DNA from: Proteromonas lacertae
Lineage: Eukaryota
Assembly (NCBI GenBank): GCA_002245135.1
Contig: NGBS01000318.1
Coordinates: 1-64,000 of the forward strand
DNA: 64,000 nucleotides
Direction: 5' to 3'
The notes beneath the pieces were generated by a model. It ran no database searches. It was not told the DNA's origin and saw nothing but the letters and a program-made list of their open reading frames with translations. A program made the position numbers and the translations under genes. How positions within the stretch are numbered: position 1 is the first letter of the stretch; each line of letters begins with the position of its first letter. This document shows positions 1-64,000 of the stretch, piece after piece.

Positions 1-3000
1 ACTATCTCTAATTTATCCAATGACTTTATCTTATATGATGTTGGAAAATAAACAAATACTCTATATTTTGAAGCATCTAATGCAGAAATGGTAAATGGAT
101 CATTGGAAAAACAATTGGCATAAGAACACTTTCATCAAAACTAATATATTCTTCAGCTAAAGGCTTTAAAACACTATCTAATTTTGTGTTGTCAACTACA
201 ATAATCACTGCTCCAAACAAATAATATACATATGTTAATAAATCTTCAATTTCATATTCTGATTTATCTGCAATATCTATCGATTCAAAATATATTGTTG
301 GCATATGATTCTCTAATATATGATGAAACAAATCATTAAAACTGCTGGATTTAGAATGCTTTGAATCATATATTATATAGTAAAACCATGCAAAATGATC
401 ATTTACAGAAATATAATTGACTATTGAATTAAAATATTGACTTGGAATCAATTCTGTGAAAAATATTTGTTTTACATATTTCTTCATAGTAATAATCTGT
501 ATAGAAGTATATCATTTCTCTATCTTCAGATATTCTTTCAAAAATAATATCTTTACACATATTCTCATTGATTGTGAATAAATACTCAACTCTGTTATCT
601 TTCATATATTCAAAAGCATCATTGCATAAATCCTCTTCATTTCTAACATTATATAAATAATATTTTACTCCTATATCTCTATTGAATTTGTAATAATCAG
701 TCAAATGAATTAAAGAAACAATTCCATTGATTAATAGTTATAGTCTTTATTCTTCACATTAATATCATCAAGACTATATATATATCCAAATACTACAGCA
801 TCAACACTATCATATACATCATCATCAAACTTACAGATTCTACCATCTACAGTTAAATATTGATAAACATTTAAATTCTCAGTAATTGAAAAATCCTCAA
901 TAAAATCAAATCCACTTGAATTATGATATAAGATATAAAACGGTTGAATTAAGTAATTCAATTCATTTATTTGTACATATATATTACTTGGATGTAAAAT
1001 GGAAATATTATAATCATACAAAAGATCTAATTCACTATCCAAATTCGAATATACTCCAATTAAATAATTAGCTGTCATATAAGCATAAACAATTGATGGA
1101 TTTATAACATCAACAGGAATTGTCAGTATACTTTTAATCTCATTTATCAACACACTCTCTTTATCAAAAGGTTGTAATTTGTCATTATATAATGTTGTAT
1201 CATTTGATTATATGGAAAATCATAATTCTTTACGTTAAAACTGAATAAAGTAACAGGATAAGACAAAATATTCCCTGATATTTCAATTAACTTTACTGTA
1301 AATTCATCATTCAAGAAGTTTGCAATACAATTTGGTTCCACTATTAGTCTTCGATTAGCAGTAACAAATTGAGTAATACTCTCTATACTTCCAATATTAA
1401 TATAATAATAAGTAGATATATTCAAGTGTTCAATTTCATTTCTAAAGAATTCAGATGCTAAAACACTTTCACTAGAATTTTTATAAAACAAAATAGTCAA
1501 TCTTGCACATTCATTAGTAATATGTAATAAAATAGGTAAAATATATGAATCTAAATAATTATTCATTGATATCATTCTTTTTGAACAAGTGCCTGGATCA
1601 GTAAATGCTAAGTTGAATAATATTGAATTACTTCTTTCTAAAGCATCTTCAATTATTTCTTTTTCTTCACTTTGCTAATATTCCAATATAAATAGTATTG
1701 AACGGATTATTAAGAATAACATTCTTTAATTTATCCACATTATCGTATGATAATAGAGTTAATAAGAATGAATATTCTATTATATTGTCATTATTAAGTT
1801 CATGAAACAGTGGATATAAACTAGTTGTATAATCTGAATATTCAATATTACTATTCGCTATTAAATACAATGTAATTGGTATTTTAGATTGAAGTAATCT
1901 AATGTCTCTAAAATCACAAACAGCTGATGCAAAAAATAACATATTTGGATCAACAAATTGTTGAGTATGAAACGAATATTTTCCGTCGATATAATTCACC
2001 TCTGTTAATGAATAAGTAAATGAATAATCATTATCCATCGTCAATTCACCACTTGGTAATGGATAAGAGAAATTCAATATAGATTGTCTGTATTTCTCCA
2101 CATTCTGATTAATATCATTCTTCAAACAATCTGATAGATGTAAAAATGTATAAAGTGCATTTGCATCAAACACTTCTGTTGGAGTAATGAAATAATTATT
2201 ACCATAATATGATGTTATTAATCTCATATACTCTGAATGAATATTGCTATTATAATATGAGAATGTTTTTACATTTGATAATTCATTAATTATTTCATTA
2301 TTACCATTAAAGTAATACTCTGGATATAGAAATACATAATCAAAATAAAACTCAGAATTTGATGTTTTCATATATTCATCTATTAGTTTCAAAAATATCA
2401 AACCAACATGGTTTGTATTTAATAGCAATACTCCTCCATCCGGTAAATTGGATATGATTTCATTAAATACAACATCTGGGTTATCATCATTAGATATTTC
2501 TAAAAACAACACTTCCAATTGAACTTTTATCGCATATTTCTCCATCAAATTGAAATACTCATTTTTAGATTGTTCATTATCATCAGTAATAACCATAAAT
2601 TTCTTTTCTTTAGCATTGATTTCATGAAACAAAATTGGTAATAAAGGAATAATGGATTGTACAAATCTGAATATATTCTTATTACATTCTTTTAATACAT
2701 AACTATTACCAGTATACCAAATTTGAATGTTATTACTTTCAGTATAAAGTAATAATTCATCTGTAATAGTTTGATTAATTCCACCAATTATATGATTTAC
2801 ATTATTTGAAACAAAGAAATATATCACATCACTTACTGATTTTTTATCTTTCATATCATAATAGAACGGTTTATAATGCACATGATTTAACAAATCATCC
2901 TGTAACAAATAATTATCCAATATTATAGTTGATGAAATAATTAAAATCTTTGTTTCTATTGGGAAATAAGCTGAATCAAATAAAAAACCAATATTCATTA

Positions 3001-5559
3001 CTTCAGTTTCATAACACTTCATTTCTGTTGAACAATCACATATTAAAGTGTTATCATCGATTTTTGGTATATTATGAATAATTGAAACATGTAAAATTTC
3101 TTTATATGGATAAGGTTTAAAGAATATTGTAGGTAAATGAAGTCTATTGTGTAATGAAAACCTAGATTCAAATGAATCAGATATTGGAATTGATACATCA
3201 TGTAATATTTGACTTAATTCCAACTGTGGATGATATATTTTATTTAGTAATGATTGACCATAAACTAAAATACTTAAATATGAACTAATATAAATATCTG
3301 TATTGGTATAATTGTCTTCATGAACCTCTAACAGTGTTAAACAATAATCATCAAAATAATGAAAATTTTTAGTTATTGAAAACAATGATTTTATATAAAC
3401 ATATTGATTATATTCTGTTGAATTGTAAAAATTCTGATTAAAATAATTCAACAGGATTATATCACAATTTGATGAATTAATACCTTTGTTTTGAAATTCA
3501 TTCAGTATATCAGATACATTTAGTTTATTGAAATAGATATACACAACATCATTATTATCTGGTTTAATATCTTTAATATCATCAACAATCTTGTCTTTAT
3601 TTACATAAATAACACTAAAGTGAATATTCAAATATTTATATATTTCATTCATTCTTATCATCTGTTTATCCAAATAATACTTTTCTTCCTCATCTACTTC
3701 ATCTTTAATGATATAAAAATTCTTTCCTCCTCTATTAATGAAATAATATAAACTATCATATATCTTTATATAAATATGACTGTTCAAATGAAATACTTTT
3801 GTATAACATTCATCTGTATTATAAGGATATATATGAAATAGAAATACACCTTCTACTTCTTCTTTATGTATTTTTTCTATATCAGTAATTACTCTATTAA
3901 TCATTTTCCTTTCTTTTGATGTTTTCCCACCTAAAAATAGTGGATGGTATGTTGTTATCAACTCTTCAATTTTACTCATAAAATTAATTTCATTTGATAT
4001 ATTAATATCCATTGAAAATATCCTGAATTTGTATGGTAAATGATGAATAAACTCTAATCGATCGACTACAGCATCTAAATAACTTTGTAAGCCAAAAACT
4101 TGCGGATTTATTATAATTATATACTTAATTTGATAATGGCCTAAATAATCACTACTATTCCAGTCACAGTATATATAAGTATGATTAGAAAGATAGAAAT
4201 AATCAAATGGTTGTTGATACATATTATAATATTCTATTCTATCCTTTTCATATTTACCATTATCTAATAATTTAACATAATAAAGAGAATCGCTGATAAA
4301 ATGTTGTTTTGAAAATTGAATTGTTGATTCTGATATATGATTAATCATTGAATAAAATGTATCTGAAGTTACTTTAACAGATAATGAAAATAGAATGGAT
4401 AATAATTCACCAGTTATTGAGCTATAATACTCGTAAAATGTCATTTCATATTTATTAAACAACAATTTTGGCTGTTCTACTGTATAAGGTGTTAATTGAG
4501 TTATTGCATAAATATTTTTACTACTAATTCCACTAATACTTTCATAATCATCATTATTACATCCAACATAATAACATCTTTTGAAAGACTGTAACTATTA
4601 ATAAATAACTTGTTCAATTCACTTCCTAATGTTGTTAATACAATATAATCACCTGATACTGATTGTAATTGAGTCAAACAGTTTGTCAAGTTTGATTTAT
4701 CAACAGAACATCCACCAATTAACTCTAAATTTGTATTTTCACTACATCTCTTTATATAATTATAACTCTCAAAACCATATCTTGTAATGGAGTATATCAG
4801 ATATAATTTTGTGTTTGCATGAATTATTTCTAAATAAGTAAACTCAGATGGAAGTGTTAAACCAACGTGTGCTGTATTAATAATGCAATTCTGACCTGAA
4901 TTATAACCAAATGTTATTACGAAAATACTTTTATCTTTTAATACTATTCAAATATATAAATATATATCAACAATTATACAATTCTTAATATAATCGTACA
5001 TATCAGTATACATGAAATAAACAATAATAGAGACATGATTCTTTACTAAATATTCGATCTGATCTTCTAATTGACTAATTGGAGGAAGAATCATCAATAC
5101 TCTTTTATTTGGATTTGATTTCTAAATATATTAGAAAAATATGAAATAAAAATACAATTTGTTGATAATCATTAAACGAAAATAACATTCCACGATATAC
5201 TTCATATACATATCTGTCTTTAAATGTCAAAGAACTAATAAATCCAATTCTCACTACATTATTATCATCATTAACCAACCCTGAATCCTTACAAACAGTA
5301 AAATTTCTATCAGTAAACAATGTATATGGATTACTATCATATGTATTTGAATAAAGATCAATTATGTCATTTACTTCACCATCACTATCTATTTTTCCAA
5401 TATACATTGTCCTTTGTATAACATTTGATTCACTCATTGAATATTGAACATTATTGTAAATAACATTAAAATGACTTCCTTTTAAGCTAATAAATGATTG
5501 TGAATTTAGTATATTACTACCTACAAATGAACTATCTAAATACTTCAACATCACATATC

Positions 5560-5591
<32 letters not shown>

Positions 5592-6392
5592 TATACGATA
5601 TGAAATAAACATCATTATCAATATTAAATGAATCTTTTTGATCTTGTAATGATTGGAAATAACCATTTACTGAATACGTATTCTCATATACTGCTTTATT
5701 TGAAACAGTAGTAAATTCATCAATAACTCCAAATGAGATGATTTTTACTCCATTATTCTTTAAAGCGGTTATTTCTGCCTTACTTAAAAATGATGTTATT
5801 ATTGATGGTTTACTATAAAATAGCAACATTGACACTTCATTTGGATTTGCAATAGTTGGAATTTGGTTTATAATATCAACACTAGATGGATCATCTGTTT
5901 GAATCACTTTCAATTTGGATAAATTAAGAAGATTCATGTAACTAACTAACGATTCTTTGAATTTTTCTGCTTTATTTTCACTTAATATAATATATTCTTT
6001 TCGTCCTTCCTTATATAGTAATTCAATTACTATAAATAATTAATAAAAAACAAAATACGATTAATTACTGACTTTGTGATGCTAGAAGAGTAATATACTA
6101 GATTATCACATATATAATCATATGTGAAAACTGGTTTAAAAATGACAAAACCCTTAGTCTGATCAGATAGCAGTGATCCATCCAAATCAATCACAATTTT
6201 GCTTTGTATATCAGCCTCATTTGATATTATATTTAATGAAATATTTTCTACCTTCAAATACGTCTTTGAGAAAAAATTGGCACAGTCTGACTTAAACTGA
6301 GATGATAAAGGACAATAAATATCTACACTGTAGGAAATTATAAATGGAATAAATAATGTGAAGATTATAATATGCCTAACATCAAAACTCAT
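1..6392 (-). CDS. Large multi-exon secreted or membrane protein with repeated periplasmic-binding-protein type 1 (Venus flytrap, AmiC/UrtA-like) domains; runs off the window's left edge and may be partly degenerate
   Basis: Chain of minus-strand ORFs (6030-6392, 5551-5937, 5105-5554, 1667-4465, 1147-1575 and others). The N-terminus is signal-peptide-like (MSFDVRHIIIFTLFIPFIISYS). Segments such as VRIGFISSLT, IQIWYTGNSYVLKECNKNIFRF and LPSGELTMDNDY resemble PBP1 amide/urea-binding proteins. Exon structure is not resolved. Confidence 0.5.
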
Positions 6393-6503
6393 TTTAAAAT
6401 AATTTAAATATAGTCGTTTCAGTTCGTTACATTCATCTTAACATCGCTATATATGATATTTACAGTTAAATTGATTGTAGTAGAGTTATTACACTGCATA
6501 ATC

Positions 6504-6603
6504 TGAAAATATTATTCACTTAATACTAATATTTTGGCATTACTTTTTTTTCTCAATAACACTTCAATAAAACAAAAATTCTTGTTTATCAACAAAATAA
6601 TTT
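6504..6603 (+). repeat. About 100-bp dispersed direct repeat, copy 1
   Basis: TGAAAATATTATTCACTTAATACTAATATTTTGGCATTACTTTT...CACTTCAATAAAACAAAAATTCTTG...TCAAC recurs with few differences at 34554-34655. Confidence 0.9.
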
Positions 6604-7283
6604 CTAGTAGATAATCTTTCTAATAATAAACAACACAAACCAGCATAGTTAACAGCTAATTATCTTGTTCTATCTGATATTAAATACATCATTTATTTAC
6701 CAATCTACATATTCTTCACCACTAATTACTTATTCTCTAGGTAGGTCACTCTAGTTCTAAACTATATTCATTTACAAACAATAAATAGATTTCTATCGCT
6801 ACCTGTAACTTTTTTAATATACTTCACTTTTAACAGCTATTAGTATCATATTTCCTTCCAAAAATAACATTATTGAAGCTCCTTCTTGAAATTTCATTTA
6901 TACTTATTAAAATTGCATAATATATTTATATGAGAATAATAATTTTACAGAATAGAAACATGGTAAATATATTTTATTGAAGAGAGTCGTTGATGTGAAC
7001 AGCTTAATTTAAATGACTGTTGTTTCAGACTTTGATAAGTGTGAAAAATCAATTGTTTTTATAGCACTTTTTAACTTATACAAATTAATATATAATAATA
7101 TTTTTATTCTTATACATCCAACTAATTATTATCACTTCTTTAAAAATAACAAGCATATATATATATATATATCAAGTGTAAAAAACATACACTTATTCTA
7201 TACAAACCTTTAATCATTTCTTTAAATCTGCACGTATTATTTAAGGCACACATATAATATTTTAGTGACTTTTCATATTCTTT

Positions 7284-8532
7284 CTATATATTAATAGCAT
7301 TGATATTATATACATATACAACTTTTTTCATTCCTTCTTTATAATTATCTTCATAATTAAAATGCTCTTGAATTTTTCTCAAATCATTTATATACTCAAT
7401 ATCTCCAATTGAGTTTAAGAATTTTATGATGCAATTGTCTACATGATGTCTTCTATTATAACATAATTCGATCAATTTATGTAAGTCATCTTTAAACTTA
7501 TTTAACTGAGACTTTAATTCTTTTGCATCTTCTTCATTTAATGGAGGAAATAATATCTATTGTTATTATTATATTATATATACTTCTAATAATTTAGTTT
7601 TCCAATAATCTTGGAATTCTACTGAATTCATTTCACTTATCTCATGTAATCTTCTACAATTAACTTCTCCTTTTCCCACATAAAAACTGATAATTGAAAA
7701 ATTATTTATCCTCTTTATTTCTTCTTCAATTTCTTCCATTTCTATTCTTTTCTTTACATCTCGTTCTAACATTCTTTTTATTAACTCTTCTATTTTATCT
7801 ATTTTTTCACCATACATTCTTTTGAATGATAACTCTTTATTCGATTTGTTGATTAAATCATTTTCTTCATATGCCTTATGCAAAGTGTATATTTCATATA
7901 ATATACATCCAACAGAAAATATATCGCTTGATTCAGAACATTCAACACGATTAGCTCCAAATAACTCTGGAGCCATGTAATTGAGATTTTTGGATAAATT
8001 TGATTCATTATCATTATCATCTTTTATTATTAAATCAATAACACTTAGAAGTAATTCATTATGATCTTCAACCATTATATCTCCAGGATTTAAATTCTTA
8101 TAAAATATTCCTTTATAATGAAGATATTTTAATACACTTATTATATTATTCATATAATTCAGCATTTCCTATAGAAAATAGATAGCTTATTATCATTTAT
8201 ACTTCTATGGAAAAAGCATTTTTCTTATTTTTTATAATATCTAATAAAGTACCTTTTCTACAGTATTCAGTGTAAAGTTTATATGTTTTTGTTGATTCAC
8301 TATACCAGTAATCTTGTAACATCAGAATATGTTGATCTTTCAGTTCATCCAACATCTTAATCTTTTCATCCATTTTTTCCTTTCGTATATTCTTTAATTT
8401 TATTTCTTTTCTAACATACTCCACACCTACATGTTCAACTAAACAAACTGTTCCACTTTTATCATCACAAATCGTTCTGATTATTTTATCTTCAATTCCA
8501 CTAAGACTATAAGGTATAAATAACCCTCTCAT
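7284..8532 (-). CDS. Ser/Thr kinase-like protein (NEK-like, probable pseudokinase), multi-exon
   Basis: YMAPEL and SDIFSVGCILYE are present. The catalytic loop is degenerate (YKNLNPGDI) and there is no DFG. A GT-AG intron at 8169-8202 (34 nt) joins ORFs 8197-8532 and 7569-8165. Confidence 0.75.
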
Positions 8533-8633
8533 ATGTAAAAAGAAAAAAGAAATTTCAAACTAGGAATCAAGCTAGGAATCAAGTTTATTAGAAATTTAAA
8601 ATATTTTAATCTAGTTTACAGATGTAATCCATT

Positions 8634-8639
8634 AAATTA
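8634..8639 (+). repeat. Left target-site duplication AAATTA
   Basis: An identical hexamer lies at 34152-34157, immediately outside the right TIR. Confidence 0.85.
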
Positions 8640-8759
8640 ATAATAATATATAGTAAGGGCTACAGACCATTAGGCTCGAATGCTGTGCCACCAAGCTAGA
8701 CCACGAGTAACGCATCTTTTTTTATAACTTGTTTGATCAAGCCTCAATTCTATTTTGCA
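8640..8759 (+). repeat. Left terminal inverted repeat (120 bp)
   Basis: ATAATAATATATAGTAAGGGCTACAGACC...TCTATTTTGCA is the exact reverse complement of 34032-34151. Confidence 0.97.
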
Positions 8760-8929
8760 AAGGTTTGACTTGAACAGTTGGTTTGTGTATCGAACTTCAA
8801 TTATATTTTGAATTTATTTAATTGGCTTGTCCGAATTAAAATTGAAGAAACGTTTCAGAATATTTGTGTTTCGACATTGTACAAAAATCGAAACGGCATT
8901 TTGGACAAATTTGAATTTTTGAATTTCGC

Positions 8930-8931
<2 letters not shown>
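8745..8931 (+). repeat. Internal imperfect inverted repeat, left arm (partner at 10202-10317)
   Basis: TTGACTTGAACAGTTGGTTTGTG...TTATTTAATTGGCTTGT and AATTTTTGAATTTCGCGC match the reverse complement of 10202-10317. This arm has about 70 extra bp (about 8831-8900). Confidence 0.88.

Positions 8932-8932
<1 letters not shown>

Positions 8933-8973
<41 letters not shown>
8933..8973 (+). repeat. Poly-T tract (41 nt)
   Basis: Direct count. Confidence 0.95.
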
Positions 8974-8974
<1 letters not shown>

Positions 8975-9194
8975 AATAAAAATATATCCGTTTCATTTCA
9001 AGCCACAGAATCAAGCCTATCGAGATCATCGGGATCGAGATCGAGAACGGTCGAGCTTTTTTTCAAACATTCAGTCCTTGCTTAGTTTAAAAGTCACGTT
9101 TTACATCAAACATTTTGATTTGAGTCAAAATTTACATCAATCGTAAAATTTGATTTCAAAAATTTTTAAAATTCAAAATCGTCAAAATCATCAA

Positions 9195-10102
9195 ATGAGT
9201 GCTCCAAAAATGAAAATTATATATGAAAATACAGACACCACTATGCTCCAAAATGCTATTAACAATATTGAAAGGTATAAGAGTGTGGATTATCAATATT
9301 ACAAATTCGATCCCAAAAAGAATTACTTACACCTCGATGAAAATGCTCTAATTGAGAAAATAAAAGATTCAGCAAAGAGTGGAAGTCATTATGAACAATG
9401 TTTAGCAATTACAAATTACATTCAGTGTTGGTACACAACAAACAATGGTAAAACATGGAAAGACTTACATCATGAGTTTATTTGTGAAGATTTGTTGAAT
9501 CACATTTGTAATAGTATAAATTTCAATTTAATTTAATAGGTACTGACATAATTAAATATGGAACAGATGAAGAATTTGGTGAACATGAATTAGGTAATGC
9601 AATAGTTATAAATGTAAATGAAAAAGATGAACCAATTGAAATTGAACAATCTGATTCAGAAATAGAAAGTGTTGTGTTTAAAACTTCATTTAGTAATACT
9701 GAACAAATTGTATTAGGCAAAATGAAAGGAGATAATTTAAATTATATTTCTAAATTTCATAAATTTAGAAATGAGTACAGTTATACTTATATAGATTTAA
9801 TCGAGCCTAAAAGAAAATTAATTAGTGTCCAAAATAGTATATGGAGTGCTCCTGAAAAGTTTGAACAAATAGATCATCGCATTGAAGAAAAAGATATTGT
9901 AGATGTAACTGATAGTGAAACTGATGAAGAAAATAGAGTACGTTCTTATCCAATAATGACAACAACTGGAAAAAGAAGAAGAATTTGTAAAATGAGAAGT
10001 CTAGATGAAATTCAATTGGCTAAGTCGATTGATAAATTGATCAGTATAACGATTAACAATGAATTGCGATTGGCTGATATGGAATTTCAAAATATTCATT
10101 AA
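9195..10102 (+). pseudogene. Viral hypothetical gene (about 300 aa) broken by a 5-bp AATTT duplication near 9525-9534
   Basis: Removing one AATTT from TTCAATTTAATTTAATAGG gives ...NFNLIGTDIIKYG..., continuous with ORF 9674-10102. Confidence 0.75.
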
Positions 10103-10201
10103 TTAATTAATTAAAAAACTATTTTATACACTTACAATTATTAATTACTAATTGGTTTGAATGTTTGTTTGAGTTTTGGGTGAACCATTTTTAAAAATAA
10201 A

Positions 10202-10317
10202 GCGCGAAATTCAAAAATTTAAATTTATCTAACAAGCCAATTAAATAATTTCAAAATAAAATTGAAATTTGATGCACAAACCAACTGTTCAAGTCAAGCC
10301 TTGTCAAAATAGATTTG
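10202..10317 (-). repeat. Internal imperfect inverted repeat, right arm
   Basis: Reverse-complement match to 8745-8830 plus 8901-8931. Confidence 0.88.
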
Positions 10318-10440
10318 AAAATTCAAATTTTTCGAATTTTCTAAAAATTTCTTAATATTCTATTTTTGACATAACGATTGAGAATTAAACTTCAATCGAT
10401 ATTGTTCGAAGTGAAGCGTCACGTATATATTATTTGAGGC

Positions 10441-10522
10441 GATGGCTTGGTCTAACGGTTAGAGGCTTGCCGTTATAGTGAAGAAAACGCGTTCGAGTCT
10501 AAAGACGATTTTTATTTTTTTT
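10441..10522 (+). ncRNA. Candidate Pol III type-2 transcription unit (tRNA-like promoter, not a folding tRNA)
   Basis: A-box-like TGGTCTAACGGT at 10448 and B-box GTTCGAGTC at 10491 (43 nt apart), followed by T-runs at 10509-10522. Confidence 0.4.
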
Positions 10523-10549
10523 AAAGTGTTTTATAATAAATGAAAAAAT

Positions 10550-10596
10550 AGTCGTTTTGCTTTCCCTAAATAAAGAGTCGTTTTGCTTTCCCTAAA
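10550..10596 (-). repeat. Two copies of a 21-bp subterminal motif AGTCGTTTTGCTTTCCCTAAA
   Basis: Copies at 10550 and 10576. The reverse complement (AGGGAAAGCAAAACGA) resembles the array at 33778-33867. Confidence 0.9.
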
Positions 10597-10642
10597 AAAT
10601 AACCGTTAATATAATAATAAAAATTAATTCGTTACAAATTAT

Positions 10643-10879
10643 TTAAACTGTGTGCTTTCTTTTGTTCACAATATCTATATATGTCTTGATATCTTCTAAT
10701 GTTTTATCATGCTGTAAGCCTTTCTCCATCATATCGGTCATATTTGAACGAATATCTGCGATATCTACTTCATTTGGAATACAATTGTGCGCTTTGAAGT
10801 ATTTGTACAGTGCCAGAGCGATCATATAGAGTATAAATACTAATACAGAGAGTAAAATTGTCATAATATCGTTCCCCAT
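10643..10879 (-). CDS. Viral small membrane protein (N-terminal TM helix, 78 aa)
   Basis: Hydrophobic IMTILLSVLVFILYMIALALY followed by a short charged helix. Confidence 0.65.
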   Translation of the reverse strand: MGNDIMTILLSVLVFILYMIALALYKYFKAHNCIPNEVDIADIRSNMTDMMEKGLQHDKTLEDIKTYIDIVNKRKHTV

Positions 10880-10910
10880 ACGAAAAAATTTAAATGAATT
10901 AACAAAATAA

Positions 10911-11534
10911 TTAAAAAATAGTACAATTAGACTTTATAATGCTTTTACTTGTTATTGATTTGGGACTTAAACTAGGAATTGAATTAACTGGAGACAAATC
11001 TTCTAAACCACTTAAACTATTTACATTTGATTTTATGACAGGTTTTATGTAATTTACATCTTCTTTTACCTTAATTTCGTCATCTTTTATGTCAATTATC
11101 TCTTGTGGAGGTAAAAAGTCCTCTTCTTCCTTCTTATGTAAAGCTAAAACCTGTTCTAACAGCATTCTTGTCTTCTTTTGACCTGCTATTCTGTGTTCTT
11201 TGTGTTTACTTAAGGCTTGAGCGAAGCTTGAAGCAGTTAGTTTTGGCGCGTTAAGAGGTACATTTACTTGTTCAATGATTGGTCCATTAAAATGACCTGT
11301 CTTAAACTTTGATTCTATGTAATATTTGTACTCATCTTCGATATATTTTAATATATATCTTATCTCTGAGTATGTAAGTTCTGTTTTTGATCCTGAAATT
11401 AGATGATATAATTTCGATTTTGTGGGAGCTCTGATTTTACCGTCTTTTCTGAAGCATCTGATGAGTACTTGTTTGTCTAATTCTGTTAATTTGAAAGGAA
11501 CTGTTCTATGTTTGTGTTGTTTATTATCTTCCAT
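10911..11534 (-). CDS. Viral hypothetical protein
   Basis: ORF from ATG 11534 (MEDNKQ), divergent from the penton candidate. Confidence 0.65.
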   Translation of the reverse strand: MEDNKQHKHRTVPFKLTELDKQVLIRCFRKDGKIRAPTKSKLYHLISGSKTELTYSEIRYILKYIEDEYKYYIESKFKTGHFNGPIIEQVNVPLNAPKLTASSFAQALSKHKEHRIAGQKKTRMLLEQVLALHKKEEEDFLPPQEIIDIKDDEIKVKEDVNYIKPVIKSNVNSLSGLEDLSPVNSIPSLSPKSITSKSIIKSNCTIF

Positions 11535-11593
11535 AAAATAAAAAAGTGTCAATAATACCAATATTACCAATATTGACATTATTATTTTTCAAA

Positions 11594-12562
11594 ATGTTAG
11601 TCTCTAATCATCGTGTATATTACTTAAATTCCGATATGGTAATGACTACAGGGACATTTGGAGTAGGGAATAGATACAAAAAGACCTTAGCTTTACCAAC
11701 ATTTGATCAAGATTATACTCATGTGTCATTATTACATGCAGTTGTCCCAAATTCTTTCCCTACTATACAAGCAGAGACAAACGATACGTTACAGTTCTTA
11801 TTTACTGTAGGTTACTATGATAATCTTTGGCCATTACCAACTTCTCCTACAGTAAGTGTTAAAGTTACCATTCCAGAAGGTTTTTATGATGAGAATCAGA
11901 TTTTAAAGTTATTCAATGATAAAATAAGAGAAATTAAATTTACAGATTTTGGAATAGAAACAAATGATGTAGTTCGTCCTTTTGATAAGATTGATGTACC
12001 TATAATAGAAGAAAAAGGAGATTTATTTGGAATAGATAACAATGGTAATAATCGAACAAATCATATAAAAGTAGCAAGTAATATGAATGTTATATATACT
12101 GATGGAAGTCCTTGGTTTTGGATAAAGAAGATTGAAATTATAACAAGTGACTTGAGTTACAAGTTATTAGGTATTCCTAAGAGTAATTATTGGTTATGTT
12201 TTGATAATTATGAACCGCCATATAATGGACATGGATCTGGAGCATATGTATTAATTCCAACACCATTTCCATTTGATCAATTACCATATCGTCCATCACT
12301 TATATGGGTTAATTCAATATCCATTCGTTTAGATATTGTAAACATCATTCAAGATTCAAATGTATTAGAAAATATACCAATAGCAAACCCTGAGTTACCA
12401 TTCATTACATATCAGAATAATGACATACTTAATACTAGCAAAATGTTTAATAATACTTATACCAATGGTCAAATTGCTATTCAGATTACTCAACAAAATG
12501 GTTATGAACTAAATCTTGATAATATCGAGTTTAATTTAGATATTGTTGTCTTTAAAGTCTAA
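11594..12562 (+). CDS. Minor capsid protein (penton, single jelly-roll) candidate
   Basis: YYLNS near the N-terminus, VSLLHAVVPNSF, VTIPEGFY and C-terminal IAIQITQQNGYELNLDNIEFNLDI are typical of Polinton/virophage pentons. It lies directly upstream of the major capsid gene. Confidence 0.8.
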   Translation: MLVSNHRVYYLNSDMVMTTGTFGVGNRYKKTLALPTFDQDYTHVSLLHAVVPNSFPTIQAETNDTLQFLFTVGYYDNLWPLPTSPTVSVKVTIPEGFYDENQILKLFNDKIREIKFTDFGIETNDVVRPFDKIDVPIIEEKGDLFGIDNNGNNRTNHIKVASNMNVIYTDGSPWFWIKKIEIITSDLSYKLLGIPKSNYWLCFDNYEPPYNGHGSGAYVLIPTPFPFDQLPYRPSLIWVNSISIRLDIVNIIQDSNVLENIPIANPELPFITYQNNDILNTSKMFNNTYTNGQIAIQITQQNGYELNLDNIEFNLDIVVFKV

Positions 12563-12592
12563 TTTTTATTTTATTTTTATTCTGTGTTTCTG

Positions 12593-14041
12593 ATGTCTCT
12601 AACTATTCCAAAAGAGCAAAAACACGGTGTAGACGTTCCAGCGATGATGGCCTTTTACCAGTATGTCAAGTTGACACCGATGGAAACTAAATCATTCTAT
12701 CAACTTAAAGATAACACTTATTCAGATGAGATAAGGTTCGAATTAAGTGGTGAGAACATTATAAACCTTGCAAAGTCTTACATTCAATATGATATCGAAA
12801 TTGAAACTACTCCAATTAATAAAGCAGAGGCATTTTCAAAAAATGCTGCTAAAATAGCAGGTGATGCTGATTTGTATCCAAAGTATATAAAAGGAATGAA
12901 AGAAGGATTTGGAATTGCAGCATTTCGTTTATGTAATACTACAGGAACAGATCTAGTCAAGCTTGATGATAATTATGAACACTATAGAGTGTTTATGGAT
13001 GAATTAGTGAGAAAAAGATCAGACATTTTCTATCAATCAAACTATTATGATGGAATTCAATTGAAATGGAATGATGAATATCATGATCATTTAATTCAAG
13101 ATGAGAATGAATGGAATATGGATAAAGATGAAAATACACGAGTTACACCTGCTGGATCAGGTGATAGATATCAACAGTATAAAAAGTCAAAAACAATTCA
13201 TGTAAAGATGTTTTTAGGTAAGTTTTACAATACATTTTTATCAATGAAAAGTGATGTATTTTTTGGTGAAAGAATGTATTTGTGTTTCAATTTCCAACAA
13301 AGTCCTAAATTTGGACAAATTATGGGTTTTAATAATGATAAAGGTAATGAAACAGAAGTAAACTGGCCTGCAGATGGAATAAGACCAGAATCAATCAAGT
13401 TCAAGAATTTTTATTTCTATGCTTATTTGAATAAGGATACTCAATGTAATAACAATACAAGAAGTTATTGTTTATCTAAACCAATACAGTTTAATGATGT
13501 AAAGTGTCATACATTAACAGTAAATCAAGGTGGATCTGGACAATTCAACTATTCCTTTACATTAAATAGTTCAAATGGACCATTCTTACGTTATATTATC
13601 TATAGACCATGGATAGAAGGAAAACAAACAGGAGCAATAAGTAAGGAAGTAGCTGAAAACAGATATGCAATTATTCCTGAAAATGCACAATTCAGATGGA
13701 TGATTAATGATTTCGTGTATCAACCAGACTATTCATTAATGCAGTATTATGATAGTTACATGACTGTACAAGACTATTTCAAAGATTCATGGTTTGATAT
13801 ATTCAAAAAACATATTCCTTTTGAAAAGAAATTCTTTGAAATTTTGAATTTTGGATCAAAAGATTTAGATAATATCAAGAATCAGTCTGGCAGACCTTTA
13901 GCTAGTGACTTAAAAATCACTTTTGAGTTGTCTACACCAGGTACAAATGATTTCACTAACTACAACATAACTCATCGTTTCTACATTGTTACAGGAAGAA
14001 TGTGTACAATCAATGGAAGTGGAATTGTAAGTGTTATTTAA
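12593..14041 (+). CDS. Major capsid protein (double jelly-roll) candidate
   Basis: 482 aa and beta-rich. N-terminal EIRFELSGENIINLAKSYIQYDIEI resembles Polinton/PLV major capsid proteins. It sits between the penton and the ATPase. Confidence 0.78.
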   Translation: MSLTIPKEQKHGVDVPAMMAFYQYVKLTPMETKSFYQLKDNTYSDEIRFELSGENIINLAKSYIQYDIEIETTPINKAEAFSKNAAKIAGDADLYPKYIKGMKEGFGIAAFRLCNTTGTDLVKLDDNYEHYRVFMDELVRKRSDIFYQSNYYDGIQLKWNDEYHDHLIQDENEWNMDKDENTRVTPAGSGDRYQQYKKSKTIHVKMFLGKFYNTFLSMKSDVFFGERMYLCFNFQQSPKFGQIMGFNNDKGNETEVNWPADGIRPESIKFKNFYFYAYLNKDTQCNNNTRSYCLSKPIQFNDVKCHTLTVNQGGSGQFNYSFTLNSSNGPFLRYIIYRPWIEGKQTGAISKEVAENRYAIIPENAQFRWMINDFVYQPDYSLMQYYDSYMTVQDYFKDSWFDIFKKHIPFEKKFFEILNFGSKDLDNIKNQSGRPLASDLKITFELSTPGTNDFTNYNITHRFYIVTGRMCTINGSGIVSVI

Positions 14042-14105
14042 ACTAACTAACTAATAACTAACATAATAACTATATTTCTTATAATTGTTTTTGTTTTTTA
14101 TTTAA

Positions 14106-14954
14106 ATGAGTAAAATAAAACTAGAGAAATGTAATGACGTTGTTATAACACCAGTAGAATCAGTAGTCAAAGGTACTAAAAAGAGATCGAGAGATAATGT
14201 TCTAGGTTATGATTATTTTGAAGAGCCTTTTTGTAACATATTTATACTAGCTAAGAAGAACAGTGGAAAGACAACACTTATATTTAATATGATACAACAC
14301 TTGTTGAAGAAGAATTATGATCAAACAGTATATTTCTTTGTAGGAACAATTTCAAAGGATATTATTTATGAAAAGATCACTGATATGTTAAAGTACAATT
14401 TAATAGAATACCATTGTTACGATTCAATAGTAAATGAAGATAGAGTGAATGTATTAGAAGCAGTACTAGAAAACATTAAAGAAGTAGATAAAGAAAACTA
14501 TAATTACCCAGAGAACATATTCATATTCGATGATATATCATTCGATTTATCAAATAAGACCGTTTCAAAACTACTCAAATCAAACCGTCATTACAAGTCA
14601 AAAGTAATAATATCAAGTCAATATGTTACAGATTTAACACCATCCGTTCGTCTACAATTAGATTACTGTTTAGTATTTAGAAATCTAAGTTTAGCTAATC
14701 TACACAGTGTTCATAACAGTTTAGATTTGTGGGTAGATTTCAGTAAGTTTAGAGAATATTACAAGTATGCAACCAACTACAGTAATCATTCATTCCTCTA
14801 CATTGATATGTGCAATCATGAATTTCGTGTAAACTTCAATATGAAAATTAAAAATGATAATAACGGATATAAAAGTGATAATGATGATAATACCAGCATT
14901 AGTTCCTCCTCTTCTTCCTCTGATTCGTCCGATACTGATGATGATTCAGAATAA
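14106..14954 (+). CDS. A32-like (FtsK/HerA) genome-packaging ATPase
   Basis: Walker A AKKNSGKTT, Walker B IFIFDD, and the RHY and SSQY motifs of the A32 family. Confidence 0.92.
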   Translation: MSKIKLEKCNDVVITPVESVVKGTKKRSRDNVLGYDYFEEPFCNIFILAKKNSGKTTLIFNMIQHLLKKNYDQTVYFFVGTISKDIIYEKITDMLKYNLIEYHCYDSIVNEDRVNVLEAVLENIKEVDKENYNYPENIFIFDDISFDLSNKTVSKLLKSNRHYKSKVIISSQYVTDLTPSVRLQLDYCLVFRNLSLANLHSVHNSLDLWVDFSKFREYYKYATNYSNHSFLYIDMCNHEFRVNFNMKIKNDNNGYKSDNDDNTSISSSSSSSDSSDTDDDSE

Positions 14955-15003
14955 TCCCCATAATGCTAGTAACTTAATTTTTATCATTCTTTTATTATAT
15001 TTT

Positions 15004-15870
15004 ATGTTTGGAGGTCCCTTAAAAAAACAAGCTGTTTCAATAGACACAGGTGCTATATCTAAGTCTATTACAACAATAACAAACAATTTAGGTAAAAAAA
15101 CTGATGATGATAAGACAATTAGAGAAATGTTGAAAGATATTGATGTAACAACTAACAATAATGCAGAGTCAGTTAAGAGTGTTGTTGATGTTATTGGTAA
15201 AACGAAATTAGAGTCATATGAAGATAGCATGTATGATTTATTAAGAAATATCGATGAAAAAATATCAAACGATCCAACAGCTAGCGCAATAAGTGATATA
15301 TCAACATATTTAGGTGATCCATTTACTATCAATGACTCTGTATGGAATTTTACACAGAAATTGTATAATGCATACAAAGGAGATGAAAATAATAGACTGT
15401 TAAAGAGAGTAGATGATAGATTATATATGTATTTAAATGCTGAAATTACTTCATTAACAAAATATATATATGCAAGATTTGAAGCATATCAAGATTACTT
15501 AAAAATAGATATATTAAATTATTATAAGATGAATACTAAATATGTTACTCCTGCGTTTTCAATTTCAACAAATGCAGAGAATCCTGTAATGGCAACTTTT
15601 ATTCAAAAGTTATTTGATAAATTAGATATTAGTTATGAACCAGATCCAGATAAAGACAATCAAGCATTTAGTGTTGATTTAGTATTTCAAACTAATAGTG
15701 GTAAGATTCAAACATTAGAAGTATTTCAATATCCTGGTTATACAGATTCGATTATTTTAGCACATAAAGGTGATATTCCAGCAGATTTTGAAACTAATTG
15801 TATGTTAGTGCCTCAATCAATACTACTACCCTTTAAAGATAAAATAACTGAATATGATGTAACGTATTAA
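15004..15870 (+). CDS. Viral hypothetical protein (helical N-half, possible spike or fibre)
   Basis: ATG at 15004 (MFGGPLKK). Repeated helical units with a C-terminal globular part. The function is a guess from position. Confidence 0.6.
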   Translation: MFGGPLKKQAVSIDTGAISKSITTITNNLGKKTDDDKTIREMLKDIDVTTNNNAESVKSVVDVIGKTKLESYEDSMYDLLRNIDEKISNDPTASAISDISTYLGDPFTINDSVWNFTQKLYNAYKGDENNRLLKRVDDRLYMYLNAEITSLTKYIYARFEAYQDYLKIDILNYYKMNTKYVTPAFSISTNAENPVMATFIQKLFDKLDISYEPDPDKDNQAFSVDLVFQTNSGKIQTLEVFQYPGYTDSIILAHKGDIPADFETNCMLVPQSILLPFKDKITEYDVTY

Positions 15871-15904
15871 TAATAATATAATCTTCTTTTTTCATTTTTG
15901 TTGT

Positions 15905-16585
15905 TTACTTGGGTGGTTGTTGTTGAGTTGCTACTTGTGAACTTGAAACAAATGAATTATAACCAGTGCTATTGTTATTGTATGGTACTGTTGGTGTTTG
16001 AAATGCTAATGCGACAGATTGATTAACTACTGGTTGTTGTTGTTGTAGTTGTTGTACATCTGGTATTGCTGTTGTTGGAATAGGGATATTCTTGATAAGA
16101 ACAAATGTTGAATAAATTTCAAATTTTGGTAAAACAGTATAATGTGGTGAATTGTTCTCCATTGAAGTTAAAACCATACACTGTCTAATTCTTACTACGA
16201 ATTCGTTCCATTGAAGCAAGAATGGTTGAGGATCTGAAATGATATTCTTCCATGCTGTACACTTCAACATATTATTATCATTATCCTCAGGCATAACCAC
16301 ATTTAAACCAAACTGTTGATAAGAATTCTTAAAATTAGGATCTTGTGTAAATCTTACAGCAGATTCAACACATACTTTCTTTATCGGTTCTTTAACTTGA
16401 GTATTGAAGTCAGTGAACTCTTGATTGTTGAATAACAAGTATCTAGCTGGAGTGAAAGTGAGATAGTTGGCTTTTTTTGTATCTGCCTCAATTGCTCTCA
16501 ACATGAAGCCTCTAAATTTAACATACATATACTCTGATGGATAGAAACTAATGTAATTGACACCTTTGTCGATTTTTGATGACAT
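15905..16585 (-). CDS. Viral hypothetical protein, possibly PC4-like ssDNA-binding
   Basis: 226-aa ORF. YVKFRGF...KKANYLTFTPARY loosely resembles PC4. The tail is Q-rich. Confidence 0.55.
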   Translation of the reverse strand: MSSKIDKGVNYISFYPSEYMYVKFRGFMLRAIEADTKKANYLTFTPARYLLFNNQEFTDFNTQVKEPIKKVCVESAVRFTQDPNFKNSYQQFGLNVVMPEDNDNNMLKCTAWKNIISDPQPFLLQWNEFVVRIRQCMVLTSMENNSPHYTVLPKFEIYSTFVLIKNIPIPTTAIPDVQQLQQQQPVVNQSVALAFQTPTVPYNNNSTGYNSFVSSSQVATQQQPPK

Positions 16586-16735
16586 GATTATAGGATTTTT
16601 TGAATATCCAATAAAATGATAGAATTAGGATTTTATATCCGTTTCATGCATTTTTTGATTTGAAGCTTGAAGCGCGAAATTGTTAATTAGCGGTTTTTTA
16701 GATTAATATTTTCATACCCCCATTCTTCAACATAA

Positions 16736-17161
16736 ATGGAATCAGATAGTATTTTTGTAATAGAACAGAGAGCTAAAAAACCTGTATATTTATTTATTAA
16801 AGAAATCAATGTTCTCAAAGCTTTTATTGGAACTATCTTAGGGTTAATTCAAACTGCAGCTCAAAACTATATCATTTGTAAGAATGAGGACATTACCAAA
16901 TTCAACAGTGTAGCTCAATTATTGATAGGACATATGAATAAGTATGCTTATAAGAATAGAAAACCAGTTCCAGAAACAATAGTAGAAGAAGCTCAGAATC
17001 TATTCGATTGGTTTGTAAAATTGCTTAAACAGTATGCAATTAACGCAGAGATGCCTCCTCCTAAGTATCATATCAACGAGTATGGATCAGTTATAAAAGT
17101 GTTGTTAGATGAATTAGATCTTTACACAAAAAACAAAGATAAGATAAGAGAAACCAAATAA
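16736..17161 (+). CDS. Viral hypothetical protein
   Basis: 141-aa ATG-initiated ORF in a tightly packed layout. Confidence 0.7.
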   Translation: MESDSIFVIEQRAKKPVYLFIKEINVLKAFIGTILGLIQTAAQNYIICKNEDITKFNSVAQLLIGHMNKYAYKNRKPVPETIVEEAQNLFDWFVKLLKQYAINAEMPPPKYHINEYGSVIKVLLDELDLYTKNKDKIRETK

Positions 17162-17165
17162 TTAA

Positions 17166-17720
17166 TTAAAAATCATTCACATATACTATATTTACTAATG
17201 AACTATAGAAATTGAAACATGTTTTTTCAAATTGGGTAAATAAGTATACTTTAAAATAAAGTTTCTGATTGGCTTCCAAGTGCCAATTATCTCTAAAGAA
17301 CTGATTGTACATAATTAATAGTCTTCTTATTGCACCTACTATTGTACTATAAGGAACTGATTGATTTTCTGTAAGATCTATTATTAAATCTATTTCATTA
17401 CATAATGAATCTACTTGATTTGCTGTTAAACTATTCAACGTTCTAAGACTTGGTTTGAATTTCGATAAAGATAACTTAAATAACTCTAAAGTATATTGTA
17501 TTTCTTCAATGGTAGCAATTACTCTAGGACCTTCAATACCTATTGGTAATCTATTCTCTGCATGACTTTCTAAAACATCTATAGGATCTTCATTTGAAGG
17601 AGGAGGTCTTTTATTCTCAGGATCATCTCTAATTATAAGTATTGGTGATTTAGGTTGAGGTGGAGGTGGTGGAGGTAAAGGTAATGGTATAGATTCTGTT
17701 TTTATGGGTATATTATTCAT
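17166..17720 (-). CDS. Viral hypothetical protein, Pro-rich N-terminus
   Basis: ORF convergent with 16736-17161. Confidence 0.7.
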   Translation of the reverse strand: MNNIPIKTESIPLPLPPPPPPQPKSPILIIRDDPENKRPPPSNEDPIDVLESHAENRLPIGIEGPRVIATIEEIQYTLELFKLSLSKFKPSLRTLNSLTANQVDSLCNEIDLIIDLTENQSVPYSTIVGAIRRLLIMYNQFFRDNWHLEANQKLYFKVYLFTQFEKTCFNFYSSLVNIVYVNDF

Positions 17721-17754
17721 AAACAATAAGTAAAAATAAAAAAGAAATAATTAA

Positions 17755-18288
17755 TTAATTAGTTGAAAAATCACTTAACACTTCTTCCTCTTGATTATCA
17801 AAGGGATTGCTTCCGTTGGTTTGTTTGTTTGGCTTGATTAAATGCTTTCTTTTTTTAGGATTTAAACTGTCTAATGAATCTGATATAGCAGTCATAATCT
17901 TTCTTTTAGTTGTACATATCTCTGAGCTAGCATTTTGATTCAAAATGTCTTCTAAGTCTTCGTCATTTTCCCAATCACTTAAATCTGTTTCATCTTCTTC
18001 CATATTGTAATCTTCATCATCATCATCTTCACTATCTACAACAAAACCTTTCAAGTTTCCTTCACTATCAGCATCGGATGCATTAGCATCATCTTCTTCT
18101 TCATCCTCACTATCTGTACACTCTGCTTCTCCATATAAATAATTGTAGACGTCTTCTATCTCTCTCTTTCTCTTTTTAGCACATCTTTCTTTGTCATCTC
18201 GTTTCTGCTCCTCTTTTTGCTCCTTCTCAGCATCGCTAATATCATCGTCTATAATCTGAAGAATATGAATTGTTTTTGAGTTGCTCAT
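17755..18288 (-). CDS. Viral acidic disordered protein with NLS-like motifs
   Basis: D/E tracts plus KKRKR and PKKRK. Confidence 0.7.
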   Translation of the reverse strand: MSNSKTIHILQIIDDDISDAEKEQKEEQKRDDKERCAKKRKREIEDVYNYLYGEAECTDSEDEEEDDANASDADSEGNLKGFVVDSEDDDDEDYNMEEDETDLSDWENDEDLEDILNQNASSEICTTKRKIMTAISDSLDSLNPKKRKHLIKPNKQTNGSNPFDNQEEEVLSDFSTN

Positions 18289-18339
18289 AACACAAAACAA
18301 AAATTAAAATAATAAAACGAATATATTTTTAATATTATA

Positions 18340-18702
18340 TTACATAAGTCCAATAACACGATTTTGGTTATTTATAATATTATTATTTGCTTGAGGTGGT
18401 GGTGGTGGTTGTTGCTGAACTGCTTGAGGTTGTTGAACTGGTTGTGCTGGTGGTTGACTTGCTACTTGCTTAACTATTCTAACTAACTCATTGATTGCTT
18501 CTTGAAATGAATAACCATTGATACTATTTAACATAGTTTTCACTTCAGGCGGTAACTTGTTCAATGTAGAATACAATTCTTGATCTACTTGTCTCTCTTG
18601 TTCTGTTTGAGAAGGTTGTTGCTTATATACAGGATGTTGAGCATCTAACTGTGTAGTTATACCACCTGAAAAAGTTCTTGGAGGAATTGGACCGTCTGAC
18701 AT
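18340..18702 (-). CDS. Viral Q/P-rich hypothetical protein
   Basis: ORF from MSDGPIPP. Confidence 0.65.
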   Translation of the reverse strand: MSDGPIPPRTFSGGITTQLDAQHPVYKQQPSQTEQERQVDQELYSTLNKLPPEVKTMLNSINGYSFQEAINELVRIVKQVASQPPAQPVQQPQAVQQQPPPPPQANNNIINNQNRVIGLM

Positions 18703-18762
18703 AATTATTATGGTCAATGTAATGTCAATAATGTCAATATAGTAATTATTTGTAATATTATT

Positions 18763-19233
18763 ATGGCTAAGAAAAGTAAGAAGAAATATCGCAAGTGTGT
18801 TGTAGGAAAAGGTTTCTGGGGAGATTTAAATAAAGGACTGAAAGATACTAAAGTAATATCATCAGGTTTAAGTATGATTCCAGGATGGGCTGGTAAACTT
18901 ACTTCAGGAGTTGCTAAGTTATTAGGTTATGGTCGTAGAAGGCATAGAAAGAGTAGAAAAGGTGGTTCTTCAAAATGGTCAGAACTAATTAAGAAATATG
19001 GCAAATCAGGCAATAAGTTATTAAGCATAAAAGCTGTTGGTGGACCTGATTCATACTTTAAGAAAACAACTCAAGGTAGTGGACTTTCAATAGCTACAAA
19101 ACATTGGATTAAAGGACCTGGTGGAATTTATAAAGGAAAGACAGGTTCAGGAAGACGTCGTCATAGAAAAAGTAGTCGTAGTGGTAATAATGCTCTTAAT
19201 CGTTATCCTGATAATAAGATAAGAGTAGTTTAA
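18763..19233 (+). CDS. Basic virion core protein precursor with adenain-type GxG/GG sites
   Basis: VVGKG-FW, LLGYG-RRRHRK, RKGG, QGSG and TGSG-RRRHRK; K/R-rich overall. Confidence 0.72.
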   Translation: MAKKSKKKYRKCVVGKGFWGDLNKGLKDTKVISSGLSMIPGWAGKLTSGVAKLLGYGRRRHRKSRKGGSSKWSELIKKYGKSGNKLLSIKAVGGPDSYFKKTTQGSGLSIATKHWIKGPGGIYKGKTGSGRRRHRKSSRSGNNALNRYPDNKIRVV

Positions 19234-19291
19234 GTACTTTAATTTTTTATTTTTATTCTCTGTTTTTTATTGGTTTTAATATATTAACATA

Positions 19292-19606
19292 ATGGTTTTA
19301 GGTGGTAGAAGACATAGAAGACATCGAAGAAGACATCAAGGTGGTTCTTGGAAATCAGTGTGGGGTAAGATCAAAAATGGTGCAACTAAAGCCTTTCATT
19401 GGGCTAAAGATCATAAGATAGCATCAAAGATCGCAAAAGAGTTTGGTAAAGATGGTCTAGCAGATGGATTAGAAAAGATAGGATTTGGTAGACGTAGAAG
19501 AAGACATGGAAGAAGAGGTGGAGCTAGAATGCCATTCAATGGAGGTGGTAGCAATCAACAAGCTTTACTTAATGCATACTTGAAAACAAAAGTTGCACGT
19601 ATGTAA
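19292..19606 (+). CDS. Arg-rich core protein with an adenovirus pVI-like amphipathic helix
   Basis: VLGG-RRHRRHRRRHQGG-SWKSVWGKIKNG, IGFG-RRRRR and RRGG. Confidence 0.72.
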   Translation: MVLGGRRHRRHRRRHQGGSWKSVWGKIKNGATKAFHWAKDHKIASKIAKEFGKDGLADGLEKIGFGRRRRRHGRRGGARMPFNGGGSNQQALLNAYLKTKVARM

Positions 19607-19695
19607 TTTACATTTATTAATGACATAATTACATAATATTATTATTATTATTAATATTTGTTTTTGGCGGGCTTTTAAAATTTACATATAAATAA

Positions 19696-20298
19696 ATGAG
19701 TGAATCAGAATCTGATGATTATTCTAGTGATACAAGTTCAGTCACATCAACTGAGAGTGAATTAGAAGACAAACTTCCTGAAATGAAATCAACTTCAAGA
19801 ATCGATCCTAGTGAACCAAGTGAAGAAATGATTAAACAGTTCTTAATGAAGAGTTCACCAAAGAAAGTATATAAGATGCTCACAAGTGAAGATGACGATG
19901 ATGTTAGTGAAGATAGAAAACATGGTAAACATAAGAGTAAGAGACATCGTTCAAGATCACCTATAAAGAGAAGATCAAAGAAAGATAAAGATGCTTTAGA
20001 AGCTCCAGTAAAAGGTAAAGGTAAACGTAGATCTAAAGATAGTGATTCTTTACCACCACCAAGTAGAATGACTAAAGCAGAATTACAAATTGCATTGAAA
20101 GAAGAAAGAGATAAGAATTCTAAACTAATGAAGAAATTAGAGAAAGGATCTAATCCAACAAAGAAAGAACGTAAGCCAAAAGATGTTAAAGAGGATAATA
20201 AGAAAGAAGAAGAGATAGAAGATGAAAAACCTTTAGGTAATGATATTATGGGAAGACCAATACAAGGCGAACCTATCGAGCCTATTTATGTTAAGTAA
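19696..20298 (+). CDS. Viral S/D/K/R-rich low-complexity protein
   Basis: 200-aa ORF with an acidic N-terminus, RSRSP and a short coiled coil. Confidence 0.7.
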   Translation: MSESESDDYSSDTSSVTSTESELEDKLPEMKSTSRIDPSEPSEEMIKQFLMKSSPKKVYKMLTSEDDDDVSEDRKHGKHKSKRHRSRSPIKRRSKKDKDALEAPVKGKGKRRSKDSDSLPPPSRMTKAELQIALKEERDKNSKLMKKLEKGSNPTKKERKPKDVKEDNKKEEEIEDEKPLGNDIMGRPIQGEPIEPIYVK

Positions 20299-20343
20299 TA
20301 ATTATCATAATAACTATACTATTCATATTTTGTTTGTTTAATC

Positions 20344-21549
20344 ATGGTTACTAAAACTCAGTTAAAAAAACTCTTAGAGAAGCGGAAGAAAGGTGTATCT
20401 AGAAAGAAAAGAAGAAAACATAGCTTTAAAGGTCATAACAAATACTACCAATCACTTTACAGTAAATTCTATAATGACACTACCAATGATGTTCTAAGTA
20501 AAAGAATAGGTACTAGAAACACTGAACTAGATGAAATAAAGAATATATTAGGTAAACTGAATGAGCAGAAACAACATACATCAAATACTATACCATATGA
20601 TTTAAAAATAGAAGAATTATCATCACAGCAGAAACTATTAGAGAGACAGAATGCAGTAGATCAACAACTGGCTAGTTCTCTAAGATTAGGTAATAGTATG
20701 TCAAATCCAATTGCAAGAAATTATAGAGAACTTGATGATCAACACTTATTTGGATCTTCTATTTATGCTAATTCAAATAGACCTGATTATAATGCTATAG
20801 CAAGACAACAAGCTGAAGCAAAAATGAAAATGAATCAAATTCTGAGTGATCCTGTTAATCAGATGAAGATGCAGATGCAAATGGTATAATATTAACATTC
20901 TATTATATTATTTTAGTAGAGAAATAAAAAATATAAACCTAGTTTAGTTTTTAATAACAACACAAAATCAAAATCAAAAGTAGATCCTAAAACAGTTGTT
21001 AAGGATGATAAAAAAGAAGAAGAAGAGAAGAAGGAAGAAAAAGTAGAAGAAGAAGAGGACAAGAAACAAGAAGAAGAAGAAAAGCCAGAAGTGAAGGAAG
21101 AAAAAGATAAAGAAGAAGAAGAACAACCTAAAGAAGAAGAACAACCTAAAGATGAACCTAAAGAACAACCTAAAGAAGAAGAAAAGAAAGATGAAGGACC
21201 TCCAGTAATAACTGTAGATATACAAAATATAGAAAAATTATTCAACGAAACTCTTAGATTACCTGAATTCAAATATGTAACTATGCTTATAGGAGATTTT
21301 TATTCAGTAGCAAAAACTAAATCAGTAAAAAGAATTGATTGGACAGTTATTGGTCATGAAACAGAAGAAGAAAAGAAAGAAAGAAGGAGTAAAATAATGT
21401 ATTTAATTCCTCGAGAAGATTTAGCAAAAGCAGTAATAAAAGGTCAGTCCTTCAGTGACTTCATATATGAAAGTATGGATTTAATTGATGAAGCATTTGC
21501 ACCACGTATGATAAAGAAACAAAGGAGAAGGAAGAAGAAAAATTATTAG
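20344..21549 (+). CDS. Viral hypothetical protein, probably spliced (exons 20344-20883 and 20920-21549; 389 aa)
   Basis: A GT-AG intron at 20884-20919 joins two same-frame ORFs. The downstream E/K-rich frame is open from 20920 with no ATG near its start. Confidence 0.65.
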
Positions 21550-21618
21550 TAATAATCATCATAACAACTATAACGGATCTATTTTTAGTTTTGATATTTT
21601 GTTTGTTTTTTCTTAAAA

Positions 21619-24600
21619 ATGACTGCTCCAACAAAGCGTAAGCATAAAGAAAAAGAATCAGTGGACTTTGACAATCCATCCATCTATCACAATGCGTTGA
21701 AAAGAAAATTGAAGAAAATGATTTATGATAGAGCATCTTCAAATAAGAAGGTCAAGTTAGATTTAAGTCATATGGCTAACCCAACAAGAGCAGTTGATAA
21801 AGGTAATGCTACAAATGAATTAGAGATTTACGATCCTTATACAAAGAATATGGTTAAAACATTTGGTGATGACTACGATGTAACATTTGATGATAATAGT
21901 AAAGATAAGCCAATGAATCCAAACCTCAATGCCACCAAGAACAATTACATGACTGATGAAATGAAGTATAAGTTGTACATGAGTGGTATTACTGATCAGT
22001 ATGGAAGGTATTATAGGAATATAGGTCAGTTTAATAAACCTTATTCAAATTACTATGGTGATCCTACAAACTTAACTAATATTTATCAAAATCCTTTTGG
22101 TCCTCCTAATCCTTATCAACAATTGCAACAAGGATTATATCAAGATCCAGTAACAGGTCAATGGTCTATGAGTCAGTGGAACAATCCTGCTCAGTACAAT
22201 ACTCAATCATATATAAATAGTCAGAGATGGAATAACAATAGTTTAGATAGTAACTATGAAGTAAAACAGCAATTACAGATAAAAAATGCTGCATTAGAAG
22301 ATGCAAAGAAAACAATTGAAAGAATGACTGAAGAACAACAGAAGACTTTATGGCATCATATTAATGAAACATTTAAAGGTACAACTTGGTGGGATTGGGG
22401 TACATGGGGTGTTAAATTTTTAATGTGTACTTTAGTTTTAGGTGGTATTGATATAGCATTCAAATATGTATTCCCTAATCAATTAGGTGTTCTATTATCT
22501 GGTATATTTAATATGGGTGTTAGATCAAGTGATTATTGTGCAAAGTTATTTGGTATATCTCAAGCTAATGTACAATATGCTTCATTCTTTGGATCATGGT
22601 TACCCACAACATACCAATTCATTAAAGCAGGATGGCAAGGAGGTGTAACTGGTTTAATGGATTTTGCAGTTAATCAGTTAAGAAATGTATGGAATTTCAC
22701 CAAGAACTTGTTCACTGGTTTCTTCAATTCGGTCAAGAGCGTTTGGAGCTCGATAACCGACGGCCTGCCTTGGAGCTCTGGAAGCACTGAAGATTCTGGT
22801 CCTACGGATGTTACAAAGTTATTTAGTAGTAAATATGAAACACCCCCTTCTTCAGTACCTTTAGCTTTACCAGCTCCAGAAGCTCCCCAACCTATAACAG
22901 CTCCAGATAAACAGCTGGTTGTCTACGGGGATTCAAATGCTACAAATACTACAGGTACATTAAACGGCGCAGGAAAGAAGCATGTAAGCTTTGGTCCTAA
23001 ATACGGGGGGAGCTCTGAAGCTAATCCTGTATACAACGCAAATATGGATGGAACAAATCCACCCACGGCGATTGCCGTGGGTGGATACGTCCATCCATAT
23101 TTTCTTCAAGAGTCTGCTCAACCTCCTGTAGAGGGATATGATATGGGTTATACATGGAGACACTTAGGAAGAGGTTTAGATTCAATAATGGGTAAAGGAA
23201 AGTTAGACAAGTATAGAAGACATAAACATAAACATAAGTTATTAAAGAAGCTTCCACGGAGGCATCTCTGTCATAACAAGAGATTATTAAAAAAAGGTGG
23301 TGCAAGTCTTATACCACCAGGTTATGTAACAGAACCTCCAGAACCTTCAGCTTCAAACAATGGTGTAGTAAATGTTGGTTACTATTATCCTCAAGGTAAA
23401 AATATTCAATTCTGGAATGGTTTGAGAAAACTATTTAATGCTGCAGATGCTGCACATGTAAATCAAGGACAAATGTATGAACCTTCAAGCTTGAATGATT
23501 ACAATTTAAATATGCCACAACATCCTTTCAATGAAGTTGGTTGGGGTGATATAGGATGGGGTACTATAAGAAGTTTAGATCCTAAAGCAAGAACAGAATT
23601 TGCAGCACAACTTGCAAACGATGGTGCTCAACAAGCAAGACAATTTAAACCAAAGTATTACTATGACTGGGATGAATTTCTTCACTTTCAAGATAAAGTG
23701 TATGCAGATCATTCAAGTGATCCTGATTATTATTTAAACAAAGCAACATGGAAATATAAACCTATTACGATTGATCCAACTAATGGTGCAAGTAACTTCA
23801 AGTATTTAGGTAATCCAAAATATGTTAATGAACAAGATTTTGTAACATATGATTGGGGTGATAATAAAGTAACTGATCCTTTAGCTAGATTTAATCCAGC
23901 CTTTGCTAAAATGAATGCAGAGGATATAAGAGCTGCTCTTAATCCAGGTATATCATCAAGACTAAAAGATCCTTTTCATTTAAACAAATCTGATATTGAA
24001 TACCAAGAGAAAGTTGGTTTACAGCAAGAAGTATTAAACAATGATTATACAATTGGACTTAATAATATGTATAATAACATGAAAGATAACAAATTGGATA
24101 AAGCGTACAAATGGAAAGCATATTCACAACAGCTTGGAAGAAGACTAAGATCAGATGATGAAATTAAAGAGAGAGCTGATCTTAATAGACTTCTTAGTAT
24201 TGATCCTGCTTTAGCTGAGAAAGCAAAACAATTACATGATATAGAAACATGTGAAATAGATGAAAATAGAAGAGTCATAATTCCAGATGAACAAGCATTT
24301 ATAAAGGATAACATCATTCAACATGAAAATACTCCTGAAAAAATTAATCATGAATTGAATGATAAAATGTTAGGTCATAAAGTTCCTGTTGATTGGAAGG
24401 ATGGTGATATGCAGGAAAAGATAAAAATAGGTTGGGAGTTACTTAAAAATGCCTGCAGTCAATGGAAAGAATTTGAAGGTAGTCAGTTCCAGAAGGCACT
24501 TCAATCACTGAATGAAGGTGACTTCATAGAGTTCGGTCATAACTTATACTTGTGTGTGAAGAATATTTTTAGAATTTTCCCTATCATATTTTATACATTC

Positions 24601-25866
24601 AAAAATTATTTACATGGTGGTGTCACTCCTGATATGGTTGAAGTTGATAATGCTATGCAGTATGCTAACTGTATTATAATTACATGCATAGCATTTTGGT
24701 TATGGAAGAAAGGGAAGTTAGGAAATTTTGGATTCGTGACAGTGTTATGGTTCTACATATTTGATTACTATACTATAATACAAAAGATAACTGGTAATCG
24801 TTTACCTGACATAACTACCTTAGCGAATAACAATTATGATACAGTGAGTAAAATGTTACCTACAGCACTTCAAAATTCATGGTTACCTATGCAATTCATA
24901 TACAATTGTGGTACTTCATTCTTATTCAACTCACATCCTTATGTTAAAATATTAGCAAATGCTGCACCCTTCTTTTTCAAATTTGCAAAGTTCGGTAAGT
25001 TAGATACTAAGAATGGAATTACAGGAATGATAATGTCACTACTAAGTGGAGGTAAAACAAAAGGAATGAAAGGTTTCTTAGGTAAAGTAGGTACATGGGG
25101 AACAGTACTTAGTGCCTTCGGTGCTTGTGTTGGATTGATAGTACCTAGTGCATTATCTACATTTTTAAGTACAGGAACTGTTCCTCAGAACAATCCTGTA
25201 TTCGATCCTAACAATACACTCAATACTCCAAATGGTTTATCTAACTTCGTGAGTAGTGGATTACAACTTCAGGAAATATGGCAAATAATGAAAGCATTAG
25301 GTTATGCAGGTAAAGGTAAGAATAAACTATGTTCACGAAGGATACTTTTGTCTAACATCAATAGTAAAGATGCATTATCGAACTTTGATATTGAAGAAAT
25401 TATTCAAAAAGAATTCAATGATTTTGACAAGAAGTTCAAAGGTTGTTTCTGTTGGGATGAATTGGTACTTCCTATACCTCATAAAATGGATCAGTGGGGA
25501 ATCATAATCAATACACTGACTACAAAAGCAAAACCAGATAGTGTAGGTCATTGGGTAGCTTTAGTAGTAGATAACAAAAAGAAGATGTTCATGTACTATG
25601 ATTCTTTTGGTGAGGATCCTCAACACTTGAGTAATTTCAAAGAATGTTTGAAGAAGTTTAAGAAATTTCATGAAAAACCATATCAGTTAAAAATCAATGC
25701 AGTTCAGAACCAGAACAGTAATACAAACAATTGTGGTTTTTTCGCAATCAATTTTTTGAACGATATATTAAATAGAAAAAGAACATTCAAGCAGGCAACA
25801 GATTTTAATACAGTAGTTGGTGAGAAAAGAGTAGCAATGATGAAAAAAGAGTTTGGAATAGTATAA
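21619..25866 (+). CDS. 1415-aa polyprotein-like membrane protein with a C-terminal adenain-like (clan CE) cysteine protease
   Basis: C-terminal GIIINT...GHWVAL...YYDSFG...QNQNSNTNNCGFFAINFL (His-Asp-Gln-Cys). Several hydrophobic segments and internal GxG/GG motifs. Confidence 0.88.
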   Translation: MTAPTKRKHKEKESVDFDNPSIYHNALKRKLKKMIYDRASSNKKVKLDLSHMANPTRAVDKGNATNELEIYDPYTKNMVKTFGDDYDVTFDDNSKDKPMNPNLNATKNNYMTDEMKYKLYMSGITDQYGRYYRNIGQFNKPYSNYYGDPTNLTNIYQNPFGPPNPYQQLQQGLYQDPVTGQWSMSQWNNPAQYNTQSYINSQRWNNNSLDSNYEVKQQLQIKNAALEDAKKTIERMTEEQQKTLWHHINETFKGTTWWDWGTWGVKFLMCTLVLGGIDIAFKYVFPNQLGVLLSGIFNMGVRSSDYCAKLFGISQANVQYASFFGSWLPTTYQFIKAGWQGGVTGLMDFAVNQLRNVWNFTKNLFTGFFNSVKSVWSSITDGLPWSSGSTEDSGPTDVTKLFSSKYETPPSSVPLALPAPEAPQPITAPDKQLVVYGDSNATNTTGTLNGAGKKHVSFGPKYGGSSEANPVYNANMDGTNPPTAIAVGGYVHPYFLQESAQPPVEGYDMGYTWRHLGRGLDSIMGKGKLDKYRRHKHKHKLLKKLPRRHLCHNKRLLKKGGASLIPPGYVTEPPEPSASNNGVVNVGYYYPQGKNIQFWNGLRKLFNAADAAHVNQGQMYEPSSLNDYNLNMPQHPFNEVGWGDIGWGTIRSLDPKARTEFAAQLANDGAQQARQFKPKYYYDWDEFLHFQDKVYADHSSDPDYYLNKATWKYKPITIDPTNGASNFKYLGNPKYVNEQDFVTYDWGDNKVTDPLARFNPAFAKMNAEDIRAALNPGISSRLKDPFHLNKSDIEYQEKVGLQQEVLNNDYTIGLNNMYNNMKDNKLDKAYKWKAYSQQLGRRLRSDDEIKERADLNRLLSIDPALAEKAKQLHDIETCEIDENRRVIIPDEQAFIKDNIIQHENTPEKINHELNDKMLGHKVPVDWKDGDMQEKIKIGWELLKNACSQWKEFEGSQFQKALQSLNEGDFIEFGHNLYLCVKNIFRIFPIIFYTFKNYLHGGVTPDMVEVDNAMQYANCIIITCIAFWLWKKGKLGNFGFVTVLWFYIFDYYTIIQKITGNRLPDITTLANNNYDTVSKMLPTALQNSWLPMQFIYNCGTSFLFNSHPYVKILANAAPFFFKFAKFGKLDTKNGITGMIMSLLSGGKTKGMKGFLGKVGTWGTVLSAFGACVGLIVPSALSTFLSTGTVPQNNPVFDPNNTLNTPNGLSNFVSSGLQLQEIWQIMKALGYAGKGKNKLCSRRILLSNINSKDALSNFDIEEIIQKEFNDFDKKFKGCFCWDELVLPIPHKMDQWGIIINTLTTKAKPDSVGHWVALVVDNKKKMFMYYDSFGEDPQHLSNFKECLKKFKKFHEKPYQLKINAVQNQNSNTNNCGFFAINFLNDILNRKRTFKQATDFNTVVGEKRVAMMKKEFGIV

Positions 25867-25883
25867 AGAAATTAATTAATTAA

Positions 25884-26234
25884 TTAATTTTTACTTTCTA
25901 ATTCTGTTGTTTTCTTAATTTCTTCTTCATGTTGTTTCAAAATATTGTGTAGAACAGGAACTAACTCTTCTATTGCTTTATCTAACTCTTCTTTAAGACA
26001 CTGTACAGATAATCTCTTACTCTCTAAACGATTCATTAATTCAAACACTTGTTCATCCATACCTAAATTGTATGCTTCATTGAGCTTCTTACAAGTTACT
26101 ATTATATTACCTGCTTTCTTTAATGCATTCTTATACTCCAAGCTACCATCATCTTTATGATTGATGTAAGTGCTGCACAACTCGTACCACATATCAAATG
26201 CTGCCTCTGCATTTTCTTTTAACATCATATCCAT
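25884..26234 (-). CDS. Viral hypothetical helical protein
   Basis: 116-aa ATG-initiated ORF. Confidence 0.65.
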   Translation of the reverse strand: MDMMLKENAEAAFDMWYELCSTYINHKDDGSLEYKNALKKAGNIIVTCKKLNEAYNLGMDEQVFELMNRLESKRLSVQCLKEELDKAIEELVPVLHNILKQHEEEIKKTTELESKN

Positions 26235-26335
26235 CGTTATTTGATACCTATATAAACGAAAAATAAAAGAAATACCGAATATAGCCGTTTCACGATCTTT
26301 AGCATTTTTTCGTTACACGAATTTTTTGAGAATTC

Positions 26336-26737
26336 ATGAAGTTAGGTTACAGTATCAAAGGCCAGAATTTATTTATATTTGAAAAGCGAGCCAATGATCA
26401 AAGATGGACTATTTTCATCCCAGCTGAAGCCAAGAAATACATATGGGGTAAATCAAATCATCATACACCATTAGTAATCAACTATGGAGCTGCATTAAAA
26501 GACAAATACAATTCAACTACTCCTACAATAAAAACCCTTTGGTTGCCAGATTTTTATGAGATCGATGTTCCATCAAATGTCAAACCTGTTATTGTATCTT
26601 CTATAGATAAGCAGTTTCTACATTTCAATATTTTATACATAGGAAGAGGTCAAACAAAACCAACACCACCCAAAAAACAAGAAGAAGAAGATGTTGGTGT
26701 AGAAAGTTTATTAGAACAACTTAAAATATCTAATTAA
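26336..26737 (+). CDS. Viral hypothetical protein
   Basis: 133-aa ORF whose stop abuts the integrase stop. Confidence 0.65.
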   Translation: MKLGYSIKGQNLFIFEKRANDQRWTIFIPAEAKKYIWGKSNHHTPLVINYGAALKDKYNSTTPTIKTLWLPDFYEIDVPSNVKPVIVSSIDKQFLHFNILYIGRGQTKPTPPKKQEEEDVGVESLLEQLKISN

Positions 26738-28030
26738 TTATACAATTGTATCATCACCTTTTTTGATTCTGGGTCTTTCAAGAATACGTCTAAAATGAGT
26801 TTCAGGATCTCTTCTAGCAACTAATTGTAACTCATAATGTTTGAATCTATATCTAGATACATCAGGATCCCAATTACCGTTTATATCTCCTAATACATAA
26901 GAGTACCTGTTTTTATGTCTAATACGATATATCTTATCTGACCAATAAGTTCCTTTATCCATTTTTCTTCTTTGTTCATGAAACCTAACTAAATCTCCAA
27001 CTTGAAATTTTGTTTTTAATCTTTGTTCATTATTGAAATTGTATTTAACTGATTCCATTAACATTCTGTTTTGTAGTTTAGGACTATTGTATACTTCGTT
27101 AGGTGTATAATCTCTCAAACTTGATAAAGGTTTGTTATTATAATCATAAACAGTTTCTTGTACAATTTGATTGAAACGTGACAACCATCTCTGATCAATG
27201 ATTTCTCTTCTATCGTTTCTATCTATATTAGCTTGAAACTCTGGTGCATCTATACCTAAATCTATTAAATGTTTATATAATAATTTCTTTACAAGACTTA
27301 CAGATCTTTCCAATACCATTTCTATTCTATGTTCTGATGGCATCTTTTGAAAGAATGTAATTCCTTCTTGATCTAATAATGGTTTGATTGCATTGAAACT
27401 ATTTTGCATATCACACAAGACACTTACTACACGTCTTTTAGATACTACTTGAGAACCATCTTCATTTGTTTTAAAATACCATGCTCTAAAAGCACTTTCA
27501 ATACTTGGTCCTTTTTCATCACGTAATGGGATTGCCCATACTTTTCTGGAATTCATTTCTATCAAATATAAGTAAGGATGATAAGGTAAAAAGTAAACAA
27601 CATCCATTTGGAAGTATCCAGGCTTCTTGATACTTGCAAAAGGTAAATCTTGATTGTATTTAAAATCTACTATTTGACGACCAGGCTTTCTTCTTAGATA
27701 CTCTCTAACTACATCATAAGGTGGTGGAACATCATTAAGTTCTGCTGCTTCTTGTGTTAGTTTAATAAATTGTTTTTCACTTAAATAGTAATACTTATCA
27801 TAAAGTCTATCTAGATATTCTCTATATTCATCGATCTGTCTGGATATTTCATCATTTTCATATGGATTTGGTCTTGGATTATTCTGTATTGACGGTGGTG
27901 CATTGTTAAAATTCCTCGCATAATTTTGCTCATCTCTTGAGTCAACATGTCTATAGCCTGGTGGCAACTCTTGAGCTGTATCTGGATTTGGGTAAGAGTA
28001 AGACTTATTATAAAAATAATTAGCAAGCAT
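26738..28030 (-). CDS. Retroviral-type (rve, DDE) integrase of Polinton type
   Basis: FQMD, SRKVWAIPL, VLCD, LERS, YNNKP..L...TP, KFQVGDLVR, WSDKIYRI and YELQ. Confidence 0.9.
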   Translation of the reverse strand: MLANYFYNKSYSYPNPDTAQELPPGYRHVDSRDEQNYARNFNNAPPSIQNNPRPNPYENDEISRQIDEYREYLDRLYDKYYYLSEKQFIKLTQEAAELNDVPPPYDVVREYLRRKPGRQIVDFKYNQDLPFASIKKPGYFQMDVVYFLPYHPYLYLIEMNSRKVWAIPLRDEKGPSIESAFRAWYFKTNEDGSQVVSKRRVVSVLCDMQNSFNAIKPLLDQEGITFFQKMPSEHRIEMVLERSVSLVKKLLYKHLIDLGIDAPEFQANIDRNDRREIIDQRWLSRFNQIVQETVYDYNNKPLSSLRDYTPNEVYNSPKLQNRMLMESVKYNFNNEQRLKTKFQVGDLVRFHEQRRKMDKGTYWSDKIYRIRHKNRYSYVLGDINGNWDPDVSRYRFKHYELQLVARRDPETHFRRILERPRIKKGDDTIV

Positions 28031-28089
28031 AAGAAGTAAAACACAAAAGTAAAAGCATACACTAATATATTAAATATATCCATGTTATT

Positions 28090-31000
28090 CTAATTAAAGA
28101 CATTATTATAATTATCGTACATATTTCTAGCAGCTTCACTTTCATTTGGATCACGATTCAATAAGTATGGAACTGAGCTGATTCTAGTTAAATAACATCT
28201 TTTAATATCAAATATTGTAAATGCTAATTTAGGTACACGAACTGTATACAATACTTGTTTTGCACTTCTGAAACTGTACTGATCTACATATACTTTTTGT
28301 AAATCTCTACTATCTAAAATATTAGTGTAATAATCATAATCACATGTCTTTACTCTATAACCTTTAGATACACCTTTTGCTCTTGAATCAGATTTAAACA
28401 AGTGTATAGGTCCATCCACTCTCTGTTTTTCATAAGCATACATCTTTGCTTTCAATCCACAGAATCTTGTTATTGTGTATAACTGATCACTTTTGTTCTC
28501 TTCCATTTTAAGTAAGTTAAGTTCACCTGTTCTTTGATAGTTTTGATATCTGATACCTCTTTGCTTTAGATAATCACAATTAATATTACCAGTATCCATA
28601 CAACCTTGAATTGTTAAATCATCAGCAATATCTCTGTAAAAGTCTTTTGTAGCAACTCTGAAGATAAAAGAATCTGTATCTGTCATCAGTAAAGTAAGAC
28701 CATCTCTATATTTTCTGTATAATTGTCCATACCAAAACTTTGCCATTAAATACTTTGATTGACAGAGAATAGCCATTCCAATATAGCTTGGTTTATCAAT
28801 TGCACATTTATACTTCTTAAACTTACACACTCTTAAGTCACATCCATCAATTGATACAAAACCTGTAAAGTATGGATTACTTGTACACTTTAAGAACTGT
28901 TCTTCACTATTCACCAACTTACTTCTACATCTATTCTCTGTATTTTCACATGTCTTACCATATGCACTGTTAAGGATTAGTTTAAACGTATCTGCTTCAG
29001 CATCTCTATGTGCTGACTTTGCAGCCTTCCTTAATAGATGACACTGCATCACGAAATCATAAGCATAAGCTGTTTCACAAAAACTAATCACTCTCCATAC
29101 TTTGTTTACTTTATAACCTAACTTCACAGCATAGTTCAGATATTGATAATGAACAACATAGTGATACTTCCTACTCAAATCGCATATTATTCTTGGAGTG
29201 TTATTCTTCAATTCTCCATTCTTATCCACCATACCTAATTCTATAGCCCATTGCTTCTGTTCTTGTGACAAGTCTCTAAAGTATATCATCTTTCTCTCAG
29301 GGAATAAAGGATACTCTGAAAATCCACAACGATCTGGTGGATCTATATCAACTTCTAATATATAACCTCTACTCTCTGGATCTTTCCACAACTTCTGATC
29401 TTCTGGATTTGATGAATGCATTATATCTTCATAAGGTTTCATTTTCTTAATGACATCTATATAGATTTCTGGTTTCTCCCATCTGAAATCTTTATATGGT
29501 AACTTCATTGATGCCATTGTAGAAGGATACAGAGAATTATAATCCACATACATAATATAGGATTCTCTTTTTGGTGGGATTGCATGAAGATCTTCAAAGA
29601 ATGGTGGATCCATATAATGGTTCTTGGCTTCAGCCTTTCTCATTGATCCAATCATTGAAATACCTCCAATCAATCCTTTTCGAATGAAATCATACTTGTC
29701 TTGATCAGCTAACAATTCAATCTTTACATTACACCTTCTAAGAAATATAGACCATGCTAAACCTGGACAACTAACATGCCAACATGGATCTAATATAAAA
29801 TGCTTAAACACTACATTTCTGAAATGGTCAAACACACTTGTAAGAGTTAATACATCCATTGCTAAATAGAATAAGTTATACTCCATTAGATCATTCATCT
29901 CCAATAACTTCCATAATGCTTGACAGGAATCATAAATATCTTGTGGTATTTCTTCTTCCTGTTTCAATTTAGACTTGAATGCTTCTCTTGGTGGTAACTC
30001 TTTTGTATTGTATAACTTATCTATATGATCAACATATTCGTAAGGGAAGTGACCTTTCTGCAATCCCCATTTCATCATGAAATCATTGACTGTCCAATCA
30101 TGGTCTTTTAAACACTTTTGTATCTTTGTATCTTCTCTTACATACTGGTATACAGGATGGAATAACTTTTCATATTCACCACCTGATTCAGCTTCTATCT
30201 TTAAGGATTGAACTATACTATCTAGTGATGAAGACATAAACTGAAAGCTATCAATGAAGTGTAGTTTGTTAAACTTTATCATTAAGAACTTATTGTCAGT
30301 CTTTAATAGAACTGATAACTTTGATCTATACTTTCTTTTATTATTATTCATTGGCTGAGTTGTTATTGGTTGAGATGTAACTATGTTTCCCATTTCTTCT
30401 TCTAAACCAAGATCTTCAGCTGTTCTAGGTGATAAGTATTCTTCTCTACTATGTAACATATAATATAACTCATTAAATGCTTCTTCATTGTTGGGATCGT
30501 TTTCATCTACTATTTCAATTGTATTTGGTGGTTCTATTGGTAATGGTATTTCTTCTTCATCTTCATAATCTTCTTGAGTTGATATATCTACTAATCTATC
30601 TTCTTCTTCTTCCTCTTCTTGTTTCTTTTCTTCTTCAATACCTCTATTATATTCAGTTAATCTTTCATCAACAGTTGTTGTAGTATCTGGTATTGGTATT
30701 GATGGTTGTGGTGGTTGTTGTATTGGTTGTTGTTGTTGTAATGATACATTCCACTCTGCTTCCATTTCTTTATCTAATTTTGATAATCCACGGATAATGA
30801 AGTTATTATCATAGTTCTTACTATTGTGTGCAATACAAGGTATTTGCAGATGTTGTAAAGAACAATGCCAATTACAGTTACTACATAATGTAGCAAGATA
30901 TTTTCCAGTAAAATGGTCATGGTGTCTTGTGCGTCTTTTATTTTTATCATTTTCATCAAATGGAGTGTTACACCACATACACTTTGTTATTTTTCTATGA

Positions 31001-32946
31001 ATTGGTATATATGTACTTTCATCCAAAGGCTTTAACTCTCCACTCTTATATTCTTCATATTTCGATAATACATACTCTTCTATTTCTACAAACTTTCTGA
31101 CCAATTCCATTTCCAAGTCTTCAGGATCTTGTTGTGGACCAAGTTTACCAAAGAAAGTTTCTTCACTGATAATATCTGGATATCTTGAACTTATATGTAT
31201 GCACCAACTACTTAACACATGTCTACTAAATGCACCTTTTGCACCAGGTATTGCTTGTGAAGGATCTATTGGTACTTGTATTACTTCTGTATCCCAATAT
31301 AAGACCACTGGAATCATTTGCATGAATTTGAAGTTATGGAATTCCAAGAAAGTATCAGGTGGTGGGAATTGACGAATGACTCCTCTCTGTAATTGACAAC
31401 TGGTTGAATTATGTAGTTTGAATGCTTGATCTGTTGATAAGGTACAAAAGCAGTATGGACATCTAGTGTAGTAATTATGACAACGCTTATTGTATGGTGC
31501 AAGGAAGGCTTCTAACTTTGTTATTGTCATGAAGTGTTCTTTATAAAACAGTATGTTGACATGTGGGTAGTGTAGCATCTTATCTATTGAAGTTCCATAC
31601 AATGGTATTGGTTCTTTATCCACAATTGTAAATATATTGATAGTGACATGATTCATTTGTTCAAACACTTCTATTCTACCACTATCAGTGATAGGATCAA
31701 TAGGAAACTTCAAACATGTTATATCCATTCTATAAACATACTCCTTATACTTCATAGCTCTATTTCTATGATCCTTAAACTCCATATGATGTAATCCTGC
31801 TGCAACACTATATATAAAACACATACTTTCAGCTTCCTTACTATAATTGGTTAAGTTGATTAAACACTTTCTTCTTACTAAACTTTCAGGTAATAATATA
31901 CTGACATTGTCTGTAGCTGATCCAGTACTTAATGATGTTCTCATCATAATCATTTCCACTAGAGCTATATGTTTATACTTCAAATCACTTCTTTCTGTAT
32001 TGAATATATTATTGAAATCTCTTCCCATTATTCTATTCAATTTTTGGCCAACACTTCCTAATTCACTTACAGTAACTGACTCTGGATTAGTCTCATAGGT
32101 TTTGTAACATAATGGATCAGTTCCTTCAATATCTATAACATTGGATCCAACATATGCAACTCTGATTCTGAATTGAACTTTGGCATGTTCAAAATGAGTT
32201 GTATTGAAATAGTTTCTCAATGCTTTCATATACTCTGATCTAGGATCTGTAACTTGTAACCATATAGCTTCATACTCTCTACATAATGGATCATCACTCC
32301 AATCATGAGAATAAGTTTCTTCATACCTTTCACTTGAACCATGAACAACATCTAAAACATATCTACGAAGATCAAATGGCATTTCTTTTAATCTTTCAGG
32401 ATGATTCTCAACAACATCTAAAGCTAACATTGCTTCTCTTCTAACTCTTTGATCTTCTTCACTAACAGGAGCATCTGGATGTGTTTCTTGTGGTGGTGGT
32501 GGTTGATCATCGTCTACAAGTGGAGATAGTGTTGGAGTAATCTCTTCAGGAGGAGTATCTGGTAATTGACTATCTGGTATCTCAGTTATTCTTTGTATCT
32601 TTGGTGGTGGTTCTTCAATTACAACTGATGAACTCGTTCTCTGATTAACTGGTGTAACATAACCTGGTTGAGCTGTAGTTGTTGAAGATGTTTGAGGTGG
32701 TGGTGGTGGTGCTGAACCTGTTGAAGGTGGAGGCATGATCCCTCCTGCTCCTCCATATACTGGATAAGGTGGTGGATAATACATTGGTGGAGGTGTTGGA
32801 GGAACATAATAAGGTTGGAACCAAGGATTGAAATAATTAAGAGGCATCATGGGTGGGTTACCTGGAGCTGTACCTTGTTGTGGCTGTTGTGAACTTGGTT
32901 GATTATAACCATACGGATTATAACCATAAGGATATCCTGGATACAT
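28090..32946 (-). CDS. polB: Protein-primed family B DNA polymerase with a terminal-protein region, vOTU-like, C2H2 and EndoVII/HNH-like domains
   Basis: Exonuclease motifs YWDTE, HNSKNYD and YLAMD. Polymerase motifs YVDYNSLYP, KLILNSAYGK, TDTDS and KMY. Also CFIYSV...HF (OTU-like), CPYC...H...C and CMWC...HHDHFTGKY...CSNCN. Confidence 0.96.
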   Translation of the reverse strand: MYPGYPYGYNPYGYNQPSSQQPQQGTAPGNPPMMPLNYFNPWFQPYYVPPTPPPMYYPPPYPVYGGAGGIMPPPSTGSAPPPPPQTSSTTTAQPGYVTPVNQRTSSSVVIEEPPPKIQRITEIPDSQLPDTPPEEITPTLSPLVDDDQPPPPQETHPDAPVSEEDQRVRREAMLALDVVENHPERLKEMPFDLRRYVLDVVHGSSERYEETYSHDWSDDPLCREYEAIWLQVTDPRSEYMKALRNYFNTTHFEHAKVQFRIRVAYVGSNVIDIEGTDPLCYKTYETNPESVTVSELGSVGQKLNRIMGRDFNNIFNTERSDLKYKHIALVEMIMMRTSLSTGSATDNVSILLPESLVRRKCLINLTNYSKEAESMCFIYSVAAGLHHMEFKDHRNRAMKYKEYVYRMDITCLKFPIDPITDSGRIEVFEQMNHVTINIFTIVDKEPIPLYGTSIDKMLHYPHVNILFYKEHFMTITKLEAFLAPYNKRCHNYYTRCPYCFCTLSTDQAFKLHNSTSCQLQRGVIRQFPPPDTFLEFHNFKFMQMIPVVLYWDTEVIQVPIDPSQAIPGAKGAFSRHVLSSWCIHISSRYPDIISEETFFGKLGPQQDPEDLEMELVRKFVEIEEYVLSKYEEYKSGELKPLDESTYIPIHRKITKCMWCNTPFDENDKNKRRTRHHDHFTGKYLATLCSNCNWHCSLQHLQIPCIAHNSKNYDNNFIIRGLSKLDKEMEAEWNVSLQQQQPIQQPPQPSIPIPDTTTTVDERLTEYNRGIEEEKKQEEEEEEDRLVDISTQEDYEDEEEIPLPIEPPNTIEIVDENDPNNEEAFNELYYMLHSREEYLSPRTAEDLGLEEEMGNIVTSQPITTQPMNNNKRKYRSKLSVLLKTDNKFLMIKFNKLHFIDSFQFMSSSLDSIVQSLKIEAESGGEYEKLFHPVYQYVREDTKIQKCLKDHDWTVNDFMMKWGLQKGHFPYEYVDHIDKLYNTKELPPREAFKSKLKQEEEIPQDIYDSCQALWKLLEMNDLMEYNLFYLAMDVLTLTSVFDHFRNVVFKHFILDPCWHVSCPGLAWSIFLRRCNVKIELLADQDKYDFIRKGLIGGISMIGSMRKAEAKNHYMDPPFFEDLHAIPPKRESYIMYVDYNSLYPSTMASMKLPYKDFRWEKPEIYIDVIKKMKPYEDIMHSSNPEDQKLWKDPESRGYILEVDIDPPDRCGFSEYPLFPERKMIYFRDLSQEQKQWAIELGMVDKNGELKNNTPRIICDLSRKYHYVVHYQYLNYAVKLGYKVNKVWRVISFCETAYAYDFVMQCHLLRKAAKSAHRDAEADTFKLILNSAYGKTCENTENRCRSKLVNSEEQFLKCTSNPYFTGFVSIDGCDLRVCKFKKYKCAIDKPSYIGMAILCQSKYLMAKFWYGQLYRKYRDGLTLLMTDTDSFIFRVATKDFYRDIADDLTIQGCMDTGNINCDYLKQRGIRYQNYQRTGELNLLKMEENKSDQLYTITRFCGLKAKMYAYEKQRVDGPIHLFKSDSRAKGVSKGYRVKTCDYDYYTNILDSRDLQKVYVDQYSFRSAKQVLYTVRVPKLAFTIFDIKRCYLTRISSVPYLLNRDPNESEAARNMYDNYNNVFN

Positions 32947-33142
32947 AATATAACCTAAAAATTCTTAGAACTAGAAGTTAATAAGATATATACTTGATTA
33001 TTGGCTACGACGTTTAGCCATCCAATAATATTGTTAATTCAAATGCTAGTTTGATTTGAGCAACTCCCCAATAAGAAAAAAGAAGTTTCAAAAATATATT
33101 CGTTTTAATTCCATTTCGTTACAAAATCTTAAAATCGTCAAA

Positions 33143-33721
33143 ATGCGTCAATCAGTTTATCAATATGATTTAGATCAAGTGTACAACCATACTACTGTAT
33201 GGCTAAAATGTTTGGAAGACATATCGACCAAGATTCAAAAAGATGATATTCATTTTGTAAGTTTATTGAAAATAGGTGTAGCACAAGATCTCTCAGACTA
33301 CAATCTAATTTTATTTAAAGCTTTTATAGAAGACTGTGCAGAAAAGATAAAAGATCTAATCCGAGAGTTAGGAGTCGTCGTTAGATATAGAGATGAGTTA
33401 CAAACGTATACCAAAAGATTACTAGTACTCAATAAGCTTTGTTGGATACGTGATCGTATTAGAATGTGGTGGGGTATATTAAAAATGCATGCTCAAAATT
33501 GGATTATGGAACAGCTTCAAAATTTAGGTGAGGATTTAATTAGAAAGGATCAAGAGATTATCGAAGAAGTAATTCATTGGCAATACATGTGTGAGCATCC
33601 AGAGGAAGCAGCCAAAGAAAAAGTATTGAAAGATATGATGGAAAAGAGATATAAGGTTCAACCAGGGATTGTGGATCCAAGAGTTAGAAGGATGCTGAAT
33701 CTACCTGATGATTTAGAATAA
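33143..33721 (+). CDS. Viral hypothetical helical protein
   Basis: ATG at 33143 (MRQSVY), divergent from polB. Confidence 0.7.
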   Translation: MRQSVYQYDLDQVYNHTTVWLKCLEDISTKIQKDDIHFVSLLKIGVAQDLSDYNLILFKAFIEDCAEKIKDLIRELGVVVRYRDELQTYTKRLLVLNKLCWIRDRIRMWWGILKMHAQNWIMEQLQNLGEDLIRKDQEIIEEVIHWQYMCEHPEEAAKEKVLKDMMEKRYKVQPGIVDPRVRRMLNLPDDLE

Positions 33722-33777
33722 ATTAAATGCTTAATCATAATATCTTATACTATGATATGAATTGGTGTTTATTATAT

Positions 33778-33867
33778 AGGGAAAGCTAAATCGATTACAA
33801 ATTAAGGGAAAGCAAAAACGATTATTAAGGGAAAGCTAAAACGATTATTAAGGGAAAGCTAAAACGA
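33778..33867 (+). repeat. Subterminal tandem array, four copies of AGGGAAAGC(T/A)AAA(A/T)CGA
   Basis: Units start at 33778, 33805, 33828 and 33851. Confidence 0.92.
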
Positions 33868-34031
33868 GTGTAGGTGGGTATAAGTGCAAGAATGAGTGTA
33901 ATTGCGAAAATGTGTAACGGTTGGCCGTCGGTTATTTCTGAGTAGTGTAACCGACGCGTAACCGAAAGTGTAACCGTTTGCAACCGTTAGAATTCCGTTA
34001 TGTCCAACCGTTATTGAATAAATTAAGATTA

Positions 34032-34151
34032 TGCAAAATAGAATTGAGGCTTGATCAAACAAGTTATAAAAAAAGATGCGTTACTCGTGGTCTAGCTTGG
34101 TGGCACAGCATTCGAGCCTAATGGTCTGTAGCCCTTACTATATATTATTAT
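34032..34151 (-). repeat. Right terminal inverted repeat (120 bp)
   Basis: Exact reverse complement of 8640-8759. Confidence 0.97.
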
Positions 34152-34157
34152 AAATTA
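34152..34157 (+). repeat. Right target-site duplication AAATTA
   Basis: Matches 8634-8639. Confidence 0.85.
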
Positions 34158-34160
34158 CTT

Positions 34161-34550
34161 ATGGATACATCTAGATTGAAAAATAATATGGCAGATGGAA
34201 TTTTAGGAAAAGGGGGATTTGGTGAAGTGTGGAAGGTATTTCATAATGGCAAAACATTATCTAGAAAAGACATAAACCCAATAGGTCGAAATAGGGTCAA
34301 TATAATAAATGAAATGTTTATACTAGAAATGATGAAGAATCGTAATGTTTTGTCTTTATATGATTATTTTTACTGCCCAGTGACTGATAGTTTTCACATT
34401 TATATGGATTTATTAAATAATGGAAGTTTATATGATGAGGTTAAAGATCATGACCTCAATTATAACTATTACACTTTAGAAGTAAGATATTAATGATTTT
34501 ATACATTTTTTAGGAAATGTTGATATATATGTTAATATACATATTTTGAA
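34161..34550 (+). pseudogene. Truncated Ser/Thr kinase (N-lobe only)
   Basis: LGKGGFGEVWKV, a Lys and MDLLNNGSLY. An intron at about 34482-34513 is followed by EMLIYM (the same intron position as the 7284-8532 kinase), then a stop just before the dispersed repeat. Confidence 0.7.
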
Positions 34551-34553
34551 ATG

Positions 34554-34655
34554 TGAAAATATTATTTACTTATTACTAATATTTTGGCATTACTTTTTTT
34601 GTTCTCAATAGCACTTCAATAAAACAAAAATTCTTGCTTATCAACATAATAATTT
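34554..34655 (+). repeat. About 100-bp dispersed direct repeat, copy 2
   Basis: Near-identical to 6504-6603. Confidence 0.9.
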
Positions 34656-35126
34656 ATTCTTCTTCATAATTTTTTTGATGAATTCCAATAATTGTAATAG
34701 AGGAGGTAAAAGAGGAAGATATCATAGAAACTGTATTTGTTATGTTTTATTAGTAGATTCAAATAAATATAGAAACAAAAATACAATAAATGAAGATAAT
34801 TTAGGTAATTTTGCCATAAATGCTCATACTTTACCATCAAATGCTCCCATAAGATGTTTGACAGAAGAAGAGCATAGTAGTTCTATGGAATTGGGTATAT
34901 ATAAACATTTCATTATATATTCTTATTCTGTAGAAATTAATGGTAATCCTGTTACTAATGAGACACATTCATCAGAAGTATCTAATCATTGTCAGTCATA
35001 TCAGTCATATCCGTCATATAGACAAGAGTATTTATATATAGTTTTTATAACTATAGATATGCTTATTTCAAATCATCATTTTTAGAAGATCCATGGCAAT
35101 CTTTATTAAACAAATAGATTTTATAA

Positions 35127-36374
35127 TTATAGATTTAATTCTTTCTTATAACATATTTTCTTTAAATGACGAAAATCAACTAACGATTTACTCGTTTTAT
35201 CATACATTTTGATATAAAGAGGGATTAATTCTGGTGACTTCAAATCTAAATCAACTATTCCTACTCTATACTTTACTATAAAACCATTATATCTCAAAGT
35301 GTTGATATCGTCCTTATAATCATCATCATTTTCAAATATCTCAATTGTAATCATTATTGTACAATCTTTTGCACTTTTTGAAATTACAAAAACTTTCAAT
35401 TTTTCAATCTCTTCTTTACTAAAACCACTTTCATTTTTATTTGTTATAATATCATTCAATTCTTCTAAAGATAATTTATTCTCATTCTGAAGAGTGTAAA
35501 TAAAAGATAAAACATTTGTTTTAAGGAGAATCAATGTATATATTTCTATCAAATTATCAATTGATATAATTTCATCTTTTCTATTAATAATATCATCTTT
35601 TAACGTATTAGTAGTTTTGCTATCAACAAAAAAACTTAAATTATTTTGTGGTGTCTCAAATAAACAACGAAATGCTTTTATAATATTTTCTTTTACATTT
35701 GAATACATCAAAGCTGGACAATATTTACTCATCTCTTTTTCTTTATTTTTACTGTATTTGTAATATTGAAAACAACAGAATTGACATAAATCGGTGTTTG
35801 GAAATTGATCACATGATTTGGGCTTGATTTCGAATGTAATTTGTGGTGTTATGGACTTTGATTTGATATGATTTGGAATGACTAAATATGTATTATCTTT
35901 AACTAGATAAACATCTGTTATTTTTGTATTTATTACATCTATTGATTCATTCATGTATTTCTAAAAATAAAACAAGTATTAATAGAGTATATATATACTG
36001 GAGTAATCTTATTCAATTGTGATAAAAACTCTCTAAATTAAAAAACATAATTCTATATAAAACATACTCTGTCACTGTAATAGATTTAGTAAATGGAAGA
36101 TATTCTGAAGATAATGGAATAAGAGGCTTGATTATTTCCTCAAGATATTCGTTTGTATCAAGAGGCATACCAATTTCTTTCAAAATGTCAGTCTTAAATG
36201 CTTTAACTGTATCTTCAACAACAATTTCCAACTTTGTACATCTCAAAGCCCAACCCATGTACATTTCGTCATTACCAATATATCTAAACACGATATTCTT
36301 GGAGCCTTCTCCCTAATATGTAAAAGTGTGTTTGATACAATATATATCCATTGAGACACTTCCTGAAAAGACAT
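35127..36374 (-). CDS. IPK1: Inositol-pentakisphosphate 2-kinase, multi-exon
   Basis: GEGSKNIVFRY (after a 26-nt intron), FEIKPK, CQFC, YCP, PQNNL, SAKDCTIMIT and IVDLDLKS. Confidence 0.85.
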
Positions 36375-36428
36375 ATTGAATTTATTCAAAATAGATTTGA
36401 AAATTTCTTTGTTTTTATATCTTTCTAG

Positions 36429-37610
36429 ATGTTAGGCTTGTTTGGAAGTAAAGACAAGAAGATTGAAAAACATGTAACTAAAAGTGTAGAATCACTTAAA
36501 ACAATTGTAGCTACAAAACCAGAAGAGTATGAAAGTAGTACAGATTACCAAGATGTATGGTAGTTAATGATTTATTAAATAGGCCTGCGCAGAATTAGAT
36601 AAACGCTTGAATTTGATGGTTGAAATAATAGTTGGTAAAGTATTTTACTCGTAATATGAATATTTAGGAAGGTAAATCGCCAGATCAAGAGTCATGCGAT
36701 ATGTTAGGCAAGCAGATGATCGAAAAGAAGCTAATGTTACAGTTTATTGAAAATCTTCATAGAATTGAATTTGAAGATAGAAAAAGAGTTGTTACTTTAT
36801 TCACTGCTTTGGTAAGAAAGAATTTTGGTGATTTTGCTAAGAATTTTTTATTGAAGACTGATGATGGTAAAAGAATCATCTTATTTCTTAGTAAAGGTTA
36901 TGAAGATAATGAAATTGCCTTAAATTGTGGTACAATGTTGAGAGAATGTTTAAAGCATGAAGATATTCATTTGCACGTATTATCAAGCAAAGAAATAATA
37001 GAACCTTATTTTACCAAGTATTTACATGATGCTAATTTTGATATTGCTTCTGATGCATTCTCAACAATAAAGGATTTATTAACAGAAAATAAGACTGTTG
37101 TTGCTAATTATTTAAATCCAAAGAATGATAATTTCAAACCGGTATATATATTTATTATTATTATTCCTATATAGTTCTTTGATTTATACAATAAATTACT
37201 CGAATCTAAGAATTATGTCACTCAACGTCAAGGACTTAAAATTTTAGGTGACGTATTATTAGATCGTACATATTATGATATTATGATGGCTTATATATGT
37301 GAAACTAAGAATCTCATCTTAATTATGAATTTATTACGTTTAAATTCACCAGCTATTCAATTTGAAGCATTCCATGTTTTTAAAGTTCTTGTTGCCAATC
37401 CAAATAAACCAGCTGATATTGCGAATATCTTAAGACAAAATTGTACAAAGTTAATTGCCTATTTGGAGAAACTCTTACCAGAAAAAGGTATAAATACATT
37501 TGTTTAGTTTTGTATTATGTATAGAAGATGAACAATTCCTTGAAGAGAAGAAATTACTAATAAATACTTTAAAAGATCTTGAAAAAAGTGAAGCAAAACC
37601 ATCTGCTTAA
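36429..37610 (+). CDS. CAB39: MO25/calcium-binding protein 39 family, multi-exon
   Basis: [31 protein letters not shown] and [19 protein letters not shown]. Confidence 0.92.
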
Positions 37611-37767
37611 AATCAATTAATGAAAATAAAAACTGATATTAACAGTTAATAAATTGATATTTCTTCTATTCTCATTTTTTCACTCTAAATTTACTTATTT
37701 ACAACATAATCAATAAAATGTATATATATGAAAAAAAAGAACAATAAATTATGATTGTTTTGGTGAT

Positions 37768-40700
37768 CTAATCATATCACTTAGTTGTTTTCTCAATTGA
37801 TCGTATTTCTCTATAAAAGTATCTCTCTTTCTCTCAGTATCACTCAATCTATTTCTCAATTCTTGGCATTCATTATCAACTACTCTCTTTTCATCAGCTA
37901 TTGCATTATTTTCTTCTTCTAATTTCTGTAATTGTTGTTTTAATTTTGAATTATCTGCTTGTAATCCTATTCATTCATTATATAATAGAATAGAATATTA
38001 TTTAAATACGTTGAATCATATTGTTGTAGTTCCTTTCTTGGCTTCTCAAAGATTTCATCACTGGATCATTTTCGTGGAAATAATTCTTGTACTTCTTATA
38101 TTCTTGATATAATTTGGAGTATTTCATTTGATAGTCTTGAGTTGTGTCAAGTAATGATTTATGTTGCTGTTCTAATATTGCATATTGATCTACTTGTTGT
38201 TTGTAGAGATTACATTCAGTTACTAATTCTGCATATGCATTTGACACTTGTTTCTTTTCTTCAATATAAGAATTCAATTTTGATTCTATTGATAGTGATC
38301 TTTCTCTTTCATTCTCTAATTTCACTTGAATTGCCTTTATTTCATTCTGAGATGACTATTAAATATAATGAATTAATTAATAATGAATATATATATATAT
38401 ATACATCTTGTAGATTTTGATATTGTCTTTTCATCTTATCCAACTCATTTTTATTATTTGCTAAATCCAATGTCAAATTTCCATTCTCTTGTGTACTTAT
38501 CTCTAGTTTATCTCTTAATGATATATTCTGTAATGACATTTCATTATATTGCTGTTTCAAATTGTTTATTTCTTTCTGTAAAGAGTGAATATTCTTTGTA
38601 TAAGATACTAATTGTGACATTACATTGGATGAATCATTTGGTAGTTTGGATAGTGTTTGATGTAAATGTTCTATTTCTCTATTATATGATTCATTTGCAT
38701 CTTTTAAATCACTAATTCTTCTATTCAATTTATTTATTTCTTCTTTATATTTCTCACATTGTTTTTCATACTTTTGTCTGCTTTGCTTTTCTTTTTCACA
38801 AATCATTTTTATTGCTTTCAGCTCATATATTGATTCTTCTAGTTTATGATATTTCAATAACAATTCATTGTATTCTACTTGTCTATCTGTTATTCCTTTT
38901 GAATTAGACGATAATGAATTTGAACCATTATCATAGTTTTCCATTACATTTTTTACTTCTTCATATTTCTTTATCCAAAATTGTATTTCACTAACAAACA
39001 TTTCTGTTGCTACTTCTTTACTGTTGTTGTTATTTCCAATGTTTGTTGAATTTATAACACCTATTTGATTTGATACTTCTTCTTGTTGATGTTGGTTTTG
39101 GTAGTTTATTGGTTCTAAATGTGAAACAATTGATTCATTATTATCTGTATCTAACTCATTCTGTTGTTGTTGATTGATTATATTTCCATCAATATTTGAT
39201 GGTATTTCTGCATAAGAATTTTCTATATTGTCATTATTATTATTATAAAATAAACTTTCCATTGATGGAGAATAAGGAGGCGGAGGAGGTGGAGATTGTA
39301 AAGGGTTGAAGTAATTACAATTATTATTATAAGGTGCAGAGTAAACTGGATGTAATTCTGCAGATATTGGAACACTTGCATTTTTGATACTACTAATACC
39401 ATTAATCTGTGATTCTGTAAATGGAGTTGGAATTGGAACTGGAGATTGTAATGGTAATGGTGGTGAAGGAGGAGGTGGTGGAATAGACATTGAATTAATG
39501 GATGGATAGTATGATTGATTGTCATATTGTTGTTGTTGTTGTTTTTGTGAATAATGAACTTGTCCATAAGAAATAGATTGTTGATTTATTGAGGAAGGTG
39601 GTGGAGGTGGAGGTGGTGGAATACTTTGTTGATACTGAATATTATCATTATTATTATTATATGGTGATAATTGATGTTGTTGTTGTTGTTGTTGTGATAG
39701 TTTATACAAATCACTTGTTTGTAATGGACTGTCATTGAAATGGGACATTGGAATAAGTCTATTTACTTTATTAATAGGAAATTGATTCTCATTGTTATCA
39801 TCACCATCATCATCTTCTTCTTCTTCTACCTCATCATCACTTTCTATTGGTTTTTCTGTCTCGTTTATTATTTCACCTAACACATCTCTTTGAGTGTATA
39901 ATTTATCTAATAATTTCATCTTTTCAACATTACTCTCTATCATTGGTTGGCACATGTTATATATTTTTGTTGAATATTCCAATAACGATTCATTCAAATC
40001 GTATGATTTTGCACTATCATTAACATGTGTCAAAAACATTACTTTGCTATGAATTGTAAATGTTGACTTCAATAAACAAGTTAACAGCGATTCTCTCCAT
40101 CCTTTCAAACTCTCTTGCATCTATAATAATCATAACATATAATACAATATATATATATACAGTATCAATGCACTTTAATAAACTCAAATAATCATTGTTT
40201 ATTATTGAAGCACTATTATTGATATTATCACAATTTGTAACTGTTCCTTTATCATATCCAACTAATTCGACTAATTTATATTCACTAACAACACAATTCC
40301 ATTTGTATTCTTTATTTAATTCAATACTATTTTCATCTACAAATTAGAATAAAAACTTATATACTTTCTTTTTGTCTTTCAATGAAACTTTCCACACTTT
40401 CCTTCAAACTCTTTTTTGTGTTTTCTTTTCTATCTTTCAATATACTATACCATTTCTCCAAATTAATATCAATAATTAAATGCTCCCAATTCTCTTTATG
40501 TTTATTTTTATACTCATTTATTCTATTCACTATCAAAAATATATCTTCAGTTTTTGCTATTTCCACTTTCTTATTTCCTATTAAATATGTTCTGTTCAAA
40601 TTACAGCCATGATCACATCTAAACGTCAATTTATTCTCTTCTTTGTCATTTAATACATCATGAATGGTTTTTTTATGGAGTGAATATACACTCAAATTGA

Positions 40701-41142
40701 TTCTATATTTCTTTTTATTGCTATTTTCACTTTTCACCAAATTCAGCATTTGTAATAGAGATCTTTGAAATAAACCTAAATTCTCTCCTTCTCCTAATAA
40801 ACTCATCGATTTACCCATTTTTGAACCTCCAAAGAAGAAAATTGTGCTATTACCACTGAAGAACAAATCTTCTACAAATTCTCTAGTATATTGATATATA
40901 TCTTCATTATTTTCATTTTCAATAACATGATCGAACTTATACTTTGACGATAGCAACATACTGTTTTCAAGTGAACTATACTAAACAAAATAAATAATGT
41001 TTCATTATACTGGATTTTGCATCATTATTTTATCTACATTTTGGCACTTACTTGTTTGAAAAATAGATTGGTTTGTATTTCTATTTTTCTTTATTTTTAA
41101 TGCTATATGCCATTCTGTCTTATGTGTTTGAATGCTTGACAT
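37768..41142 (-). CDS. Divergent kinesin-like protein (degenerate motor, P/Q-rich linker, coiled coil), multi-exon
   Basis: KYKFDHV, NSTIFFFGGSKMGKSMSL (P-loop) and IHDVL, followed by a long coiled coil. Boundaries are approximate. Confidence 0.65.
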
Positions 41143-41254
41143 GGTTCTTTCTATTCGTTCTATCAAGTTTGGCTTTATAACTGTTATAATAATTTAAATC
41201 AATTTCAATAATTTATTCGTTTCATCGTTTTTAGTTTTAGTTTTTCTTGCGTAT

Positions 41255-42148
41255 ATGGCAGAAATTCAGGGAGATATAGTTAATGAATCAAGTATAAATC
41301 GCATAATGAAATGAATAATAGGTAAATATAATACTTAAAGAGAGTACAGCATCAGAATCGAAATACCAACAGTCTATTGATCTATTAAACAAAGCAATAA
41401 CATGTTATATATCAGATAACTACACTTTTGGAAAAGCTGCACAGGCGTATTCAAAACTAGGTGACTGTTACTTAAAAATCAATGATTTTGTAGATGCAGC
41501 AACCTCCTATCAAGAAGCAGGAATGTATATGGAAATGATAGATCCAGTTGAGTCAATTGAACAATACAAGAAATCAACACCAATTTCTAGAGGAGAGTAA
41601 AGAATATTCAACATTAGGAAGAGTAGAGAATAAAATCGAGTGAAATAGCAGAAGATTTAGAAATGAAAGTGGAGAGTATAGAACATAACAATAATTCCTG
41701 TGAAATTAGTAAGTCACAAGTAGATAATGGATGTTATTTTAAAAATGTAATGAAAATATATAAATATAATGAATTTTCTAACAGTTTTGATTCAATTCTA
41801 TCAAAATTAGAAGATCTAGCTAGAATCATGATGTTGGAGAATCGAACTAAATATTCAGTAAAGAAAGTGTTATTAAAATGTTGTATATTGAGATTATTGA
41901 ATTGTCCAATTGATGTAGTGAGAGAAAATATTGATAAATATACAGAAATAGATAATTTATTTGGACATTCCAAAGAAAGTCAATTCATAATGAGTTTATG
42001 TTATTGTGTTGAGTTGAATAATGGAGATGAGTTTTTAGATCACGTTTATAATTATGAGAATGTATGTGAACTTGATGCATGGAGTTTGAAATTGTTGAAA
42101 AAGATTTATGATGAGATTAAGAAGAGACAAGAAGCATTTGAAGAATAG
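41255..42148 (+). CDS. Alpha-SNAP (NSF attachment protein)-like
   Basis: TPR-like helices. C-terminal YTEIDNLFGHSKE...NYENVCELDAW..LL.KI matches the SNAP family pattern. Confidence 0.7.
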
Positions 42149-42258
42149 TAAATTGTCATGAATAAATTATTGCGTTAATTTAATAAATATTTGTCTATTA
42201 TATCTAAATCATTACTGTTTTTCATTAATTATAAGCTGGAAAATCAATAATCGGTTAT

Positions 42259-45200
42259 TTAATATTAACGAATTCTTTTGATAATTCTTTCTTTTCTTCT
42301 TCTGATATTCCATCCAATTTTATTCCAATTGATGAAAACGTTTCTAAAAATAATTTCAATTCAGTTTTGTCTATATACTTCTTTTAACAGTTATTGATAA
42401 TTCTTCTAAAAGCACAAACACTTCTTTATTTTCTTCCATTAATCTCAATTCTCTTTCATTTAATTCATTTCCTGATAAATTTAACTCATCAAAAAATGTA
42501 CAATCTTTGAATGCTTCTATTAACATCTTTAGACCCTTTTCTCTCATTTCAATATCTGTTCAAATTATAATTATTATATTCATTGAATACTTGAAAGATT
42601 TAATGATTTAAAATTAACAAATTTATTAATATTCTTACATATAATCTCTATTCCTTCATCTCCAATTTCATTATTGTATATGGAAATATAATATGCCTCT
42701 TCTGGTAAAGAATCTATCAACTCTTTTAATCCTGTTAGAAGTAATTTTATTATTCGATAAATCAAGTCTGTAATAATAAATCTGTTTAATTAAAAAAATA
42801 TGAGAATCATTTATATTCATATCTATTTCATAGTAAAATAGATTCTATACTTGACAAATCATAGATTTTATCATATTTTTCTCTATCCTTCTTTGTACAG
42901 TAATCTAAATAATACTTCAATTCTTCATCATTCCATGATGAACATTTCAATTCTATGAATGGATAATTATCGTTTTCTAATGATTTGGAACAAATTAAAT
43001 TTTAATCCGTTCATTCTTATACCATTTTCTTTTAGATTAATTGTATTACAATATATATTTGAAAGAAATGTATCTCCTAATAATATTATGCTTTCATCAT
43101 CTATTGCTATATTACTCATAATTATTTCACCATCTTCATCTATTAAATAATACAAATAGTTTAATAATAATCTAAATCCATCATTACCGATTGGATTGTC
43201 TATAAAATAGTATTGAATTAGTAACACAAATATACTGTAAATATCAAAGTATACAAAGTACTTAATATTATTTTCTTTCACATAATCCATTAAATATCCT
43301 ACTCCTTTTGAATCAATATTATTACCACTTATATCAAAATGGATATTGTTATGATAATTCCTAAAACCATCTAATAAATACTTCAATCCAATTGAAGAAA
43401 ATCCCATTTCTATTATATATGACAAAATAATTATCATACTTGAACAATCTATTTTATTATAATAATCATATTCATCTTTTAATAAACGCCTATGAGAAGA
43501 TAATATCTTCATTCCTTCATCTCCTATCTCATTTCCATATAATTGCAGTTTTCTAAGATTTGTAAATGAACATAAATTATTGATAAGTATTTCTACACTC
43601 TTGTATGTTAATTTATTATCTAATAAATAAAAATTATCATTTTATACTCCTCAAATCAAACTGTTCTATTTCTCCTAATTCATTTAATCTTAAAGAAATA
43701 AATGATTTGAAAAAATCATCATCAATTTCGTAATTATTTAGATTTAAGACATTTGAACTATTTTTTATACTATTGATAATCTTTGGGATACACTTTTCAA
43801 TTAATAATTCTTTACTTCTATTTAAATCAAATTCTATTTTAGAAATAGGAAATTTGGAAAACAAAGCTTTTAAGCCTTTCGAATGAATATTTCTGTTGTA
43901 TTGAATATTTATTCTCTTTAGATTTGGATATTTGTGTAATTCTTCTGATAATAGTATCATTGATTCATCATCTAAATTCATTCCATAAAGATGTAATTCA
44001 TCTTTTTTGTTGATTAATATATGTAAATATGGAAGTAATAATTTGAATCCTTTTGAACCAATTGGATTATCTATTTCAAAATGGTATAAAAATGTGAAAG
44101 CATATACCTTCGAGATCTATATAATTCAGTTTGATATACTGAATTGATTTAACAAATGATTCAATGAAATGAAATGTAACACGACATGAAGATAAATATA
44201 ATTCTTTAAGATTTTTTAACTCATTAAAATATGATCCAAATAATGATTGATGTTGTTTTGGGATATCTATACCTAAATAAATAAATATGACAATTATACT
44301 AAATCTGAGTTTCTTTGGATTGATTAATCTCATTATTCTGAAGAAATAATCTATTCCTTCCTCACACAAACAAATACAATCTGAAATTACATTGATTTTC
44401 TCTTTGTCTGCTTGATTAGTAGATATATTAAATATCTTTCTTTCTCCATAATCTTTATAATGATAATATCTATGGAATTTCAGTTTATTCTGAATGGAGT
44501 TATCTTTTTTATATATTTTCATCATCAATAATAACAATAACACTTTTTCGCTTGGTTTATTATTGTAGAATTCTATCAAATCATCTCGAATACTCTCATA
44601 ATTTGGATAATCAAGATAATATTCTGATTGAATATAAAATGGTGATATTTCAATTGTATAGTCACTATTGAATAATATCTCTTTTCTTTCATTGTATATC
44701 ATTAGATTATTATCTTTATCTTTTAATATTTCATTCGTTTTCATAATTTCTTTTTTCAATTCTTTTAAATTCATTCTCTCTTCTCTTTTCACCTTCAACA
44801 TTTTTTCTATCATTTCCTTCATCATTTCATTACATTTCAAATCAAAACTGTATTTACATCTCATGATATTATCTTTTGTTTTATTGATATTATTATCTTC
44901 TTTAAATGGTAATTTCTTACAAACTATTTCATATAAAATACATCCAATTGACCAAATCACACTTCCATCATTACATTCTAATCCATTCAATTCTTCAGGG
45001 CTTTTGAAGCAAATATCATATATCCTCAAATCTTCTACTTTTCTCAATAAATTCAAGAATAAATCGCATAACTTTATTTCACCATCATCATCATATACTA
45101 TATTACAACTCTTCAAATTGTATATTATTAAACCATATTCTAATAATATCATCAATTTATCACATATTAAACATATTTCTTCACTTGACAATGATTTACT

Positions 45201-45460
45201 TTCAATCATCCTTACTAAGTCCCTTGAGTAATAATTTCTCTCTAATACTATTACATTGTTTTTAATCATCTGTATTTGGAAAGGATAAGCATAAAATACA
45301 CAATAATCTAACAATATTGAATTATTCTCACAGAATTTAAATATCTTCTTCTTTTTTATCCCATATATATTCAGAATTTTCACCTTTTTTACATCATTTT
45401 CATATTCTACAACTAAATCTACTTCATTAACAGTCTTTTTTTCCTCTCTTTTTATCTATA
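42259..45460 (-). CDS. Pseudokinase plus RI-like leucine-rich-repeat protein, multi-exon, possibly degenerate
   Basis: NLKSCNIV, IKLCD, SPEEL and IWSIGCILYE, followed by repeats such as NxIGDEG, NPIGNDG and NNIDSKG. Confidence 0.7.
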
Positions 45461-45588
45461 AAAATAAAACAACAAAATTACTTGCGTTTCAGAAGGTAAT
45501 ATTGAGGATAGTAAATCATCCGCTAAAGAATTCAGCATTTTCTATTTTAATATGAAAATAGATTCGTTTCAATAATAATAGCTTGATT

Positions 45589-46416
45589 ATGTTTGATGAA
45601 AATAATTTGTATATTTCATGATATTGTATTGCAACAGGCGTATCATTAGCATCAATAAATAAATCCATTAGATGTACAGATACAACTTCACTCGAAGAAC
45701 TGTATGAGTTAATAAAGGAATTGTATTGCATTACTGGTAGTATATCACTGTATGAAAGTGAAAACTTGGTAAATACGTTTAACGAACTTGAAGAATCAAA
45801 AATATATATTGTTAAAGTTAGTAATTCAGAAACAACCCTAAATATCCCTATAAGTAATCAAAAAATATCCATATTATTTTTAGATCATGGAATATCTGCA
45901 ATGAATGATATTTTAAACAATATAAAGAAGTATAAATGTAAATACTGTGATCAGCGTTGTGGAAATCCCCAATCTCTCCAATTTCATCAGTTAGTATATA
46001 TAAATACTATTTTGTGATGAAATGATAAATAGAGTCATGGAATTAATGAAAATGTGTCTACACAAAGAGTTACTCATTATAAATGTCCTATTACTCATTG
46101 TTTATATCATACAAAACCATTCAAAACATATTCATCTTTCAAAAGACATTTTATAAGGAAACACCAAGACAAATTCTTTATTTGTCCTCATGATTATTGC
46201 AATAAAGTATGGAATTATTAATGTATTCCTATTCATCTATAGACTTTTTCTTACGAACCAGATTTGAAACAACATTTGAAATTCTGTGGAACTCTTTTGA
46301 AATGCCCTTTATGTGGTTTAGTTGTTAATAATCTAGTATTTTTATGGTTGTTACTGTTATGAAATAGAGAACTATGAAATCTCATCGTGAAAATTCACAT
46401 GGGTTGAATTCTTCAT
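45589..46416 (+). CDS. C2H2 zinc-finger protein, multi-exon
   Basis: YKCKYC, YKCPITHC...FKRHFIRKH, CPHDYC and FECPLC. Confidence 0.65.
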
Positions 46417-46456
46417 GAGTATTATATTGTAATTTAATGATAATTTATTTGTTTAT

Positions 46457-48975
46457 ATGGTTTTGTTGTTGTTCATTTCAAATACAAATTTCTTAAAACC
46501 GTTAGTTTTTTGAAACTAGAATTTGAAAAAATGAGTGATAATAAATCAAAATCTGAATTACCACCTGAAATACCAAGTATATATTCTGAATTATGATGTA
46601 TAGAAAGATCTAATTCTGTAACAGAATCTAGTAGATTCCCAAAAATCACACAAACAAAAGTAAAAAGGAGAAGTGTAGCAGCCAAAGATTTACAAAGATT
46701 GATGCTACCACTTGCATCAGAATTGGAGGTGGAATCACCAACGGTAGAGACAAAAGTAGATGATCCTTTAGCAGTATCGAAAAGGAATGAGTTGTTTAAA
46801 TTCTATGTATTTTTAAATATAGTAATCAATAATAATCAATAGAATGATATTGATACTGTAATTAAACAATATCAGCTAGACTTAGCGCTACCTACAAAAC
46901 GTGAAATATCTACAGCCTTCAATTCAATGGCAAAAGCATCTTCTAATGTAACTCAAATAATGAAAAAGGAAGGAACAAGAAACATTGGAGAGTTAATTAA
47001 ACGTTTATACTTAGATACTAGATTATCAACCTATTTATATGATTTAATAAACTCAATAGGAGGTACAATATTGCAATATATTGAAAAAGACAAATCTATT
47101 CATATCAGGACAATCCGAGAGACAACTAACCCAGCACTATCAATGACAGTAGCATTAACAAATTTAATATTTGAATTACGTACACAAATAAACAATTTGG
47201 TTTATGAAATGAATAATCCTCCTCCATTGAATAAAGATACTATAGGAAAGTATAAAATATCTATAAGAGATGTATTATTATTGAAATTTCCAGATATAAA
47301 GGAAATGACAATAAAAGATAGTGAATTAAGAGAAGCATTAGTAATGTCCTGTGGAACAATCGAAACAATGACTGATTTGTTGAATTATCATAAAGGCTTG
47401 ATTACTAGTTTGATTGAAAATAGTATTGACTTGCAAGAGACATTGTCAATTGTTCCATCTAAACAATCTGTTATCTTACAAACAAAAGTGAACAAAGTAT
47501 ATATTCATTGTTATTATTTATTTATTTATTTAGTTGGAAGGTGAAATACAAAGAATGAAAGATTCATATGAAGAAAAATTATATAAATACAAAACAGAAG
47601 CAAGAGATATAAAATCAAAATATGACCAACTGAAACAAGAAGATGATGCATTACAATTCCATTATAAAAGCTTACAAAGTGAAATGAAATATTACGAAAA
47701 TGAAAGTGAAAAGAAAATTCGAGGAGCTGATTTGATGGCCGAGAAATTAAAAGATGAAATAACAAAATTAAGAAGACAAGTTGCTCAGAAAGATAAAGAG
47801 TTACAAGATAAAGTGAACGATTTAAGAGTGTTGACAGCAGAATCGAATGATTTACAATACAAAGCAAAAAGTAATGAAGAAAGAGATGTTATGTTAAATT
47901 CATTTCAAAAAAAATGTGTTGATCATGAGAAACAAATTGACAACTTAAAGCAACAGTTATTACAGAACAGAGTTACTATAAAAGGATTAGAAGAGAAATT
48001 GAATGATACAAATGTACAAGATGCTGAGTTTTGGAAAGATGTACAGTTATTTTATTATCATTTTTTATTATTAAATAGAAAATACAAGATTGTATAAAGA
48101 TCTTAAAATCAGGTGAAGGTGAAAGTAAAGTTTTGTCTGATATAAGAGTCTAGTATAAATGCATATATTAATTCATTTATATATATATATATATAGTCTT
48201 GATAAATATAATGAAGATAAATCCAATCCATTAAATCAATATGCTTCAATATCAATTGATAGATCAACAATGACAGACATGACTTATCAAGACTTGGCAT
48301 TCTTAGAGGAGAAATATCAAGAACAAATACAATCATTAAACTCAAAATTGGCAGAGTATAATCTACTATTTTTCTAATTTGTTATAATAAAATAGTTTGG
48401 CTCGAAAATTAAAAGATGGTTATACAGAGACATTAGCTGAAAAAGCGATTAGTGATGAAGATAATAAATGGAAATTGGCATTGAAACATTCTGAAATGTT
48501 AGCAATGAAACATCAATTAGAAAAAGAAATATTAATGGTAAAATTATCAGCCAGTGAAAAGTTAATAGAATCAAAAAGACATGAAAATAGAACGTTACAA
48601 CATCAGATAGAGTATTTAAATGAAGATTTATCCGAATTGAAAAAGTGTTTGACTATAAAACAAAATGAATTGAATAATTTAATGAAAAAAGAACATCAAA
48701 TGATAAGAGATGGCTCATTATTTGGTCAACAAGAATATAAAGCTGCTTTAGCTGATGAAAATGAATCGCTAAGTAGAGGATATGAAGAAGAAATCTTAAC
48801 TTTGAAAGAAACTATAAGAAATATGAGAAAGAATTATCAAGAAAATTTGAAACAACTTGCTGAAGAGAATATGTCTGAGAAAGTGAAATATACTCATGAT
48901 ATTGTTAATTTAGAAGCTACTTTGGATTTATACAAGAAATATTATAAATTATCTCCTCCTCCAAATGAAGATTAA
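46457..48975 (+). CDS. Long coiled-coil protein, multi-exon
   Basis: Successive plus-strand heptad-rich ORFs separated by short GT-AG introns. Confidence 0.65.
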
Positions 48976-49389
48976 TTAGAAATTATGATATTATAGTGTG
49001 TTATTATTTCTTTTTATGATTAGTATTCTAAATTCTATTATTAGCCATATTAATTTGCTATCAAATAAAACATATTCATTGTATATTAGCAAATCTGCAC
49101 TTAATAACAATTAAAAACAATTAGATGAATTAAAAACAAGAAACTACTTGGTTTTATGAACTCTTTTTTATTATCATCAATACAATCAGATTATATAGCA
49201 CAATATTAAGAATTACTCAAATCTTGTTAAATTTAAGAATGAACATACAGAACAACTATGTTTGATTTTTCATGACCTAATATAATAAAAAATAAAGGAA
49301 CATGAGAATTTTCAACATTAAAATAATATATATTTATCAACATTTCCATCTCAAAACTATCCTTTCTTTACATTTTTCATCATTATTTA

Positions 49390-52355
49390 TTTTAAAAAAC
49401 TTTTCTTTTAACCATTTCTTTTATTCTTTCAGATATAAATCTTAAATGATTGGATTTTGTAATATCATCTTCAAAAGTTTCATAGATTAATATATTGTTA
49501 TAATCGCATTTCGCCATTGAATGATACATTAATTCCTCTCATTATATCATCTACTGCACCAATGATTTTTATTTTATTATCTATTTCTTTTTCACCATTA
49601 TTTTTATGTCCTATTATACCACCATAATATTCGTAGTTTTTCCTATAACAAGTTACATTTTCATTATATAAATCTAATGAATATGCATTTTGTATTTTTT
49701 GTTGAATAAATTCATTAATTTTATCCATATTTTGTTCAATGTATAAATCTATATTAAATTTCTTCTTTATTATGTATGAATCTATGTCAATATTATTCTC
49801 TTCTATATATAAATTAAAAGAATCTACATCTTCAATTTTAATTAACTCTTTGTTAATACAAGCCATTTTTCTCACATGTAGATCTAAATCATATTTACTC
49901 ATGAAATAATTCGGATAATTATCATATAATTTATATTTTGGATGTTTCAGAATTATCACTTTTTCAATTTCTTCTTTTGTAAATGGAGGTATATACATCA
50001 CAAGTGGACATCTTTTACTTTGAAATGTCTTATACTCTTTTTTTGTTGGATCAGCTATTAATATTATCATTTTTGCATCAGGATAATCATCTTCTCCAAT
50101 TACTTCTCCATCTGAAATTACAATAAATGGATTACAGCCATTTTCAGTTCTTTGTTCAACACCACTTATACTTATTATTTGAATATTTTGATTATGTTGA
50201 TGAATAAAATCTTTGAGGACAGCTGCCAATATTGTTTTACCTATTCTACTATGACCAAATATTAAGTAGTTCTTTTGATATGGATAATTTATATCAATAA
50301 TATCTCCAGGACATATAATGTTAAATATCTTATAGTAACAATCTCGCATCAAATATACTATACTTTTATTTCTTGCATATGTTTCTATTTTCACCCCTAC
50401 TGGTAGTTTATATAATGGAGGTGGAAGTACATCATTAACATTGTTTATTGTTGTTGATACTATTTTTGAATTTGTTGTTAATCTTTTGATTAATTCAGCT
50501 TTCTTTCCATTGGCACTTAATTTATTCATTGTTAATAATTCTCTTAATTCAATTTCTGTCAATTTATTATAATCATCATCATCTTTTTTCATTTCTTTCT
50601 TTTCTTCTTTTGATGTATCTTTTTTTGCATCTTCTAATCTTTTTATTAATACATCCTTATTTCCACTTACTTTTAATCCTTTACTTTTCAATAAATCTAC
50701 AATTATTTTATCAATATCTGGAGTAATATCATGTTGTCCTTCATCTAATATACAAAATCTATAATTGTAATTATCTCCATTCTCACCATATTCCTATTAT
50801 ATAACAATATAATTAATACTATCATGGATTCTAACATGCTCTTTTCATCTTCTTCAAATATCTCATCTCTACATATTATTTTATAAAATACTCCTTCTAG
50901 AATAAAGTCAAAATAATTATTTTTATCCAATATAAAATAAAGAAAATGGTTTGCACCATCTGGATAATATATTGACTTTTCTTTCTTTGAATTATACTGG
51001 AAATTAGCATCTGTTTTGTTTATATCAGTTTGCATAACTAATTCATATGATATTATATGTTTTATTGCTAATCTCCTCATTTCATTATCATCATTCATAA
51101 ATCTAAGTTTATTTATTAGTATACCATATTCAGTATTATTTCTAGGAGGATAGAATTTGCATGTAACATAATCTTCAACATATTTCGATATAAACTTTAA
51201 GTGTTGTTTTGGTTTGTATATTCTTTCTTTTACAATCTCATCATCTACTTCTTCTAAATCATATTTTAATATGATATTTGATAATGCTGTTTCTTTCAAA
51301 TAATTTTTATTGTTATAATGATCTAAAAATTCATTATAACCTTCTGTTCCTACCACACTATCTATCAGTTGTTTATAATAACTCCAATAATCTTTACCAT
51401 AATTCATTTCATATAAATAATTGAAGTATATTAATCTGGGAATATTTCCATATCTTTCACAAACATCTTTAAAGTCTTTACTTTCAACATCAACACAATC
51501 AAAACCAATACAATTCTCAAACCATTTCTGAACTTCTTCAAATTGTAATGATTCAAAATATAATTTAATAGAAGATTCATTTTCCGAATATGCATTATAA
51601 TTATTCTTCTCTGGAGAACTTATGGAGATAACTGTATTATTATCTTCAAAATTGACATTATATGTATCAACTATTACTAATGCATCGTGAATATCATAAG
51701 TATTAACATTTTCTATTTTAATAAGATTATAACCATTACTTTTATCCTTTTCTAATTTATATACTTTTACTTTTATTTCACTTCCATATCTCTTGCCTTT
51801 ATAAACATATACACCACCTTTGTATTTTTTTTGCCAATCATCACTATTCTTTAATATGTATAGTAAATAATATATAAACGAAGTCTTACCAATACCAGGT
51901 TGACCTGTTATTACTATTTTCGCATATCGCATTTTAAGTCCATGTATACAGTTCCACATTATTCTATAACTTTCTCTAATGTAAATCTTCTTAAGGGGGA
52001 ATTGGAATACATTAACATCAGTGTTTGAAAAATCTAAATAATCAACATTAGTATTACTTCTAGCAGTATATATTCCATTCATATTGTTGATGATTTTCAC
52101 AAAACTATCTGGTTCTGCATTAACATGAAATGTAGAGACTGCTTGATTTGTATTAGTACTACCACCATCATTTACTGGTATATTTATAGGAATAATTGCA
52201 CTTTTTCTATCATTTGTCTTTCTTCTTTTGGAATTATTATTACTGTTATCACTTCCTTTTCTCTTCTCTGTATAAGTTCTTTCAACTCTACTTTCACATC
52301 TACCTCCACCTCTACCACTACCTTTAGCTTTACTAATTTTTAATTTTTGAACCAT
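49390..52355 (-). CDS. CRN/RHS-like P-loop NTPase, two SAP domains and a second NTPase, as a single spliced gene with a degenerate 3' end
   Basis: IYIRESY, ITGQPGIGKT, ISSP and YGNIPR. A 26-nt intron at 50794-50819 joins it in frame to SAP motifs (GLKVSGNKDVLIKRL, KLSANGKKAELIKRL) and FGHSRIGKT. Confidence 0.7.
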
Positions 52356-52619
52356 ACAATTGTTTAAAGAGTATTAAGTGAAATATTAAAGAAAATAGAA
52401 ATTCAATCAAATCAAATCAAGCCTATTTTAGCCAATCAAATGAGAGAATTAGAATAATTTTGATATTTAGTTTTGTACTGATCTAAAAAGAGTTAAAGTT
52501 TGATATAATTAGAATAACTGTATTATTGTGTGTTATATATTATTATATGATTAAATATATTTTAATGAATAATCGAGTTAAAACAAACGTTTAATTTTCG
52601 AGGATCATGGTATTATAGC

Positions 52620-52867
52620 AGTACTGACGAAATGTGTAAGAATAATAGTGATTACATCAGAATATGTCTTTCTTTCAGTTCATCCAATATCTTAATCTTT
52701 TCATTCATTTTCCCCTTTCGGATATTCTTTAATTCTATTTTCGATTCTAACTACTTCTGTATAAATATGTTCAACTAAACAAACTTTTACACTTTCATCT
52801 TCACAAATCGTTCTAATCACCTCATCTTCAATTCCATTAAAACTATAAGGTGTAAATAAGTCATCCA
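52620..52867 (-). pseudogene. Truncated, frameshifted paralog of the 5' end of the 7284-8532 kinase
   Basis: MDDLFTPYSFNGIEDEVIRTICEDESVKVCLVEH versus MRGLFIPYSLSGIEDKIIRTICDDKSGTVCLVEH. Confidence 0.85.
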
Positions 52868-53059
52868 TATGTAAAATAAATGAAAAACAAAAATATTCAT
52901 CAAGCAAAGAATCAAGCCTATTTTCTTTCATTTTATTAATTTATATTATCTCTTTTTAATCATTTCATAGTTTATGAATATAATTATATGGAATTGAATA
53001 ACAATTATAATAACTACAATAAAAGCATATAACAAAACATAGAAATTATTACACTACAA

Positions 53060-54118
53060 TATTATGAACTATAAGGTGGAGGTGGTTGTTGTTGTGGTTG
53101 TTGTTGTTGTTGTTGTTGTCTTTGTTGTTGGATTGGAAGTAATGGTGAACATTGATTCAAACCAGAAGGAATATCTTCACCAATATAATCATTCTGTCTA
53201 TAATCATATTCATCATCTATTGGCTTCATACCACTCATTATTGCAGTTGGAGCTGTATTGATACTTGGAGAAAAGAAATCGATAAACTATAATAACATAT
53301 TAACAAATATATATATCAATATACTTGAAGTAATGTCATATATTTTGAATCACCTAAATAAGAATGTAAATCTTGAGGATTTTCAGTTCCATTCAAAGAA
53401 CATAAAGGATTATTATTAATATCTCTATTCGTATTATGTTGTAAATGTCTTTTTACTATACTTCTTAGTTTATCTAAAATATATAATTCTTTATCTTTTA
53501 TTATATTATTGGATGTGTTATGCTTCAAACTTACATGAGATGTAGTACTTGTATAGCCTATTCTTTTACGTTTTGATTCTACACGGATAAATTTCTCTAT
53601 TGTTTGTTTGATTAAAACTTCACCTTCTTTTATATTACAACTCCATCTTCCATCACTCTCATGATAGAACACTGTAGTTGAATTTAATGCTCCTGTTAAT
53701 ACTTTATCTACATTTCCTCGATATGGTTTTCCATTTGGACCTATTAAACTACTCTGTTGATGATGGATATAGGTTGTTTAGAAATTAAGAAAAATGTATC
53801 ACAGTTCATTTTATTATAAAAAGATATCGAAGATCCTCATATGTGCATGGCTCACCGGTTTGCTTCATATATTGTATTAGTTTCACTACTAAAGTCATAT
53901 CTGCTCTTCGTCTAGCATATTCTTCTGTAGATCTATACTCAGTTTAATGAATATAATTAATACACATATTGATTGGGAGAAACTACTGGCTGAATATAAT
54001 TAGGTGGAATCTGTTGTTGTATTGGCTGATTTATATACTGTGGATAAGGATATGAAATCATATCATCTGAAGGCTATATCAAATAACACTAAAGATCATA
54101 TACATGATAGATATTCAT
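53060..54118 (-). CDS. Hypothetical multi-exon protein (possible winged-helix domain, Q/P-rich tail)
   Basis: GPNGKPYRGNVDKVLTGALNSTTVFYHESDGRW and short introns. Boundaries are approximate. Confidence 0.45.
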
Positions 54119-54292
54119 TTAATTATTATTTTTGAAACGACTATATTTTTGATCAATATAAAACAACTCACATATGCATATACAATCGATAAAAAGATAT
54201 GTATATTATATAATAGAAAAAAATATATATATAAATCAATATTATATTACTTTATAACAGGAAAAGGAATTATATGCTGATAAAAAACTATA

Positions 54293-55121
54293 CTATTCCT
54301 TTACATATTTTACAAACGCGGATGAAGTAGAACAGTTTAGATGAACACTTTCTTCCAACAGATTATCTTCAGCAACAATTACACTATCTGGTGAAAATGG
54401 TTCCATTTTCACTGCATCTACTCTAATTGGATATTTGAATGTATTACCTACTGTCGAAGGCAATGGTAAATCTTGATTCGGTTGATATTGATTAATATTC
54501 TGATTTTGTGGAATTAAGAAAGGATTCATGGGAGGAATACACGATTGTTGGTTGAAAATTGGTTGAATATTTTGTGGTTGTGATGAAGATTGGTTTAATT
54601 GATTGAGACTGTTATATAAAATGGTGAAAAACATTGATTGTTGAATAGGTGTTAAATTACTTAGAGATTGAAGGTGTTGAGGTGATATACTTTCATATGT
54701 TAAGTTTCTTATACCTATAAAAACAAATTACAGTGATTAAAATACTCAAGTCTCTATTAGAGATTCTCCTTCTTCTATTCCTTTCTCTCTCGAGTTTGTA
54801 TTGCTTAAATTCCTCTAGTTTTCTTTTTTCACAAGAATTACACACCAATCTTCTTTTGTACCTGAATAAAAAAATAAAAAAATAGTAATACCGAATACGA
54901 GTACATAACTCACCCTTCTGATGGTCACATCCTTCGCAGCCTGCGCATTGACAATGAGTACAGTCAATCTCTTGGCACCAAATACATTTATGCTTCTGAG
55001 GTCCAGGTCTACACGTCTTGAGCTCGAGGTTAGAGTTCGAAGGTAAATCCATGAGGTATGTCAATAGAAAATAATGATCTAAGTTGTGATTTTTATTACC
55101 ACATTCTATTGGCTGATTCAT
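54293..55121 (-). CDS. Cys-rich (Zn-binding) hypothetical protein
   Basis: CIWC, CTHCQCAGCEGCDH and CNSC. Confidence 0.55.
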
Positions 55122-55423
55122 CGTTACTCACAAATAATGTTTAATTTGATTTTAAGCCTAATTCCTTTTAGAATACCTTCTTTTTATGATCGTATTGGAT
55201 TAGTGTGGTAGAATGTCTATTACTCAGCAAATATTAAGTAAAAAATCAAAAATTAATGAAAAATAGATTACACAACTAATAAATATCATATTATATAAAA
55301 AGACATAAATGAATTTACATTAATTAGATTTTGAAATTGAAAAGCTTCAACAAAATCACTAAAAATATATTCATTAAACGACATATAATGAAATATATCA
55401 TGTAACAAATCACACAAAACACT

Positions 55424-56045
55424 CTACATCAGATTCTTCGTCTGTTTGCTCTATATCAGATAAAGAAAGTGGTGTAATAGGATTATTTGACAATGTTGGT
55501 GCACTAGAAGATTCACATCTTTGTGAACAATTGGGACAATAATGGTGTTTCTTATGAGATTGTGAGTTTTCATCTTCATCATTATTATCCTCTTCTAATT
55601 CACTATTACATTCCTGACATAATTGCTGTAGAGATATCTAAAAATATTGTTATTAGTATAATTACTATACTGTAGATTTAAGAATTTTACGTTTACATGG
55701 GTAAGACGTTAGGTCGCATAATCCAAAATCGACACTATATGAACGCCGTAGACCTAATACATTTAAAATCTGAATCATACACGACATATCATTGAAACAT
55801 CTCTTTTTGGGTGTTGAAATCGTTTTTCCTTGTGAAGAAGAATTTTGATTGTCAATTGATGAATTCTGTGTTTCTCTATCAATTATAAAATCAGGAAAAA
55901 AATACTGTGAAGAGAGTTTTACATTTTCAAGTCTGGAGCATAGGTCATTACCAGAATTTGACAAATCTTTGTTTATATTTTGAGAAGACGATATTTTGTA
56001 GTGAATTCTTCGACTGGGAGAGTTTTGTAGCTGATTGAAACTCAT
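55424..56045 (-). CDS. Hypothetical Ser-rich protein
   Basis: ORF 55665-56045 plus a downstream exon. Boundaries are approximate. Confidence 0.4.
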
Positions 56046-56465
56046 TCTATTGACTCCTTACCAAATTAATAAGACAAAAAGAAAGTCAAATGAAAATTCT
56101 ACGATTTCTCTAAAAATATATTCGTTTCAAAATAATATTGTTCCATTTTTTCATGAAATGATTGTTGCGAATTGCTTCAGATATTTAAAATTTGTATGAC
56201 TATTGTAATAATTAGTTTAAGTGATATATGAAAAAATCATAATAAACACAATTAATTATCTCAATTATTAACAGCATAATTCAATTTTGATATATCTATT
56301 TAATTTGTCTTCCAACAAGGTTACTTAAATTTCTTCTATTTAAATAAATTTACGCTCATTTGATAATCAGAATAATACAATGAAAAGAGTAAAAATATTA
56401 GTTCAAACAATCACAAAAGCACATATAAAGTGAATAAACATAAATAAAACTACTCTACATTTTTA

Positions 56466-57941
56466 ATTAGAATCTTTCTCAGTATTTCTTCAAGTTCATC
56501 ATTTCTATATTCATTATCACACATAATAATCTTCAATGTTTCTAAATAAGCTAATTTAAACTATGAATAAAACATAAACAAGTGATAAAAAATACTTTTG
56601 TCTCATCTTCGTAAGTATCACATACAAAATCAACTATTTTCTAAAAAAATAATAAAATGTGTAAATATACAAAAAGATTTTCATCGTCTAATGCTGCAAC
56701 ACTATGAATTTTAGCTAATAACAGCATAACATAAATTTGTTCATTGTTATTTAAACATTCCTATTTCAATATAAATAACAATTAAATAATATTATATATA
56801 AATATATATATACATATGTATCATAATTTTCAAGTAAAATGAAATAATTATTAATATATTCAGTTGATTCTGGTTGTAACAACAGATCAATAAACGGTAA
56901 ATTTTCATTTTGATTTACATTTTCATCATCATCATCATTAAATTTATAGAATAATGTGTGAATAGAAGACTTAATAATAATAATAAATGTATTTATAATA
57001 ATATATACCAATATAATAAGTGGTAAAACACTAATTTCTTCCATTCCATTTAACAATTCAATGAAATAATTATCATCGGGTAAAGAAACAATCTCAAACT
57101 GCTCATGACATATATATTCTTCAGCTGTAAGTGATAAGAAATATGATAAATGTTCTAATAATGAATAATACTCTAAGTGACAATATAAAAATTAATATTA
57201 TTATTATACCTTCAGTGTACATGCATTCTAAATAATATATCCTAATATTATCCCATATTTCTTCCACTGGATAATATTTTCCACTATAAATATTTTTGAA
57301 TAGAGTATTATTACATAAACAACCAAAACTACTAAGAAGTGAAAATGCTTCTGATTTTTGTGGGAGTTTTACTGACTATTTTTATTATACATATTAATTA
57401 TTTAAATATATAATTATACTTCATATGGATATGTAAATGATAGTATTATTTTAACTAGATTAAACTCTTCATTTTCAATAATGTCTATCCACTCCTTTAA
57501 TTCGTGATAATTCTGAAAACAATTAATGAGAAGACTTAATTGATTGGATAAATGAGGTTCTGAAGCATATTTAAGATTAAAATTTGATAATATCTCTTTT
57601 AAAGGTTGATTATCATAAGATATTCCTGTATCATTGTATATTTCATAACTATTATATACTCTCTATTTCAACTATATTCTCATCAATATATTCTGGAAGT
57701 TCATAACACATTTCATCTCCTCTACAATAGTAATGATCTCCATCAGGTAAAATATATTTTGTCCAATCCAAATTCTATTTGAATAAAATAATAAAATTAG
57801 CGTACATTGTTGTTTTCCTCAATATCAATACCAGCTAAAGACAAATAAATTTGAGCATCATCAATAATTGTATCAATTTTTGTAGACATATTTGAAAGTA
57901 TTTTCAATGCTTTATCTACGTCTGATGAAGAGTTATTCATA
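56466..57941 (-). CDS. Hypothetical multi-exon helical protein
   Basis: Coding-like minus-strand segments separated by short introns. No family was recognised. Confidence 0.35.
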
Positions 57942-57990
57942 TTTGAAGATTTCTTTTGCTTTATGTAATCTATTTCATTAAAACTTATGT

Positions 57991-58063
57991 TCCCTTGTAG
58001 TCTAGTTGGTTAGGACAAGCGGCTCTCACCCGCTAGACCCGAGTTCGAGTCCCGGCGAGGGAA
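57991..58063 (+). tRNA. tRNA-Glu (CTC)
   Basis: Acceptor stem TCCCTTG/CGAGGGA, anticodon arm AGCGG-CTCTCAC-CCGCT, T-loop TTCGAGT and a downstream T-run. Confidence 0.95.
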
Positions 58064-58212
58064 TAATTTTTGTCTTTTTCATTTATTATTTTTCTATGAA
58101 ATAGTTTTTATTCATGATATAATATAATAATTTTAAGGGTTTGTTTTTTTGTTTTATAGTTGTTTGTGTTGAAACACCAATCTCAAAAATATAGTCGTTT
58201 CATAATTTAGAA

Positions 58213-59399
58213 TGGATGGTTGTTATTTCTATGATCCATTTTACATAATTTTATACCTAATAATGTTTATATATGATATGTATGTTGCATTAGATATATT
58301 TTAGTTATTACTTTGCTTTGGATGGCAAAGATATACTAGAACTCTTTATAGCTTCAATTATATTTGTTACAATTGCATCAATATTTTTCAAATGGTCATT
58401 TAAGCAAATTGGTGGCTATTTAAGCAAATATGTTCTGTCATGTATTTTATTTATATCATTAATCAATTAGGGAATCCTTTAGACGATGAAATACAGATGG
58501 GGAAATTTTATGAAAGAGTATAATCACTCCTATCTATCGAATATATCAAAATAGGGTTGGCATCTGTTTTTACACACATCAGGTGCTGTTCTTTCGTATT
58601 TAGTTCTGCGCGAATATAATTTTTTCAACACTCCTCATCAATCGCTATGGTTTCCTCCATGTTTTGAATTTAAACCCAGTTTTCTAATGAAAGTTTTATA
58701 TTTATATGAATTAGTATATTATTTAAATTATATATATATATATATAATTATTTAGTCCATTTATTTTGTAACAGCAGTAGAATTCAGATTCTTTGAAGCT
58801 AAAAGAAATGATTATTTTGTTATGTATACTCATCACATTGCAACTCTGTTTTTAATATCTTTTTCATTTTTTGCAGGTTATGAACGAATTGGTGTTTATA
58901 TATTATTTGTATATATATATATATAATATTAATAATTATTATATTTTATAGATTATGGATTTTTCAGATATTCCAGTCGATATAGTAAAAATGCTATTGT
59001 ACCTCAAATTTGATATTATTACTGGTGTTTTACTGTTTTTTACTTTGATTATTTGGGTTATATTCCGAGTAATTGGTTTGGTTAATCTTGGTCCAGCTGG
59101 TTTAAATGTACTATGTGTTTACAGTGATTGCGTTTTTAGACCGTATGAAATAAATACACCAAGACATCAATGGATAGTTATTCTATATCAGTTGTTAATT
59201 TTATTATTTCACATGAATTTATATTGGATATTTATGTTTACTAGAATATTATATAGAGCAATAAAGTATATTTTATTTAATTATTATTTATTATAGAAGT
59301 AAAGAAACTGCACATAGAGCTGGAGCTGTATATGAAGGAAGTGTTAGTCCGAATCATCAAAGAGACTTAAGAAAAGAATTTAATTATAAAAAACAGTGA
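58213..59399 (+). CDS. TLC-domain ceramide synthase (LAG1/LASS family), multi-exon
   Basis: KRNDYFVMYTHHIATLFLI, RIG, DFSDIP and multiple TM helices. Confidence 0.85.
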
Positions 59400-59454
59400 A
59401 TTATTATATAATAAATATTAATAATCTTATTATTATTACTATTTTGCTTTTATT

Positions 59455-60147
59455 TTTGTTTTATTTGGGCTTTTCTAATAATATTGCAACTCCTCCAGCT
59501 CTAGATATCCATTTCTCTTTGGGTGGAACATAATCTCTAAAAAAGCTTTCAGGAAGTTCTTTCTTTGGTTGATCAGGCTATATAAATGATTTATTAATAA
59601 ATAATATATATTTAATACATCAAATTTATCATGGCTCCAAGATTCTTTTTCAATTCTATTAAAACATAAATAACAACAAATATATACTTTTCTTCACTTA
59701 CACTTCTACTTCTTGAAGATGAATATGAATGACTTCTTCTTTTCCTTCTTGATTTATTTTTGTTGATTTTATTTCCATAAATTAATGGATTAGGAGGTAC
59801 TTCCCATGGCTTCAGTTTCTTTGGCATGTCTACTTCTAGATCTACTCCTTGATCTACTTGAGGATCTTGAAGATCTGCTTCTAGATGAACTACTTGAATA
59901 TTTCTGTAATTTATTTTTTGAAGACGGTCGAATGTGATCTATCTCGATGATGTTTATCAGATAATTTTTCTTCATCTTCACTTTCTGTGTCTGAACAACT
60001 GTATTCTCTAATAAATGTGAATATTATTTGTATTATACTCTTCTTTGACTTTTTTATGTTTTCTACGATGGCGAGTCTTTCTATGATGAGACATTTAAAG
60101 AAAGAAACAAAAAATAGAAGAGTTTTAATCTCTTTCTTTATAATCAT
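59455..60147 (-). CDS. SR-rich hypothetical protein
   Basis: RS repeats across overlapping minus-strand ORFs. Confidence 0.45.
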
Positions 60148-60366
60148 TTTTTTTATCTATGTTCATGACAGTTGATAAAACAAATTACTTTATTGAGACT
60201 ATTGCCTCTTATATTATATCATGCATAATTTTTGAAAGAATTTGAAGATTACATGAATAATAAAATGATGATGAAGTGACTAATATAAAGAAGTATAAAT
60301 ATACAGAATTATGATTATTATTTACATTAAAAATGAATAAAAAAGATAAATACTACAGACTAAATA

Positions 60367-62366
60367 CTATGAATCTTTGTAAATACATTCTACACTTCCA
60401 TCACTATCAATTATCTTCTTACTTCCATCAGGAAATATCACTTCTTTCTTTCCATTAGGATAATGCTTCTCCACTTGACCAGATGGAAATTCTATCAACT
60501 CAGATTTATCATAATACGTAGTATGTTTAGTATCAGTAGAAGCATAATAATAAATGGAGGTTTGAGTAGCTTGAATGGTTTGTCTAACGTCGCCATTATG
60601 AAAATACACAATTACATCACCATTCTTATAGATTTCTTTTCTTGTCCCATTAGTAAAGATCAATACCCTCGTTCCGTCTTTATATTGTATATCTGTCTTA
60701 CCATCAGGTAATACTTGCTTTTTCACTATTTCACCTTGGTATGGCTTATAATGATTATTAATTCTGTTATGTTGTGTAGAAGATGGTTTAGATTTTGGAG
60801 GTGGTACTATTAAATAATAAATAAATAAACAAATATACTATTATTTGTTTGAGTTGTTTTTATTTTCTTCTTTATCTCATTTGTTAATTGATTTTTCAAC
60901 TGTAAAATATTCTCTAACTCATTCTTCAGTTTCTTTTCATAATCCAATAATTCTATTTTCTTTCTATCAAATTCTTCTTTATCTTCTTGAACTTCTATTA
61001 TCTTCTTCTCTAACAGATCTATTCTTTCTTTATATTTCAATAATTTATCTTTACATTTCTCTTTCAATGAATCATATTTCATTTCTTTTGATTTTATTTC
61101 TTCTTTCAATTTATCATATTCAATTTGTAAATTTCGTAATTCTCTTTTTGCCTTTGCTTCACCGTTTGAAAATGATTCTATTTGATGTTCAAATTTGGTT
61201 TTCATTTGTGCAATCTTTTCTGATTCACTGTTTTGCCATTCATTGAATTTCATAGTCTCTTCTTCGGTATGTATATAAAACTGCTGTTTTTCTAATAAGA
61301 AGTTATCTCTTTCAATATTTAACTGTTTTCTTTCATTTTCTATCTTTTTCCTTTCTTCTTCTAGTTGTTGGTATAATTGTTCAATATTATTGATTCTTAT
61401 ATCCACTGATGAATCATTATTATTATTTGATAATAATTGAGGTGGTGGTAGTGGTGGAGGAGTTGATATTTCCACATATTGTTGTTGCTGTATCGATTGT
61501 ACCGGTTGTACTGATTGTATCGGTTGTCTATGTTGTTGTTGTATTGATAGTGGTGTTTTTCTGTATGATATTAATGGAGAATTCTTCGCTATTTCATTAC
61601 TACTGTAATTCATTGGTGTTTCTGGTCTGGATCTGATAATACCGTATGTAGGTGTATTATTTATATTAGCATTGATATCTTCATTATCTATATCAGAGAT
61701 ATCTGCAAGGAATGCTGGATCTTGTTGTTGTTGTTGTTGTTGTTGTATTTGCTGTTGATAATATATTGGATTAGAATTAATTGGAGTAGATGTATTGGAA
61801 TAGATTATATTATTATTAATATCATTTACTGTATTGTATTGATTTGGTGAAATTTGTCTTGAGATAGCTATATTTTTATTATATATATGAATAATATATA
61901 TACGAGATGATAAATCAACTTCATCATTGTTTAAATTATCTGGTCTTGCATTTATTATGGCATCTCCTTCTTCTAATGTCTTTTGAGTATTGGCTAATAA
62001 CTCTGATATTCTTTTAGAGGAGATTTTATCTGGTGTTAATAATGCAGATTGTAAAGAATTGGTACTATTAGATGATGTTGTACTCATTGGAGTTGCTGCT
62101 TTTGGTTGAGAAAATCTAGGCTGTGGTTGCAATAAAGGAGAGGAACTAACACTATTTGGATTATTGTTCTTTATATTCTCTTGTAACACTTTCTTTAGTA
62201 GGTTATATTCACTATTTCTTGGAGGTTTATTTGCTGGAGATGGTATCTGAATGGTTGGGTGATTAGAACGTTTGTTATATTCACCACTAGAATTAAACAT
62301 TATTGACTGTTCACCTTCATCGAATATATCTTCAGAATCATCATCAATATAGTCTGGCAACGACAT
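60367..62366 (-). CDS. SAS-4/CENP-J-like protein (coiled coil plus C-terminal TCP10/G-box)
   Basis: Repeats LPDG, YKDG, FTNG, YKNG, FHNGD, FPSGQVEKHYPNGKKEVIFPDG, preceded by a coiled coil. Confidence 0.82.
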
Positions 62367-62497
62367 TTTTAAAGAAATAAATTCAAATTTAAATTATGGT
62401 TTGATAGGAATCAAGCTTATACCAAACAAACAATTCAAAAAAAGAAAAAATAAAAGAAATAAAATGGTTATAATAATGATTATTATATCTAACATTC

Positions 62498-64000
62498 TTA
62501 AGTTTGTCTAGCTTTAGTAATTTGCAACAAAATATCCGGTGATCTATACAAATTAATCAAAGATTGAGTAATATAAAACTCATCTTTCAAATGATCTTCA
62601 TAAGTAGCACATCTTGATAAATATATTCCTTGACACATATCAATCAAAGGTTTAGGTTCTTCCATCTCATTATATAGAATCTCCCAAGGGAATGTACTAT
62701 ACAGTGATCTTAAATTACCACCTAAAACGACTAATATAAAGGTATATAATGCAATTAATCCAGCGCCACCAAGCATTGATAATATATCAGAAATTACACC
62801 TGATAATACCTTATCACTAGCTGTATATAATACTAATCCAATATCATCATTTTCACTTTCATTTTCGTTAATATTTTTTTTTATTAATTCTTCTTCATCA
62901 TCTATTTCAATTAATTTAGATTTTCTATTATTACTTATCTTTCTCTTCTTCATTATATTATTATTATTATTAATAATTGATTTAGATTTCAGTATATTAT
63001 TATCAGGAGCTGTTCTCACATCCCAATAACACTCGGACGAATCTCCATCATTACTATTACATCTATATCCCAAAGTTGCATTAATATATTTATCTCTATC
63101 ATTATCTATCTCTATCACACCAGCTTCTGTTACTCTAAACATACGTGGATATAGATGAGATATATGTAAATCAACATTACTACTGGAATTCAATGCTTTA
63201 CTTAATATCATTCTTTCATCATTATTTAATGTATAGGAATAACTCTCTGTGCTAATCGTTGTTTCAGTTGGTCTTTTTCGTGTAAATGTGAAAGATACTT
63301 CTAATTGCATATTATATCTCAAATCATTTAAATTCCTTGATAAATCTTCTTTTGCTCGAGTGGTTAAATCCCATACAAAACCACTATAAGATAACATTGT
63401 AACTTGTTGACCAACATCATTCTGTGTTTCAACGTAGTTTATAGATGGAACTTGACTCTTTATTGATTGGAACTGACTTTCAGTGAGTGATTGTATTGAT
63501 CTAATTCTATTACTACGGTATAATTCTAATGCACCAGTTTGTGAGACTAATAATAATGTCATTCCTGCACCAACGATTGGATTAGCTTTGATTGATGGAT
63601 TTCCACTACTGAATAAGATTAATGGCAAGATTAATATAAACTATTACAATATAAATGAATATATATATATATACCAATATAATAATCAACATTATAATCT
63701 GTAACCACTTTGACATAAATGTTTTTTCTTTACCATATGATCTTTTCTTTATTTTTTCAATCGAATAACACTTGTTAAAGTATAAGAATTTAACTATTTG
63801 TTCAACAATAATCCAATTCTCAAATGTTAATGATGTTTTTGAACCGATATAATCAATGAAATTTTGAATTTCATATACGAATGGAATTAAATAGAATATC
63901 TATTTAAATAAATAAATAAATAAATAAATATACTTTTAAATAGACTTTATGAGCTGGATCATATTTTGTTAACCAACTCAAATCAATCTGATCGACTGGA
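62498..64000 (-). CDS. Piezo-family mechanosensitive channel, C-terminal part
   Basis: IPFVYEI...KTSLTFENWI, PLILFSSGNP, GLIALYTFILVVLG and LINLYRSPDILLQIT. Confidence 0.88.

Follow-up and report, generated by a model that had tools for sequence, protein, structure and literature searches.

What is the block of 25,512 nt that interrupts a compact, AT-rich genome in the window (the whole 64,000-nucleotide stretch of DNA analysed here), and could it still form virions? Our analyses point to an intact Polinton-type provirus with TIRs, a 6-bp TSD, intact core genes and a capsid protein of double-jelly-roll (DJR) fold, in agreement with a preliminary description of the locus. We give a probability of roughly 0.6 to the reading that this provirus is likely able to excise, to copy itself in the nucleus and to package its genome in a DJR capsid, and that its 1415-residue protein with a fused protease is predicted to be cut into parts. 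Of this reading, the element's ends with their 6-bp duplication, its five core functions and the protease fusion are established (Table 1).

The element (31.1% GC, against 23.8% and 25.8% in its flanks) is bounded by TIRs identical over exactly 120 nt and by a 6-bp duplication, both as first described; from flank composition, the chance of this 6-mer at a given site is about 0.002. With 0 differences in 120 nt, the divergence of the TIRs is bounded at about 2.5%, suggesting a recent insertion. Formally, the element could also be shorter, with a duplication of 3 bp, but this reading is less parsimonious. Rfam and ARAGORN scans gave no match inside the element. A run of 41 T (8933-8973) may hide a length error, which would fit an assembly artefact or a contaminant contig joined to host DNA, but the exact TIRs, the duplication at both junctions, the unbroken long ORFs, the host-type introns and 3' motif, and the related genes in independent run assemblies make such an origin extremely improbable.

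After joining two likely introns, we count 22 genes covering 89% of the element, plus one possible overlapping ORF of 90 aa; the earlier figure was about 23 genes. A tested family could be assigned to five of the 22 (six with the penton candidate), leaving about three quarters, and not roughly half as first estimated, without one. The pPolB, integrase, ATPase, capsid and penton-candidate ORFs are unbroken; the protease, also listed earlier as an intact ORF, has no separate ORF.

Table 1. Features of the element and its borders, numbered from the first nucleotide of the window.
Feature	Position	Strand	Remarks
Left TSD copy	8634-8639	.	AAATTA
Left TIR	8640-8759	+	120 nt; starts with (ATA)3 trinucleotide repeat
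Cassette, 1.57 kb	8744-10318	.	imperfect inverted repeats at its borders
Cassette gene	9195-10102	+	293 aa; likely spliced; no family
Subterminal repeat GGGAAAGC(T/A)AA	10547-10602	-	two inverted copies
78-aa protein	10643-10879	-	single predicted N-terminal membrane segment
Basic protein	10911-11579	-	222 aa; no family
Minor capsid (penton) candidate	11594-12562	+	322 aa; adjoins MCP; weak penton-like match
MCP	12593-14041	+	482 aa; double jelly roll (predicted structure and fold searches)
A32/FtsK-type packaging ATPase	14106-14954	+	282 aa; motifs; similarity to L022 ATPase
288-aa protein	15004-15870	+	MFGG start inferred; longer frame from 14854; no family
Gene	15905-16585	-	no family
Gene	16736-17161	+	no family
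Gene	17166-17720	-	no family
Gene	17755-18288	-	no family
Gene	18340-18702	-	no family
Basic Gly-rich protein 1	18763-19233	+	156 aa; pI 11.2; no family
Basic Gly-rich protein 2	19292-19606	+	104 aa; pI 12.0
Charged low-complexity protein	19696-20298	+	200 aa
Likely spliced gene	20344-21549	+	389 aa
1415-aa protein	21619-25866	+	C-terminal Ulp1-type cysteine protease; candidate polyprotein
Gene	25884-26234	-	no family
Gene	26336-26737	+	no family
RVE-type DDE integrase	26738-28030	-	430 aa; no chromodomain
pPolB	28090-32946	-	1618 aa; Pfam PF03175, E 2.7e-21; all catalytic motifs
Helical protein	33143-33721	+	192 aa; no family
Subterminal repeat GGGAAAGC(T/A)AA	33769-33867	+	four copies
Right TIR	34032-34151	-	120 nt
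Right TSD copy	34152-34157	.	AAATTA

Besides the pPolB, two enzymes could be identified through other loci. The integrase gave no direct Pfam match and aligns with the rve+chromo integrase of locus L037 (26% over 269 columns, E 5e-12), with DDE residues at Asp143, Asp207 and Glu241. The ATPase, with Walker A/B, RH and SQ motifs, gave no direct Pfam match to Pox_A32 and resembles the ATPase of L022 (E 2e-5), a protein that itself passes Pox_A32; a pattern scan of IMG/VR found no relatives of it, and PDB sequence searches returned nothing useful for either enzyme. The pPolB, RVE integrase and A32/FtsK ATPase by which Polintons are recognised are all encoded, as is an Ulp1-family cysteine protease, albeit fused and not stand-alone.

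The jelly-roll fold expected of the capsid candidate is seen in its AlphaFold model, which contains two jelly rolls. Foldseek matched this model to iridovirus, Sputnik and PBCV-1 capsids at E 3e-8, and DJR capsid or scaffold proteins made up 11 of the best 12 VIA rows (Z 6.9-11.2; rmsd 6-8.6 A; 228-346 residues), supporting a DJR fold for the predicted structure. The MCPs of Sputnik and mavirus score level with those of NCLDVs, the PBCV-1, faustovirus and iridovirus capsids score equal to or better than those of virophages, and hexon comes 7th by VIA Z and 48th in BFVD, but in a low-confidence model (pLDDT 54.8, six sequences) ranking among DJR families means little, nor is a family missing from the fold-search matches thereby excluded. 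By sequence, the MCP had no Pfam match to PF21738 (the Maverick-type MCP of L002, a positive example, reached 3e-47), none among 2469 ORFs from 83 pPolB loci, no relatives in pattern scans of IMG/VR, JGI metagenomes and GTDB, and nothing useful in a PDB sequence search; BFVD capsids, MELD-virus-named entries included, showed at most 13% identity among the best 50 rows. Only five clusters proved related to it (45-68%), each of them from run assemblies that carry no annotation, and the capsid lineage is therefore unplaced; such a divergent capsid shows that the standard profiles have missed a lineage. The neighbouring 322-aa protein is a candidate penton: its best match, a penton-like ORF of L001, is weak (E 0.07), pairwise comparisons were not significant, and its single-sequence model (pLDDT 30.6) was unusable.

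Two genes seem to be spliced. The cassette gene would contain an intron of 26 nt (GTAT..TAG, 9514-9539; a 32-nt alternative begins at 9508) and the 389-aa gene one of 36 nt (GTAT..TAG, 20884-20919; a nearer AG leaves a stop). Frame-keeping GTAT..TAG introns occur at two of 12 co-oriented junctions, against 0.13 expected from composition-matched decoys; over the whole element, the count of two does not stand out from those of 16 decoy signal pairs (0-4, mean 0.75). A third candidate (GTAA, 28310-28353) proved a false positive inside the open pPolB frame. Within 80 nt past the stop, TGTTT is found in 17 of the 22 genes (8.0 in shuffles, 6 on the antisense strand), and the exact TGTTTGTT follows the stop in three of 22 (versus 0.3). 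For host frames, whose ends are often not gene ends and whose counts are not relied on, the corresponding values are 13 of 28 for TGTTT (versus 6.3) and 4 of 28 for the 8-mer with one mismatch (versus 3.1). Since the flanks are compact, with 24-26% GC and introns of 28-37 nt, the host is a protist, as already proposed, and likely an AT-rich Blastocystis-type stramenopile, judging from GC content, intron form and one motif and not from a tree; the AT-rich isolates in PMC12129017 show no enrichment of the downstream element. The two host-type short introns and the Blastocystis-like downstream TGTTT point to nuclear, host-adapted expression. Such introns would cause prokaryote-style gene calling, used by the main protist surveys on the premise of intron-free elements (PMC10120064), to split some genes of the element.

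These signals bear on whether the element could instead be a mavirus-like virophage that depends on a giant virus infecting the same cell and is expressed in the cytoplasmic factory of that virus. Its core gene set is that of mavirus (PMC4409740, excerpt): mavirus-type and rumen virophages (Virophaviricetes) share pPolB, protease, ATPase and DJR MCP with it, and mavirus also the RVE integrase. Moreover, the structural matches include the capsids of Sputnik and mavirus, and virophages with pPolB exist in animal guts. Nevertheless, the presence of host-type spliceosomal introns, and of a host-type element downstream of the genes, implies expression by Pol II in the nucleus, unlike in virophages; the MCP lacks virophage-specific similarity and any sequence match in IMG/VR contigs, with other capsids scoring as well or better; no helicase or primase was recognised; and rumen virophages lack an integrase (same excerpt). 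We consider a virophage improbable.

The protease of this Polinton occupies the last ~183 residues (about 25315-25866) of the 1415-aa ORF. It matches Pfam C48 (PF02902) above the cut-off (E 8e-7) and SENP1 at E 5e-5, whereas adenain-type Pfam C5 stays below the cut-off (E 0.0013); it therefore scores better as an Ulp1/SENP than as an adenain, with catalytic residues His1311, Asp1328, Gln1365 and Cys1372. The fusion is kept end to end in one relative cluster (P0076, 1354 aa; 43% identity over 100% of the query, ~75% over the first 200 N-terminal residues). A pattern scan of IMG/VR found no relatives of the 1415-aa protein, and a literature search of titles and abstract openings no Polinton described as having its protease joined to a large precursor.

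The ASFV core polyproteins pp220 and pp62 are cut at Gly-Gly-X by a SUMO-protease-like enzyme, which is a separate protein. We use them as a working model for the 1415-aa protein, by analogy and with no homology claimed. Its Gly-Gly and Gly-x-Gly sites suggest polyprotein processing, although their enrichment is weak. Along the protein, acidic blocks alternate with hydrophobic ones and with very basic ones (residues 527-561, pI 11.5), GG/GxG sites lie at their borders, and three of four alignable GG pairs recur in P0076 where surrounding identity is 30-50% (0.3 per site expected by chance; few sites). A G(x)G-basic-basic motif, picked after inspection of the sequences, occurs eight times in ten late-block frames (1.9 in shuffles) and in none of the other 14, and it directly precedes the protease domain here and in P0076. 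We predict that cleavage of the protein yields several internal parts of the virion. Per-protein GG enrichment was rejected, as plain GG/GxG is not above shuffles in the core proteins or in the 1415-aa protein (GG, 7 versus 7.5; GxG, 6 versus 7.1). This lack of enrichment speaks for a Polinton in which there is no polyprotein and the 1415-aa protein acts as one scaffold, as a tape measure or as a membrane-associated part of the virion that simply carries the protease, with at most one cut freeing it. Two hydrophobic segments and helical stretches would suit one elongated structural protein, and tape-measure-like genes appear in MELD viruses (PMC8502044, Fig. 6 legend), but the alternating blocks, the three kept GG pairs and the recurrence of the G(x)G-basic motif in separate core proteins make this rather unlikely.

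Basic Gly-rich protein 1 is likely a DNA-condensing core protein, and in protein 2, GG and GxG are followed by runs of Arg/His. The pVII/pVI-like layout of these two small, very basic and Gly-rich proteins (for pVI, see PMC8156859), with GG followed by an amphipathic stretch in one of them, and the sub-threshold C5 match might favour a Polinton replicon combined with the virion module of an adenovirus (hexon, pVI, pVII, adenain), a module that the preliminary description had called unusually adenovirus-like. Adenoviruses indeed share protein-primed replication, a same-clan cysteine protease and small basic core proteins in which Gly-rich sites are candidates for cleavage. However, the stretch is only moderately amphipathic (94th percentile in the element, outside the top 25 of 269), neither protein matches adenovirus core families in Pfam even at E 10, and Pfam and PDB gave no match to pVI, pVII or pX, short low-complexity queries limiting the power of these searches; a PDB sequence search with protein 2 returned nothing useful. 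The MCP is only half as long as hexon, which exceeds 900 aa (PMC8156859), and in its low-confidence model matches NCLDV and virophage capsids, mavirus included, better than hexon. Adenoviridae have an IVa2 ATPase replacing the A32-type and no integrase, whereas the element has an A32-type ATPase and an integrase, its protease fits Ulp1 better than adenain, and no separate terminal protein was recognised. The adenovirus reading is largely refuted and very improbable.

The intact Polinton favoured here resembles Polintons/Mavericks (Polintoviricetes, Alpha PF03175 pPolB) in its pPolB with Cys/His at vOTU positions, RVE integrase, A32-type ATPase, Ulp1-type protease, DJR MCP, TIRs, 6-bp TSD and trinucleotide-repeat ends. 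Unlike them, its ends are (ATA)n and not (AGT)2 or (AG)3, its integrase lacks a chromodomain, its MCP lacks the Maverick PF21738 match, and its protease follows an N-terminal part of 1230 residues within one protein, the L037 protease being a stand-alone 143-aa gene and that of vertebrate Mavericks a separate gene (PMC8097293). According to the same paper, intact vertebrate Mavericks are intronless and span 12.7-24.6 kb; the element, with two likely introns and 25.5 kb, is large compared with these but falls inside the 10-50 kb MELD range (PMC8502044). The label "adintovirus-like" is inappropriate: adintoviruses are animal-tropic Polintons, the host here is a protist, and Pfam gave no match to their accessory genes (PLA2X, gasdermin-X, cupiennin-like). 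The proposal of an undescribed lineage gains from the unplaced capsid and from our finding no near-identical described element, but loses novelty, if our host guess is right, because an earlier study already mentions a virus of Blastocystis that has an Alpha-like PolB and an integrase and whose virion proteins cannot be recognised (Starrett et al. 2021, PMC8502044, section 3.4). This virus and comparable rumen MELD viruses share with the element an Alpha-like PolB, an integrase, virion proteins unrecognisable by sequence, a PolB on a long branch (our tree, FastTree) and a likely similar host. The comparison is by description, and the text gives no TIR/TSD-bounded insertion, protease fusion or introns.

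We tentatively propose, at somewhat under even odds, an unplaced lineage of autonomous nuclear Polintons of gut protists, with a core made from a self-cleaving polyprotein and host-type introns and 3' signals. Cleavage of the 1,415-aa precursor at Gly-Gly / Gly-x-Gly by its own C-terminal Ulp1 protease is, within that proposal, an equally provisional part. If true, the element would offer, in intact and culturable form, a candidate for the Polinton virion, which had not been observed as of 2021 (PMC8097293). It would also be a candidate for the larger virus-like particles described from Blastocystis, whose DNA viruses are known only through micrographs of older date and a single mention in a data-mining study (PMC12835684). 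An in-cis protease on a large precursor would be a maturation scheme unlike the stand-alone protease of Mavericks, virophages and adenoviruses, and an intact TIR/TSD-bounded copy in a probably culturable protist would allow a direct test of virion formation.

In the cycle that we favour for the intact provirus, the RVE integrase would insert the linear genome, generating the 6-bp duplication, and pPolB would start synthesis at the (ATA)n ends, its own terminal-protein domain providing the primer. Transcription would rely on RNA polymerase II of the host, whose spliceosome would remove both short introns, and 3' processing would be marked by a GU-rich element lying 11-70 nt past the stops. A late block on one strand (penton candidate, MCP, ATPase, two very basic proteins and 1415-aa protein) would build the particle. 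The Ulp1-type domain, kept inactive or supplied stoichiometrically as part of the precursor, would then cut precursor and basic core proteins after Gly-Gly or at Gly-x-Gly, leading to virion maturation.

At the left end, the inverted repeats bordering the cassette are 90% (8744-8830/10232-10318) and 85% (8895-8940/10193-10238) identical, and the cassette was likely inserted at the inner edge of the TIR.

Our analyses show that the element is a real and intact Polinton-type provirus, as the preliminary description had claimed, with 22 genes covering 89% of its length and, penton aside, the gene content by which Polintons are defined. Its points of interest are a conserved protease fusion, host-type introns, and an unplaced capsid. 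The claimed 120-bp TIRs are indeed identical, the last 120 nt of the element being the exact reverse complement of its first 120, and the 6-bp TSD was likewise found, with AAATTA immediately flanking both ends (chance ~0.002). The window contains no N, and the GC content is 31.1% in the element vs 23.8% and 25.8% in the flanks. With 0 differences over the 120 nt of the TIRs, an intact TSD, unbroken genes, and an unameliorated GC content, the element would be compatible with a recent insertion. Its ends open with an (ATA)3 repeat; those of vertebrate Mavericks, which carry (AGT)2 according to the available text of PMC8097293, are similar in form. The element entered the loop of an imperfect palindrome that lies between two kinase-like frames arranged head to head. 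This palindrome has an MFE of −10.4 kcal/mol (z −3.6), a stability reached by 0 of 1031 host windows, and the integrase may prefer such sites. Several host repeats lie around kinase-like frames; one of them apparently truncates the kinase to the right of the element, and a host ORF with weak NTPase/RHS/STAND-type P-loop matches adjoins the kinase 5' repeat copy.

Positions of the features in the window
Feature	Position	Strand	Remarks
Host repeat pair	6500-6603 / 34550-34655		92% identical
Host repeat pair	8319-8589 / 52654-52922		80% identical
Host repeat pair	34484-34583 / 56768-56860		73% identical
Target-site palindrome	8600-8639 and 34152-34191
Element	8640-34151		25,512 nt
Left-end cassette	8744-10318		1.57 kb
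T run	8933-8973		41 nt
CpG motif AAAATCGTCAAAAT	9175-9188, 33131-33144
CpG motif TTCGTTAC	26309, 33115, 10628
CpG motif GCGCGAAATT	16672
78-aa gene	10643-10879
Penton candidate	11594-12562	+	322 aa
Capsid protein	12593-14041	+	482 aa
Gly-rich basic protein	18763-19233		156 aa
Second basic protein	19292-19606		104 aa
Double-acceptor intron	20884-20919
Protease fusion	21619-25866	+	1415 aa
GTAT..TAG stretch	26248-26275	-	28 nt, approximate
90-aa frame	27811-28083	-
pPolB	28090-32946	-	1618 aa
Host P-loop ORF	50745-52355	-
tRNA-Glu (CTC)	57990-58064	+	host flank

The polymerase (pPolB), a 1618-aa ORF, matches PF03175 (E 2.7e-21, Pfam) and retains exonuclease motifs I-III and polymerase motifs A-C. 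A Cys376/His471 pair, both in conserved columns, sits at the position given for the vOTU domain in the available text of PMC11161782, and we putatively give this region that name. Among 2515 candidates, 24 polymerase relatives were found at E <= 1e-20, three at 39-55% identity and 21 at 25-32%. In a FastTree phylogeny of all 25 rows, midpoint-rooted and containing no named references, a branch with SH-like support of 100 separates the three closest relatives and the element's pPolB from the rest. Scans with the pPolB alignment provided 83 loci at 27-38% identity, of which three are viral and 80 metagenomic, the latter being the best of 386. The Pro/Tyr/Gln-rich N-terminal extension of pPolB and an acidic insertion of ~140 residues in its exonuclease domain are shared by one relative (P0006) only. 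Neither the integrase nor the ATPase has a direct Pfam family match. The integrase, which has its DDE residues and no chromodomain, matches the rve+chromo integrase of one locus (L037, E 5e-12), and the ATPase, with Walker residues present, matches the Pox_A32 ATPase of another (L022, E 2e-5). The low-complexity region at the start of the integrase ORF is overlapped, in another frame, by a 90-aa frame that has a hydrophobic N-terminus and, like the 78-aa gene, may encode a genuine small membrane protein.

The inner edge of the left TIR holds a nested, gene-bearing cassette that has imperfect inverted repeats of its own; the left arm of the cassette has 16 nt in common with the TIR. Judging from its sequence context, it is likely an insertion, because the subterminal repeats at the left are shifted by about the cassette length relative to the right end. 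No clear duplication flanks the cassette itself, which may be a nested mobile cassette or a template-switch duplication. The long T run in the left arm region may owe its length to sequencing error. The CpG-containing motifs are shared upstream of several non-structural genes and are candidate early promoter elements; the CpG observed/expected ratio stands at 1.28 over the initial 2 kb, compared with 0.14 within pPolB.

The adenovirus-like virion module of the preliminary description found no support in any test. The capsid protein has 482 residues, compared with > 900 in the adenovirus hexon according to the available text of PMC8156859, and the ATPase is of the A32 type, which adenovirids lack according to the available text of PMC11161782. 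The protease matches Ulp1 (C48) at E 8e-7 vs 0.0013 for adenain (C5), which falls below the Pfam cut-off, and in PDB it scores best against SENP1. From their composition (pI 11.2 and 12.0, 16% Gly), the two basic proteins are, by analogy, likely core proteins; neither matches an adenovirus family at E 10, and a PDB search with the 104-aa one gave no adenovirus match. Ranked among windows of the element, the amphipathic stretch of the 104-aa protein reaches the 94th percentile and misses the top 25 of 269. The accessible part of PMC8502044 already describes, for adintoviruses, accessory proteins of basic pX-like and membrane-active types and, for some MELD viruses, a pVI-like gene.

The jelly-roll check on the capsid came out in its favor, with two beta-barrels in a model from six sequences (pLDDT 54.8). 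Foldseek places iridovirus, Sputnik, and PBCV-1 capsids at the top (E 3e-8 to 7e-8), and in VIA the model matches PBCV-1 (Z 11.2, rmsd 6.7, 306 aligned), faustovirus (10.3), and mavirus (8.6), the adenovirus hexon ranking 7 (Z 7.8). In BFVD, a MELD virus protein ranks 3 and the first hexon 48 among the 50 matches listed. Identity is <=13% for all BFVD matches listed. The model and fold searches thus establish the fold but assign no family. Relatives amount to five clusters among 2455 candidates (45-68% identity), each of them from Logan assemblies; among the ORFs of the 83 loci, an HMM built from the six sequences had no match. The protein has no match to PF21738, whereas the capsid of one locus (L002) matches this family at 3e-47. 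Its capsid leaves the element unplaced, as with the outliers described in the available text of the 2026 PLV framework (10.64898/2026.06.19.733378). The adjoining 322-aa protein is a probable penton candidate by position and a shared short pattern which, picked post hoc, was found in 1 of 2469 locus ORFs (E 0.07).

The protease makes up the C-terminal ~183 residues of a 1415-aa ORF, which aligns with the relative cluster P0076 (1354 aa) over the full length of both at 43% identity. P0076 is the sole relative among 4726 candidates of 778-2477 residues, a range outside which shorter unfused forms fall. The two proteins are 74-77% identical across their N-terminal 200 residues, 23-51% identical in the central part, and ~70% identical in the protease. 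In vertebrate Mavericks, the protease has a gene of its own (PMC8097293, available text). A strict protease pattern had one match in the 83 loci, a stand-alone 143-aa ORF. Ulp1-clan proteases cut after Gly-Gly. GG at 341, 560, and 1000 is common to the 1415-aa protein and P0076, three of the four alignable sites (three more are in gaps), and both have a GxG-basic motif upstream of the protease. A G(x)G-basic-basic motif, chosen after the sequences had been viewed, occurs 8 times in the ten frames of the one-strand late block of capsid/core genes vs 1.9 in shuffles, and 0 times in the other 14 frames; P0076, itself a homologue of the 1415-aa protein, has 3 vs 0.3. The polyprotein reading is weakened by the plain GG and GxG counts, which match those expected from shuffles. 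Predicted cuts at the G sites would release blocks of ~342, 184, 35 (pI 11.5), 440, 231 (hydrophobic), and 183 residues. Given the fusion, polyprotein processing is a hypothesis to which we would give about even odds.

The flank genes (Mo25, SNAP, IP5 kinase, kinesin, Piezo, kinases) use the standard genetic code, and Mo25 has four introns of 28, 28, 33, and 37 nt. A scan restricted to 24-45 nt and GTA starts yielded 50 host intron candidates, 44 of them beginning GTAT. In a count of GTAT..TAG joins, the host has 39 vs a decoy mean of 6. In the element, two GTAT..TAG introns, at 9514-9539 and 20884-20919, connect co-oriented frames; in the downstream frames, 69 and 121 codons stay open ahead of the first Met. 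They join 2 of 12 co-oriented junctions vs 0.13 expected (sum of decoy fractions); element-wide, two introns are not above decoys (0-4). TGTTT occurs <=80 nt past the stop in 17 of 22 genes (8.0 in shuffles, 6 in antisense), and TGTTTGTT with <=1 mismatch follows 12 of 22 stops vs 4.7. According to the available text of PMC12129017, human Blastocystis has introns of 30 nt and, downstream, a TGTTGTT-type element, and the AT-rich isolates of that study (GC 21-23%) have longer, variable introns and no such enrichment. From these intron, GC, and downstream-element features, we consider a Blastocystis-like host probable (about 65%). Rumen ciliates were weighed as the host; PMC13685798, as far as its available text goes, gives no intron sizes for them. 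The introns suggest a lineage long resident in Blastocystis-like hosts, although the present copy looks young, and provirus introns have a precedent in the introner insertions of dinoflagellate Polinton-like elements (PMC11957031, in part).

The Blastocystis virus of PMC8502044, described in its accessible part as having an Alpha-like PolB, an integrase, and unrecognisable virion proteins, bears directly on the novelty of the element, the comparison being by description only. Blastocystis is not mentioned in the available portions of PMC10120064 or 10.64898/2026.10.13.758929, and PMC12835684, in its available text, reviews 30-nm and larger Blastocystis virus-like particles with no sequence link. 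A virophage identity was weighed against the accessible parts of PMC4409740 and 10.1101/2024.03.23.586382, the latter reporting no gene flux between its gut giant viruses and Blastocystis.

Two further observations concern the element's introns. One intron ends TAGTAG, the nearer acceptor leading to an in-frame stop (~180 aa) and the farther one to a fused protein of 389 aa that includes a Lys/Glu-rich part, possibly through alternative splicing. Upstream of the 116-aa gene, a GTAT..TAG stretch resembles a 5' UTR intron.

Follow-up and report, generated by a model that had tools for sequence, protein, structure and literature searches.

The open reading frame (ORF) at positions 19292-19606 (+) of the analysed window, i.e. 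the whole stretch of 64,000 nucleotides from contig NGBS01000318.1 of Proteromonas lacertae, encodes a protein of 104 aa that probably represents a stand-alone homolog or variant of the tail that forms the C-terminus of virophage major capsid proteins (MCPs), located in a Polinton whose own capsid protein lacks this tail, and likely to be a core protein. As judged from sequence comparison, the initial annotation, which had proposed an adenovirus protein VI (pVI)-like membrane-lytic helix embedded in a protamine-like core protein, missed this much stronger homology.

The 104-aa ORF is part of an intact-looking element of 25,488 bp (8652-34139), for which the following features were recorded:

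8652-8760, +: left terminal inverted repeat, with ATATAT directly before it (8646-8651)
11594-12562, +: candidate minor capsid (penton) protein, proposed from position and size
12593-14041, +: predicted major capsid protein of 482 aa with a double jelly roll, lacking the C-terminal tail
14106-14954, +: packaging-type P-loop ATPase with weak FtsK and terminase matches
18763-19233, +: paralog ORF of 156 aa (neighbour ORF) with a shortened module at 18814-18930, followed by a basic tract and a second amphipathic helix
19292-19606, +: probable free-standing homolog of the virophage MCP C-terminal tail, 104 aa
21619-25866, +: 1415-aa protein with a C-terminal clan CE cysteine protease domain (approx. 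25504-25848)
26738-28030, -: probable retroviral-type integrase (weak transposase match, E=0.0098; D-D-E by eye)
28090-32946, -: pPolB ORF
34031-34139, -: right terminal inverted repeat, followed by ATATAT (34140-34145)

The terminal inverted repeats of 109 bp are identical at 108 of 109 positions and are bordered on both sides by the 6-bp target duplication ATATAT, which is weak on its own because the element flanks are AT-rich. The surrounding DNA features a GC content of 22-29% and fragmented eukaryote-type ORFs. Measured against the definition used as membership standard (10.1101/2023.08.22.554363), the element is a Polinton, since it combines the Polinton/Maverick hallmarks, namely terminal inverted repeats, a target duplication within the range of 5-8 bp, pPolB (PF03175, E=2.7e-21), an ATPase, a protease and a double-jelly-roll capsid protein. 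The protease domain was assigned to clan CE (C48, E=8e-7; C5, E=1e-3) and possesses His1311, Asp1328 and Cys1372. Assignment to the virophages (Maveriviricetes) by capsid sequence was not obtained, as no match to the Sputnik MCP Pfam family was found, and family searches with the penton candidate (11594-12562) retrieved no match. The near-identity of the repeats and the length of the open frames point to a recent insertion rather than to infectivity; real extracellular infectivity, as previously claimed for this locus, does not follow from a motif.

Within the pPolB ORF, a weak Endonuclease_7 (HNH-type) match (30043-30993, approx. residues 652-693, E=0.0068) recalls an HNH insert reported for nematode pPolB2. 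Sequence adjacent to the left repeat occurs in internal inverted copies at 8744-8940 and 10193-10318 (87 nt at 90% and 65 nt at 75% identity), which enclose two small ORFs. The 1415-aa protein (21619-25866) contains seven GG and six GxG sites as well as hydrophobic segments, and an amphipathic stretch (residues 364-381, moment 0.62) is located soon after the GG at residue 341. Judging by these features, this protease-ended ORF resembles a polyprotein that would process itself and contain additional membrane-active candidates. Moreover, two highly charged small ORFs are located downstream of the 104-aa ORF on the same strand (19696-20889), encoding 200 aa (Ser/acidic, then Lys/Arg-rich) and 181 aa (with a basic N-terminus). 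Both may be part of the same core-protein block; family searches with these two ORFs yielded no match.

For the capsid ORF (12593-14041), a model calculated from a six-sequence alignment reached a pLDDT of 55 (low confidence), and folding of the single sequence resulted in a pLDDT of 29. The former model matches double-jelly-roll capsid proteins (best Foldseek match Sputnik 3j26, E=3e-8; VIA Z <=11.2), and on the basis of this model the protein is regarded as a double jelly roll. Neither BLASTP nor sequence searches of the PDB recognised the capsid ORF, and comparison with 11 virophage MCPs (hhalign, 0.25%) indicated that it is not virophage-like in sequence. Its final residue aligns with residue 487 of the mavirus protein, in which the tail begins at residue 517. 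Furthermore, a search open to lengths of 265-844 aa yielded the members of the capsid family, 6/6 of which terminate at one common motif. Since the capsid protein is tail-less and the neighbour ORF carries a second copy of the module, the most parsimonious interpretation is that the tail is probably supplied in trans by the 104-aa ORF and the neighbour ORF. Several virophages with an intact tail likewise possess a separate gene harbouring tail-like modules, clearly so in L026 and L084 and with the first helix only in L042, L081/L085 and L090; a free gene therefore need not replace a lost tail. The separate Gly-rich virophage gene encodes 340-400 aa (L026:9698-10909, L084:3428-4639, L014:9683-10879; relatives in L027, L031, L032 and L048) and features repeated tail-like modules and a common conserved basic C-terminal motif.

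The 104-aa protein comprises the following parts:

19307-19345, +: Arg/His-rich leader, residues 6-18, net charge +7, with a Gly-Gly site on each side
19346-19486, +: module of 47 residues (19-65), from GG to GF-G, probable counterpart of mavirus MCP-C1
approx. 19346-19405, +: first amphipathic helix of the module
19487-19522, +: basic tract of 12 residues (66-77), net charge +7, with a Gly-Gly end; place and size match mavirus C2 (13 aa)
19523-19603, +: C-terminal 27 residues with one more Gly-Gly

The sequence HQGG-SWKSVWGKIKNGATKAFHWAK (residues 15-39), the Arg/His tracts and the Gly-Gly sites are present as initially described. The protein contains 16 Arg, 12 Lys, six His, 17 Gly and five acidic residues, corresponding to a pI of 12.0 and a net charge of +23. 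Its density of GG/GxG sites (5.8 per 100 aa) is the highest among the 23 element ORFs, followed by the neighbour ORF 18763-19233 (5.1) and the remaining ORFs with values of <=1.0 per 100 aa. The best 18-mer of the protein (residues 18-35, charge +4) shows a hydrophobic moment of 0.53 (100 degrees), with W20, V23, W24, I27, A31, A34, F35 and A38 on one helix face, and thus the amphipathic helix expected from the initial annotation was recovered. This moment was equalled by 343 of 10,000 within-segment shuffles and by 373 of 3000 whole-protein shuffles, and of the 18 further element ORFs that were scored, 10 contain an 18-mer as good or better. The amphipathicity is genuine but modest, and it is unremarkable on its own because whole-protein shuffles and 10/18 scored ORFs match it. 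In the neighbour ORF, the second helix after Gly-Gly (window 18967-19044) features a higher moment than the flagged helix (0.65 vs. 0.53), which was reached by 24 of 3000 whole-protein shuffles. The last 27 residues of the 104-aa protein (19523-19603) represent its best-conserved part within the close family, ahead of the helix; distant relatives lack them. Searches of PHROGs and NCBIfam with the 104-aa ORF returned only one weak hypothetical match.

Nine close relatives of the 104-aa protein (53-76% identity) were identified. Because they retain the reading frame, the sites and both ends, the ORF is considered a real gene on the evidence of sequence conservation. The Trp-x3-Trp spacing of the pVI look-alike was found in just two of the 10 close-family rows. 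Viral and metagenome contigs were also searched for loci of these close relatives, and none was found. A profile search yielded 14 relatives, and 31 were obtained from a library clustered at 50%; three long proteins among these 31 wide-search matches (P0018, P0025, P0035) are regarded as false, since they arose from low-complexity flanks and were unmatched by the module HMM. At least 36 free-standing relatives were found. The shared unit of approx. 47 residues consists of a Gly site, an aromatic/Lys helix, K-x-x-K-[IL]-x-S, a turn, a helix and G[YF]G, and occurs singly or in tandem arrays of two to four copies with Arg tracts between them. In total, 58 free modules were found, of which 51 were parsed; the parser needs an upstream Gly site and sometimes ends early, and its start-site counts were set aside. 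The first 18 residues are amphipathic at p<=0.05 in 31/51 parsed free modules and not significantly so in 20/51; after the site of parsed virophage tails they are amphipathic in 11/11 cases.

A tree calculated from 29 modules over 54 columns supported four of 26 inner branches and did not reject the tails as one clade (p-AU 0.515), and consequently it does not order fusion versus fission. Among the 25 distant free-standing relatives (P0013-P0041), whose rows are not independent, 13 end in Phe/Tyr at a distance of 4-21 residues past a Gly site, compared to a background of 6%, and Tyr is the last residue in six of 11 virophage tails. Such a terminus is possibly a docking or protease-cofactor end. 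PDB matches to ImpA, CbpF, bL9m, sC4, CRASP-2 and marnavirus VP4 (E 0.007-4.6) were dismissed as fortuitous. For the second half of the tail profile, the match to the 51-aa VP4 of an RNA virus capsid (alignment A5, PDB 6shl_D; E=1.2) is at chance level.

The relationship to virophage tails emerged from several types of comparison. An unbiased search of 1.84 billion proteins led to the virophage capsid protein P0034 (E=8.6e-5), which was matched in its tail only (residues 487-557). A degenerate pattern of the module core was detected on 13 viral contigs, in 13/13 cases at the C-terminal end of ORFs of 355-615 aa, and 11/11 ORFs tested by Pfam, two near-duplicates being excluded, are virophage capsid proteins. 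A second pattern representing the first helix alone again retrieved virophage tails, in which the second half of the module is present (L052, L096). Profile-profile comparison with the tails resulted in values of 95.9% for the close family, 98.6% for the wider family (53 columns) and 96.3% for the neighbour ORF. Furthermore, when 785 six-frame segments were screened with an HMM built from tails only, the 104-aa ORF and the neighbour ORF ranked first and second (E=8e-9 and 5e-4; next segment 0.25); the 104-aa ORF scored 15.6 bits, and 1000 shuffles reached at most 6.9 bits. Since the tails had been picked by the pattern, the 12 pattern columns were neutralised. Under these conditions the 104-aa ORF scores just 5.0 bits, which was reached by 5/1000 shuffles (neighbour ORF: 0/1000), and among the 23 free-standing relatives tested, 15 outscored every one of 200 shuffles and the others were each reached by at most eight of 200. 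Direct comparison of a module-only profile with the mavirus tail gave a weak match (E=1.0, rank 2 of 3). The profile built from 11 virophage capsid proteins matches the mature Sputnik capsid protein, whose end at residue 508 falls right at the first site. The same profile spans the whole mavirus tail with the GG and GY-G sites in register. The length of tail modules ranges from 46 to 55 aa.

In addition to sequence homology, the 104-aa ORF shares the architecture of the virophage MCP C-terminal domain, in which a module of approx. 50 aa is preceded by GG↓X and succeeded by GX↓G, with a basic piece and GG coming next. Covalent joining to the major capsid protein was not observed, as the 104 aa are encoded by a separate ORF; the protein is therefore classified as a homolog or variant of the domain and not as a strict member.

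Processing of the corresponding tail has been described for mavirus, whose MCP C-terminal domain is cut by the virion clan CE protease; the cuts were mapped by mass spectrometry to four sites, GG↓X in three cases and GY↓G in one, resulting in fragments of 51, 13, 12 and 14 aa (Born et al., PMC6048507). According to the same study, the basic fragments were proposed to hold DNA, and the first fragment, featuring a predicted amphipathic helix, might, as a proposed lytic role, rupture endosomes; the tail fragments were undetected in virions, and processing stabilises mavirus particles at low pH, contrary to adenovirus (PMC6048507). The virophage tail (mavirus, Sputnik; PDB 6g45, 3j26) and the 104-aa protein share one order of elements, in which the homologous module of approx. 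50 aa (47 aa in the 104-aa protein) extends from GG to G[YF]G, contains a predicted amphipathic helix and is followed by a basic piece of 12-13 aa and more GG sites; both are strongly basic. Likewise, protease, ATPase and jelly-roll capsid protein are encoded in one genome in virophages and in the element. Unlike virophages, the element possesses a separate 104-aa gene 5 kb away from a tail-less, non-virophage capsid gene, and the encoded protein differs from the virophage tail by an extra Arg/His leader and by its duplicate in the neighbouring ORF. The fragments predicted for the 104-aa protein after the Arg/His leader comprise 47, 12, 8 and 19 aa; the first two correspond to those of mavirus in sequence or composition and the last two in layout only.

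Based on this parallel, the 104-aa protein is proposed to be an internal core protein that would be cut by the protease of the element into DNA-binding basic pieces and a predicted membrane-active helix. By analogy, it would very likely be packaged together with the DNA through its Arg tracts, and cleavage at the predicted positions 18/19, 65/66 and 77/78 would probably take place during maturation. Release of fragment 19-65 with subsequent disruption of the endosome on entry is given about an even chance, and a slightly lower one is assigned to docking on the inward-facing side of the capsid protein.

Similarity to the tails could also have arisen by convergence of glycine-rich basic amphipathic sequence. 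Low-complexity flanks did produce the 3/31 false matches in the wide search, and the first-helix motif recurs in tape-measure proteins: 80 of 93 ORFs carrying it were found outside a virophage context, and 11 of 15 checked encode phage tape-measure or tail proteins, which indicates that the motif arises convergently. However, the similarity to tails covers 53 columns over the full length including both borders, was evaluated by composition-keeping shuffle controls, and 0/80 non-virophage look-alikes match the module end to end. Convergence is thus largely refuted and considered highly improbable. A far more credible alternative, which nevertheless falls noticeably short of an even chance, regards the protein as a DNA-condensing or scaffolding core protein (pVII/mu-like) with helices that pack on the capsid protein or on each other and never lyse membranes. 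This reading is in line with the net charge of +23, with the ordinary moment of the helix among the element ORFs, with the acidic residues in the second half of the module, with tandem arrays of two to four modules, as suited to a stoichiometric core protein, and with the distribution of Arg tracts, which occur after 39/51 and before 44/51 free modules vs. 2/11 and 0/11 tails, respectively. It accounts poorly for the conserved N-terminal aromatic, Lys-rich helix exactly past the cut site in both tails and free genes, and is also opposed by weak matches of two distant members to a scorpion antimicrobial peptide and of one to dermaseptin (E 0.01-0.035).

True homology to adenovirus pVI, uniting tail, free gene and pVI in one family, is compatible with the proposed cleavable core protein and is itself rather unlikely. 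Like the 104-aa protein, pVI is basic, encoded by a separate gene and possesses an amphipathic helix starting straight after a GG site, with 7/11 residues identical at the helix start (residues 19-29 of the 104-aa protein); adenovirus mu is likewise a short basic segment, excised by cleavage at two sites (PMC7998265). When 177,635 PDB sequences were searched with a 23-row family profile at E<=10, the only match was human adenovirus pre-protein VI, residues 29-54 (7s78_W; E=1.3, 11.5 bits), including the GG before the lytic helix (residues 34-54; 10.1101/857581). Furthermore, the virophage tails L010 and L013 share 8/9 residues with pVI 41-49, and none of the 80 non-virophage look-alike ORFs attains the 11.5 bits of the pVI domain match (best ORF 9.7 bits); one of them reaches the whole-sequence score. 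In favour of homology, 13/25 distant free-standing relatives share with the C-terminal cofactor peptide of pVI an end in Phe/Tyr shortly past a Gly site. On the other hand, E=1.3 is within the noise range, in which unrelated PDB matches of another profile were obtained (E=0.55-2.1), and the match spans 24/128 profile positions without covering the second half of the module. Moreover, pVI was absent from four other PDB profile searches, Pfam searches revealed no adenovirus family, and the first-helix motif is prone to convergence.

Differences to pVI also concern the cleavage sites and termini. The adenain consensus, as quoted, is (M/I/L/N/Q)XGG↓X or (M/I/L/N/Q)XGX↓G, but the P4 residues of the ORF are V2, H15, K62, R74 and F82, and M/I/L occupies P4 in 2/51 free modules; the looser mavirus rule fits the sites. 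With approx. 250 aa, pVI exceeds the 104-aa protein in length and comprises a 33-residue hexon-binding propeptide and an 11-residue C-terminal protease cofactor. In the 104-aa protein this propeptide is absent, an 18-residue Arg/His leader being found instead, and the C-terminal residue is Met; cofactor-like Phe/Tyr ends occur in distant relatives only (13/25, as given above). By analogy, the 104-aa protein plausibly works like pVI. The initial annotation was substantiated in so far as the protein is basic, of core type and punctuated by Gly-Gly, has a conserved amphipathic helix, similar to the start of the pVI helix, directly past a probable cleavage site, and is encoded close to a clan CE protease; membership in the pVI family was not established.

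Membrane-active core proteins have previously been proposed for Polinton-type viruses, and the 104-aa ORF resembles these genes. 'VI' genes were labelled in protist MELD viruses, and Cupiennin and PLA2X/GasderminX in adintoviruses (Starrett et al., PMC8502044); adomavirus LO6 was proposed as a fused pVI+pX and found cleaved in virions (Welch et al., 10.1101/341131), and the 'Macc' class was defined by Buck et al. (PMC11071296). Since pVI-like core genes of such viruses are in print, the general idea of the initial annotation had already been published. A link to the virophage capsid tail is not drawn in the accessible text of these descriptions. Likewise, the virophage tail as a free Polinton gene, or a kinship between tail and pVI, was not found stated in the accessible open literature, where supplements may name the family otherwise, and the accessible parts of PMC4409740, PMC6905037, PMC9952930, PMC8097293 and 10.1101/2025.10.09.676808 contain nothing relevant to a link between tail, free gene and pVI.

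The link to the tail addresses an open matter, namely maturation of Polinton particles and their entry into cells. An unannotated core-gene family is tied to a capsid tail with mapped cut sites, which provides exact fragments for testing. It is conceivable, if doubtful, that the virophage tail, the Arg-flanked Polinton core genes and pVI are one ancient entry module that switches between fusion to the capsid protein and a gene of its own, and the similarly tentative corollary is that the element analysed here catches this module in its split state. If true, this would explain the origin of pVI and provide protist Polintons with an entry mechanism. By tying the family to the tail, the analysis shows that the latter can occur either joined to the capsid protein or on its own, and opens a testable path towards the origin of adenovirus pVI.

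Follow-up and report, generated by a model that had tools for sequence, protein, structure and literature searches.

MELD and Polinton-like viruses have been reported from Blastocystis (Starrett et al. 2021, PMC8502044). As described there, they resemble the element examined here in carrying a protein-primed family B DNA polymerase (pPolB), a putative integrase and highly divergent virion genes on a midsize, TIR-bounded genome in a protist. The likeness is one of description, and the main text of that report presents no viral intron. Some Blastocystis lineages are described as having 21–23% GC, encoded stop codons and introns of variable length (PMC12129017).

Spliceosomal introns in integrated protist viruses are already known, as are stop-creating NAGNAG acceptors and the 22K/33K isoforms of adenovirus. 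The punuivirus, an integrated giant virus, is reported to have spliceosomal introns in 61 of its 506 genes (10.64898/2026.10.09.758095), and it and the dinoflagellate eupolintoviruses are, like our element, integrated dsDNA viruses with host-like GT-AG introns. Punuivirus introns are given as 176 nt long and lie in latency genes, whereas those predicted in the element are 26–39 nt long, with one in a likely structural gene block. The eupolintovirus introns are described as transposon-born introners (PMC12166617), whereas the element's introns are without a close copy in the window (the whole 64,000-nt stretch of Proteromonas lacertae DNA that was analyzed). Two surveys of Polinton-like viruses mention, in the text available, only group I introns or none.

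The adenovirus L4-22K and L4-33K proteins are described as sharing an N-terminus, with an unspliced short form, a spliced longer form and an intron within the coding sequence (PMC4346872), a layout to which that of the candidate gene is analogous. Each adenoviral form has a unique C-terminus, whereas the candidate's short form would be merely truncated, and the candidate, unlike the adenoviral pair, would have in its stop-creating tandem acceptor a second route to the short form. Stop-creating NAGNAGs of the same kind, in which the proximal AG of a phase-0 intron inserts a stop, are represented by 35 human introns that one survey set aside (PMC2279118). The human cases are described as mostly NMD targets, whereas the candidate, the sole intron in its viral gene, would yield a truncated product that resembles the whole protein of its relatives. 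In the main texts searched, mostly of non-subscription papers, neither a stop-creating NAGNAG nor host-type micro-introns are reported for a Polinton-like virus of this type.

The integrated element and its genes

The window contains an intact Polinton-like virus of MELD type, inside which lies the locus that a preliminary description had, rightly, called a viral gene (Table 1). GC content is 31% in the element and 25% in the flanks. A 6-nt target duplication, ATATAT, borders the element, and the site is AT-rich and palindromic. The element lies at the center of an imperfect AT-rich palindrome, with the flanks 8620–8651 and 34140–34170 inverted-similar beyond the target duplication. The flanking DNA holds intron-rich eukaryotic genes (Mo25, SNAP, kinases, kinesin, Piezo). 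It also includes a Tcp10_C (SAS-4/CPAP-like) centriole gene at 60367–62366 (minus strand), intergenic gaps that are short, and a nearly intron-free, Crinkler/RHS-like host gene at 49498–52355 (minus strand) with two P-loop/RHS-like regions and SAP domains. Judged by these traits and the Blastocystis reports above, the host would tentatively be a low-GC, Blastocystis-like lineage; the centriole gene, notable if such a host is aflagellate, and the short gaps leave room for other protists.

Structural matches of the capsid model are to the major capsid proteins of Sputnik (E 3.4e-8) and mavirus (E 4.4e-7), with those of iridovirus and PBCV-1 also among the top matches, and five capsid relatives were found at 45–68% identity. 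The likely packaging ATPase is without an A32 Pfam match, the first ~1300 residues of the 1415-aa protein match no family, and the possible integrase has no Pfam or PDB sequence match. A long N-terminal region of pPolB has a weak endonuclease VII match (E 0.0068). RNA polymerase is absent among the viral genes identified. Two basic, G/R/K-rich ORFs at 18763–19233 (net +36) and 19292–19606 (net +23) neighbor the exon 1 gene. Both contain adenain-like Gly motifs, and by analogy they are probably core proteins akin to adenovirus pVII. Near the left end, inner inverted repeats (8744–8830 with 10232–10318, 90%; 8876–8940 with 10193–10257) overlap the end of the left TIR and enclose the 9195–10102 gene; a nested element, an invertible cassette and a chimeric left end are candidate readings of this arrangement.

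Table 1 Positions of the viral element, its principal genes and the predicted introns within the window
Feature	Position	Strand	Remarks
Polinton-like (MELD-type) virus, intact	8652–34139		25.5 kb; TIRs and ATATAT on both sides
Left TIR	8652–8759	+	108/108 nt identical to right TIR
Right TIR	34032–34139	−	108/108 nt identical to left TIR
Second coding intron (predicted)	9514–9539	+	26 nt; score 6.2, the element's highest
Candidate single-jelly-roll minor capsid protein	11594–12562
Major capsid protein, double jelly roll	12593–14041	+	Foldseek on model with pLDDT 55
Likely packaging ATPase, P-loop	14106–14954	+	Adjoins major capsid protein; PHROG terminase large subunit, E 6.2e-7
Exon 1 (short product)	20344–20883	+	180 codons; net +15; pI 10.0; mostly helical by prediction
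Candidate phase-0 GT-AG intron	20884–20919	+	36 nt; donor GTATAA; four in-frame stops
Tandem acceptors TAG-TAG-AG	20914–20921	+	Acceptor sequence TAGTAGAG
Exon 2	20920–21549	+	209 codons; first ATG at 21283
1415-aa protein with C-terminal Ulp1/adenain-like protease	21619–25866	+	PF02902, E 8.4e-7; PF00770, E 0.0013
5' UTR intron (predicted)	26248–26275	−	28 nt; ends 13 nt before ATG 26234
Possible integrase (weak)	26738–28030	−	PHROG transposase, E 0.0098
Protein-primed family B DNA polymerase (pPolB)	28090–32946	−	1618 aa; PF03175, E 2.7e-21
5' UTR intron (predicted)	32955–32993	−	39 nt; ends 8 nt before pPolB ATG

The candidate intron and its resemblance to host introns

An ATG at 20881–20883 stands directly 5' of the candidate intron, whose 3' end reads TTTTAGTAG. 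Recomputation bore out the coordinates and product sizes of the preliminary description. With the distal AG (20919; 36-nt intron, score 4.4), 20344–20883 is joined to 20920–21549 and encodes 389 aa. With the proximal AG (20916; 33-nt intron, score 4.1), a TAG comes straight after the Met and the product has 180 aa. Intron retention also stops translation, giving 181 aa that end M-V-stop. A third AG at 20921, absent from that description, would define a 38-nt intron and a product of 181 aa (score 3.8). All three lengths are host intron lengths, and the distal AG is the only one of the three that opens exon 2. GT/GC..AG joins other than this one are available (11 in frame); the gene model chose 20884–20919.

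The downstream frame had been called start-less and E/K-rich, and it is both: its first 121 codons are ATG-less, and a basic linker is followed by an acidic, E/K-rich stretch (residues 26–95, net −18), a C-terminal domain and a basic terminal run that we read as NLS-like. This is the sole open frame of three across 20920–21549 (0, 20 and 26 stops).

The host set consists of 76 introns that a gene model, trained solely on flanking host DNA, predicted. Two are anchored by the continuity of Pfam profiles across them (Mo25, profile positions 59–209 then 208–311; a kinase, 11–94 then 101–258), and the others are predictions. Their median length is 34 nt, with 61 of 76 between 26 and 40 nt, GTAT at the start of 64 and TAG at the end of 61. 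The claimed host-like size and composition held, the candidate being 36 nt long with an inner GC of 0.094, as compared with 0.125 in the host introns, among which it would rank 31st from the bottom.

The gene model called 20884–20919 unprompted. Within the element it called nine introns, six of which are in frame inside unbroken ORFs and probably false; because the model over-calls here, its call is weak evidence alone. It also called a 47-nt, frame-changing intron at 17249–17203 (minus strand), near the end of ORF 17166–17720, which is doubtful.

Scores as high as that of the candidate were reached by 2 of 2755 plus-strand GT..AG pairs in 10601–33800, the candidate included. No host-like intron lies over the stop at any of the 21 other viral frame ends, where the best score is 1.6 as against 4.4. 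Shuffling the junction yielded an in-frame host-like intron once in 2000 trials, a generous test since the threshold was set after the score was known and shuffling breaks frames too. Chance matches near the candidate's score do occur (antisense 20319, 4.2; a short one within an ORF at 16532, 4.1). The virus-trained coding score falls from the stop at 20887, is positive again from 20920 and dips at 20944–20958. In composition, the segment 20884–20919 is equally intron-like and spacer-like (LLR 0.0). TTAAC lies 22 and 25 nt before the two AG ends; YTRAY is without enrichment in host introns, and no branch-point signal could be detected in the host set (22 of 62 introns, compared with 26.8 when shuffled).

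Several other accounts of the segment were rejected. An introner origin finds no close copy in the window (best match 25/36). An alternative genetic code is unneeded, as other viral ORFs end at TAA or TAG, and stop codons made by poly(A), as in human Blastocystis, are unneeded as the stops are encoded.

Scanning the element for introns with a score ≥3 and inner GC ≤0.2 gave ten donors, of which 9514–9539, 26275–26248 and 32993–32955 are the three best. The predicted 26-nt intron would join the ATG at 9195 to the frame 9540–10102 (293 aa spliced, 113 aa unspliced), in a gene with an upstream motif that the viral gene at 33143 also has. A uORF of seven codons (ATG 33021) lies upstream of the predicted 5' UTR intron of pPolB. 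Upstream regions with such a 5' UTR intron number 2 of 22, as compared with 0.21 expected (16 of 1000 shuffles). This is a cleaner test than a whole-gap shuffle (5 against 0.55, 0 of 200), whose result is too high, as the candidates themselves defined two of the gaps and one match (20319) is antisense. These three additional host-like introns strengthen the idea that the element uses the host spliceosome. From sequence evidence, we consider that the element probably carries about four host-type micro-introns, 20884–20919 included, and we predict with fair assurance that 20884–20919 itself is a real intron spliced by the host.

Tandem acceptors, relatives of exon 1 and competing readings

We retrieved five relatives of exon 1 (P0016–P0020; 34–47% identity), all of 177–194 aa: three cluster representatives (177, 194 and 191 aa) and two cluster-mates. 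P0016, at 47% identity, ends QMQQMV, in register with the unspliced QMQMV of the window. P0019, from the same cluster, has a single difference in 177 shared residues and reads on past the Met as V-YMLYVLIYI. If P0019 ends at a stop, that stop occupies codon 11 beyond the Met, where the first TAG stands in the window. VY (25 of 62) and V-stop (15 of 62) are the commonest read-throughs of host donors. The intron model fits the P0019 tail better than the model of viral post-stop DNA does, by 3.4 log units; none of the 21 left-out viral ends exceeds 3.0, although the two models separate poorly. The P0016 and P0019 tails agree with a donor that is conserved and a sequence beyond it that is not constrained; loss of a stop would leave much the same picture, and P0016 may end where its contig does. 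Taken alone, the MV end common to P0016 and the window carries little weight, because Val-stop terminates 5 of the 20 intact viral genes (p 0.003; two as GTATAA, with TAA as the stop in 19 of 20). The other three relatives (P0017, P0018 and P0020) have 191–194 aa and are ~10 residues longer, with a common DNI..LL tail and without the terminal Val, which suggests a stand-alone protein of ~190 aa in those viruses.

No longer or fused (~390-aa) homologue of exon 1 was found among 1653 candidates, as would be expected with or without an intron because these look like unspliced gene calls on 1–6-kb contigs. The C-terminal part of exon 2 had no homologue among 16 candidates (114–366 aa) and no usable Atlas match, and exon 1 had only Atlas matches under 0.8. 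DNA of the relatives was not found in viral, metagenome or genome contig collections. Pfam and PHROGs gave no credible family for either exon, the exon 2 matches being low-complexity and below the cut-off, and the predicted fold of exon 1 (pLDDT 66, long helices) had no BFVD match with E <0.16.

Skipping of an AG in the last 10 nt is found in 2 of 62 filtered host introns, one of them a TAGTAG in a doubtful gene model, and at 11–20 nt in 9 of 62. Since few host introns skip an AG near the end, the distal AG may be rarely used, and use of the proximal AG, with the short product, may be common or even dominant. Human tandem AGs ≤6 nt apart are described as competing by distance (PMC2875228), and the choice between tandem AGs as stochastic, with stop-inserting cases known (PMC2279118). 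Both a short and a long product are plausible given the similar scores of the AGs and the lengths of the exon 1 relatives.

We therefore favor, with a probability of about 0.5, a reading in which the host spliceosome removes the 36 nt and the closely spaced AGs give products of 180–181 aa and of 389 aa in a ratio that is likely unregulated. An unregulated mix reads best because the AGs score alike and the more distant relatives have ~190 aa. Under this model, transcription by host RNA polymerase II would run on as far as the 3' motif after 21549, and the spliceosome would use the donor at 20884 and pick among the AGs at 20916, 20919 and 20921. Competition between AGs, together with retention, would yield a basic, helical 21-kDa protein and a 46-kDa extended form, to which the acidic flexible stretch and C-terminal domain would be added as in a minor extended subunit. 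The short form probably serves as a core protein of the virion or binds DNA, as its length matches that of the relatives and the basic G/R-rich genes and the protease gene adjoin it.

A real intron may instead be spliced in a practically constitutive way, with the distal AG in use, the 389-aa protein as the sole functional product and TAGTAG as an incidental feature. The distal AG does score slightly best of the two TAGs, exon 2 is intact over 209 codons with no other translation route for its first 121, and P0019 would suit a plain 33-nt intron. The proximal TAG, however, comes directly after the T-run, where the rarity of AG skipping in host introns tells against the distal site, and the DNI..LL-tailed relatives end as if the short form were self-sufficient. 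We regard constitutive production of the long form as unlikely.

Somewhat less likely still is the absence of any intron. The 181-aa frame at 20344–20889 would then be a complete gene and the 36 nt a spacer, and the downstream frame would form a gene of its own whose start is non-AUG or lost, or would encode 88 aa from the ATG at 21283. The frequency of Val-stop ends, the relatives of 177–194 aa with none fused, and a composition that does not tell intron from spacer all suit this account. So does a variant T-rich motif after the stop. Of the 21 other viral frame ends, 17 have TTGTT, TGTTT or TGTGT within 80 nt, as compared with a mean of 9.9 in shuffles (0 of 1000), and in 10 of 11 tandem spacers the motif lies inside the spacer; it was, however, defined on the gene ends that were tested, and is missing from 4 of 21. 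The TGTTT-type motif, which is like the Blastocystis downstream element, is possibly a viral 3'-end signal (ends 10643–33721). Its lack within 80 nt of the stop at 20889 favors an intron, although a near variant, AGTTTAGTTTTT, lies ~50 nt downstream, at the dip in coding score. Against the two-gene account, all 20 other main-body genes start with ATG after at most 53 open codons, as against 121 in exon 2. Decay of the exon 2 start codon is unlikely given the identity of the TIRs over all 108 nt and the intact element. The P0016 and P0019 tails, and the lack of a host-like intron at any other frame end, likewise argue for an intron.

A bolder reading is speculative, and we give it little credence. 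It holds that the virus would have adopted the host micro-intron grammar genome-wide (four introns of 26–39 nt, two coding and two in 5' UTRs) and would have selected a conserved TAG-TAG stop-versus-extend device that sets the ratio or timing of the short core and long forms. A regulated switch, in which virus or host shifts the choice of AG by stage so that the two forms appear at different times, seems very unlikely: the anatomy permits it and adenovirus is described as timing acceptor choice (PMC4346872), but published accounts make the choice between tandem AGs largely stochastic and dependent on distance, with tissue specificity in few cases. About as unlikely is a true intron of 33 nt, with the second TAG arising in this copy by nonsense mutation of exon 2 codon 1 and the distal AG circumventing it in part at best; the P0019 frame ends at the 33-nt register and a 33-nt intron scores like a host intron, but signs of decay are otherwise absent, the TIRs are identical and the large ORFs are intact.

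Expression of Polinton-like viruses

The replication strategies of Polinton-like viruses are called unknown in a preprint on Halocafeteria. At issue is whether most of these viruses rely on the host's own machinery for transcription in the nucleus or need a giant virus as helper. If an intact element carries introns of host size, one of them probably common to a virus at 47% identity, its sequence would speak directly for expression in the nucleus with splicing by the host. If the introns are real, prokaryote-style gene calling shortens such viral genes. A stop-creating tandem acceptor kept for the ratio of isoforms would be an unusual viral expression device and, if the bolder reading above is true, the TAG-TAG would be a spliceosomal counterpart of the stop-codon read-through in viral structural genes.

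Follow-up and report, generated by a model that had tools for sequence, protein, structure and literature searches.

A clan CE cysteine protease at the end of a 1415-residue chain in a Proteromonas lacertae Polinton: a candidate self-processing precursor

Introduction

Virion maturation is the assumed role of Polinton proteases, and the related enzyme adenain is activated by DNA and a peptide cofactor. In the herpesvirus protease-scaffold precursor and in retroviral Gag-Pro, the protease enters the particle within a structural precursor and cleaves itself free. The protease folds and virus lineages of these precursors are unrelated to those of the 1415-aa Polinton protein described here (labelled P0001 in our comparisons), and the likeness is one of analogy only.

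In the sections of the literature considered here, experimental substrates of comparable enzymes come only from mavirus, adomavirus/adenovirus and ASFV. The same sections provide the following descriptions, in which an arrow marks the cut. The mavirus protease MVP is packaged in virions and cuts at GG↓X and GX↓G (Born et al. 2018, PMC6048507), and it is also implicated in the cutting of MV13 at GK↓G (PMC6048507). The ASFV structural polyproteins pp220 and pp62 are cut at Gly-Gly-X by the Ulp1-type protease pS273R into core proteins (PMC10308890). Core precursors cut by adenain and by the adomavirus enzyme carry the motifs (M/I/L/N/Q)xGG↓x and xGx↓G (10.1101/341131, PMC6048507). "Hexain" denotes potential hexon-adenain fusions in adintoviruses, and "Cahain" the fusion of a Cah-like protein with a papain-like domain in bidna-class viruses (Buck et al. 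2024, PMC11071296). A cysteine protease is also present in the Gossevirus (GKS) group of Polinton-like viruses (PMC7805220).

P0001 shares features with each of these systems and departs from each. Like MVP, which belongs to a small virus with double-jelly-roll capsids, its protease falls in clan CE, and its candidate sites fit the GG↓X and GX↓G rule; whereas MVP is described as expressed alone and cutting a capsid C-terminus, the P0001 protease ends the very chain that holds the candidate sites. Among solved viral structures, that of ASFV pS273R is nearest in sequence; pS273R is described as separate from its substrates, unlike the fused protease of P0001. In a search of 1.84 billion representatives P0001 showed no homology to pp220 or pp62, and it offers conserved GG-A/V motifs as candidate sites only. 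Adenain is of the same clan, and this Polinton likewise encodes small basic Gly-motif proteins; in contrast to adenain as described, the P0001 protease does not stand alone, scores below the C5 cut-off and departs from the P4 rule at its own junction. Hexain and Cahain are precedents for joining a papain-like protease to a structural protein, although the partners and virus groups differ and the sections considered describe for them neither internal sites nor the self-processing that we propose for P0001.

Results

The protease and the long chain form one open reading frame. The window, the whole stretch of 64,000 nucleotides that was analysed, contains no N, and within it the frame at 21619-25866 on the forward strand runs for 4248 nt from ATG to TAA with a single stop, encoding a protein of about 161 kDa. 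The initial annotation had placed the catalytic His codon at 25549 and the Cys codon at 25732, and these correspond exactly to H1311 and C1372; Asp1328 and Gln1365 complete the set. The fusion is therefore real, with an unbroken frame of 1415 codons and an intact catalytic set. The coordinates of the features are collected in Table 1.

Table 1. Features of the Polinton-type element and of its 1415-codon gene, in window coordinates.
Feature	Position	Strand	Basis or remark
Complete Polinton-type element, 25,488 bp	8652..34139	.	AGT...ACT ends, 108-bp perfect terminal inverted repeat
Putative minor capsid	11594-12562	+	Inferred from size and order
Putative major capsid	12593-14041	+	Inferred from size, order and one weak match (8e-5)
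Packaging ATPase	14106-14954	+	blastp 1e-43 to ATPases beside related proteases; PHROG 6e-7
Small basic protein, basic-GxG-amphipathic-LGYG-basic	18763..19233	+	Candidate core protein, candidate trans substrate
Second small basic protein, same layout	19292..19606	+	Candidate trans substrate
N-terminal module, aa 1-390	21619..22788	+	Basic start, N/Q/Y tract, predicted coiled coil, hydrophobic and Trp-rich amphipathic helices
Variable linker, aa 391-520	22789..23178	+	13% identity to P0002; carries non-conserved LNGAG, KYGG
Basic His/Lys/Arg peptide, ~35 aa	23185..23304	+	Between candidate sites IMGK↓G (523-527) and KKGG↓A (558-562)
Acidic middle domain, aa 562-1001, about 50 kDa	23302..24621	+	Ends at candidate site LHGG↓V
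Hydrophobic helix-rich domain, aa 1002-1232, about 25 kDa	24622..25314	+	Hydropathy; ends at candidate YAGK↓G
Clan CE (Ulp1-type) cysteine protease domain, H1311-D1328-Q1365-C1372	25315..25866	+	Pfam PF02902 E 8e-7
Putative retroviral-like integrase, 430 aa	26738-28030	-	Weak PHROG transposase match E 0.0098
Protein-primed PolB	28090-32946	-	PF03175 E 2.7e-21

The surrounding element is flanked on both sides by ATATAT, a likely 6-bp target duplication, and its exact ends are uncertain because the flanks are palindromic. The major capsid candidate is a conserved 482-aa ORF with five homologs at 45-68%, and its weak match ties it to the syntenic ORF of locus L009; Pfam and PHROG profile searches of the element's ORFs for jelly-roll capsid proteins gave no match. 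The GSG at the C-terminus of this candidate, considered as a cleavage site, was set aside because it is not kept in one of the five homologs. The integrase ORF gave no relevant Pfam match, and its D,D,E-like motifs were read by eye. Related loci hold 5 further small ORFs with the layout of the two small basic proteins, and it was by this layout that they were chosen.

The protease scored 29.5 bits against the Ulp1/C48 Pfam family (cut-off 20.7) and 18.9 bits against C5 (cut-off 21.3), so that adenain, to which it had been likened, is not supported as the precise family; nor is it a stand-alone protein of about 200 aa of the adenain type, being the tail of a much longer chain. Profile matches in the PDB were ChlaDub1 (1e-6), ASFV pS273R (1.6e-6), SENP1 (1.5e-5) and adenain (0.26). 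The order H1311, D1328, Q1365, C1372 was invariant in 7/7 aligned proteins. AlphaFold2 gave low-confidence models (pLDDT 38) for both aa 861-1415 and aa 1-394. With the protease part (model mean pLDDT 38), all PDB matches listed by Foldseek were of clan CE (best E 5e-4), and fold matches from these low-confidence models came from the protease part only.

Upstream of the protease, the composition was as the initial annotation had described: a basic, NLS-like start (aa 1-45, 29% K/R), an N/Q/Y tract (aa 95-215, 40%), a charged helical stretch at aa 216-250 where a coiled coil had been proposed, hydrophobic segments with Kyte-Doolittle peaks at 267-285, 976-994 and 1161-1179, and an amphipathic segment at aa 355-372. 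The N-terminal module is 68% identical to P0002 over aa 1-250 and 36% identical to P0033/P0022 over aa 13-384; it occurs as a separate 496-aa protein in another lineage, and a family search with it gave no match. The basic peptide has 38-41% K/R and a pI of 11.5. Identity of the acidic middle domain was 31-40% to P0002 and 20-40% to P0041, and that of the hydrophobic domain 45% and 35%, respectively. Among 1.84 billion representatives, the N-terminal 1200 aa found only 6 matches, all close relatives, and the ESM Atlas held no usable match to aa 1-400 or aa 860-1235. Pfam, PHROG and other profile searches matched none of the predicted products to known virion proteins. We ascribe the PHROG tape-measure/tail matches to the Trp-rich helix (E 0.004-0.2) to composition. 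P0001 was not matched by a profile built from seven small core-like proteins, and we therefore make no claim of a pVI/pX-like domain in the precursor.

The fusion extends to relatives. P0002, a full-length homolog with 43% identity at 100% coverage, has the same arrangement, and in each of P0002/P0003, P0006 and P0041 the hydrophobic domain continues into the protease; aligned identity was 36-49% in P0002/P0003 and P0041, and P0006 is partial. A sister copy with a stop ahead of the protease was searched for among the relatives and was not found. P0007, at first taken for a stand-alone sister, turned out to be a fragment of a 1068-aa fused protein, in whose lineage the N-terminal module is a separate ORF. 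That separate ORF is what favours a joining of two genes in this element by chance stop-codon loss or assembly error; yet the split lies far ahead of the protease, at a distance of about 700 residues, the protease is still fused in P0041, and independent contigs carry full-length fused homologs. Together this largely refutes such a very improbable explanation. In the group of related proteases (31 rows; a quick tree, group support 88, unstarred), 27 rows had a long N-terminal extension, 4 were 5'-open and none was stand-alone. The initial annotation had regarded the fusion as unusual; because long precursors are the rule among the nearest relatives, the view of this element as an isolated oddity is not supported. 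The extensions of most environmental relatives are charged coiled coils, not hydrophobic. IMG/VR yielded no match to the full alignment, to the protease alone or to the alignment of the MCP, whereas the protease alignment yielded 1 locus there; a phage collection gave no match.

The protease could instead be expressed separately from Met1224 (192 aa), through its own promoter, splicing or an upstream stop made by polyadenylation. A Met does lie a few residues ahead of the junction in P0001, P0002, P0006 and P0041, and a TGTTTGTT-like motif, the signal described for Blastocystis, where polyadenylation makes stops (PMC4159000), follows 12 of the 22 genes of the element. However, this motif occurs once on the sense strand of the ORF (23373, 1 mismatch) and not near the junction; matches with 2 mismatches number six, at 25072-25446. 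Furthermore, four sequences conserve both frame and amino acids over the junction, their indels being in frame, and 14/21 relatives have no Met within 40 aa ahead of the protease core. The protease of these relatives is therefore translated inside the long chain, and we consider separate expression improbable.

We then consider the glycine motifs named in the initial annotation. All six (LNGAG, KYGG, IMGKG, KKGG, LSGG and YAGKG) are present, at aa 448, 461, 523, 558, 1142 and 1229, but GG/GxG motifs are no commoner than chance, with 13 seen against 14.4 expected from the Gly content of P0001. As cleavage sites, LNGAG, KYGG and LSGG are not supported, since aligned homologs do not keep them (the two linker motifs LNGAG and KYGG in 2/2). 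Only KGG↓A (560) and HGG↓V (1000), the latter missing from the earlier list, are kept in all lineages: the first in 4/4 covering homologs, the second in 3/3 covering homologs and in P0041. These two Gly pairs alone are modest evidence, because glycines are often conserved anyway (of 50, 19 are retained by P0002 as well as by P0041). IMGK↓G and YAGK↓G are present in 3/4 lineages. The GxG-K ahead of the basic stretch is shared by P0023/P0026, and P0002 has it displaced by about 8 residues; the junction GxG at the YAGK↓G position occurs in P0002 and P0006. P0041 has no Gly-x-Gly ahead of either the basic peptide or the protease, and of its 4 GG/GxG motifs in 1068 aa, two align with sites 560 and 1000.

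Across the wider protease group, a Gly-x-Gly at most 32 aa before the protease core was found in 18/21 non-redundant relatives (18/22 with P0041 added), counts that are not independent events because ancestry is shared. In shuffled windows the mean was 4.5 and the maximum 10, and none of 2000 reached 18. The spacing to the core is variable and linker-like, at 3-20 aa. P4 at the junction was M/I/L/N/Q in 11/18, against a background of 28% (p 0.004); the P4 residues of P0001 (Y) and P0002 (R) lie outside this set. In proteases with an extra C-terminal domain, a Gly-x-Gly follows the protease in 4/4 ORFs (3 distinct). This recurrence at the junction lends comparative support, at the level of sequence, to self-processing.

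These data also bear on the idea that the protease stays bound to the chain or its hydrophobic domain, tethered to a membrane, makes few self-cuts or none, and has core proteins or host ubiquitin-like conjugates as its trans substrates. The P0041 junction would suit such an enzyme, as would the conserved hydrophobic segments directly upstream of the protease and the top PDB sequence matches, which are enzymes of the deubiquitinase/deSUMOylase type (one bears the name "membrane thiol protease"). The junction Gly-x-Gly of P0001, P0002, P0006 and the 18 relatives argues against it, as do the coiled-coil extensions of the environmental proteins, and we regard it as unlikely. Cuts at 561 and 1001 are compatible with tethering, which thus overlaps in part with self-processing.

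Discussion

We propose, with a probability of roughly 0.6, that the protease cuts its 1230-residue chain at GG↓X and GX↓G into predicted virion core and membrane-contacting parts. The precursor would be made whole, and its basic and coiled-coil N-terminal part would bring it into the assembling particle. Cuts would follow at the best sites, after G561 and G1001, and probably also after K526 and K1232, releasing the N-terminal module, a 35-aa basic peptide of DNA-binding type, the 50-kDa acidic domain, the 25-kDa hydrophobic domain and a 21-kDa protease. The freed protease may also trim the two small basic proteins. Both the cleavage itself and a role of the predicted products in structure or at membranes are inferred.

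Self-processing of a protease precursor is best read as a variant of the known Gly-motif maturation, and it was not found in the literature searched. More tentatively, a Polinton-like lineage may build its particles through a self-cleaving polyprotein, in which the clan CE protease rides into the capsid on a basic, coiled-coil chain resembling a scaffold, releases itself at Gly-x-Gly and frees exchangeable cargo modules. The modules would comprise a DNA-condensing peptide, membrane-penetrating helices and an LRAT-like hydrolase. P0001 would represent this strategy in its most elaborate version, yielding five products, two of them membrane-contacting domains.

With the protease and its predicted substrates in one chain, Polinton-type maturation becomes testable with a single expressed gene and without particles. 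If confirmed, self-processing would add a cis polyprotein strategy to the Polinton-type virus lineage, would account for the long unannotated coiled-coil ORFs of environmental Polinton-like viruses, and would flag candidate genome-condensing and membrane-entry proteins.

The protease and its reading frame

The 1415-codon frame encoding the precursor (P0001) was uninterrupted, and the catalytic residues read in the initial annotation were found where it had put them, as H1311 (codon at 25549) and C1372 (25732), with D1328 and Q1365 also in place. The description of the protease as adenain-like holds for this catalytic set and fails for the family label: the domain scored above the Pfam Ulp1/C48 cut-off and below that of adenain (C5), and a six-domain profile of relatives matched ChlaDub1, ASFV pS273R and SENP1 with values of 1e-6 to 1e-5; for adenain the value was 0.26. 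We therefore assign the protease to Clan CE, Ulp1-type.

The fusion in homologous proteins

The same fusion, which the initial annotation proposed to seek in homologs, was found in P0002 (1354 aa; 43% identity, 100% coverage), the one protein among 4726 candidates to pass the full-length search, and its cluster contains a second full-length member. An artefactual origin of the fusion is, in our estimation, extremely improbable. A phmmer search with residues 20-1219 against 1.84 billion representatives returned six matches, all from the precursor's own family. The protease was also matched by 5 of 568 shorter candidate proteins. The region upstream of the protease in P0006 runs into the hydrophobic domain, and the extensions of P0008, P0009 and P0010 are unrelated to that of P0001. 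The P0008/P0017 cluster carries a sister protease behind an unrelated 250-aa extension, with LGAG and KGG about 70 aa before the core.

P0041 (1068 aa) is homologous to P0001 from about residue 528 on; in its lineage the counterpart of residues 13-384 lies in a separate 496-aa protein (P0022/P0033), which recurs at 495-496 aa in five of seven cluster members. A contig of 6493 nt is listed for P0033 and for P0041 alike, suggesting that the two are neighbours. The 193-aa P0007, considered as a stand-alone protease, was rejected, since it matches the end of P0041 at 98% identity. P0023, P0026 and P0021, which overlap at 97-100%, were treated as a single lineage.

A scan with the protease alignment recovered 50 loci, 49 from metagenomes and 1 viral, and a quick tree was built from 47 domains (9 of 56, with motifs not intact, were left out). 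The window protease fell in a 31-row group (SH-aLRT 88) with 27 extended, 4 5'-open and no stand-alone members; all 12 stand-alone proteases lay across a weak branch (77), and four more rows with shorter extensions fell outside the group. Separate expression of the protease, from Met1224, we hold to be improbable. The extensions of mapped loci are unrelated in sequence to that of P0001; in related loci they are typically basic at the start, followed by a charged coiled coil. The nine larger mapped loci look like Polinton-like viruses: they have an ATPase and ORFs of capsid size, and some also have PolB.

Candidate cleavage sites

All six Gly motifs listed in the initial annotation are present, but GG/GxG motifs number 13 in P0001, where 14.4 are expected, so the list alone is no evidence. 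KKGG|A (560; bar, candidate cut) was kept in all four covering homologs, and LHGG|V (1000), which had been overlooked, in three of three, compared with a background of 1.8% for a motif within 3 residues; both occur in P0041, whose GG/GxG motifs total just four. Three of four lineages have a counterpart of IMGK|G (523-527), which in P0002 is shifted; one lacks it. YAGK|G is shared by P0001, P0002 and P0006 and lacking in P0041. LNGAG (0/2 homologs), KYGG (0/2) and LSGG (0/1) were not kept, and LSGG is missing from P0041 too; P0023 has a GAG in the linker that holds LNGAG/KYGG in P0001, in an unsure alignment. That 19 of the 50 glycines in residues 528-1232 were kept in both P0002 and P0041 warns against over-reading individual sites. 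Between sites 526 and 561 lies a 35-aa peptide with a K/R content of about 40%.

The junction with the protease was compared in the best 30 of the 50 loci plus seven proteins; at least 32 residues before the core were needed, which kept 29 and dropped 8. Gly-x-Gly preceded the core in 25 of 29, and in 18 of 21 after removal of domains at 80% identity or more (mean 4.5, maximum 10 in shuffles of the same windows), counts that come from kin, non-independent sequences. The motif lay 3-20 residues from the core, occurred 11 times in 9138 residues further upstream, and had M/I/L/N/Q at P4 in 11 of 18 cases (versus 28%, p 0.004). The loci were chosen by core motifs alone, and the junction motif is therefore not a selection effect. 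P0041, outside the 21 counted, has no Gly-x-Gly at its junction. The rival in which the protease stays uncut and tethered to the membrane seems to us unlikely, though less so than separate expression. In Born et al. (PMC6048507), the mavirus protease is shown to cut GG|X and GX|G, the adenain rule is quoted as (M/I/L/N/Q)xGG|x and xGx|G, and two GxG sites are noted as uncut.

In ORFs with an extra C-terminal domain, Gly-x-Gly also followed the protease (4/4, three distinct). In L007:2271-4868, L019, L020 and L021:2-982, the order runs from protease through Gly-x-Gly and an amphipathic helix to a His/Cys domain. In L001, L003 (7218-7763) and L004 a domain resembling the latter has a gene of its own, with weak LRAT/DUF5920 matches and a C-terminal Gly-x-Gly plus basic tail.

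The element

The element encodes a protein-primed PolB (PF03175, E 2.7e-21, Pfam) and a packaging ATPase, together with a probable integrase, on a weak match, and probable capsid genes. The genes in its flanks are eukaryotic and AT-rich (kinases, kinesin, SNAP, Piezo), with apparent introns of about 20-30 nt.

Features of the element and its flanks
Feature	Position	Strand	Description
Polinton element	8652-34139		25,488 bp; 108-bp perfect terminal inverted repeat, ATATAT at either side
Direct repeat	6500-6603, 34550-34655		93-94%; outside both element ends
Protein kinase fragments	7569-8532, 34161-34493	-, +	At both element ends
Internal inverted repeat	8744-8830, 10232-10318		87 nt at 90%; two short ORFs between; near left end
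Two related small basic ORFs	18763-19233, 19292-19606	+	Gly motifs around amphipathic Trp-containing segment
Probable spliced gene	20881-21549	+	ATG, 36-nt GT..AG intron, 209-codon Glu/Lys-rich open frame overlapping 3' end of ORF 20344-20889
PolB	28090-32946	-	1618 aa; Pro/Tyr/Gln-rich N-terminus; long acidic insertion; weak endonuclease VII match (E 0.007)
27-nt direct repeats	33771-33870		Three; adjoining right terminal repeat on inner side

A TGTTTGTT-like motif lies within 80 nt (24-72 nt) 3' of the stop codon in 12 of 22 element genes and is strongly avoided in the coding strand (just 4 occurrences in 21.9 kb), a contrast inflated because intergenic DNA is T-rich. In Blastocystis, 3' ends are marked by this motif (PMC4159000), and the element may use a signal of this type; a protist resembling Blastocystis is accordingly a plausible host.

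The two small basic proteins are candidate core or membrane-active proteins. They share a basic-GxG-amphipathic-G[YFML]G-basic layout with five such ORFs in related loci, all seven having been selected by that layout. In this they resemble the membrane-active core proteins that Buck et al. (PMC11071296) class as 'Macc'. Their profile gave no match to the precursor.

Prior work and proposed processing

Structure prediction was of no help in judging the mechanism. Herpesvirus and retrovirus protease precursors offer analogies to a fused protease. Precedents are the Hexain and Cahain fusions (PMC11071296) and the ASFV polyproteins, which are cut in trans (PMC10308890). The precursor is undescribed in the main-text portions covered on Polinton, protease, fusion, polyprotein and cleavage, whose sources include PMC11161782, 10.1101/2019.12.13.875310, 10.64898/2026.10.13.758929, 10.1101/341131, PMC4409740, PMC4642659, PMC12220804, PMC10308890, PMC7805220, PMC11071296 and PMC6048507; long protease ORFs may be drawn in genome maps in supplements or figures. 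For Blastocystis, viruses have been reported whose virion proteins are unrecognisable (PMC8502044, section 3.4).

The fusion, its catalytic set, its conservation and the junction motif are established; the observation of the initial annotation is confirmed and its interpretation as a self-processing polyprotein supported in part. We put the probability of whole-chain translation, packaging, cleavage and the product roles, taken together, at about 0.6. The precursor would be translated as a whole chain, packaged into the particle and cut after G561 and G1001, and probably after K526 and K1232 also; its products would then include a DNA-binding peptide, scaffold-like domains and membrane-contacting domains.

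Follow-up and report, generated by a model that had tools for sequence, protein, structure and literature searches.

What is a perfect, GC-rich hairpin doing in the middle of a polyprotein gene? The question is raised by a window of 64,000 nucleotides from Proteromonas lacertae (contig NGBS01000318.1, forward strand), where the first-pass annotation had marked positions 22720-23130 as a GC- and CpG-rich structured island. It had read this island as a second code laid over the open reading frame, such as a structured RNA element or a single-stranded DNA hairpin that serves as a packaging or second-strand signal. Our analysis points elsewhere. The hairpin is a real coding palindrome, which in this lineage was likely created by a polymerase that switched templates, and it is likely tolerated and not required, a reading that we hold at about even confidence.

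The polyprotein gene lies in an apparently intact element of 25,512 bp (25.5 kb; 8640-34151). Perfect terminal inverted repeats (TIRs) of 120 bp bound it (left, 8640-8759, + strand; right, 34032-34151, − strand), flanked by an identical 6-bp target-site duplication (TSD; 8634-8639 and 34152-34157, + strand). TIRs and a 6-bp TSD are typical for Polintons/Mavericks. The polyprotein ORF (21619-25866, + strand) encodes 1,415 amino acids and ends, according to Pfam HMMs, in an Ulp1/adenain-type cysteine protease (Peptidase_C48, PF02902, E 8e-7, above the cut-off; Peptidase_C5, E 0.0013). On the − strand lie a protein-primed family B polymerase (pPolB; 28090-32946; DNA_pol_B_2, PF03175, E 2.7e-21) and a predicted retrovirus-like (rve) integrase (26738-28030; ESM Atlas feature score 0.96). 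All ten best Atlas matches with a family assignment belonged to the rve family or clan; a search of this ORF with the Pfam rve HMM gave no match. The major capsid protein (12593-14041, + strand) is a predicted double jelly roll. Its AlphaFold model is of moderate confidence (mean pLDDT 54.8), the best Foldseek matches were the capsids of Sputnik (E 3e-8), iridovirus, PBCV-1 and mavirus (E 3e-8 to 4e-7), and its relatives in Logan are 45-68% identical. A likely packaging ATPase with a P-loop (14106-14954, + strand) gave sub-threshold Pfam matches (ResIII, E 0.002; FtsK, E 0.021), and ORF 11594-12562, without a Pfam match, is a minor capsid protein candidate from its position alone. The tRNA/tmRNA search found no such gene within the element.

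From pPolB, the predicted rve integrase and double-jelly-roll capsid, the Ulp1-type protease and the TIRs with TSD we conclude that the element is a Polinton/Maverick-type integrated virus. It belongs to a group from which few members have been sampled, and its polyprotein ends in a protease. By the gene set as defined in PMC11161782, it shares the polymerase, the predicted integrase, the protease, the predicted capsid and probably the ATPase with Polintons/Mavericks (Polintoviricetes) and with MELD viruses of non-animal eukaryotes. In contrast to these, the protease is here the C-terminal domain of a large polyprotein, and the relatives found are Logan proteins only. A MELD virus with unrecognisable virion proteins is mentioned for Blastocystis data in PMC8502044.

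Some further features of the element's genes are recorded here. The polymerase carries a long Pro/Gln-rich N-terminal extension and, at residues 652-693, a weak endonuclease VII-like match (E 0.007). Two small, very basic ORFs (18763-19233 and 19292-19606) contain repeated Gly-x-Gly followed by Arg runs; judged by the cleavage consensus, they resemble core proteins processed by the protease. Similar motifs occur in the polyprotein too, one of them within the island.

Both 13-bp stems of the hairpin were found exactly as annotated. The outer stem pairs 23040-23052 with 23090-23102 and the inner stem 23057-23069 with 23074-23086, around a GATT loop. The structure spans 63 nt and 26 base pairs, all of them Watson-Crick with zero G-U, and a 4x3 internal loop separates the stems. 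Within the 64-kb window, the inner stem is the sole perfect stem of at least 13 bp (loop up to 15 nt), and the hairpin is the lowest-energy 100-nt fold, with −57.7 kcal/mol compared with −34.7 for the best fold elsewhere (2,556 windows). Stability was alike on both strands, as RNA (−45.9/−47.8) and as DNA (−28.7/−29.0), and none of 200 dinucleotide shuffles matched the hairpin as RNA or DNA on either strand.

Shuffling of synonymous codons gave the same picture. The hairpin was unmatched (0/500, z about −4) in each of three nulls, i.e., gene-wide, local and uniform codon use, the mean of which was about −25 kcal/mol. Under the strictest null, with GC fixed position by position and just 15 hairpin codons free to vary, it was matched in 2/300 shuffles on the + strand and 0/300 on the − strand (z −2.4). 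This margin is smaller because the peptide itself fixes much of the hairpin pairing. In the inner stem, codon position 1 pairs with 2 and 3 with 3, in the outer stem 2 pairs with 3 and 1 with 1. Pairing hence crosses amino-acid-determining positions, and synonymous choices alone cannot make the hairpin. An assembly fold-back artefact is unlikely, given the two stem registers, the internal loop and the open frame.

We compared the region with its protein relatives. A HMMER search with polyprotein residues 200-1290 returned seven proteins, all from Logan, which align in pieces at 33-54% identity; a profile search of the region returned one of them, P0008, alone among 6,610 candidates. P0008 is identical at 68 of 140 aligned residues upstream and at 35 of 62 downstream. 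In between lies a Pro/Ser/Thr/Gly-rich linker (22786-23037, + strand), where 12 of 57 aligned residues (of 84) are identical and conservation is lowest within everything that P0008 covers. Of the 138 residues of the island peptide, 95 align with P0008 and 29 of these are identical, and we hence rejected a foreign in-frame insertion or intron.

Across the hairpin, conservation changes from arm to arm. The peptide of the left outer arm is not conserved in P0008 (0/6 identities), that of the left inner arm partly (2/4 across 23056-23067), then follows a gap of seven residues, and the peptide of the right outer arm is conserved (5/7 across 23089-23109). The seven codons missing in P0008 (23068-23088, + strand) comprise the last 2 nt of the left arm, the loop, the inner right arm and 2 nt more. 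When all placements of a single 7-residue gap between the anchors were scored, this one was best with a weight of 0.37, and placements within the hairpin core (23062-23094) totalled 0.88. In the multiple alignment P0013 is gapped here too, though its alignment is loose.

We propose that the linker hairpin is more likely a fold-back copying error than a conserved RNA or DNA signal, as far as can be judged from the sequences compared. A fold-back event would have copied the 13-nt left arm in reverse, adding 21 nt in frame. With this first hairpin present, a second switch on the other strand would have replaced the left flank by a complementary copy of the ancestral flank on the right, with the register shifted by one base. 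The linker would have absorbed the new residues, and the frame would have stayed open to the protease. Since the stems stand in registers one base apart, this course calls for two events or a compensated indel; a one-base indel after a single perfect repeat would disrupt the reading frame. Strand-displacement replication exposes single strands, as established for adenovirus-type replication, and such replication by the protein-primed polymerase would favour template switches.

Several findings argue for this course of events. The gap in P0008 fits the loop and the right inner arm, and conservation of the outer arms is asymmetric, as if one arm were ancestral. Moreover, the pairs are all Watson-Crick and stability is strand-symmetric, as in a DNA inverted repeat, and the element has a second local inverted duplication at its left end. 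The weak conservation of the linker, the pairing across amino-acid-determining positions and the inability of the P0008 and P0013 peptides to encode the stems (see below) fit as well. Against template switching stands that only one homologous protein, of low identity, can be aligned across the region; the one-arm-ancestral pattern and the two switches are thus read from one protein alignment, and this relative may be structured differently at the same place. Two events are also what one would expect if selection had favoured a longer stem. Hairpins can impede viral replication, yet the apparently intact element with its perfect TIRs suggests that this one has come through it.

Template switching is known to rewrite codons in genes, namely in yeast (PMC8604942). 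The yeast repeats there are alike in their perfect arms, in a multi-codon change in one arm and in amino-acid replacements without adaptive need. They differ from our case, where there would be an in-frame gain of 21 nt and a homogenisation of arms, both deduced from the protein alignment alone. Inverted repeats in open, apparently functional ORFs with both arms translated are also found in Nematomorpha mitochondria. Those palindromes are numerous, up to 284 bp long and encode conserved residues in both arms, according to PMC6649704, whereas here a single palindrome of 2 x 13 bp has one conserved arm. Most likely, the hairpin thus adds one more case to a kind of mutational product that is already known, in a new element of a known class. 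If so, it would show cleanly how a fold-back replication error brings new peptide sequence into the linker of a viral polyprotein, and it would caution that a strong hairpin within a gene need not mean a second code.

Alternatively, the region might be a selected structured RNA or single-stranded DNA element, i.e., a pause or recoding aid, a small-RNA precursor, an antisense non-coding RNA or a replication or packaging signal. The 26 perfect pairs in two registers would fit such a role, but the relatives do not, and we consider it fairly unlikely. Pairing in the relatives was checked on proteins only, and the peptides of P0008 and P0013 cannot encode the stems. The homologous 40 residues allow at most 15 Watson-Crick pairs in P0008 (18 with G-U) and at most 19 in P0013, compared with 26 in the hairpin. 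Both values fall into the range of 29 background segments (11-21 encodable pairs). An Arg/Ser-rich stretch elsewhere in P0013 reached 25 encodable pairs, so that encodability alone is no proof of structure.

The searches for known signals bear on the same alternative. The Rfam check that had been suggested for the island gave no family at threshold; matches were sub-threshold and to miRNA-like hairpins (35 bits against a gathering score of 79). For a −1 frameshift, an X XXY YYZ heptamer is expected shortly upstream of the structure; we found no canonical slippery heptamer in 22281-23289, and near-matches are common in the gene (64 in 1,416 codons). Likewise, no match to the B-box consensus was found in 22400-23400. 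The proposed location near the genome middle holds loosely, since the relative position of the hairpin along the element is 56.6%, with a distance of 1.7 kb to the midpoint. Ends of the element's genes have no stems of at least 13 bp and thus show no polyadenylation pattern of the hairpin-rule type. Palindromic hairpins of this rule occur in Mimiviridae, and the present element, as an AT-rich relative of large DNA viruses, offers a similar setting, but according to PMC4402537 those hairpins end transcripts, whereas here the hairpin is GC-rich and stands mid-ORF. RNA-virus polyproteins also contain cis-elements that appear as local synonymous-site anomalies within the ORF; in PMC4227794 these are defined by conservation across many genomes, in contrast to our case, known from one sequence. 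Of the element's gene ends, only the convergent junction right after the polyprotein stop codon shows a comparable feature, a 9-bp all-A/T palindrome (25869-25890).

DNA-level comparisons were sought as well. We found no DNA homologs in viral contigs, nor in the metagenome contigs searched with the capsid alignment. BLAST against phages and plasmids returned merely 23-27-nt matches (E 0.4-0.5). The 19 matches in bacterial genomes were confined to the 11-bp core and varied in their loops and flanks; they were rejected as chance palindromes. The protease alignment found seven metagenome loci at 28-35% identity; in the two that we inspected, the protease stands alone in a short ORF (227 and 412 amino acids, respectively), and they were discarded as not being polyproteins. 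The 227-aa ORF (L001:9779-10462) resembles the element's protease at 35% in its C-terminal part and lies on a contig that is phage-like by its ORF translations, so that the contig may be chimeric or the domain may have been captured.

The remaining structure of the island was less distinct. The complementarity that had been noted between 22872-22888 and 23007-23022 exists (duplex −24.5 kcal/mol), but these segments do not pair on the mRNA strand (probability at most 0.001); they pair on the opposite strand only, with a probability of 0.94-1.0. A further stem suggested for the GAGCTC sites near 22746 and 22773 had a probability of 0.0 on the mRNA strand, and GAGCTC is self-complementary. Neighbouring stems tile the region (22971-22998, 23001-23032 with G-U pairs, and 22771-22878), which counts against template switching, as do the scores of the non-hairpin windows given below. 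In favour of selected structure, neighbouring + strand hairpins that include G-U pairs are built from rare codons (z −2.8, 3/400; window picked post hoc), and the opposite strand forms well-defined long stems, including 22872/23007 (z −3.1, 0/150 local shuffles).

Without the hairpin, the island scored z −0.9 (+ strand) and −1.8 (− strand) against dinucleotide shuffles and −1.5 to −3.1 against local codon shuffles. Non-hairpin windows in a grid of 30, anchored at a boundary of our choice and with 24 local shuffles each, reached z −2.5 to −4.6, with −3.8 as the best value outside. Under the strict, GC-position-preserving null the irregular, borderline stems of the linker and the other non-hairpin windows gave z −1.75 to −2.9, and 2 of 52 background strand-windows (20 shuffles each) were lower, at −3.1 and −3.2, which speaks against selected structure. 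Only the hairpin clearly exceeds chance; the values suggest that the remaining folding of the island lies within the background tail. From the proposed second code, the excess of the hairpin over synonymous shuffles has hence been borne out, while the protein relatives spoke against conservation and the folding of the rest was not clearly above background; a role gained in this lineage alone may exist.

Codon choice does shift to G/C-ending and CpG-containing codons as annotated, not in a single island but in two patches with a normal stretch between. G/C-ending codons numbered 20 in 22691-22790 (5.1 expected, z 7.9), 6 in 22791-22920 (6.0 expected) and 22 in 22921-23130 (10.1 expected, z 4.3). 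CpG observed/expected was 0.8 in each of the two patches compared with 0.0 and 0.13 in the flanks. In the 3' patch, the surplus of G/C and CpG is in part due to hairpin pairing. The same gene has further GC3-rich patches near 21900 and 24480 (z 3.7-3.9, 0-1 CpG).

No other synonymous anomaly in the genes of the element is as strong as the 5' patch (22696-22785, + strand; z about 8), which template switching leaves unaccounted for. The patch tops 1,351 sliding windows across these genes in GC3 excess, and in its best segment (22696-22776) 19 of 25 codons end in G or C. Its folding shows no excess over local shuffles (z +0.24), and its peptide is partly conserved, with 10 of 21 aligned residues identical to P0008. 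A −1-frame ORF of 33 codons from ATG to TGA (22689-22790) coincides with the patch but was not supported as an overlapping gene. The −1-frame run of 38 codons is open in 25% of GC3-matched resamplings and has no Pfam match, and the same gene has runs of 40, 38 and 36 codons elsewhere.

Such patches could be recombinant tracts from a related element of a GC-richer host, with the non-hairpin structure as a by-product of composition. The gene is indeed a patchwork of GC3 levels (0.12, 0.65, 0.14, 0.36, 0.13 and 0.24), and the 5' patch is sharp-edged with its folding no higher than in local shuffles. However, viral, metagenome, phage and plasmid searches found no donor, the patches are short and separated by a normal stretch, and the perfect hairpin would be left unaccounted for. 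We regard this origin as very unlikely for the island as a whole.

For the 5' patch, sequence features hint at an internal promoter as the best lead, with a recombinant tract as the alternative. The island would then act as regulatory DNA within the gene, probably in the form of an internal promoter, where binding by host transcription factors would preserve C/G and CpG in the 5' patch, as in the CpG-rich subterminal regions; a shorter transcript that encodes the C-terminal part would have the downstream stems as its leader. Such a role is compatible with a mutational origin of the hairpin, but doubtful as an account of the island. It would fit the CpG contrast between the patches and their flanks, although true non-coding regions show a CpG observed/expected of 1.5-2.2. 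It would also fit a 13-mer (22753-22765, + strand), a candidate DNA cis-site, which recurs exactly, in reverse-complement orientation, at 33923-33935 within the YAACCG cluster of the right subterminal region. This match was reached by 0/300 synonymous and 2/300 codon-order shuffles. Among 52 tiles of 450 nt, five beat it, namely four low-complexity runs and the TIR. On the other hand, the motif was first spotted by eye, and it is a single site compared with 11 strand-wise matches at the right end.

Protein starts are ambiguous in this respect. Two relatives, P0013 and P0007, start at a Met aligned with the island. This lends little weight to an internal promoter because several database proteins start internally, P0010, P0006 and P0015 among them, and starts in the database are unreliable. 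Moreover, the N-terminal part stays fused in P0008 and P0012. A fuller version, i.e., a regulatory island with an internal promoter that shares the subterminal motif and a structured RNA leader that ends in the 26-bp hairpin, so that the C-terminal structural/protease part is expressed separately, appears unlikely to us. If a promoter or leader did exist, it would offer a first clue to how Polintons balance structural protein against the maturation protease. Among the results listed by our literature searches, no hairpin, internal promoter or other cis-element was described within Polinton genes.

The right subterminal cluster (33915-34013) is non-coding and CpG-rich (observed/expected 1.94) and holds 11 of the 28 strand-wise YAAC(C/G)G matches of the window. 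The YAAC(C/G)G motif presumably resembles Myb sites. It forms part of subterminal arrays at 33775-34013 and, mirrored, at 10440-10610, both with YAAC(C/G)G clusters, short direct repeats and a CpG observed/expected of about 2, which are candidate origin, promoter or packaging signals. E2F-like sites occur at 8924, 10209, 11242 and 16679. At the left end, 8744-8940 and 10193-10318 form a nested inverted duplication (87 nt at 90% and 65 nt at 75%) around two small ORFs and a run of T 41 nt long (8933-8973); the left array begins past it, near 10440-10610.

The element is inserted between two divergent kinase-like ORFs, one of which begins 4 nt past the right TSD. To either side of the insertion, kinase genes are accompanied by host duplications of 82-94% identity (6500-6603/34550-34655 and 8319-8551/52654-52887). 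The host DNA has 24-26% GC, kinase genes and intron-like GT-AG stretches of 34 and 32 nt, which makes an AT-rich microbial eukaryote likely; some Blastocystis lineages have 21-23% GC and introns of about 30 nt or longer, according to PMC12129017. A host tRNA-Glu(CTC) gene is located at 57990-58064.
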